Below are positions 1 through 24,000 of a DNA stretch of 24,000 bases, one piece after another. Location of the stretch: the NCBI GenBank assembly GCA_036639195.1, contig JAVWJF010000005.1, forward strand, positions 5,114-29,113, read 5' to 3'. The notes under the pieces were generated by a model. That model searched no databases, had not been told where the DNA came from, and saw only the letters and a list, made by a program, of their open reading frames with translations. The position numbers and the translations under genes are program-made. Every line of letters begins with the position of its first letter. Position 1 is the first letter of the stretch. Source of the DNA: Longicatena sp. (lineage in GTDB: Bacteria; Bacillota_I; Bacilli_A; Erysipelotrichales; Erysipelotrichaceae).

Positions 1-1
1 A

Positions 2-640
2 CCTATTACTTCGAAATTAGTAGCAGACTTGTTAGAAAAAGCTGGAGCTAACCGTGTAATCACAATGGAGCTTCATGCAACTCAGATTCAGGGATTCTTC
101 AATATTCCTGCAGATGATATTTCAGCAATTACAATCATCGGAAGATATTTCAAAGAAAAGAACTTAGCTGATATCGTTGTTGTATCTCCAGACCATGGTG
201 GAACAACACGTGCTAGAAAGTTAGCAGAAATTTTACATGCGCCATTAGCAATCATTGATAAACGTCGTCCAAAACCAAATGTAGCAGAAGCTATGAACAT
301 CATTGGGGATGTAAATGGTAAGGTTGCGGTTGTAATTGATGACATCGTAGATACAGCAGGAACTTTAACTGCAGGTATTAAGATGTTAAAAGACAAAGGG
401 GCAACTGCTGTCTATGCTTCATGTATTCATGGAGTATTATCAGGCCCTGCTATTGAACGTTTAAAATCATGTGAACTTGATGGATTTGTCTGTACAAATA
501 CGATTGCACAAGATGATAAAGCTGCACAATATCCTGAGATGACTGTTTTATCTGTTGGACCAATCCTTGGAGAAGTTATAAAAGCAATTGAAGAATCAAG
601 ACCAGTAAGTGAAATCGTTTCACGTTACGCAGAATCATAA
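2..640 (+). CDS. prs: ribose-phosphate pyrophosphokinase (PRPP synthetase), C-terminal ~213 aa; 5' end lies upstream of the window
   Basis: The frame is open from nt 2 (PITSKLVADLLEKAGANRVITMELH...), so the TTG at 29 is not the real start. It has the PRPP-binding loop VVIDDIVDTAGT and the SPDHGG motif typical of class I Prs. Stop at 638-640. Confidence 0.9.
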   Translation, partial: PITSKLVADLLEKAGANRVITMELHATQIQGFFNIPADDISAITIIGRYFKEKNLADIVVVSPDHGGTTRARKLAEILHAPLAIIDKRRPKPNVAEAMNIIGDVNGKVAVVIDDIVDTAGTLTAGIKMLKDKGATAVYASCIHGVLSGPAIERLKSCELDGFVCTNTIAQDDKAAQYPEMTVLSVGPILGEVIKAIEESRPVSEIVSRYAES

Positions 641-676
641 AAACATAGAATACATATGTAAAGAAAGGAAATGATT

Positions 677-1033
677 ATGCTTGAGCATCTCTTAGAACAA
701 GTTTTGCCAGAGATCATTTCGATCTTGGAAATTATTGGAGTCATCGTTATTTTGATTGGCTCAACAAAAGCATTCTACCATTATGTCATCGCAAGTATAA
801 AAGATGATGAACATCCTATTCGAATTGAATTAGCCAATGCATTAGCGTTAGGGTTAGAATTCAAAATGGGAGCCGAAATTTTAAAAACGGTATTGGTAAG
901 AAACATAAGTGAAATCTATGTTTTAGGTGCTATTATTCTGCTGAGAGCATTGTTATCCTTGATGATACACTTTGAAATCAAAGCAGAAAAAGAGCATAAC
1001 CATACATCGGATGCTTCACCAAATAACTACTAA
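677..1033 (+). CDS. small integral membrane protein, DUF1622-like
   Basis: About 118 aa with two to three hydrophobic helices and the LALGLEFKMGAEILKTV motif I associate with DUF1622. The AAAGGA Shine-Dalgarno at 664-669 fits the ATG at 677 better than the ATG at 671. Confidence 0.65.
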   Translation: MLEHLLEQVLPEIISILEIIGVIVILIGSTKAFYHYVIASIKDDEHPIRIELANALALGLEFKMGAEILKTVLVRNISEIYVLGAIILLRALLSLMIHFEIKAEKEHNHTSDASPNNY

Positions 1034-1062
1034 AAACAACAGCCATTGAGCTGTTGTTTTTT
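1034..1062 (+). terminator. Rho-independent terminator after the DUF1622 gene
   Basis: AAAACAACAGC (1033-1043), loop CATTGA, then GCTGTTGTTTT followed by a T-run. Confidence 0.8.
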
Positions 1063-1255
1063 ATTTAATAGGAAAGTTCTATTTATAAACAAACTACAAA
1101 ATTTCTAAAAATCTGCATTATGAAATAGAAAGCTAGATAGTTGTTAGATTCCGTTATTTATTTTACGAAAATATAGGACGAACAAGGTATATTTTAAGGG
1201 GCGCATCAAAATATATCATATATAGAATTGCATCTTATTTGTACTATGTTATACT

Positions 1256-2654
1256 ATGAAAAAGACAAGGATGGTGCTCATGAAAACAGTGACGATGTCA
1301 CAAAGGTTCTACTATCAAGAACTTGAAAAAAACGTTAGAGAATGTGTTCGACAGGACATTGAAACGTATGCGTCAATGCTTCATAAAGCTTATCGTATGT
1401 TATATGATATCTACTTTTATAATGCACCAAAACCACAAAACATGTGCAAAGATTTAAAACAACAATATCATACCAGTGATTATCTTCCTCTTTCTGCTAT
1501 AAATGAGGCAAGAGGTATTTTGAAGTCAACGATTGAATGTAATAAACGACAACAATTATCCTCATTAAAAAGGATTCAACGTGTAGAGAAGGAAATGAAG
1601 AAAATCACAACTAAAATAAATCTTATACAAGAACATTTAAGTGTATATATAGAAATAAGTAAACAACATAAAACAACAGAGTTAGACTATCTCATGGAAA
1701 TCGAAGAGAAGGCAAATTTGAAAAGCCTTATGCATCAGAAATCCATGCTTTGTTTTCGACTTCATAGAGAACGATTTCATCTTAAAGGTCTAAAAAAGCG
1801 CGTAAAACAAGTATGTTTTGGTGGTAGAAAAAGAATGAAAAAACAATTCGCAATGTGCAAGCAACATGAAGAATGGAAAAAAGAGTTTCAACAAGCACGA
1901 ATGAACCGTATGGTGATACCCCGGTTGACGTCAAGGAAAGTATGGGAATAATATCTTTAAATATCATATTGATGAAAATACCTTAGTATATAGAAGTATA
2001 CAAAAGGACATCGTATTACCGATCGAGTTTCATTACGATAAAGAAGAACTCGTTCGAGCAGTGAAGATGAAACATAATACACCAGGAAAAGCGATAGCTT
2101 ATGAAATAAGAGATTATGGAGAATATTTTATTATCAAAGCAATCGTAGAACTTGTTGAAAAAAAGCTTGTGAAACAAACCTGTTATGGAACCATTGGGAT
2201 TGATTTGAATATTGATCATATGGCGGTATGTGAAACAGATGATAAGGGAAATGTCGTAAACACAAAAATATATCGCTTTGATTTAAGTAAAAAGACAAGC
2301 AATCAAAGAAAGGCAATTTTACAACAAAGTATCAAGAAATGTTTTGATGATGTAAAAGCAAGACGAAAACCAATCATCATAGAAGAGTTAGATTTTGAAC
2401 AAAAGAAGATGGAACAACTTTATAAAAAGAAGAAGTATAATGCAATGTTATCAACATTTGCATATGCGCAAATCAAAGAATATATCATAAGAAGATTTTA
2501 TAGAGGAGGAATAGAAGTCATTTGTGTTGATCCAAGAAACACTAGTCAAATAGGAAAAGAAAAATATAGGAAAGCAAAGGGGATGAGTATCCATATGAGT
2601 GCAAGTTATGTAATTGCGCGAAGAGGTATGGGATATAAAGACACAGTAACATAA
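1256..2654 (+). pseudogene. TnpB / IS605-OrfB-like RuvC-fold protein gene, split by a frameshift (ORF 1256/1280-1951 plus 1929-2654), without Zn ribbon
   Basis: The second ORF carries the TnpB RuvC order: GIDLN (Asp codon 2202-2204), IIIEELDF (Glu codons 2382-2387) and VDPRNTSQ. The segment after TSQ is only 13 aa with no CxxC pairs. The D-x-N-A-A-x-N-I position reads IHMSASYVIARRG (His codon 2592-2594). The downstream frame is open back to 1929 (RQGKYGNNIFKYHIDENTLVYRS...) and overlaps the end of the first ORF, so one indel within 1929-1948 (A-rich AGGAAAG) separates the halves. AAGGA at 1267-1271 favours the ATG at 1280 as the start. Confidence 0.6.
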
Positions 2655-2949
2655 GAAGATTATGATGTAACCATATTATGATGATGATTACTAGAAGATA
2701 GTTACATTGTGATATGGACGAAATTACATAATGATCAAAAAAGTCCATTATGAGGAGAACAGCGTACCACTTCGTATGTGTAAGTATAGGAAGAAGGCTA
2801 TTCATAATCATAATGGATAATGAGGGAGCAAGAAATCCACTCATGTTGGAAGATGCAAATCTTTTCAATGATTCATTTATGAATCACTTTCTTGTTGCCT
2901 ATACAATTCATTCACATGGTGTTAGAATATAGGAAAGGGGGGATCAGCC

Positions 2950-3435
2950 ATGGATCGCTTAGAAATTATTCGCGGAATTGTCGATCAATATATCGCCAGT
3001 ATACAAGATGAATCAACGAAAAAGTTTGCCTATATTCATACGTATGGGGTTTCTCAAAGTTGTGCAATGCTTGCAATACGAAGACATGCAAATGTAGAAT
3101 TGGCTTGTATTGCGGGAATGTTACATGATATTGCTCGCTATGCAGAAAATCATCCACATGTAGGTCATGCCAAACGAAGTGCTATCCTATCGAAACAGAT
3201 TTTAGAAGAATTGGCTATTTTCACAGAAAGTGAAATACAAATTCTAACCAATGCCATTTTCCAACATTCAGACAAGATGTTAAGAGATGGTGGAGAAATC
3301 AGTGAGATATTGAAGGATGGAGATGTCTTACAGCATTACTTGTACAATGTTAACATTGAATTATCCCCAAAGGATAAATTCCGTTTGTTTTATTTACTAG
3401 AAGAGATACACTGCGATACAAACGATACTTTATAA
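2950..3435 (+). CDS. HD-domain phosphohydrolase-family protein
   Basis: 161 aa with the H...HD motif (GMLHDIARY) and a downstream His cluster. A strong SD (AAGGGGGG) precedes the ATG at 2950. Confidence 0.8.
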   Translation: MDRLEIIRGIVDQYIASIQDESTKKFAYIHTYGVSQSCAMLAIRRHANVELACIAGMLHDIARYAENHPHVGHAKRSAILSKQILEELAIFTESEIQILTNAIFQHSDKMLRDGGEISEILKDGDVLQHYLYNVNIELSPKDKFRLFYLLEEIHCDTNDTL

Positions 3436-3436
3436 C

Positions 3437-3466
3437 AAAAAAAAGTGATCAGTGATCACTTTTTTC
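3437..3466. terminator. bidirectional Rho-independent terminator shared by the convergent HD-domain and ywbE-like genes
   Basis: AAAAAAAAGTGATCA-G-TGATCACTTTTTT: a perfect hairpin flanked by an A-run and a T-run. The last codons of the ywbE-like gene lie inside the stem. Confidence 0.8.
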
Positions 3467-3652
3467 TATCTCCATAACACGTCCCACTATACCACCTTCC
3501 AACATAACTTTGATGCCTCTTGGATGGTTGCTAGAATTTGTTAGAATTCTAGCGACAACACCCTGTGTAAGCTTTCCACTACGTTGGTCTTGCTTTTGTA
3601 CGACCTGTACGCTAGCACCTATTTGTATTTGACTACGATTTGTTATACTCAT
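3449..3652 (-). CDS. ywbE: YwbE-family small protein (DUF2196-like)
   Basis: 67 aa. The motif DQRSGKLTQGVVARILTNSSNHPRGIKVMLEGGIVGRV matches the YwbE family pattern (DQR.G.LT.G.V..ILT.S..HP.GIKV.L..G..GRV). AAGGAG SD lies 7 nt upstream. Confidence 0.8.
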   Translation of the reverse strand: MSITNRSQIQIGASVQVVQKQDQRSGKLTQGVVARILTNSSNHPRGIKVMLEGGIVGRVMEIEKSDH

Positions 3653-3670
3653 CGTTATTCTCCTTATATA

Positions 3671-5032
3671 TTATTTACCACGAACGCCTTGCTTTGGCTT
3701 TCTTTGTGTATTCCCTTTTGCTTTAGTAGCAAAGGGTTTGGGTGTCCCTTTACGCTTATCTTTTTTCGCATATGCATCTGGTTTACCCTTTTTTGGATAC
3801 TTCGTCTTTTTAGGAGTATCTTTTCCAGTTTCCTTACGATTACTCTGTTTCGCTCTTGGTGTACCACTTTTTGATGAGCGTTGTTTCTTTTTAGGACTTG
3901 GTGTTGTAATCATCATAGGATATCCATGATCACGATCCACTGGAATATTGATACGAATAAGTTTTTGAATATTCTTAACCAATTCTACTTCATCGATATC
4001 CGCAAAAGAAATTGAAGTACCTTCATTACCAGCTCTACCTGTTCTTCCTATACGGTGTACATACGCTTCTGCTTCTTGTGGAATATCATAGTTGAATACA
4101 TGACTCAATTCATTCACATCAATACCACGCGCCGCTATATCCGTCGCAACTAAGACTCTGCTCTCTTTATTTTTAAAATTTGATAAAGCAATTTGTCGTG
4201 CATTTTGTGATTTATTTCCATGAATAATTCCTGTATCTATATTCTGTTCTAATAAAAACTTTCCTAAACGATTGGCATTGCTCTTGGTTCTCGTAAATAT
4301 CAATGCACTTTCTACTTTTTCTTTCTTAAGCAAATCCAACAATAAGAATTTCTTATTCACCTTATCTACATAGTACAATGACTGCTTAATGTTATCTACA
4401 GTAGATGATGGAGGCGTTACTTCAATGGTAATTGGATCATGTAATAATGTTTGTGTTAAAGCTTTGATTTCTTTTGGCATCGTTGCACTAAAAAACAAGG
4501 TTTGTTTTTTAGCTGGAAGACTAGCAATAATGCGCTTCACATCAAATAGAAACCCCATATCTAACATACGGTCCGCTTCATCTAATATAAAGATTTCTAC
4601 CTGATTGATACGTATAATTTTCTGTTTCATTAAATCCAACAAACGTCCTGGTGTCGCAATCAAAATATCAACACCTCGTTTAATTGCTTCTTCTTGAGGG
4701 CGTTGAGAAACACCTCCAAAAATTACTGTGCTTTTGATATTGGTATGTCTTGCATAGGCATGAATGTTTTCTTGTATTTGAATCGCCAATTCTCTGGTAG
4801 GAGTTAAGATCAAACTTCTAATCTTATTTGGTTCATGTTTGTGCAATCGTTGAATGGTAGGAATGGAAAATGCTGCAGTCTTCCCTGTTCCAGTTTGCGC
4901 ACATCCTAAAATATCTTTTCCCAACAATGCATGAGGGATTGCTTTTTCTTGAATTGGAGTTGGCGTTGTATATCCTTGTTCTTCTACTGCTTTTAAAATT
5001 GCTTCGTTAATTTCTAATGTATTAAATTTCAT
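3671..5032 (-). CDS. DEAD-box ATP-dependent RNA helicase with Lys/Pro-rich basic C-terminal tail
   Basis: Q-motif (TPTPIQ), motif I AQTGTGKT, Ia PTRELA, II DEAD, III SAT and VI HRIGRTGRAG are all present. The last ~90 aa are low-complexity and basic. Confidence 0.95.
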   Translation of the reverse strand: MKFNTLEINEAILKAVEEQGYTTPTPIQEKAIPHALLGKDILGCAQTGTGKTAAFSIPTIQRLHKHEPNKIRSLILTPTRELAIQIQENIHAYARHTNIKSTVIFGGVSQRPQEEAIKRGVDILIATPGRLLDLMKQKIIRINQVEIFILDEADRMLDMGFLFDVKRIIASLPAKKQTLFFSATMPKEIKALTQTLLHDPITIEVTPPSSTVDNIKQSLYYVDKVNKKFLLLDLLKKEKVESALIFTRTKSNANRLGKFLLEQNIDTGIIHGNKSQNARQIALSNFKNKESRVLVATDIAARGIDVNELSHVFNYDIPQEAEAYVHRIGRTGRAGNEGTSISFADIDEVELVKNIQKLIRINIPVDRDHGYPMMITTPSPKKKQRSSKSGTPRAKQSNRKETGKDTPKKTKYPKKGKPDAYAKKDKRKGTPKPFATKAKGNTQRKPKQGVRGK

Positions 5033-5220
5033 AAGTTTCCTTTTCTATAAGCCCAAAAAAGCGACACTATTAAGCATCGCTTTCTTGCTACTTGTTTATG
5101 TCTAACATACAGTGTACCATAGATTGTCTAAAAAACCTAGTATTACTAATGTTTTCTGCAATTCCCATAGTATAGCACCCTTATACTTTACAACTCATGA
5201 TACCTCATAAGTATGAATTT

Positions 5221-5874
5221 CTATTCACAGATTGCTGGTACAAACAGCGTTGTTAAGTTATCCAATACGAAATCTTGATCGATTTCATATAAAGGCATCC
5301 ATGAAAGAGATTCCTCTGAAGTTCCTGCTCCACGTACGACGCACACCCTATGCTCATCAGGGTACGCTTCCATTAAATCCATCTTCACTTCTGATGCGCT
5401 CATTTGATCATATACTTGAGGAACAATCAGATTCATAGATGGATTTAAACTATCTATGCGCATCGCTTGTGCATCCATCATCATAAATCCATCAATAGGA
5501 TCTATATGAAGAGTGGCAAACATCGCATCTAGAAAACTTTGACCTCCTATGATTTTCACATCCACTTCTTGCATCAATACCTTTACGGCATATTCCGCAA
5601 CACATGGATGTCCTGGAACTGCATATATAACATCTTTTGTTTTACTGGCATTTTTAAGTGTCGATATAATTTCTTCATACACTTCTTCAAAGGTATCATA
5701 TTTTTCATATACATCATCAAAGCTTGTATAAGGAATATGCTCTTCTTCAAAAAATGACATCATAGGATGATGATCAGTACGTAAATAAATCGGATAAGGC
5801 TTCTTTAAAAACTTCGCAACACCAATTGGTAACTGATCGACATCTCCAGCACCTAAACCCACAATATATAACAT
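5221..5874 (-). CDS. tetrapyrrole-methylase-fold SAM-dependent methyltransferase domain protein (YabN N-terminal-domain-like, no MazG domain)
   Basis: 217 aa. IVGLGAGDVDQLPIG..., VIYAVPGHPCVAE and VPQVYDQMSASEVK are collinear with my recollection of the N-terminal half of B. subtilis YabN. The ORF stops where the MazG half would begin. Confidence 0.75.
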   Translation of the reverse strand: MLYIVGLGAGDVDQLPIGVAKFLKKPYPIYLRTDHHPMMSFFEEEHIPYTSFDDVYEKYDTFEEVYEEIISTLKNASKTKDVIYAVPGHPCVAEYAVKVLMQEVDVKIIGGQSFLDAMFATLHIDPIDGFMMMDAQAMRIDSLNPSMNLIVPQVYDQMSASEVKMDLMEAYPDEHRVCVVRGAGTSEESLSWMPLYEIDQDFVLDNLTTLFVPAICE

Positions 5875-6001
5875 AGTAACCTCTTTCTTAAGATATGATT
5901 TCTTAGTATTCTATACTGTATAGTATACTATAAAACGAACGTTTTCGTATACTTTTCTATACTGTAGAAAAGTATATCTTCTAGTGTTTCTTATATGCAT
6001 A

Positions 6002-6030
6002 TAAAAAGTACACGCATTGTGTACTTTTTC
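6002..6030 (-). terminator. Rho-independent terminator after cutC (hairpin flanked by A- and T-runs, potentially bidirectional)
   Basis: AAAAAGTACAC-GCATT-GTGTACTTTTT. Confidence 0.7.
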
Positions 6031-6048
6031 ATAGACTCTAAACTATAC

Positions 6049-6792
6049 TTATTGTATACTTTTTAATAAATTCTCAACACTTTGTTTACTTACGACTTCA
6101 TAATCACTTTCATGACCCGCAGGACCATAACAGTAATTCACACGTTCTCCACAAGTTGTTTCATCTTTGACCCAATCTTTACAAGAAGAGTGAATTTGTT
6201 CAACACCAGTATAAGCAATCAATTCTTTTGCGTTACTAGCATTTACTCCACATCCTGCTAGGATTTCAATTTGTCCTTTGAAGCGTGCTTGTAATTCTTT
6301 TAATACATCTTTTCCTTCACTTACATTAGGATAAGTTCCACTTGTAAGTACACGGTCTACTCCTAAATCAATAAGTGTTTGCATTGCTTTGTATGGATCA
6401 CTCACGCAATCAAATGCACGATGATACACAACTTCTTTGCCTTTTGCTTTGGCTAAATCAATCAAACATTTACTTTGTTCAACATCGATATTTCCTTGCG
6501 CATCTAAGCATCCAAATACAATCCCATCTGCTCCATGTTCCAACATATCTTTGCATTCTTCAACCATAACTTCAAAATCTTCCTTGATATAATGAAAACC
6601 CGCACCTCTTGGTCGTATCATTGTAATAACGGATAGATCCGTGTGTTGTTTTACCAAACGTAATGTTGCGACACTTGGTGTTAATCCACCCATATGCAAT
6701 GCACTATTTAATTCAATACGTTTTGCCCCACCTGCTTGCGCCTGTAAAGCATCATAATAACTTCCGCAACAAATCTCTACTTGTATATCCAT
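6049..6792 (-). CDS. cutC: CutC-family TIM-barrel protein
   Basis: 247 aa. The N-terminus VEICCGSYYDALQAQAGGAKRIELNSAL..GGLTPS is the characteristic CutC signature. It is the last gene of the operon that starts at 10309. Confidence 0.85.
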   Translation of the reverse strand: MDIQVEICCGSYYDALQAQAGGAKRIELNSALHMGGLTPSVATLRLVKQHTDLSVITMIRPRGAGFHYIKEDFEVMVEECKDMLEHGADGIVFGCLDAQGNIDVEQSKCLIDLAKAKGKEVVYHRAFDCVSDPYKAMQTLIDLGVDRVLTSGTYPNVSEGKDVLKELQARFKGQIEILAGCGVNASNAKELIAYTGVEQIHSSCKDWVKDETTCGERVNYCYGPAGHESDYEVVSKQSVENLLKSIQ

Positions 6793-6804
6793 GATGATAT
6801 CCTC

Positions 6805-8226
6805 CTATTTACGGACATTGTAATGCATTCCAGGAATCCCTGCACTTGTCATTTCATCAATGTCCAATACTTGTTCTAGTTTTTCTTCGCTCATCAAATC
6901 ATGTTCTAAGATAAGCTCTTTTAATTTACGATTTTCTAGCAATGCTTGTTTTGCCATTTTTGATGCATTTGCATATCCAATATGTGGAGCCAATGCAGTC
7001 GCTGTTCCTAATGAGTTCTCCATAACTTCACGACAATGTTCCTTATTTGCAATGATTCCTACAATCGCATTGTCTCTTAATGTATAACATGCATTTGTTA
7101 GTAAATCTACCGATTGAAATAAATTATAGAAGAGCACTGGTTCAAATACATTTAATTCCATTTGTCCCGCTTCTGCAGCTTTGGTAATGGTTGTATCGTT
7201 ACCAAACACTTGGAAACAAACCTGATTACATACCTCTGGAATTACAGGATTTACTTTTCCTGGCATAATAGAACTACCTGGTTGACGTGCTGGTAATAAG
7301 ATTTCACTTAATCCTGTTTTTGGTCCAGAAGCCATTAAACGGATATCGTTACACATTTTGGATAGATTTACAGATAATGTTTTTAATGAACCATGAGCAA
7401 ATACAAATGGGTCTACATTTCTTGTACCATCGACCAAGTCTCTTGCACTTGTAATATCCATTTGTGTAATTTCTTTTAAATAACGCACACATATTTTCTT
7501 ATAACGTTCATCCGCATTGATTCCTGTACCTACAGCAGTTGCTCCCATATTCACAGATTTCAAATCTGAAAAGGATATTTTAATTCTTCTAATATCTCGA
7601 ACAATACTCGTCGCAAACGCATGAAATTCTTGTCCCATACGAATTGGAACGGCATCTTGTAAATGCGTTCTACCAAGTTTAATGACATCATTAAACTCGA
7701 TACTTTTATCCAATAGGGACTCTTGTAAAATCATCAATTCTTCCAACAGATGTTCTACTAAGAATAAAGCAGTAATCTTACCAGCTGTAGGAAAGACATC
7801 GTTTGTAGACTGTCCAAAGTTCACGTGATCATTTGGATGAATGAAATCATAAATTCCAATTTCCTTGCCTGCTAATTGTGCTGCACGATTAGCAATGACC
7901 TCATTAGCATTCATATTGGTACTTGTTCCAGCACCACCTTGAATGACATCGGTAATAAACCATTCATCTAGTTTTCCCTCAATCACCTCATCACAAGCCA
8001 TGACAATGTATTTCAAACGTTCATCATCTAAATGTCCACATTCATGATTGGCAAGTGCACAAGCCTTCTTTATCATTCCTAAAGAATGTATCATTTGTGG
8101 ATGTGTTTTGATCATTGTGATAGGGAAGTTCTTTGTAGCACGTACGGTTTGTACACCATATAAGGCATTTTTAGGTACGGCGATTTCTCCCAGTGAATCC
8201 CGTTCTATTCTGTATTCGTTCTCCAT
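6805..8226 (-). CDS. aspA: aspartate ammonia-lyase (aspartase), fumarase/aspartase superfamily
   Basis: Has the GSSIMPGKVNP signature loop, TNMNANEVIANRA and QSTNDVFPT. The ATG at 8226 (MENEYRIERDSLG) has a GGAG SD 6 nt upstream. The track's start at 8238 is a TTG. Confidence 0.9.
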   Translation of the reverse strand: MENEYRIERDSLGEIAVPKNALYGVQTVRATKNFPITMIKTHPQMIHSLGMIKKACALANHECGHLDDERLKYIVMACDEVIEGKLDEWFITDVIQGGAGTSTNMNANEVIANRAAQLAGKEIGIYDFIHPNDHVNFGQSTNDVFPTAGKITALFLVEHLLEELMILQESLLDKSIEFNDVIKLGRTHLQDAVPIRMGQEFHAFATSIVRDIRRIKISFSDLKSVNMGATAVGTGINADERYKKICVRYLKEITQMDITSARDLVDGTRNVDPFVFAHGSLKTLSVNLSKMCNDIRLMASGPKTGLSEILLPARQPGSSIMPGKVNPVIPEVCNQVCFQVFGNDTTITKAAEAGQMELNVFEPVLFYNLFQSVDLLTNACYTLRDNAIVGIIANKEHCREVMENSLGTATALAPHIGYANASKMAKQALLENRKLKELILEHDLMSEEKLEQVLDIDEMTSAGIPGMHYNVRK

Positions 8227-8241
8227 AGTTTTCTCCAACTT

Positions 8242-9351
8242 CTATTTTGCTAAGTTATATAAGCTTAACGCATATATTTTCGCGTTCATAATAATATCTT
8301 TGATATCCATCCATTCATCTGGATTGTGTCCAATTCCCTTTTGTCCTGGGAAACTTGGACCAAATGGTACAATATTTGGCATTGCTTTTGCATAAGTACC
8401 TCCTGTTGTAGTAACAGGTGTTCCATCCATTCCACTAACTTCTTCATAGGCTGCTTGTAATGCTTGTACCATAAAACAATCTTTTTCAAAGCGAACAGGA
8501 TCATAGTTATGAATCAATTCTAATGTACAATGTTCACCCATTTTCGATTGTATTTGTGCTTGTATTTCTTCAAGTGTACAACAAGCAGGATAGCTTAATG
8601 TAAACTTGAATTCCACTTCTTCTAAATGACTTTGCAAGTGATACCCTCGCATCTGCATTTCTCCGTATTCTTCATCGTGATAATCAATACCTAAACGATT
8701 GCCATTTGGTGCGCTTTCTAGGAAATAGGTTGTTACCACAGAGAAGAATTCACCTAAGTATTCTTTGGGCGCACTTATACGAAAATTAGCACGTCCTCTT
8801 TCTCCATATACCACAGGATATTTACAATCTGGTGTCCATCCCATGATAGGTGGCTTTTCTTTTTTAAGATAGTATGTTAAATCTTCAAAACCACTTTCTT
8901 CATCCGTACCAAACATGATACGAATCTGTTTTGACAACGGTAGTTGTAATCGTTTCAAAGCATAGAGTGCATATAAACAACTCATAATAGGCCCTTTGTT
9001 ATCTAGTATCCCACGTGAATAAATACGTCCATGTTCATCTGTATATCCACTAAATGGTGGATGTGTCCAACCAACACCTACTTCAACTACATCCAAGTGT
9101 CCCATAACTCCAACGTAGTCTTCACTTTCCCCATATTTTGCATATCCCACATAGTTGTCTACGTTCTCTGTTTCAAAACCAAGTCTTTGAGAAATCTCTA
9201 ACGCTTTATCTAACGCTTCTTTGATTCCTTTTCCAAATGGTGCATCTACACATGGTTCACTTTTTACACTGTCAATTTTTACAACTTCTAATATTCCTTG
9301 TATCATCTCTTCAGAAATTTTATCAATTTCTGCTAGTATCTGTTCTTTCAT
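8242..9351 (-). CDS. M20-family metallo-dipeptidase (PepV/Sapep-like, shorter than typical PepV)
   Basis: MGHLDVV..G.GW..PPF, GRIYSRGILDNKGP, a C-terminal GGTYAK...FGPSFPG...HNPDEW. At 369 aa the lid region appears shorter than in the ~470-aa PepV enzymes (from memory, not aligned). Confidence 0.8.
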   Translation of the reverse strand: MKEQILAEIDKISEEMIQGILEVVKIDSVKSEPCVDAPFGKGIKEALDKALEISQRLGFETENVDNYVGYAKYGESEDYVGVMGHLDVVEVGVGWTHPPFSGYTDEHGRIYSRGILDNKGPIMSCLYALYALKRLQLPLSKQIRIMFGTDEESGFEDLTYYLKKEKPPIMGWTPDCKYPVVYGERGRANFRISAPKEYLGEFFSVVTTYFLESAPNGNRLGIDYHDEEYGEMQMRGYHLQSHLEEVEFKFTLSYPACCTLEEIQAQIQSKMGEHCTLELIHNYDPVRFEKDCFMVQALQAAYEEVSGMDGTPVTTTGGTYAKAMPNIVPFGPSFPGQKGIGHNPDEWMDIKDIIMNAKIYALSLYNLAK

Positions 9352-9352
9352 A

Positions 9353-10309
9353 TTACTTCTCGCTAAGTGGTGCCATTCTTGTCTTCATGTAGTTATCTAA
9401 CCATTCTTTGCTAGCTTCTTCATGTACACATTTTCCATTTACATTCTTTGTTAAATAAACAATTGGTTTTTGTGTTTGTGTTGCGACTGCGAAAGAGAAT
9501 CCTTCAATGTTTGTAGATACACCCCATTCTCCTTTGTTGTTCATCGCAATCAACGATAAATCTCCTGCCTTACCACGACGTCTTGTTAATTCTTCATCCA
9601 ATTGAGCAACCGCAATATCGCAAGCCTCTTGTGGATGTTTCCCTTCTTTCATCAAGCGCACGATTTCATAGGAGATACATCCTTTCATTAGATCTTCTCC
9701 TAAACCAGTAGCACTTGCTCCACCAACCAAACTATCCACATAGAATCCAGAACCAGAAATTGGAGAATCTCCAACTCTACCCTTCTTCTTCATAAACAAT
9801 CCTGATGTTGAAGTCGCCGCTGTCATATCACCATGATTATCTAAACATACCATACCTACTGTATCATGTCCACTATATGGTTTAATCTCCAATTCTTGCA
9901 CTTCTTTTACACGATTTTTGTAGTGAATCTTCGCACGATCACTCAACATGTTCTTACGCTCAAAACCTTCTTTATGTGCAAATTTCTCTGCGCCCTCACC
10001 AACCAATAAGTTATTTACTTTTTCTTTACTTAAACGGCGTGCAATACTAATTGGATTTGCGAAATCTTTGATTGCCGCAACAGCTCCTATATCAAGCGTT
10101 GTCCCATCCATATATGCCGCATCTAATTCTACTTCCATTTCTTCATTTGGAAGTCCACCATATCCTACGGATTTATAATATGGGAAATCTTCTACCTCTT
10201 TGATTGCGACTTCGATTGCATCTCCGCTGATACCATCGTTTTCAAGCATTTCACCAGCTTTGCTAATTCCTTCTACTGCCATTCTCCAAGTTGCTATAAT
10301 ACCCCACAT
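9353..10309 (-). CDS. Ntn-hydrolase of the asparaginase-2 family, glycosylasparaginase (N4-(beta-N-acetylglucosaminyl)-L-asparaginase)-like
   Basis: Has the autoprocessing/nucleophile motif HDTVGMV, the GDSPISGSG glycine-rich loop and an N-terminus (WGIIATWRMAVEG) resembling the NTWPF...A..AW start of aspartylglucosaminidases. The GAGGAG SD favours the ATG at 10309. Confidence 0.75.
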   Translation of the reverse strand: MWGIIATWRMAVEGISKAGEMLENDGISGDAIEVAIKEVEDFPYYKSVGYGGLPNEEMEVELDAAYMDGTTLDIGAVAAIKDFANPISIARRLSKEKVNNLLVGEGAEKFAHKEGFERKNMLSDRAKIHYKNRVKEVQELEIKPYSGHDTVGMVCLDNHGDMTAATSTSGLFMKKKGRVGDSPISGSGFYVDSLVGGASATGLGEDLMKGCISYEIVRLMKEGKHPQEACDIAVAQLDEELTRRRGKAGDLSLIAMNNKGEWGVSTNIEGFSFAVATQTQKPIVYLTKNVNGKCVHEEASKEWLDNYMKTRMAPLSEK

Positions 10310-10352
10310 AATCATTCTCCTCTCGCTTTATTTTCAGCTTTTATTCCCCTCT

Positions 10353-10407
10353 ATTATAATACCATTTTAACACTTCTTTACTAAGTTCACTTCCTAAAAC
10401 TTAGGAA
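10353..10407 (-). promoter_or_regulatory. promoter module A: palindrome TTCCTAAAACTTAGGAA (10391-10407) plus -10 TATAAT (10353-10358, minus strand) for the 10309-6049 operon
   Basis: Minus-strand reading is TTTCCTAAGTTTTAGGAA, 32 nt, TATAAT. No TTGACA-like hexamer sits 16-18 nt upstream of the -10. Confidence 0.7.
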
Positions 10408-10481
10408 ACTCATTTTAATCTTTTACAAAGTTCATAAATCATGGAAATAAACATATATTTTCTTACTATTTTACTTGTTAG

Positions 10482-10523
10482 TAAAAGAAAATGCACCCCT
10501 TACATCGATATAAGAGGTGCATT
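10482..10523 (-). terminator. Rho-independent terminator after the DUF871 gene
   Basis: AATGCACCCCTTA (10490-10502) pairs with TAAGAGGTGCATT (10511-10523) with one mismatch. On the minus strand it is followed by TTTTCTTTTAC. Confidence 0.75.
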
Positions 10524-10529
10524 ATTGCA

Positions 10530-11624
10530 TTATTCTATAAATCCAAACATATGTTCTGGATGTTTTTCCATTTCTTCTAGAATCATGTGCTCATCTTCAC
10601 AAATATGAGCGACTAAGTTTCGTTCTCCATCATTTTCAATATCCATCAAAATAATTTCCACTTCTCCACGATAATGCATTAAGTTATCGTTGACTACAAC
10701 GACATCTCCACGATGAAACATCTTTTGTTCACAAGAGCGTGCAGGAATAGGTTCTTCTTTAAAGAAGAAACGTGGCAATGAGCTACGAATATAATAATCA
10801 CTAGCATCTTGACGACCAGTATGTGGATAATTGAATAATGCTTTTCTTTCAATCTCACTGATTCCTTCTTCAAGTTGGATCTTAATGGTTGTCTTACTTA
10901 AATCTACATTCGACATTGCTTTCAATTCATCTTCACTAGCATATGTGTTCCCAATTAAAATATCATCGATCAATTCACAAGCCAACATATGACGTACTTG
11001 AACATCAATCGGTTTTTTACGGTGAACTTCAACCGTTGGTAAACCTGCGGATACAGGCCAAGGCCCAAATGTATTTGCTTCATTGCTAGATACAAAGGCT
11101 GCAGTACGTAAGCCTAAACTCTTCCATTTTTCATTTAACTTCATAAACAATTTCCAACTGATACCGCTGTATCGTTCTGGATAAAAGTTATGACAAACAA
11201 TCACATTATGCGGATCTGCCCCATGTTTCAATAAGTAATCAAGAGTAGAATCAGCACTTCCGTTAAATTCTATCTTTATTTGATATTCATTGTGTGTAAT
11301 AGCACGATCTAAGAAATCATCGAAATGTCCATCCAAGCGAATGATATCTACTTGCATATCATGGAACACTTTCAAATCCAAAGGGGTCGCTCCTAAATGT
11401 TTGAATACTTCTGGATTGGTATCGACAGCTACTTCAAACCCTAATGCATGTGCACGCTTCATAAAATCTGAAAATTCTTCTATGATTTCTTCTTTTGATT
11501 TTTTTACTGATAATAAACAAGTAAAGATTCTAGTAAAACCATATTTGGCGGCTACTTCCATATAGGCTTGATCTTTTTCTGCTGTGGAATGCTCTGGGTA
11601 TAAACTAATTCCTAACTTATGCAT
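10530..11624 (-). CDS. DUF871 / MupG-family TIM-barrel protein (6-phospho-N-acetylmuramidase-like phospho-glycosidase)
   Basis: 364 aa. The N-terminus KLGISLYPEHST.EKDQAYMEVAAKYGFTRIFTCLLSV and the overall length match the DUF871 family. GGAGGG SD. Confidence 0.8.
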   Translation of the reverse strand: MHKLGISLYPEHSTAEKDQAYMEVAAKYGFTRIFTCLLSVKKSKEEIIEEFSDFMKRAHALGFEVAVDTNPEVFKHLGATPLDLKVFHDMQVDIIRLDGHFDDFLDRAITHNEYQIKIEFNGSADSTLDYLLKHGADPHNVIVCHNFYPERYSGISWKLFMKLNEKWKSLGLRTAAFVSSNEANTFGPWPVSAGLPTVEVHRKKPIDVQVRHMLACELIDDILIGNTYASEDELKAMSNVDLSKTTIKIQLEEGISEIERKALFNYPHTGRQDASDYYIRSSLPRFFFKEEPIPARSCEQKMFHRGDVVVVNDNLMHYRGEVEIILMDIENDGERNLVAHICEDEHMILEEMEKHPEHMFGFIE

Positions 11625-11650
11625 ACAATGCCCTCCTAGTTGATACCTTT

Positions 11651-11704
11651 ATTATACGCAAAAAAATAGAGAAACTTCTATACTTTATTTCCTAATGTTA
11701 GGAA
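11651..11704 (-). promoter_or_regulatory. promoter module B: palindrome TTCCTAATGTTAGGAA (11689-11704) plus -10 TATAAT (11651-11656, minus strand) for the DUF871 gene
   Basis: Minus-strand reading is TTCCTAACATTAGGAAA, 32 nt from TAGGAA to TATAAT. No -35 is visible. Confidence 0.7.
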
Positions 11705-11709
11705 GATTC

Positions 11710-11743
11710 AAAGAATAAAAGAAAAGGTGCTAATGCACCTTCC
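11710..11743 (-). terminator. Rho-independent terminator after the EIIA-EIIB unit
   Basis: Minus strand reads GAAGGTGC-ATTA-GCACCTTTTCTTTTATT. Confidence 0.8.
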
Positions 11744-11762
11744 CTATAGATGAATGATCACC

Positions 11763-12083
11763 TTATTTTTTAAATGTTTTAATCAATTTAATTGCTGTTT
11801 TAAGTACTTTTTCACCGTTCATCATACCATAATCTGCAGCATCAATAACAGCTACTGGAACTTCCTCTCCAAAGCGTTTGTTCGTTTCTTCAAACAAATA
11901 CTTTACTTGAGGTCCAAGTAAGATGCAATCTGGATGTAATTGTTCTACGATATCACCAATCTTTGAATGAGAATATGCTTTTACTTCTAAAGGAAGATCA
12001 TGAGCATTTGCTACATTCTGCATTTCTTGTGCTAACATACTCGTAGACATACCAGCGCTACAAAATAAATAAATTTTCTTCAT
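11763..12083 (-). CDS. PTS EIIB component, lactose/cellobiose family (copy 1)
   Basis: 106 aa. The N-terminal MKKIYLFCSAGMSTSML contains the phospho-accepting Cys loop. ILLGPQVKY is also present. Confidence 0.9.
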   Translation of the reverse strand: MKKIYLFCSAGMSTSMLAQEMQNVANAHDLPLEVKAYSHSKIGDIVEQLHPDCILLGPQVKYLFEETNKRFGEEVPVAVIDAADYGMMNGEKVLKTAIKLIKTFKK

Positions 12084-12100
12084 ACGTTTCTCCTTTCTCT

Positions 12101-12430
12101 TTATTTCAGCTTATTTTCAAGAGCCGTAATTCTCTCATAGCTTTGAATCAATTCACTCGCAATAATTTTAAAACCTTCTGCACTCATCAATTGATCTTCT
12201 GCATGAACCAAAAGCAAACAAGTTTCAACCTTTTCACCGCTTGCTTCTTGTTGAATCATTTTCGCATGAGCTTCGTGTCCTTGAAGGAAACTTTTTTCCC
12301 CTTCTTCAATCATTTCTCTAGCTTTTTCAAAATTTGCTTTCTTTGCTTCCTGTATTGCTTCTATATAGCTGGAGCGAGCCATTCCAACAGCTGAGATTAT
12401 CTGAAAGCATTGCAATTCCAAACCTTCCAT
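12101..12430 (-). CDS. PTS EIIA component, lactose/cellobiose family
   Basis: 109 aa helical protein with IISAVGMARS and the active-site His context LLLVHAEDQLMSAE. GAGGAGGG SD. Confidence 0.9.
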   Translation of the reverse strand: MEGLELQCFQIISAVGMARSSYIEAIQEAKKANFEKAREMIEEGEKSFLQGHEAHAKMIQQEASGEKVETCLLLVHAEDQLMSAEGFKIIASELIQSYERITALENKLK

Positions 12431-12472
12431 TACTCATACCCTCCTCTTAAGTGATCTTTATCACGCACCTTT

Positions 12473-12529
12473 ATTATACTAGTCATTAAAAGAAAATACT
12501 TTTAACACCGTTTCCTAATGATTAGGAAA
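12473..12529 (-). promoter_or_regulatory. promoter module C: palindrome TTTCCTAATGATTAGGAAA (12511-12529) plus -10 TATAAT (12473-12478, minus strand) for EIIA-EIIB
   Basis: Minus-strand reading is ATTTCCTAATCATTAGGAAA, 33 nt from TAGGAA to TATAAT. No -35 is visible. Confidence 0.7.
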
Positions 12530-12553
12530 TTGATTATGAAGCATTGCGCATAC

Positions 12554-12611
12554 TTCCTAAGTCGTTAGGAAAGTCATCTACCATCCTTTTTCAAACCCAT
12601 TCCCTTATAAT
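12554..12611 (+). promoter_or_regulatory. promoter module D: palindrome TTCCTAAGTCGTTAGGAAA (12554-12572) plus -10 TATAAT (12606-12611) for the divergent pepF-like operon
   Basis: On the plus strand there are 34 nt from TAGGAA to TATAAT. No -35 is visible. It lies 24 bp from site C in the same divergent intergenic region. Confidence 0.65.
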
Positions 12612-12637
12612 ATAAATATAAGAAAGAAGGTCTAACA

Positions 12638-14401
12638 ATGAACACATATGAATGGTCTTTAGATGCTTTATATAAAGGATACGAGGACCCTAAATTTAAA
12701 GAAGATATGAAACAACTCCATGCACTACATGATGAACTGGAAACATTTACCACTACACTTAACACACAAAGCGTTGCTCAAGCAATCAAACAAAGCATTG
12801 CTCTTTTGGAGAAAGAATGCGACTTATCGTACCGTTTACGTATGTATACAGTTCTACGTCAATCCGTAGATACAAGCGATACTTCTACACTTGGTTATTT
12901 AAATATGATCAATTCTAGAATTTCTTCCTTTTCCATGTATCGTTCTCAAATAAAAGAGTACTTAGCACACATTGATAACATAGATTGCTACATTGAGCAA
13001 GATGATACTTTAAAAGAATATAGCTTTATGCTTCATGCGCTTAAAGACAAAGCATCCCATGCCCTTAGCAAAGAAGAAGAGGGACTTTTAGCAAGTGTTT
13101 CACAAACAAGCGTAAAAGCATTCAGTGATATGTATTATCATTTAACATCCAATGTTACTACAGAGTGTCTTGGTAAAACAATGACCTTAACACAAGTAAA
13201 AAACCTATGTCATTCCACTCGTAAGCAAGAGCGTAAAGAAGCCTTTATTTGTGAGATGAAAGCGTATGAATCCATCAAAGAACCCTTGGCTTTTTCTGTA
13301 AACAACATCAAGCGTCACCAACTTATGGAAGCGCGCTTACGAGGATATCAAGATCCTTTAGATAAAATGCTTCAAGATTCGTTTATGAAAAAAGAAACCC
13401 TTGATGCAATGTATGCTGCAGTGGATAAATACTTACCGAAATTCCATGAATACCTACGTACGAAAGCAAGTATGTTAGGGTATGAGAATGGTCTTCCTTG
13501 GTATGATATTTACGCAACCATTGGAGAGAGTACAATGAGTTTCTCTATGGAAGATTGTGAACGTTATATTTTAAAACATTTCAAAACATTCTCAAATGAT
13601 TTATATGATATGACAAAACGTGCAATGGATGAACATTGGATGGACTACCCATCCCATGCCGGCAAACAAAGTGGTGCGTTCTGTGAAAATCTAGCTTGGA
13701 TCAAACAGAGTAGAATCATTACCAATTATGGCGATACATTAAGTGATGTCATTACAGTGGCTCATGAATTGGGTCATGCTTATCATGGAATGATGGTAGA
13801 AGATGAACGTCCACTAAATAGAGAATACTGTATGCCACTTGCGGAAACAGCATCTACTTTTAATGAAAACATCATGTACAATGCCTTGATTCAAGATGCA
13901 GATGAAAAGAATAAGTTATTCTTGATTGATACACAACTATCCGCTCTTTGTCAAAATATATGTGATATTACAACACGTTATACCTTTGAGAAAGCTGTAT
14001 TTGATCAATGTGAAAGTAAGTTTCTATTCGCATCTGATTTACAAGAATTGATGTTGGATGCAGAAAAGAAATGCTTTGGTAATGGCTTGGACCCAGAATG
14101 GTTACACCCATTCCGTTGGATCACAAAAGTTCATTACTATATACCAGATATTGCCTTCTATAACTTCCCATATACTTTTGGAGCATTGTTCTCTAGAGGA
14201 TTATATGCGATGTATGAACAAGAAAAAGAAGCCTTCCTTCCAAAATATCGCGCATTATTAAAAGCTTCTACTACCAATACAGTAGAAGATTGTGCACGCA
14301 TTGCTGGTATTGATTTAAGTAAACCTGAATTCTGGGAAACTTCCTTAGCATCTATTACAAAACAAATGGATATGTTCTTAGAACTTGCGAAGGGACAATA
14401 A
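12638..14401 (+). CDS. M3B-family oligoendopeptidase (PepF-like)
   Basis: 587 aa with the zinc motif VAHELGHAYH (HExxH) and a downstream E in AETASTFNE, as in oligoendopeptidase F relatives. Confidence 0.9.
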   Translation: MNTYEWSLDALYKGYEDPKFKEDMKQLHALHDELETFTTTLNTQSVAQAIKQSIALLEKECDLSYRLRMYTVLRQSVDTSDTSTLGYLNMINSRISSFSMYRSQIKEYLAHIDNIDCYIEQDDTLKEYSFMLHALKDKASHALSKEEEGLLASVSQTSVKAFSDMYYHLTSNVTTECLGKTMTLTQVKNLCHSTRKQERKEAFICEMKAYESIKEPLAFSVNNIKRHQLMEARLRGYQDPLDKMLQDSFMKKETLDAMYAAVDKYLPKFHEYLRTKASMLGYENGLPWYDIYATIGESTMSFSMEDCERYILKHFKTFSNDLYDMTKRAMDEHWMDYPSHAGKQSGAFCENLAWIKQSRIITNYGDTLSDVITVAHELGHAYHGMMVEDERPLNREYCMPLAETASTFNENIMYNALIQDADEKNKLFLIDTQLSALCQNICDITTRYTFEKAVFDQCESKFLFASDLQELMLDAEKKCFGNGLDPEWLHPFRWITKVHYYIPDIAFYNFPYTFGALFSRGLYAMYEQEKEAFLPKYRALLKASTTNTVEDCARIAGIDLSKPEFWETSLASITKQMDMFLELAKGQ

Positions 14402-14402
14402 C

Positions 14403-15332
14403 ATGATAAAGTTCTTTAATTTACATGATGATATAGGTAGTGATATTTTTGAACATCGCATAGAACAACCCAATCGTCTAGACGATTATCATTATCCTAA
14501 AATGAAACAAGGTGGGATTGATACAACTGCAATTGTTTGTTGTTTCTCTTCTAGCGAAACATGGCAAGATATGATGGAGCAAGTCTTATATATAAATGCA
14601 TCCATAGAGCGAAGTGAACACTATTCCTTTGGTTACGATAAAGATATTCGTGTCTTTATCGCGCTAGAGGGAATGTGTGGAATACGTGATCAAGTAAGAG
14701 AAAAAATACAGTGGTTATATCAACATAATGTACGCATGGCATCTCTTTGTTGGAATGACCATAACGCACTTGCTTGTGGAGCAAAAAGTGGAAACATGCC
14801 ACTTAGTGATTTGGGTATACAATGTATTGAAGCAATGAATGAAGTTCATATGGCAATCGATGTCAGTCATTGTTGTGAGTGGAACTTCTATGATATACAA
14901 CGTATCTCTACAACACCGATCCTAGCAACCCACAGCAATGTAAAAGGATTATTCAATCATTATCGAAATCTAAGCGATCCTCAAATTCAAGTTTTACAAG
15001 AACATGGTGGTATCCTAGGTGCTCTTCCTGTTCGTTGGTTTGTGACAAGAGATGAATCCAAACAAACGCTAAAAGAATTCATCAAAATCATAGATTATAT
15101 AAAAGAACGCTTTGGAACCCAACTTATCGCATTGGGATTTGATTTCATGGATTATATGGATGATCCTACTTGTATGGTAAAAGAATTGGATAGTGTAGCA
15201 CATATTCAAAACTTAGCAAATCAACTGTTAGAGCATGGCTATTCACAAGAGGAAGTAGAGACGATTTGCTTTGGAAATGCAAATCGCTATATGGAAAGTT
15301 ACCTGATTTACGAAAACGAAGAAGGGAAATAA
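14403..15332 (+). CDS. M19-family (renal-type/membrane) dipeptidase homologue
   Basis: Shows NLHDD at the N-terminus, then DVSH and ATHSN, in the order of the M19 metal ligands. The ATG at 14403 has an AAGGGA SD 7 nt upstream. The track's 14385 start overlaps the pepF-like stop and is less likely. Confidence 0.8.
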   Translation: MIKFFNLHDDIGSDIFEHRIEQPNRLDDYHYPKMKQGGIDTTAIVCCFSSSETWQDMMEQVLYINASIERSEHYSFGYDKDIRVFIALEGMCGIRDQVREKIQWLYQHNVRMASLCWNDHNALACGAKSGNMPLSDLGIQCIEAMNEVHMAIDVSHCCEWNFYDIQRISTTPILATHSNVKGLFNHYRNLSDPQIQVLQEHGGILGALPVRWFVTRDESKQTLKEFIKIIDYIKERFGTQLIALGFDFMDYMDDPTCMVKELDSVAHIQNLANQLLEHGYSQEEVETICFGNANRYMESYLIYENEEGK

Positions 15333-15336
15333 ATAT

Positions 15337-16800
15337 ATGAAAGTACTATTTGGTTATTTTAGTTCAGAATCTAACGAACATTCTCGCAGTCTTATGACAT
15401 TTGATAAATTCGTCTTTAAGTTTGGAGAAGAAGCAATTCAACATGTGTCTTGTCGTAACGTATTTGAAGATGCTGGAATTGAGTTAATTCCCAGTATTAT
15501 AGCACGTGGACATCCTCATGGTCTTGTGACATATGATGCCTTTGAATTCATTCGCTCACGTTTACTTACGGAAGTAAAAGCACATATGCATGAAATAGAT
15601 GGAATCTATTTATTCTTACATGGTGCAAGTAAAGTCATTGGACTTGAAGGAGGTTCGGCAGAACATGCCTTCTTAAGAGATATTCGAAAGATTGTTGGTC
15701 CTCACATGCCTATCGCACTCGTGATGGATCAGCATGGAAACTTATCACAAGAACTCGTAGACAATGTGAACATTCTTCGATGTTATCGACACTCTCCACA
15801 TACCGACGCACTAGAAACATTTGCATTTGTCGCAGAGAAATTCGTAGATTTATTAAAGAACAGAAGAAATATGCACCCTGTTTATCGTAAAGTTCCAATT
15901 ATTATTGGAGGAGAAAAAAGTGTTTCTCTTGATGAACCTATGCTATCCATCAACAAGATGTGTGATGACGCAGAAAAAGATGCACGCATTCTAAGTGCTT
16001 CTTTCCATATTGGATATCTACGTCATGATGGTGACAAGCTAGGATGTTCTGTAGTCGTTGTTCCACAACGTGAAAAATATCGTGCATATGCGGAAGAAGT
16101 TGCTGATCAAATACGTGCCTTTGCATATTCTAAACGTCACGAGTTTCATTACCATGGAAATACTGGTCTCCCTGAGGAAGTACTAAAGAAAGCTGTTGCT
16201 CATACTGGTGGCACAGTGTTTGTCACTGATTCTGGAGATAATGTTGGCTCTGGAGGAGATGGTTTTAATACCTTTATCCTACAACAGATTTTAAAATTAA
16301 AAGATACAAATAACAAACGTTATCTGATAAGTGGCATTGTCGATCATAATGCCTTCAAAGAACTCTATGGAAAAGAAGTCGGAGAACATGTTTCTCTGCG
16401 TGTTGGTATGGATTTTGATGATCTATGTAAAGCAGTAGATGTAGAAGGGGTAATCATTGCCAAAGGCTTACCCGATGAAGGTTATGAACATAAAAAAGAT
16501 ATGGGAACTGCAATCACAGTGCAATTTGATCATGCGCCAGTCAGCGTTGTAATATTGAACGATGCGATTCAATTTTATGAACCACAACAATATGCTCGCT
16601 GTGGAATCACATTAGAAGATTATGATGTCGTTGTGGTTAAACAAGGATATATATCTGCTGAGTTTGATGCATATGGCGATTTATGTATGATGGCACTTAC
16701 GCAAGGACCTACATACCAAAGAAGTGAACTATTAGAGTTCAAACAAATTTATCGTCCAATGTGGCCATATGATGACTATGAATTAGAGGATATGTTATAA
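15337..16800 (+). CDS. M81-family metallopeptidase (MlrC / microcystinase-C-like, DUF1485 N-domain)
   Basis: 487 aa. FGYFSSESNEHS (cf. HETNTF), YLFLHGA, MDQHGN and YRHSPHTD occur in the order I recall for the MlrC family. Confidence 0.75.
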   Translation: MKVLFGYFSSESNEHSRSLMTFDKFVFKFGEEAIQHVSCRNVFEDAGIELIPSIIARGHPHGLVTYDAFEFIRSRLLTEVKAHMHEIDGIYLFLHGASKVIGLEGGSAEHAFLRDIRKIVGPHMPIALVMDQHGNLSQELVDNVNILRCYRHSPHTDALETFAFVAEKFVDLLKNRRNMHPVYRKVPIIIGGEKSVSLDEPMLSINKMCDDAEKDARILSASFHIGYLRHDGDKLGCSVVVVPQREKYRAYAEEVADQIRAFAYSKRHEFHYHGNTGLPEEVLKKAVAHTGGTVFVTDSGDNVGSGGDGFNTFILQQILKLKDTNNKRYLISGIVDHNAFKELYGKEVGEHVSLRVGMDFDDLCKAVDVEGVIIAKGLPDEGYEHKKDMGTAITVQFDHAPVSVVILNDAIQFYEPQQYARCGITLEDYDVVVVKQGYISAEFDAYGDLCMMALTQGPTYQRSELLEFKQIYRPMWPYDDYELEDML

Positions 16801-16802
16801 AA

Positions 16803-16828
16803 AGTTGTGCAAATGCACAGCTTTTTTC
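16803..16828 (+). terminator. Rho-independent terminator after the pepF-M19-M81 operon
   Basis: AGTTGTGCA-AA-TGCACAGCT followed by TTTTTT. Confidence 0.8.
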
Positions 16829-17050
16829 ATGAGATAACTTTTTATAACATTCTATTCAAAGGAATATGAAAGCTACATATAGCTTTGCGAAATCATTCAA
16901 ATTTACAAGGTTAGAGCTCAATTCACTCTCTACTTAGGAGGGTCATTATGCATATAGGAAAAATCTCATAACAGGATAATGCATAAAAGGTAGAATTAGA
17001 TACAAATCATACTTGAAATATTATATAATACATTTTAAAGAGGGATGATA

Positions 17051-17623
17051 ATGATACTATATGTAGACGAAACAGAATGTGATGATTACTTTATCGTTGC
17101 AGGAATATTGACGGATTCCAAAGATAAGACGGATAAAATCTACAAGCAATTTAAAAAGAAGGTTAAGAATATTCCTTTATCTAAACGAGAGAAAGAAAAA
17201 ATATTCATTGAGTTCAAATCTGTTTATTTGGATAATAAATATCAGAAAATAAAAATTCTAATGCTTAAGCAAATCAATCAATTAAACTATAAAATCATTT
17301 TTTCAATGTACAACAAGAATGGAAATAGGATGAATCAGGAAACAAAAGAAAAACAATATATCTTATTGCTCGATAATATAGTCTCAAAAACAAGCAAGGA
17401 TATTGATATTATTTTTGATTCCTTTAATAAAAATAATTTTGAACAAAAAATAATTGATACTATCAAAATTCGTAAGCATGTAATATCAATTAAAAAACAA
17501 GATTCACGCTTAGAAGCAGGTATACAATTCATTGATAATATTTGCAGTGTTATACGTATGTATAAGACAAATGTAGAAAATGATTTTTATAAATTTATAG
17601 CAGATAACATTCTTGAAGTTTGA
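17051..17623 (+). CDS. DUF3800-like protein
   Basis: About 190 aa. The N-terminal LYVDET (DUF3800 DESG-type acidic motif) and the C-terminal GIQFIDNICSVIR (Q..D motif) are in the expected positions. The gene is extremely AT-rich. The AAAGAGGG SD favours the ATG at 17051. Confidence 0.5.
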   Translation: MILYVDETECDDYFIVAGILTDSKDKTDKIYKQFKKKVKNIPLSKREKEKIFIEFKSVYLDNKYQKIKILMLKQINQLNYKIIFSMYNKNGNRMNQETKEKQYILLLDNIVSKTSKDIDIIFDSFNKNNFEQKIIDTIKIRKHVISIKKQDSRLEAGIQFIDNICSVIRMYKTNVENDFYKFIADNILEV

Positions 17624-17642
17624 CTTTTTTAATATGTCCAAA

Positions 17643-17671
17643 TTGACATATATGTATAGTTATGGTATATT
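17643..17671 (+). promoter_or_regulatory. near-consensus sigma-A promoter (TTGACA, 17 nt, TGG-TATATT) driving the candidate sRNA
   Basis: TTGACA sits at 17643-17648 and TATATT at 17666-17671, separated by a 17-nt spacer with an extended -10 TG at 17663-17664. Confidence 0.7.
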
Positions 17672-17677
17672 TTGGTT

Positions 17678-17765
17678 ACAAAGAGAGTATGCTCTTTATG
17701 GATATGGCTTTCTGACCGCTTGAGGTTGGATGTGCAGATTGATGCGGAACCATATCCTTTTTTTA
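17678..17765 (+). ncRNA. candidate orphan small RNA (~88 nt) with 5' hairpin and long imperfect terminator hairpin
   Basis: The predicted TSS lies ~7 nt after the -10. The 5' hairpin is AAAGAG-AGTATG-CTCTTT (17680-17697). The outer stem GGATATGG (17700-17707) pairs with CCATATCC (17750-17757), with inner CCGC/GCGG pairs, and is followed by seven T (17758-17764). No plausible ORF with an SD lies inside. Confidence 0.5.
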
Positions 17766-18025
17766 TGAAATTGAAGCTGTCATTATCGGCAGAATAGATA
17801 TATAACTATGTCTACGAACTTTAATTTAAAACACAAAGTAAATGTAATTTTTAATATTTTTTTCTTATCGAATAGAAATAGTAACTACATAATGGATGCT
17901 ACGCTCATTCAAAAAAACCTTTTAGTTATCACAACATTTTAGTATGCCATATTTCATTTATTTACTCAGTTTTCTATAAATGAGATATCTAGTTTATGAT
18001 ACCATACGAAAAAGAGGAATCTATT

Positions 18026-18475
18026 ATGACACATACCATAGGCTGTTTTTGTATCATCTTTAAATCCAATAAAATACTTTTAGTGAAACGAAAGGATTTT
18101 CCTTTGTGGGATCTACCTGGTGGAAGAAAAGAACAAGGAGAAAGTGAAATTGCTTGCGTCATTCGAGAAGCAAAAGAAGAATGTGGATACAGCATTTCTA
18201 TTGATCAAGAAATTGGACGTTATAAACGCGCGAAATATCAAGATACACAAGTTGTCTTTTCTACTCATATTCTAGAAGAATGCATCGATTTTACAAGCGA
18301 TGAAACTAAATGCATAAAATGGTTTCCATTGCATAAATTACCTTATAATCTTGTGCCTAATCGAAGATTGCAAATACAACATTTTAAAAAAGGATATTCT
18401 CAACTTGAAATATCCCTTAAAGATCATCACCCTTTATTAGTACTACAACGCTTTTATAAATTTCTGCATAAATAA
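18026..18475 (+). CDS. NUDIX hydrolase
   Basis: Nudix box GGRKEQGESEIACVIREAKEECG (GX5EX7REUXEEXGU). AGAGGA SD lies 7 nt before the ATG at 18026. Confidence 0.85.
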   Translation: MTHTIGCFCIIFKSNKILLVKRKDFPLWDLPGGRKEQGESEIACVIREAKEECGYSISIDQEIGRYKRAKYQDTQVVFSTHILEECIDFTSDETKCIKWFPLHKLPYNLVPNRRLQIQHFKKGYSQLEISLKDHHPLLVLQRFYKFLHK

Positions 18476-18481
18476 TGTACA

Positions 18482-18508
18482 TAAAAAGTGTCTCTCGACA
18501 CACTTTTT
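18482..18508. terminator. bidirectional terminator between the convergent NUDIX and M42 genes
   Basis: AAAAAGTGTC-TCTC-GACACACTTTTTA, with A- and T-runs on both sides. Confidence 0.7.
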
Positions 18509-19598
18509 ATTGTATAGAAGCTTTCATTGCTTTTAGTTTTTCCCAATTTACACGACGGCAGAATTCTGCGATTGCTTCAACGGTTTGTACATAATCTTTG
18601 CGATGAATCATCAAACGATGAGAATGCATATAACGAGTTGGAATGCTTAACGTCATCGTTATGATACCATCAAATGCTTTATGAATATTATCCGCATCTG
18701 TTCCTCCAGCAGTCATCATATCATAATTGATATCAAGACCTAAATCACGACAGATATCTTCCATTTCATGTAGAAGTGCTTTATGTGCAATGATACCTGC
18801 ATCCATCACGCTCAATACAACTCCTCCACCAAGCTTTACTTCCCCTTTATCCATTGGTGTATCTAATGCAGTTGTAACATCCAATGCGATCGCGACATCA
18901 GGATGTATAAGGTTTGTGGCAGTTCTAGCACCACGAAGACCTACTTCCTCTTGTACGGTTCCTACAGCATACACATTGGCTTCATGATCATCGTTTTGAA
19001 TGCGGTACAACACATCCATGGCAAGACCTGCACATAAACGATCATCCCAAGCCTTTCCCATTAAATAATTCGGATTGTTCATAACTTCGAACGTTGTATC
19101 TGGTGTAATCATATCACCAATTTGAATACCTAACTCTACTACTTCTTCTTTGTTATCAACACCCAAATCCAAAAATAAATCCATCGGTTTGATAACCTTT
19201 TCTTTTACTTCCGCTGGAAGTCCATGAGGTGCACTTGACCCAACCACTCCATGATATCGTTTGCCTTCTTTGGTAGTTACATATAAAGTTTGGGAAGGAA
19301 GCACATGTCCCCACCAACCACCAACTGGTAACATTCTAATATAACCTTGTTCATCAATTTCACGTACCATGAAACCAACTTCATCCATGTGTCCACAAAT
19401 CATAACTTTTGGTCCATCTTTATGACCTTTTTGTAATCCTACAATGGAACCTAAATTATCATATGTAATCTCATCACTGACTGGTGTTAACCATTTTTTC
19501 ATGACACGACTAACTTCTTTTTCACATCCAGAAATACCATGAGCTTCACTCATTTCTTTGATCATTTCTAGATTCATTTCTCCATAGGCTTCTTTCAT
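18507..19598 (-). CDS. M42-family aminopeptidase (FrvX/YsdC/PepA-like), paralog 2
   Basis: 363 aa with GHMDEVGFMV, AWDDRLC and GTVQEEVGLRGA motifs. Confidence 0.9.
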   Translation of the reverse strand: MKEAYGEMNLEMIKEMSEAHGISGCEKEVSRVMKKWLTPVSDEITYDNLGSIVGLQKGHKDGPKVMICGHMDEVGFMVREIDEQGYIRMLPVGGWWGHVLPSQTLYVTTKEGKRYHGVVGSSAPHGLPAEVKEKVIKPMDLFLDLGVDNKEEVVELGIQIGDMITPDTTFEVMNNPNYLMGKAWDDRLCAGLAMDVLYRIQNDDHEANVYAVGTVQEEVGLRGARTATNLIHPDVAIALDVTTALDTPMDKGEVKLGGGVVLSVMDAGIIAHKALLHEMEDICRDLGLDINYDMMTAGGTDADNIHKAFDGIITMTLSIPTRYMHSHRLMIHRKDYVQTVEAIAEFCRRVNWEKLKAMKASIQ

Positions 19599-19607
19599 AG
19601 AAACCTC

Positions 19608-20672
19608 TTAGCGATTTTCCGCTTTATAAGCGTTAATTTTTTCTTCATCAAGAGATTGGATAATGGAAAGTATAGCTGCTTTAGCACATTCATAATCACG
19701 TAGATCTATGATGCTGTTTCCAGTATGACCATTACGAGCACAAATACATGCGCTTAAGGTAGGACATCCAGAAAATAATTTATGAATCCAGGCAGCATCC
19801 GTTTGTGCCATATTATAAAAGTATTGATATGGAAGTTGTTGTTTTTCACATGTTTGTACAAGTGTATCCAACAACATACGATTTGGCATCATACCCTTAT
19901 CATAATAGCGAACTAAAATACCTTTCCCTAATTGTCCAACTGCATTCTCTTTTCCACTTATATCATTGGCAAAGCTACAATCCATAACAATACCCATATC
20001 TGGATGAATCAAACCTGTTGCTGTTGTTCCACCACGAATTCCAACTTCTTCTTGAACAGTTGCGCCAATGTATAAATCTACATCTAATTCGATATCTTTA
20101 AGTGCTTTTAAAACTTCAATTGCCATAACACAACCATAACGATTATCCCATGCTTTTGAAAGAATGCGATGTCCATCTTTTAATACAACAAATGGACCAT
20201 CTAGCACAGCACTATCCCCTACTTTAACACCCCAATCATTTGCCATAGTATCGCTTTCTGCACCAAAATCAATCAACATTTTCTTTACATCACAGGAAGC
20301 AATATCATCACTATCACATACGATATTACCTACCAACTCTGTACCATTGCTAGCTTTCACACGTACTCGTTGTGCATGTAAACTTTGTGGATTGATTCCA
20401 CCAATACAAATGAATCCAGCTAATCCATTTTTCTTAATACTAGTAATCATAAAACCAATTTCATCCATATGTCCACATACCATAACTCTTGGAGCATTCG
20501 GTTTTTTACTCTTCTTTACTGCAAATATAGATCCTAGATTATCATACACAATTTCATCTGCGTAGGATTCCATATGTCTTTTCATTATATGTGAGACTTC
20601 TTTTTCATCTCCAGAAATACCAATTACCTGTGTTAATTCTTGCATCAATGCAAGTGTTTCATCAAAATACAT
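19608..20672 (-). CDS. M42-family aminopeptidase (FrvX/YsdC/PepA-like), paralog 1
   Basis: 354 aa with GHMDEIGFMI, AWDNRYGC and ATVQEEVGIRGG motifs. It lies 9 nt upstream of paralog 2. Confidence 0.9.
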   Translation of the reverse strand: MYFDETLALMQELTQVIGISGDEKEVSHIMKRHMESYADEIVYDNLGSIFAVKKSKKPNAPRVMVCGHMDEIGFMITSIKKNGLAGFICIGGINPQSLHAQRVRVKASNGTELVGNIVCDSDDIASCDVKKMLIDFGAESDTMANDWGVKVGDSAVLDGPFVVLKDGHRILSKAWDNRYGCVMAIEVLKALKDIELDVDLYIGATVQEEVGIRGGTTATGLIHPDMGIVMDCSFANDISGKENAVGQLGKGILVRYYDKGMMPNRMLLDTLVQTCEKQQLPYQYFYNMAQTDAAWIHKLFSGCPTLSACICARNGHTGNSIIDLRDYECAKAAILSIIQSLDEEKINAYKAENR

Positions 20673-20701
20673 AAACGCACCTCTTTCTCTTTTACAAGTT
20701 C

Positions 20702-20758
20702 ATTATAAGCCTTTTTTCCATAATGTATATGAAGTTTGTTTCCTAATGCATAGGAAAC
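20702..20758 (-). promoter_or_regulatory. promoter module E: palindrome GTTTCCTAATGCATAGGAAAC (20738-20758) plus -10 TATAAT (20702-20707, minus strand) for the M42 pair
   Basis: A perfect 8-5-8 inverted repeat, with 32 nt from TAGGAA to TATAAT on the minus strand. No -35 is visible. Confidence 0.75.
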
Positions 20759-20761
20759 AAG

Positions 20762-20786
20762 AAAAGCAGCGAGAAAGCTGCTTTTC
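20762..20786 (-). terminator. Rho-independent terminator after the EIIB2 / GrdB-like unit
   Basis: Minus strand reads GAAAAGCAGC-TTTCTC-GCTGCTTTTCTTGTTT. Confidence 0.8.
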
Positions 20787-20810
20787 TTTGAGTTAATAGG
20801 AGTTTGCTTT

Positions 20811-21335
20811 TTAATGGTATGCGTGCTCTTTGATCATTTCACTTACGTCTTCTTTTTTCGCAAGTGCAAGTGCAAATTCACACATCATTGTTAAGCTTTG
20901 TGGTAAACCTGTACCACCTTTTTTAGGCATTTTAAGAATTGTAACATGATTTTTAAATTCTTCAATTGCCTCACTGCATTCCTCTGACATAATAGCAAAT
21001 GCAGGAATATCTGTTAGTTCATTGATTACTTGTGCCGTTTTTGCAGCCATTTTTCCATAGCTTCCATAATTGAAGCATGGTCCACAAATAACAACATCAG
21101 GATTTAACTTTTTGCTCATTGCTGCAAATTTCTTTCCGTTTGTTTCTGGATCTTGCGCAAATGTTCCATCTCCACAATATAGAGTAGCACAAATGCTACC
21201 ACCCATTTCTGTTAAAGACTTTTCAAACATGTGACAAGAACCTATCGCCATTGGCTTTCCACCCATTGCTAAATCTGGACTTTCTTTACCACCAAGTCCT
21301 GCTTGCGTCTGATCAAATACCATCAATACTTTCAT
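20811..21335 (-). CDS. GrdB (glycine/sarcosine/betaine reductase component B) N-terminal-domain-only protein
   Basis: 174 aa, collinear with the GrdB N-terminus as I recall it: VFDQTQAGLGGKE (cf. HYINQFFAGIGGEE), ATLYCGDGTF (cf. ATVICGDSYF), PDVVICGPCFNYGSYG (cf. PDLFIAGPAFNAGRYG), DIPAF. It ends long before the Sec-containing region. The start overlaps the EIIB2 stop context (TAAAATG). Confidence 0.65.
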   Translation of the reverse strand: MKVLMVFDQTQAGLGGKESPDLAMGGKPMAIGSCHMFEKSLTEMGGSICATLYCGDGTFAQDPETNGKKFAAMSKKLNPDVVICGPCFNYGSYGKMAAKTAQVINELTDIPAFAIMSEECSEAIEEFKNHVTILKMPKKGGTGLPQSLTMMCEFALALAKKEDVSEMIKEHAYH

Positions 21336-21336
21336 T

Positions 21337-21666
21337 TTATTGTTCTCCTTGTTTTCTTTTTTGTAGCAGAAGTAATGCTTTCTTTAGTACTTTTTCACCA
21401 TCCATCATCCCATAATCTTCTTGAGAGATTAACATCACAGGTGTATCTTCATCATAATTCTTTTTCGTTTCATTGAATAAGTACTTTACCTGTGGCCCTA
21501 ATAGGATGATATCCGGATGTTTTTCATCTACGATACTTTGCATTTTCTTATAGGAAAATGCAGCAACTTCAATTGGTAACAGATGCTGATTTGCACAGTC
21601 TTGCATACGACTAGCTAATAAGCTCGTAGACATTCCCTGATCACAAAATAAATAGAATCGTTTCAT
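21337..21666 (-). CDS. PTS EIIB component, lactose/cellobiose family (copy 2)
   Basis: 109 aa. MKRFYLFCDQGMSTSLL contains the Cys loop. ILLGPQVKY is also present. Confidence 0.9.
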   Translation of the reverse strand: MKRFYLFCDQGMSTSLLASRMQDCANQHLLPIEVAAFSYKKMQSIVDEKHPDIILLGPQVKYLFNETKKNYDEDTPVMLISQEDYGMMDGEKVLKKALLLLQKRKQGEQ

Positions 21667-21689
21667 AAAGCATCCTCCCTTACACTACT

Positions 21690-21747
21690 ATTATAAAACT
21701 TTATCACGAAAAATTCATCCAATTATATTTCCTAGTTATTAGGAAAT
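21690..21747 (-). promoter_or_regulatory. promoter module F: palindrome ATTTCCTAGTTATTAGGAAAT (21727-21747) plus -10 TATAAT (21690-21695, minus strand) for EIIB2 / GrdB-like
   Basis: A perfect 8-5-8 inverted repeat, with 33 nt from TAGGAA to TATAAT. No -35 is visible. Confidence 0.75.
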
Positions 21748-21778
21748 ATAAAAGAAAGAGATAGCGTTCGCTATCTCT
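21748..21778 (-). terminator. Rho-independent terminator after EIIC (following a ~125-nt 3' UTR)
   Basis: Minus strand reads AGAGATAGCG-AA-CGCTATCTCT followed by TTCTTTTAT. Confidence 0.75.
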
Positions 21779-21903
21779 AAATCTATACGTTTATAGATAT
21801 ACCTGTTTCCTGTTGGTTTATCTTTTTTTTATGCTTTTCTTGTAGAATTCTAATCGTTATTTTGATATTTTCAAATTATCGAAAGGTATACGATTTAAAA
21901 TTC

Positions 21904-23265
21904 TTATAGGTCATCCAATGATAAATCATCGAATGAAATATCTTCGTCGTCTGTTCCTTCTGCATTTTCTTCATCATGTAAGTACCCTTTATCAAGTGCT
22001 TTAATGAATGGGAAGTAAATACAACATCCGATAACAAGTAAGATAATCTGCCACACAGCTGCAATCCAACTTCCTGTTGATAACCAACCAGAGAATCCAA
22101 TTGGAGTTGTCCAAGGTAAGTTTACACCTGTTGTTCTAGGTAGAATTTCTGCCACTGTTAAGAAATATGAAGTACATAAGTTAAACATTGGTACAAAGAT
22201 AAATGGAATAATCATAATTGGGTTCAATACAATTGGTAAACCAAAGATGATTGGTTCATTGATTCCAAATACTCCTGGAACGATACTTAAACGACCTAAT
22301 ACTTTAATACGTTCTGATTTACAGAATAATAACATACAAATTACAAGCGATAGCGTACTACCTCCACCACCGAAGTTCGTAAAGAAATTCGAGAACGGAT
22401 TTGTAAAGATATGTGGTAATTCATTGTTTGGTGTACCTGCTTCAAAGGCAATTAATTGATCCGCTGTTAATACGTTACCAATAAAGAACACTGAGTTCAT
22501 TACGGCTGGACCATTGATACCAAAGAACCATAAGAATGTACACATGAAACTATAGATAGCATTTGCTCCTAATGTATCTCCTAACCCTTTCATAGGTGTT
22601 TGAAGAACAGTAAATACGAATCCCTGTGCAGTTTCAAATGGAGTGAACTGGAAGAAGATACGAATTAAGAAACATACTAATAATACAACAGCACTTGGAA
22701 CTAATGCAGCAAATGAATCTGCTACAGCTGGTGGAACACCTTTAGGCATTTTGATTGTCCAACCTTTTTTGTATACCCAAATAAATAGAAGTACACAAAG
22801 AATTGAACAACATAGAGCCATAAAGATACCATTCGTACCAATATTATCGAAAGATAAACCAGCAAATGCACCTTCTACAACGACTTCTCCTGCATCATTT
22901 GTAGCATCGTGAATTACAGGTTGTAAGATAAAGAATGAAACTAAGGCAACTGCTGCACCTTGAATTTTATCCCCTTTAAACTCTCTCGCCATTGCATACC
23001 CAGTACCCAAACAAGTAAGCAACGCTGTACAGTTGAATGTTGCACGAGATACGGCTTTAAACCATTCTTCCCAGCCTGCCCCAAAGACACCTGTCCAGAA
23101 ATCTGACCATCCTGGAATAGGGAAGTTAGCAATCAGCAAGAAGATTGAACCAACGATCAACAATGGTGTAGCAATTAAGAATCCGTCACGAATAGCGATC
23201 AATACTCTGTTTTTACTCAACACGTCAGACATTGGCATAAGAATTTTTTCGAGCTTGTCAAACAT
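21904..23265 (-). CDS. PTS EIIC permease, lactose/cellobiose family, with acidic C-terminal tail
   Basis: 453 aa polytopic membrane protein. The N-terminus (ILMPMSDVLSKNRVLIAIRDGF), the FGINGP loop and GINEPIIFGLPIVLNP are hallmarks of CelB/ChbC-type EIIC. GAGGAGG SD. Confidence 0.95.
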   Translation of the reverse strand: MFDKLEKILMPMSDVLSKNRVLIAIRDGFLIATPLLIVGSIFLLIANFPIPGWSDFWTGVFGAGWEEWFKAVSRATFNCTALLTCLGTGYAMAREFKGDKIQGAAVALVSFFILQPVIHDATNDAGEVVVEGAFAGLSFDNIGTNGIFMALCCSILCVLLFIWVYKKGWTIKMPKGVPPAVADSFAALVPSAVVLLVCFLIRIFFQFTPFETAQGFVFTVLQTPMKGLGDTLGANAIYSFMCTFLWFFGINGPAVMNSVFFIGNVLTADQLIAFEAGTPNNELPHIFTNPFSNFFTNFGGGGSTLSLVICMLLFCKSERIKVLGRLSIVPGVFGINEPIIFGLPIVLNPIMIIPFIFVPMFNLCTSYFLTVAEILPRTTGVNLPWTTPIGFSGWLSTGSWIAAVWQIILLVIGCCIYFPFIKALDKGYLHDEENAEGTDDEDISFDDLSLDDL

Positions 23266-23330
23266 TTTAATTTCCTCCTCTTTAAACTTCTAAAAAATTT
23301 AATAGTGCGCACTAAACTTTTTACAACCTT

Positions 23331-23389
23331 ATTATAATAAAAGTTTATCTTTCACAACATGAAAATGATTTCCTAAGGTATAGGAAATC
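23331..23389 (-). promoter_or_regulatory. promoter module G: palindrome GATTTCCTAAGGTATAGGAAATC (23367-23389) plus -10 TATAAT (23331-23336, minus strand) for EIIC
   Basis: A perfect 9-5-9 inverted repeat, with 33 nt from TAGGAA to TATAAT. No -35 is visible. It has the longest leader of the seven (~58 nt). Confidence 0.75.
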
Positions 23390-23484
23390 CTCTTTTCCTA
23401 ACCAAAATATGAAAATAAACCTTTATTTATCGACTTTTTTGGGAGTCAAACTAAAATTATAAAATCCGTTTATATTCTTGACGA

Positions 23485-23515
23485 AAGATAAAAGCAGTGA
23501 TTTCTCACTGCTTTC
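23485..23515 (-). terminator. Rho-independent terminator after the RDD-family gene
   Basis: Minus strand reads AGCAGTGA-GAAA-TCACTGCT followed by TTTATCTTT. Confidence 0.7.
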
Positions 23516-23529
23516 TAACTTCTATTCTT

Positions 23530-24000
23530 TTATAATGCGTGATATTTTGATCCTTCTTCAGCAGGAAGCATATATACTTTTGTACCTCCAAGATAATCGT
23601 GAATCATACGACGATTGTAATTTGTTAGGGTAAGTAAAAAGGATAAAAATGTCATGAAATATGTGACATATCCAAAAAAGGAAGGATAATCAATACGTGC
23701 TGTTAGTACTACCAATTGTACAATATATGTGGTCGTAAACACCGCAAGTTCAATAAAGGTCATAGCGATTACATTTCTTAAAAAGAGCGCTTTTGCACTT
23801 ACTTCAGAATTGTCCATCATTACAATTTTATATTTTAATAATCGTTTTGCAGGTGTTTGTCCAGGCCATACCTTCCATGGAATATATACATAATAGAAGA
23901 TATAAAATAAGAATACAAAGAACGTAATAATATATGCCCAATACAATGGAATACCTGCTAAAATCTGTGTAGTATTTGTAGAACCCGTTAAACATGCTTG
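23530..24000 (-). CDS. RDD-family integral membrane protein, 5' end beyond the window
   Basis: GQTPAKRLLKYKIV matches the RDD-family G.T.GK+..g+++ motif and sits between hydrophobic helices. The frame stays open upstream of the TTG at 23946 to the window edge (QACLTGSTNTTQILAGIPLYWAY...). Confidence 0.65.
   Translation of the reverse strand, partial: QACLTGSTNTTQILAGIPLYWAYIITFFVFLFYIFYYVYIPWKVWPGQTPAKRLLKYKIVMMDNSEVSAKALFLRNVIAMTFIELAVFTTTYIVQLVVLTARIDYPSFFGYVTYFMTFLSFLLTLTNYNRRMIHDYLGGTKVYMLPAEEGSKYHAL

Follow-up and report, generated by a model that had tools for sequence, protein, structure and literature searches.

How is a tnpB-like gene to be understood that is split over two reading frames, has no zinc ribbon and carries His where the third catalytic Asp of the RuvC domain is expected? 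Such a gene lies in the window, by which we mean the whole stretch of 24,000 nucleotides analysed here. The host genome is metagenome-assembled, 86% complete and divided into 414 contigs. The explanation that we consider very probable is that positions 1063-2894 are a single decayed insertion sequence of about 1.83 kb, tnpB-only and of the IS200/IS605 type (IS1341-like), with a protein of the RIIIr-4 branch and a five-hairpin scaffold, which was inserted after the T-run of a terminator and is most likely inert. The copy is a commonplace relic rather than a new regulator. The coordinates of its features are collected in Table 1.

Inspection of the open reading frames gives two co-oriented frames on the plus strand, 1256-1951 and 1929-2654, which overlap by 23 nt (1929-1951). 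A step of one base joins them into a read-through protein of 465 amino acids (P0001). The ATG at 1256 is an alternative upstream start: the N-termini of the homologues align at the ATG at 1280, which is therefore likely the true start, so that the real product has about 457 amino acids. This agrees with the preliminary description of the locus, made from the sequence, in which the two frames were taken as one TnpB-like gene of about 458 amino acids.

The TnpB/OrfB-like nature of the product, also proposed there, was examined with profile models. NCBIfam TIGR01766 (TnpB-related) matches the window protein with 42.3 bits, above its cut-off of 32. Partial matches in the C-terminal half, below the respective cut-offs, come from the guided_TnpB model NF040570 (56.9 bits, cut-off 100) and the Cas12f2 model, and the Pfam models OrfB_IS605 and Cas12f1-like_TNB give weak matches only. 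An AlphaFold2 model computed with 59 homologues as input has a mean pLDDT of 89.6, and the predicted structure has the WED-REC-RuvC fold of TnpB and Cas12f. The best Foldseek matches in the PDB are Cas12f, Cas12e, Fanzor2, Cas12g, Cas12m, ISDra2 TnpB (8exa) and RuvC; their E-values lie between 1.5e-6 and 9.4e-4. The TIGR01766 score together with the structural matches confirms that the gene product is a TnpB-family protein. Ahead of the RuvC domain the model contains a long helical hairpin (residues 76-136 and 142-181), in line with the long N-terminal coiled coil noticed earlier.

The RuvC-I and RuvC-II motifs, GIDLN and EELDF, had looked intact and they are: in alignments of 23 and of 59 sequences D316, E376, H446 and R455 are all invariant. 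Between NTSQ and the His there are 14 residues without a Cys pair, as the short cysteine-free stretch described before implied. None of the 59 aligned sequences has a zinc ribbon in the stretch from the NTSQ strand to the last RuvC helix, and neither in the window protein nor in any aligned homologue do RuvC-II and RuvC-III enclose a C4 zinc finger (TNB).

Whether this configuration defines a clade had been raised as a question, and the relatives indicate that it does. A word-indexed search returned 78 relatives, for the most part intact, 440-490 amino acids long and from Erysipelotrichaceae; a profile search through 1.84 billion cluster representatives gave 4069 relatives at E <= 0.001, of which 1178 reach E <= 1e-30. 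The His is shared by 59/59 aligned homologues and, among 144 new top matches of the profile search, by 130 of the 131 distant representatives in which the RuvC-III position could be scored. Two CxxC motifs within the last 160 residues occur in one of these 144. Judged from the alignments, the missing zinc finger and the change from Asp to His are traits of a clade and not signs of decay.

This clade has been described, and the suggestion that the configuration might be novel does not hold. Altae-Tran et al. (PNAS 2023, PMC10691335) defined a major TnpB clade, RIIIr-4, by the replacement of the RuvC-III Asp by His and the loss of the C4 zinc finger, and argued from conservation that it is active. 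On these two defining traits the sequence of the window protein matches RIIIr-4. The likeness extends further: both RIIIr-4 and the window family are transposon-borne, mostly with a solo tnpB gene and a long 3' noncoding region (PMC10691335). The TAM screen of Nety et al. sampled all five major TnpB clades, and the sole active rearranged protein named there is an RII-r5 protein (PMC10278001). In the later literature we found no paper testing RIIIr-4, nor a protein of this clade that had been tested biochemically. Features of its own in the Erysipelotrichaceae subfamily are a REC region with a long two-helix coiled coil, a five-hairpin 3' scaffold ending in a hairpin and TTTCTTG, and insertion after terminator T-runs; we did not find the coiled-coil REC, the scaffold or the terminator insertion described in the RIIIr-4 literature examined. 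The window copy differs from RIIIr-4 as described in being a pseudogene.

To map the lesions we used a codon alignment of the window with five homologous loci (L086, L087, L088, L090 and L039). At the junction the homologues read R-M-L-I-P-G-R-R-Q-G-K-Y-(G/S)-N, while the window has the codons ATA CCC [C] GGT TGA CGT CAA GGA. The alignment points to two lesions, an extra C and an in-frame TGA. In the preliminary description a single frame change was placed within 1929-1948, at AGGAAAG. However, in frame 0 the sequence from 1929 on already follows the consensus RQGKYGNN of the homologues, so the shift is not inside that interval and both lesions lie before it. All other invariant residues are kept in the window copy, which suggests that the inactivation is recent.

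TGA closes 146 of the 984 long open frames of the genome (15%) and is thus a normal stop codon in the host; TGA as a sense codon is thereby ruled out. In the window itself none of the 16 long open frames ends in TGA (13 end in TAA and 3 in TAG), which is compatible with chance given the genome-wide fraction.

Table 1. Positions of the element, its lesions, its catalytic codons and its flanks in the window.
Feature	Position	Strand	Basis
Intrinsic terminator of the host DUF1622 gene; 12-bp hairpin 1032-1061, T6 run 1057-1062	1032-1062	+	
Left end and 5' untranslated region, starts ATTTAATAGGAAAGTTC	1063-1279	+	left-end motif common to relatives
tnpB-like pseudogene, type without zinc finger and with RuvC-III His	1280-2654	+	homologue alignment, profiles, model
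CCCC run, one base longer than in homologues, frame shifted	1919-1922	+	codon alignment
TGA in frame, where the homologues have a nearly invariant Arg	1926-1928	+	codon alignment
RuvC-I Asp codon, D316 of the read-through protein, motif GIDLN	2202-2204	+	invariant in 59 sequences
RuvC-II Glu codon, E376, motif IEELDF	2382-2384	+	invariant in 59 sequences
His codon, H446, at the RuvC-III Asp position	2592-2594	+	invariant in 59 sequences
Omega-RNA-like scaffold and right end	2655-2894	+	conserved length, common fold, covariation, sharp ends
P1	2658-2736		
P2	2743-2818		
P3, loop GCAAGAAA	2820-2844		
P4	2845-2869		
P5	2870-2885		
Tail CTTTCTTG	2887-2894		
Flank directly past the right end, putative guide position	2895-2914	+	analogy with ISDra2 TnpB; flanks diverge exactly here between copies

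The boundaries of the element follow from comparison with its relatives. A left-end motif is common to Traorella, Dielma, the loci L087, L088, L090 and L092 and the window: an (A/G)T-rich start followed by TAGGAAA(T/G)TTC. The right end of the family is a hairpin followed by (N)TTTCTTG. In the window TAGGAAA is found at 1069-1075, with an inverted repeat 1077-1084/1123-1130 after it, and at the other end a hairpin (2869-2886) precedes the tail. Since both family end motifs are present, the element spans 1063-2894. The inverted repeat reported earlier at 2869-2886 is this right-end hairpin.

The element was inserted immediately past the T-run that belongs to the terminator of the DUF1622 gene upstream, and it occupies the space between this terminator and the HD-domain gene's promoter-like site (2900-2928). 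Neither the window flanks nor the Traorella and Dielma copies show a duplication of the target. In Traorella, in Dielma and in the window the ends are of the IS200/IS605 type: they are sharp, with a hairpin just inside the end, the target is not duplicated, and the element lies 3' of a short fixed target. The relatives compared for an empty site keep prs and the DUF1622 gene but have no HD gene beside them.

In other genomes, too, a hairpin of this kind and a T-run stand before the left end, at about 20 independent insertions. This set (window 1032-1075; L039-L042, L058, L062 and L070, at about 2790-2840; L034, L050, L055 and L069; L036, L051, L087, L088, L090 and L092) is without exception, as about 20 of 20 independent left ends of the TAGGAAA type directly follow a hairpin and a run of five to eight T that form the intrinsic terminator of the upstream gene. 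These sequences suggest that the family targets terminators, with the T-run as its likely TAM or target; in the window the terminator is presumed to be both the insertion target and the TAM-side flank of the element. In the Holdemanella subfamily (Holdemanella and Eubacterium loci L044, L046, L038, L061 and L063) the putative left end is a different one, TCACAATCTAA..., without a T-run flank, and several copies share further sequence upstream of the gene, so that the actual left boundary may lie elsewhere or the copies may be nested in another repeat.

The preliminary description regarded the noncoding 295 nt downstream of the gene as a candidate guide-RNA scaffold or transposon end. Both roles are supported, but only 240 nt (2655-2894) belong to the element; the last 55 nt are intergenic DNA of the host. 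In 20 loci the distance from stop codon to right end is 227-271 nt. Single-sequence minimum-free-energy folds give the same five-hairpin layout in 17 of 17 loci at a mean identity of 48%: long P1 and P2, a short P3 with a conserved 8-nt loop, P4, P5 and a tail of 8-9 nt.

Covariation, which had been proposed as a check of this region, is found in P1. Here RNAalifold gives 18 pairs, of which 15 show compensatory double changes. Paired cells make up 92.3% of P1 against 65.5% in shuffled alignments, and none of 500 shuffles reaches any of the five measures. When the partner strand is slid by 1-3 columns pairing falls to 27-43%, a control that is somewhat favourable to the structure because P1 was derived from the same sequences. 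G-U pairs are frequent, which fits a transcript of the sense strand. The stem of P3 varies in sequence among subfamilies and its loop is kept; P3 is taken from single-sequence folds only, as a one-base bulge in some subfamilies shifts the register of the MAFFT alignment. Of the repeat that had been pointed out near the start of this region, ATGTAAC (2665-2671) and GTTACAT (2701-2707) are indeed there, but in the family consensus ATGTAA pairs instead with a second TTACAT near 2727-2732. A search of 1000-3100 against Rfam returned no family at E <= 1 apart from a chance match to SurA.

In ISDra2 TnpB the 3' end, as far as the right end of the element, encodes the RNA scaffold, and the guide lies in the flank. 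By this analogy and from the conserved fold, 2655-2894 is most likely the scaffold of a guide (omega) RNA.

The distribution of copies shows that the family is mobile in other hosts. A search for further copies, which had been recommended, found none in the 86%-complete host genome, apart from a right-end remnant of about 125 nt on contig C184; the family is multi-copy in Traorella and Dielma. A scan with one genome per species gave 46 loci in several genera of Erysipelotrichaceae, and the carriers include Traorella, Dielma, Holdemanella, Breznakia, Anaerorhabdus and [Eubacterium] hominis. Traorella massiliensis has six almost identical copies over about 1.87 kb, with sharp divergence at both ends, and a seventh that is 98-99.6% identical. 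Dielma has at least five copies, 93-95% identical over about 1.96 kb. No conserved neighbour gene was seen across the family, and the neighbours differ at every site.

No transposase gene adjoins the tnpB-like gene of the window, as had been stated for TnpA. Genes for Y1 TnpA (PF01797) number 0 in the host genome, 0 in Dielma, 1 in Traorella (a solo IS200-like gene) and 8 in Holdemanella porci. For IS607 TnpA (NF033518) there is no match above cut-off in five genomes, the matches being large serine recombinases with at most 47 bits. Linkage to a Y1 tnpA is found in one of 54 family loci (226 kb), namely L089. There the C-terminal part of a Y1 (IS200-type) tnpA lies directly upstream on the same strand (560-1000), truncated by the insertion of an IS66-family transposase gene; the family protein of this locus (P0005) is 46% identical.

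As a default, we take it that a Y1 TnpA acting in trans may have moved the element. The solo Y1 tnpA of Traorella was considered for this role and rejected, as it belongs to an IS200-like element with unrelated ends. That solo element too lies just past a terminator-like hairpin and T-run (L081, about 1300-1470). Dielma has several copies but neither a Y1 nor an IS607 enzyme, and for this reason we also considered movement free of these transposases: the subfamily would home to intrinsic terminators as a safe harbour and TnpB with its RNA, or an unknown partner, would take part in mobilisation. We judge this combination to be very unlikely.

In the window copy itself the gene is disrupted by the two lesions, the extra C and the TGA, and in the 86%-complete genome neither a second copy nor a Y1 or IS607 transposase was found; the copy is most likely inert. 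Three other accounts of the locus have to be weighed against a decayed, probably inert insertion sequence. The disruption could be an error of assembly or consensus, with the gene intact in the organism and the element a functional single copy. The extra base lies in a C homopolymer of a metagenome-assembled genome, where an assembly error is possible; the genome was assembled in 414 contigs, every invariant family residue is retained and both the RNA scaffold and the two ends look intact. However, the TGA, a second and independent lesion, follows four bases further on. It stands where an Arg is nearly invariant, in a genome where TGA is a regular stop, and two errors within ten bases would be required. 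We therefore find this account unlikely. That programmed ribosomal frameshifting or recoding of the stop codon joins the frames is hardly credible: the 23-nt overlap speaks for it, but 78 of 78 homologues are single open frames without a shift here, readthrough of the TGA would be needed as well, and conservation of a slippery site is not seen.

The remaining account is that of a domesticated, nuclease-dead RNA-guided repressor of the TldR type, a kind at which the preliminary description hinted, that would act on the neighbouring HD-domain gene. TldRs are immobilised, tied to a fixed neighbour gene and degenerate in their catalytic residues. The likeness is that the fliC- and oppF-associated TldRs, too, are derived from TnpB, have an altered RuvC-III region and lack the zinc-finger region; further, the gene of the window is solo, without a transposase, and co-oriented with the HD gene, and its RuvC-III residue is non-canonical. 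In contrast to TldRs the window family is mobile, multi-copy with transposon ends and without a fixed neighbour, and it shows no degeneracy in its Asp, Glu and His, all of them invariant. Moreover the window gene is itself broken, and past the right end of the element there is a promoter-like site belonging to the HD gene itself. A repressor of this kind is thus highly improbable here.

For the decayed insertion sequence ISDra2 (IS200/IS605 of Deinococcus radiodurans; PDB 8exa) serves as the guide to a mechanism. The window family resembles it in overall fold, according to the Foldseek comparison of the predicted model, and in having a 3' scaffold that reaches the right end, a putative guide position in the flank, the presumed TAM side at the left end and no target duplication. 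ISDra2 has an Asp-Glu-Asp triad, a zinc-finger TNB domain, the TAM TTGAT and an adjacent Y1 tnpA, whereas the window family has Asp-Glu-His, no TNB domain, a T-run as left flank and no adjacent tnpA. By analogy, in intact relatives about 240 nt past the stop codon would be transcribed together with the gene, and this 3' transcript would fold into the five-hairpin scaffold. The flank past the right-end tail (N)TTTCTTG would supply the guide, and the Asp-Glu-His protein would cut the empty donor site beside a T-rich TAM, by which the element would be retained. This takes as an assumption that an Asp-Glu-His site can carry out guide-dependent cleavage without the zinc-finger (TNB) domain. In the window the point of entry is the stretch that separates the DUF1622 gene and its terminator from the HD-domain gene's promoter.

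As the window copy is a relic, it has little importance for this window. The comparative set, on the other hand, is a ready test system for the RIIIr-4 branch, with defined ends, a covarying scaffold of about 240 nt and a T-run flank that suggests a TAM, and Traorella massiliensis is a cultured carrier with seven nearly identical intact copies. Proteins of this branch have His in the active site and no zinc-finger domain for substrate loading, which raises the question of whether they cut DNA, and which. Insertion next to terminators and the architecture of the scaffold are properties of the family and may merit a separate look in intact copies.

The remnant on contig C184 (L002, about 960-1090, minus strand) is solo and degenerate and runs from the end of P2 through P5 and the tail. 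It is 83% identical to window 2806-2893, similarity to the left end of the element is not convincing there, and it lies about 60 nt past the terminator of a gene whose C-terminal end may be that of formate-tetrahydrofolate ligase. A match of 35 nt to P5 and the tail is also found in [Eubacterium] hominis (G011:C2:125094-125129).

Follow-up and report, generated by a model that had tools for sequence, protein, structure and literature searches.

What places a PTS of the lactose/cellobiose/chitobiose family under common control with an asparaginase-like hydrolase and a series of peptidases is the question raised by this locus of Longicatena sp. The initial annotation had answered it with a PTS-linked system for the catabolism of GlcNAc-Asn or glycopeptides; this central idea holds computationally, as judged from the residues of the glycosylasparaginase, the synteny and the nagA-nagB genes of Crassaminicella, but the membership of the system needs correction. 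Pfam and NCBIfam profile searches of the window (the whole stretch of 24,000 nt that was analysed) recovered all the genes named in that annotation, which had left out a gene for a GrdB-related protein (20811-21335), a partial RDD gene (23530-24000) and a PRD-type regulator encoded past the window end. Genes lie on the minus strand between 6049 and 12430, on the plus strand between 12638 and 16800 and again on the minus strand between 18507 and 23265. A DUF3800 gene (17045-17623) and a NUDIX gene (17996-18475) split the locus; neither carries the palindrome described below and they are not members of the system.

The glycosylasparaginase and its partners

The Ntn hydrolase encoded at 9353-10315 (minus strand; Asparaginase_2) scored 203 bits against the Flavobacterium glycosylasparaginase versus about 118 bits against isoaspartyl peptidases, and it keeps the equivalents of all the substrate-binding residues, i.e. 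Trp11, Asp151-Thr152, Thr170, Arg180, Asp183 and Thr203-Gly204. Its homologues carry the NCBI name N(4)-(beta-N-acetylglucosaminyl)-L-asparaginase. By these sequence criteria the protein is of the glycosylasparaginase type, in agreement with the aspartylglucosaminidase-like enzyme proposed initially. Signal peptides are absent from this protein and from the M3, M19 and M81 proteins, and all enzymes of the regulon are predicted to be cytoplasmic.

In our sample of 80 related loci, drawn from reference genomes and species representatives, a gene for an M20 dipeptidase of the PepV/Sapep type (8242-9351, minus; TIGR01887, 338 bits, cutoff 208) directly follows the glycosylasparaginase gene in 64 loci. 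A CutC-family TIM-barrel protein (6049-6792, minus; PF03932, 203 bits), closest in the PDB to human CUTC (3iwp, 149 bits), is encoded after the M20 gene in 64/80 and, where M20 is kept in loci lacking the PTS, mostly stays with the pair. The aspartate ammonia-lyase of the same operon (6805-8238, minus; NF008909, 677 bits, cutoff 510) is an addition of few lineages, found outside window-like contigs only in two loci (L035 and L038).

The Lac/Chb-type EIIA (12101-12430, minus; PF02255) keeps the phospho-acceptor His, within VHAEDQLM, when aligned with either IIA(Lac) 1e2a or 3k1s, and both EIIB proteins (11763-12083 and 21337-21666, minus; PF02302) present the phospho-acceptor Cys8, in LFCSAGMSTS and LFCDQGMSTS, respectively. 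The EIIC (21904-23265, minus; PF02378) reached 374 bits with TIGR00410 (cutoff 236) and fell under every substrate-specific equivalog cutoff of NCBIfam, so the sugar is not identifiable from the transporter. It shares 55-73% identity with EIICs of loci containing M42 aminopeptidase genes, and identity between EIICs of M42 contexts and those of canonical operons does not exceed 54%. The two M42 proteins of the window, 'a' (18507-19598) and 'b' (19608-20672; both minus, PF05343), are only 34% identical to each other; in the M42 pairs of loci L089-L091, 'a' has its orthologue in the second member (57-64% identity) and 'b' in the first (38-54%). As far as sequence relationships can tell, the M42 pair marks a recurrent subtype having its own EIIC clade.

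The GrdB-related protein (20811-21335, minus; 174 aa, no selenocysteine; NF041545, 238 bits, cutoff 175) is encoded in 52/80 loci, invariably downstream of EIIC or IIB in these systems, and its gene context is alike in Vagococcus, Enterococcus and Crassaminicella. Its AlphaFold2 model (pLDDT 96.6) has a generic flavodoxin-like fold for which the PDB search returned no specific match.

Two further modules are less widespread. The MupG/DUF871 (GH170) protein (10530-11624, minus; MupG_N 278 bits, MupG_C 103 bits; best PDB match 1x7f, 303 bits), predicted to be a 6-phospho-beta-N-acetylhexosaminidase-type hydrolase, is optional, with family members in 31/80 loci. The founder of this family is a 6-phospho-N-acetylmuramidase (PMC6262408), and the GH170 enzyme ChbE is needed by L. 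paracasei to grow on diacetylchitobiose imported via a cellobiose-type PTS (PMC12791066). The plus-strand operon encoding an M3 oligoendopeptidase (12638-14401), an M19 dipeptidase (14385-15332) and an M81/MlrC-like peptidase (15337-16800), all assigned by Pfam/NCBIfam, is confined to this lineage and few others; outside window-like contigs, M3 and M19 occurred together only in L016, and M3 in L052. Of the co-regulated set first taken as the system, EIIC, IIA, IIB, glycosylasparaginase, M20 and CutC stand as its core, whereas the aspartase, M3, M19 and M81 are lineage-limited and MupG is optional.

Conservation across genomes

The core, present in roughly 50-64 of the 80 loci, comprises the PRD activator, RDD, IIA, IIB, EIIC, the GrdB-like protein, glycosylasparaginase, M20, CutC and YitT, with RDD counted in 47/80. 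Only the 3' part of the RDD-family membrane protein gene lies in the window (23530-24000, minus; Pfam RDD, frame open to the window end); in the same genome the order is YitT, PRD regulator (637 aa), RDD (231 aa) and EIIC, the regulator gene lying upstream of RDD and outside the window. Core operons were found in Peptostreptococcaceae, Erysipelotrichaceae/Coprobacillaceae, Clostridiaceae, Lachnospiraceae and Butyricicoccaceae, and the PTS-glycosylasparaginase-M20 association extends to Vagococcus, Enterococcus and Crassaminicella. The survey of gene neighbourhoods proposed in the initial annotation thus places this association in many species of several orders, which argues against the accidental juxtaposition contemplated there. 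Some genomes keep glycosylasparaginase, M20, CutC and YitT with neither PTS nor palindrome within 10 kb; therefore, the PTS is not obligatory for these enzymes. Many gut Firmicutes share the core of this system, of which our literature search found no description.

A shared palindrome and a PRD-type regulator

The palindrome TTCCTA-N4-6-TAGGAA lies upstream of each of the seven transcription units of the window, each copy being placed after the terminator of one unit and before the promoter of the following one. Five copies are exact with an N5 spacer: those of the EIIC unit (TTCCTAAGGTATAGGAA, 23370-23386, with TATAAT 33 nt downstream in gene direction), the IIB-GrdB-like unit (21729-21745, +33), the M42-M42 unit (20740-20756, +32), the IIA-IIB unit (12512-12528, +33, minus strand) and the unit of glycosylasparaginase, M20, aspartase and CutC (10391-10407, +32). 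An N6 variant precedes the M3-M19-M81 unit (12554-12571, +34, plus strand) and an N4 variant the MupG-like unit (11689-11704, +32). With two mismatches allowed, about 1.4 matches were expected by chance in the window, and 0/100 shuffles reached 9. A perfect TATAAT 32-34 nt downstream, with no -35 hexamer, accompanies the palindrome in 7/7 window units, and at the same spacing the 113 sites overall gave 83 matches to TAnAAT. The 1.42 Mb of related loci hold 106 copies against 0.55 expected. Of 55 loci that have the PRD regulator, 52 contain the palindrome, as against 1 of 19 loci lacking both regulator and PTS; in related loci regulated by GntR it was not found.

The centre near -53, the lack of a -35 box and the co-occurrence with the PRD regulator indicate that the palindrome is probably an activator site and the putative binding site of this regulator. 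The single operator initially assigned to the seven units is retained as a common element ahead of all of them, but its placement is not that of a repressor operator. The palindrome also precedes the regulator's own gene, as would fit autoregulation; this feature and a site upstream of a promoter without -35 box are shared with PRD-containing PTS-controlled activators. The domain order HTH_11-Mga-PRD-PRD-EIIA_2 is that of MtlR/LicR/ManR-class and Mga/AtxA-like regulators. Unlike known PRD activators, the protein has no more than weak similarity to curated models (84 bits with AcpB/EbpR/MafR, whose cutoff is 130; E 1.5e-12 with FrvR over the N-terminus), its binding and control by phosphorylation being predicted.

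A proposed pathway and its alternatives

The gene families, conserved residues, synteny, site geometry and site-regulator co-occurrence directly observed here make it on balance probable that the locus encodes a Lac/Chb-family PTS regulon which a PRD activator controls and which catabolises the linkage stub of N-glycoproteins, GlcNAc-beta-Asn, free or in very short peptides. EIIC, IIB and IIA would bring in the beta-N-glycoside with its GlcNAc phosphorylated at O6, just as this PTS family handles other beta-glycosides. In the cytoplasm, peptidases would trim the peptide so that both the alpha-amino and the alpha-carboxyl group of the glycosylated Asn are free; most loci could use M20 for this, the present subtype its M42 pair, and this lineage, like few others, M3, M19 and M81. 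The glycosylasparaginase would stand in for the phospho-beta-glycosidase of ordinary Lac-family operons, cleaving the amide to L-aspartate and 1-amino-GlcNAc-6P, a step that, speculatively, CutC and/or the GrdB-like protein may help. The amino sugar would decay or be converted to GlcNAc-6P and ammonium, aspartase would turn aspartate into fumarate and ammonium, and NagA and NagB, encoded elsewhere in the genome, would lead GlcNAc-6P to fructose-6P, while the optional GH170 enzyme could serve the GlcNAc-6P-beta-1,4-GlcNAc(-Asn) form. The PRD regulator, presumably under PTS phosphorylation control, would switch on nine promoters, its own included, from the palindrome near -53. In Crassaminicella nagA-nagB adjoin the system, and the same variant palindrome lies ahead of them and of the IIA gene. 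Against this reading counts that this is the only inspected locus where nagA and nagB are adjacent; furthermore, we know of no PTS for an amino-acid or peptide conjugate, and M3 oligoendopeptidase substrates seem too large for import by EIIC. The EIIC scores under all substrate-specific cutoffs and the loci that keep the enzymes without a PTS also speak against it.

The canonical specificity of glycosylasparaginases is for unphosphorylated GlcNAc-Asn. This would be accommodated if the PTS imported another sugar-Asn, such as a disaccharide form, chitobiosyl-Asn, a Man-GlcNAc-type stub or Glc-Asn from bacterial N-glycosylation, whose distal sugar would be phosphorylated and then removed by the MupG-like or another glycosidase, leaving unphosphorylated GlcNAc-Asn to the asparaginase. 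The MupG-family genes of 31/80 operons, the separate palindrome of the one in the window and the position of ChbE downstream of a chitobiose PTS (PMC12791066) fit this proposal. Most operons, however, contain no glycosidase whatever, and the 80 loci lack a conserved sugar kinase, so that free GlcNAc would require an enzyme encoded elsewhere; we thus regard it as unlikely, if still credible.

The number of peptidases and the aspartase behind copies of the same palindrome could also reflect catabolism of beta-aspartyl/isoaspartyl and general peptides, with the Ntn hydrolase acting as a beta-aspartyl peptidase, the peptidases acting on ordinary peptides and an unrelated cellobiose/chitobiose PTS being merely co-regulated. 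Glycosylasparaginases are reported to cleave beta-aspartyl peptides, and the sole NCBIfam match of this protein is a beta-aspartyl-peptidase model, although far under its cutoff (126 versus 567 bits). The much higher score with true glycosylasparaginases and the kept Trp11 equivalent render this explanation improbable. Moreover, dozens of species have the Ntn hydrolase gene tightly embedded, in fixed order, with PTS genes on one side and M20 on the other, which is hard to account for with separate sugar and amino-acid substrates, and a phospho-beta-glucosidase of GH1 or GH4 is not among the conserved genes of the loci.

Salvage of muropeptides was the alternative considered initially. Here the PTS would import MurNAc-GlcNAc-peptides and MupG would cut the 6-phospho-disaccharide, while stem peptides, with any D-iso-Asx bridges, would be left to the Ntn hydrolase and the peptidases. 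This proposal could appeal to the activity of the MupG founder and to the enzymes of the M19, M81 and M20 families that tolerate unusual linkages, but we deem it very improbable since MupG is optional, M19 and M81 hardly occur outside this lineage, the invariant glycosylasparaginase has no substrate in peptidoglycan, and ORF clustering over the 80 loci, with few minor clusters annotated, gave no conserved family, such as a MurNAc-6P etherase, outside the core set.

Comparison with known systems

Considered as a GlcNAc-Asn pathway, the system resembles the alf-2 operon of Lacticaseibacillus casei/paracasei, whose substrate is fucosyl-alpha-1,6-GlcNAc-Asn (Becerra et al. 2020, PMC6960285). Its AsnA2 is cytoplasmic, cleaves GlcNAc-Asn and tolerates fucose at O6; the gene is linked to pepV and to that of an enzyme consuming aspartate, so that the same module exists in a published permease-based pathway (PMC6960285). 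Both systems combine a signal-peptide-less glycosylasparaginase (a likeness at family level) with a linked M20 dipeptidase of the PepV type and with an enzyme of the same cluster that consumes aspartate, and by our reading both draw their substrate from the N-glycan core. In alf-2 the MFS permease AlfH takes up the substrate and the kinase SugK acts next, whereas here uptake and phosphorylation would be a single step of the Lac-family PTS; the window system has no fucosidase, uses aspartase rather than aspartate 4-decarboxylase and has a PRD-type activator with its palindrome at about -53 in place of the GntR repressor AlfR2. Its extra conserved partners are the GrdB-like protein, CutC, RDD and YitT, and M42 in this subtype.

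With the chb system of L. paracasei (PMC12791066) and MurP-MupG of S. aureus (PMC6262408) it shares the IIA/IIB/IIC component types, an expected beta-linked substrate and, in this genome, a GH170/MupG-family enzyme under common control. Lac, cellobiose and chitobiose PTS operons rely on a GH1, GH4 or GH170 glycosidase, whereas here an amidohydrolase, the glycosylasparaginase, is the cleaving enzyme found invariably, and peptidases are an inherent part of the system; the PRD activator likewise differs from the GntR-type ChbR.

An M42 aminopeptidase inside a PTS operon is known from fryBC-ypdFE-fryA of E. coli, and frv and sgc are also cryptic PTS operons with embedded aminopeptidases, having fructose-/galactitol-type components rather than those of the Lac family. 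The window M42 proteins match the same NCBIfam aminopeptidase models as the E. coli enzymes, and the N-terminus of the PRD regulator resembles FrvR, in both cases under the curated cutoffs. Unlike the Lac-family PTS described here, that of the fry operon has fructose-/galactitol-type components, and no glycosylasparaginase, GrdB-like or CutC genes were present in the inspected fry/ypd stretch.

If the GlcNAc-Asn reading is true, a gut bacterium of the Erysipelotrichaceae would feed on the GlcNAc-asparagine stubs that remain from glycoprotein digestion.

Results

Searches with Pfam and NCBIfam profiles recovered every gene listed in the initial annotation of this window, whose G+C content is ~35%. 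The minus strand encodes CutC (6049-6792), aspartate ammonia-lyase (6805-8238), a PepV/Sapep-type M20 peptidase (8242-9351), the glycosylasparaginase-type Asparaginase_2 Ntn hydrolase, hereafter AGA (9353-10315), a MupG/DUF871 protein (10530-11624), the first PTS IIB copy (11763-12083), PTS IIA (12101-12430), two M42 peptidases (18507-19598 and 19608-20672), the second IIB copy (21337-21666) and PTS EIIC (21904-23265), and the plus strand an M3 oligoendopeptidase (12638-14401), an M19 peptidase (14385-15332) and an M81/MlrC-like peptidase (15337-16800). Previously overlooked were a GrdB-related protein of 174 aa without selenocysteine (20811-21335; NF041545 above cutoff; no match in a sequence search of the PDB), a partial RDD membrane-protein gene continuing past the window end, and DUF3800 and NUDIX genes, identified with Pfam, that split the locus and are unrelated to the system. 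Neither AGA nor any other regulon enzyme carries a signal peptide. The window stems from a gut member of the Erysipelotrichaceae; proteins identical to those it encodes are deposited under Longicatena sp. MAGs and Amedibacillus sp. YH-ame6 and YH-ame10.

The DUF3800-NUDIX stretch (17045-18475), lying between the M81 and M42 units, has a lower G+C content (0.26 for 17001-18000), lacks the palindrome described below and is missing from related loci of other species; it looks like an insertion. A candidate small RNA lies between its two genes at 17643-17778 (+), where a promoter close to consensus (TTGACA-17-TATATT, with a TG upstream) precedes ~100 nt of stable predicted folding (dG -26.8 kcal/mol, z -2.3) that close with a hairpin and U7 terminator; Rfam searches returned no match in the window at the gathering threshold, nor in 17550-18050 at E up to 1.

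The claim that seven transcription units share one operator proved to be well founded as far as the site itself is concerned. TTCCTA-N5-TAGGAA occurs as five exact copies and once each as an N4 and an N6 variant, each copy being intergenic and ahead of a transcription unit, against a chance expectation of ~1.4 matches in the window even with two mismatches allowed. A perfect TATAAT is found 32-34 nt past the palindrome end, in the direction of the gene, in all seven units, and none of the seven promoters has a -35 consensus. The palindrome is thus centred near -53, i.e. upstream of the position expected for the -35 hexamer, and since this holds at 7/7 promoters a repressor operator is unlikely; the geometry is rather that predicted for a putative activator site at activator-dependent promoters. 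Two degenerate palindromes at 5954 and 17862, with two mismatches each, lack the TATAAT spacing and were left out of the site count. Different AT-rich palindromes, TATACTGTATAGTATA and TTCTATACTGTAGAA, lie at 5875-6048, in the spacer that separates CutC from a tetrapyrrole-methylase-family gene, and may serve a further regulator.

No regulator gene lies within the window, but contigs with an identical EIIC continue with RDD (231 aa), a 637-aa regulator and a divergent YitT/DUF2179 gene. This regulator, in the window's own genome (L086) and in two related loci (L023 and L018), combines HTH_11, Mga, PRD (two stretches) and PTS_EIIA_2 domains, which is the architecture of MtlR/LicR/ManR-class activators, with N-terminal HTH(s), two PRDs and a C-terminal EIIA-like domain. 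The YitT-regulator intergenic region holds two further palindromes, which brings the regulon here to nine sites and nine units and suggests that the regulator is autoregulated. The N-terminus of this regulator (gene at 7116-9029 in L086) matches the E. coli FrvR model weakly and below cutoff (E 1.5e-12).

To follow the system across genomes, a collection with one genome per species was scanned, and 363 stretches were found to encode a relative of AGA. The best 80 of these 363, at least 78% identical, belong to Peptostreptococcaceae, Erysipelotrichaceae/Coprobacillaceae, Clostridiaceae, Lachnospiraceae and Butyricicoccaceae. Window proteins were mapped onto these 80 loci and all ORFs there were clustered free of assumptions. 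AGA is present in 78/80 loci, M20 and CutC in 64 each, EIIC in 61, IIB in 58, the PRD regulator in 55, the GrdB-like protein and IIA in 52 each, RDD in 47, YitT in 46 and MupG in 31, with every other family in at most 17; the typical order is regulator-RDD-IIA-IIB-EIIC-GrdB-like-AGA-M20-CutC-YitT(-MupG). Of the co-regulated set that the initial annotation had assembled around a Lac-family PTS and a glycosylasparaginase, therefore, the PTS-AGA-M20-CutC core recurs, whereas aspartase, M3, M19 and M81 are found in very few loci. In these loci the palindrome reaches 106 copies in 1.42 Mb (0.55 expected), again placed 32-34 nt from a -10 box; it is present in 52 of the 55 loci with the PRD regulator and in only 1 of the 19 lacking both regulator and PTS. 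A recurring operon with which the palindrome travels makes the association no accident of this genome, and both the geometry of the site and its co-occurrence with the regulator would fit binding and activation by a PRD-type protein under PTS-phosphorylation control. One locus (L019) shows a further palindrome variant, TTTCCACTTTTGGAAA, upstream of the regulator. AGA-M20-CutC(-YitT) is also found in loci that have neither a PTS nor a PRD regulator nor a palindrome within 10 kb (L031, L032, L046, L055, L061, L064 and others); in such loci uptake must differ or be encoded elsewhere, YitT being a candidate transporter.

GrdB-like proteins only 49-53% identical to that of the window occur in similar operons: M20, GntR, AGA, IIB, EIIC, GrdB-like, M42, M42 in Vagococcus jeotgali; these genes together with one for an acetyltransferase and one of the FGase family in Candidatus Enterococcus murrayae; and NagA, NagB, IIA, IIB, EIIC, GrdB-like, M20, M42, M42, IIA, AGA, IIB, CutC and PRD regulator in Crassaminicella profunda. 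The EIICs of M42-containing loci group apart (median mutual identity 62%, at most 54% to canonical EIICs), and the M42 paralogues are pairwise orthologous with their order kept. The window therefore represents an M42-type variant split into separately promoted units. In the C. profunda locus (L090) a variant palindrome, TTTCCTAATAAAAAGGAAAT, stands ahead of both nagA-nagB and IIA (~4545 and ~6585), both copies inside an almost identical 35-nt stretch, thereby tying GlcNAc-6P catabolism to the regulon in Crassaminicella.

AGA evolves more slowly than any other operon member, with a median pairwise identity of 81% versus 41-75% for the others. It is closer to characterised glycosylasparaginases (EC 3.5.1.26; 203 bits, E 6e-59, against the Flavobacterium enzyme 1p4k) than to isoaspartyl peptidases and L-asparaginases/plant-type asparaginases (at most 125 bits) or taspase (77 bits). 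HDTVGM aligns to HNTIGM of 1p4k (precursor variant), and TSG and ATGLGE are conserved, which provides the predicted autoproteolytic His-Asp-Thr site and its N-terminal Thr nucleophile together with the putative Thr and Thr-Gly oxyanion residues (Thr170 and Thr203-Gly204 equivalents). In glycosylasparaginases Arg180 and Asp183 bind the free alpha-carboxyl and alpha-amino groups of Asn, and a Trp lies over the sugar site; the corresponding residues are found in the conserved GRVGDSPI (R180 and D183 equivalents) and in ATWRM, aligned to STWNF (W11 equivalent). Residues 281-320 (9353-9472) form a conserved, clade-specific C-terminal extension of ~40 aa (...EWLDNYMKTRMAPLEEK), missing from the Flavobacterium enzyme; a link with a phosphorylated substrate or with oligomerisation is conceivable. 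Among metagenome homologues, P0090 was rejected as a GrdB-AGA fusion, being an N-truncated read-through of a short translated intergenic spacer, and the apparently long P0001 and P0077 contain internally duplicated stretches; the three proteins probably reflect errors of assembly or gene calling.

The transporter is of the Lac/cellobiose/chitobiose type (TC 4.A.3), with all components and their phospho-acceptor residues present: EIIC (PF02378; TIGR00410, 374 bits, cutoff 236), two IIB (PF02302), each with Cys8, and IIA (PF02255) with the conserved His. EIIC scores below every substrate-specific equivalog cutoff (374 bits against 434 for cellobiose IIC, 212 against 614 for lactose and 159 against 760 for chitobiose), so that its substrate is not readable from EIIC. 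The MupG-like protein has the two-domain GH170 organisation (MupG_N 278 bits, cutoff 24; MupG_C 103 bits, cutoff 24.4) and matches B. cereus 1x7f with 303 bits.

Discussion

Lac/Chb-family PTSs import beta-glycosides, phosphorylating O6 of the non-reducing sugar, and GlcNAc-beta-Asn is a beta-N-glycoside. With family membership, conserved residues, synteny, site statistics and promoter geometry as the observations, we infer a pathway in which the PTS would import GlcNAc-Asn, or glycopeptides of di- or tripeptide size, as the 6-phosphate; cytoplasmic peptidases would expose the free alpha groups needed by the glycosylasparaginase, AGA would yield aspartate and 1-amino-GlcNAc-6P, the latter would be converted to GlcNAc-6P and ammonium, and aspartase, in this genome, would take aspartate to fumarate. 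A chitobiosyl form may be the substrate of the MupG-like GH170 enzyme, as judged from its relative ChbE (PMC12791066). For 1-amino-GlcNAc the authors of work on L. casei, whose AsnA2 tolerates O6-fucose, had to invoke acid-dependent spontaneous decay (PMC6960285), which leaves room for an enzyme at that step; it is tempting to speculate that CutC or the GrdB-like protein is this enzyme.

This model has weak points. To our knowledge no PTS carries amino-acid conjugates, the M3 oligoendopeptidase suggests substrates larger than EIIC would pass, and several genomes contain AGA-M20-CutC-YitT with no PTS nearby. A serious variant of the same model is that the substrate is a different glycosyl-Asn, bearing its phosphate on a distal sugar. 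Muropeptide salvage, raised earlier on account of the MupG-like enzyme, is disfavoured: MupG is optional, ORF clustering of the 80 loci revealed no conserved family beyond the core and, by this measure, probably no conserved etherase, amidase or NagZ, and the invariant enzyme is a glycosylasparaginase, without substrate in peptidoglycan. The locus context likewise appears to argue against MurNAc specificity of the MupG-like protein. If beta-aspartyl peptides were catabolised alongside a sugar PTS of no relation to them, it would be difficult to explain an AGA embedded among PTS genes in conserved order and the absence of any GH1 or GH4 enzyme.

Among described systems the closest to the GlcNAc-Asn/glycopeptide regulon is L. 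casei alf-2, with which it has in common a glycosylasparaginase, PepV and an aspartate-consuming enzyme; here the palindrome precedes a single AGA-M20-AspA-CutC unit. On the other hand, alf-2 depends on a permease together with a kinase, a fucosidase and a repressor of the GntR family where the present system has a PTS and a predicted PRD activator, and neither the window nor the conserved clusters contain the AlfH MFS permease, the AlfC alpha-1,6-fucosidase, the SugK kinase or the AlfR2 repressor. Lacking these defining features, the window system does not belong to alf-2 and is implemented differently. In PMC6960285, Figure 7 apparently places PTS genes close to certain asnA2 clusters of Lactobacillus, a point on which the text is silent. 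In transport logic the system most resembles Lac-family PTS operons that carry phospho-glycosidases, and in regulation the MtlR/LicR/ManR class. E. coli fryBC-ypdFE-fryA confirms that M42 peptidases can be embedded in PTS operons; the window M42s score best against PRK09961 and PRK09864, two E. coli aminopeptidase models, all scores being below cutoffs, and together with the weak resemblance of the regulator to FrvR this may point to a remote relationship with the cryptic PTS-peptidase operons of E. coli. Searches of the openly accessible full-text literature yielded neither a PTS-dependent GlcNAc-Asn or glycopeptide pathway nor a paper linking CutC with glycosylasparaginase.

We advance only tentatively, and as a rather unlikely whole, the proposal that this is the first PTS with a glyco-amino acid or glycopeptide substrate, in which a '6-phospho-glycosylasparaginase' replaces the phospho-glycosidase, the invariant partners CutC, the selenium-free GrdB-like protein, RDD and YitT supply the missing chemistry, and the M42 pair accounts for M42 enzymes in cryptic PTS operons. 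The missing chemistry could be the step from 1-amino-GlcNAc-6P to GlcNAc-6P at neutral pH, or could concern the amino-acid part, and the M42 pair, tied to an EIIC clade of its own, would explain the M42 aminopeptidases of such operons, E. coli fry/frv/sgc included. CutC is conserved from bacteria to humans and its role in copper is doubtful.

The system is widespread, coherent and experimentally tractable. It places several orphan families, namely CutC, the selenium-free GrdB-like, RDD and YitT/DUF2179 families and the PTS-operon M42 peptidases, in a functional context open to testing, and yields a clean predicted regulator-site pair, the PRD activator and TTCCTA-N4-6-TAGGAA at ~-53. The endoglycosidases of many gut bacteria strip N-glycans, leaving GlcNAc-Asn stubs on host and dietary proteins. 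If the model is true, the regulon would be a dedicated inducible system for such stubs, with relatives at 363 genomic sites in a species-representative collection, the substrate range of the PTS would reach sugar-amino-acid conjugates, and a host-glycoprotein niche new to the searched literature would supply both carbon and nitrogen.
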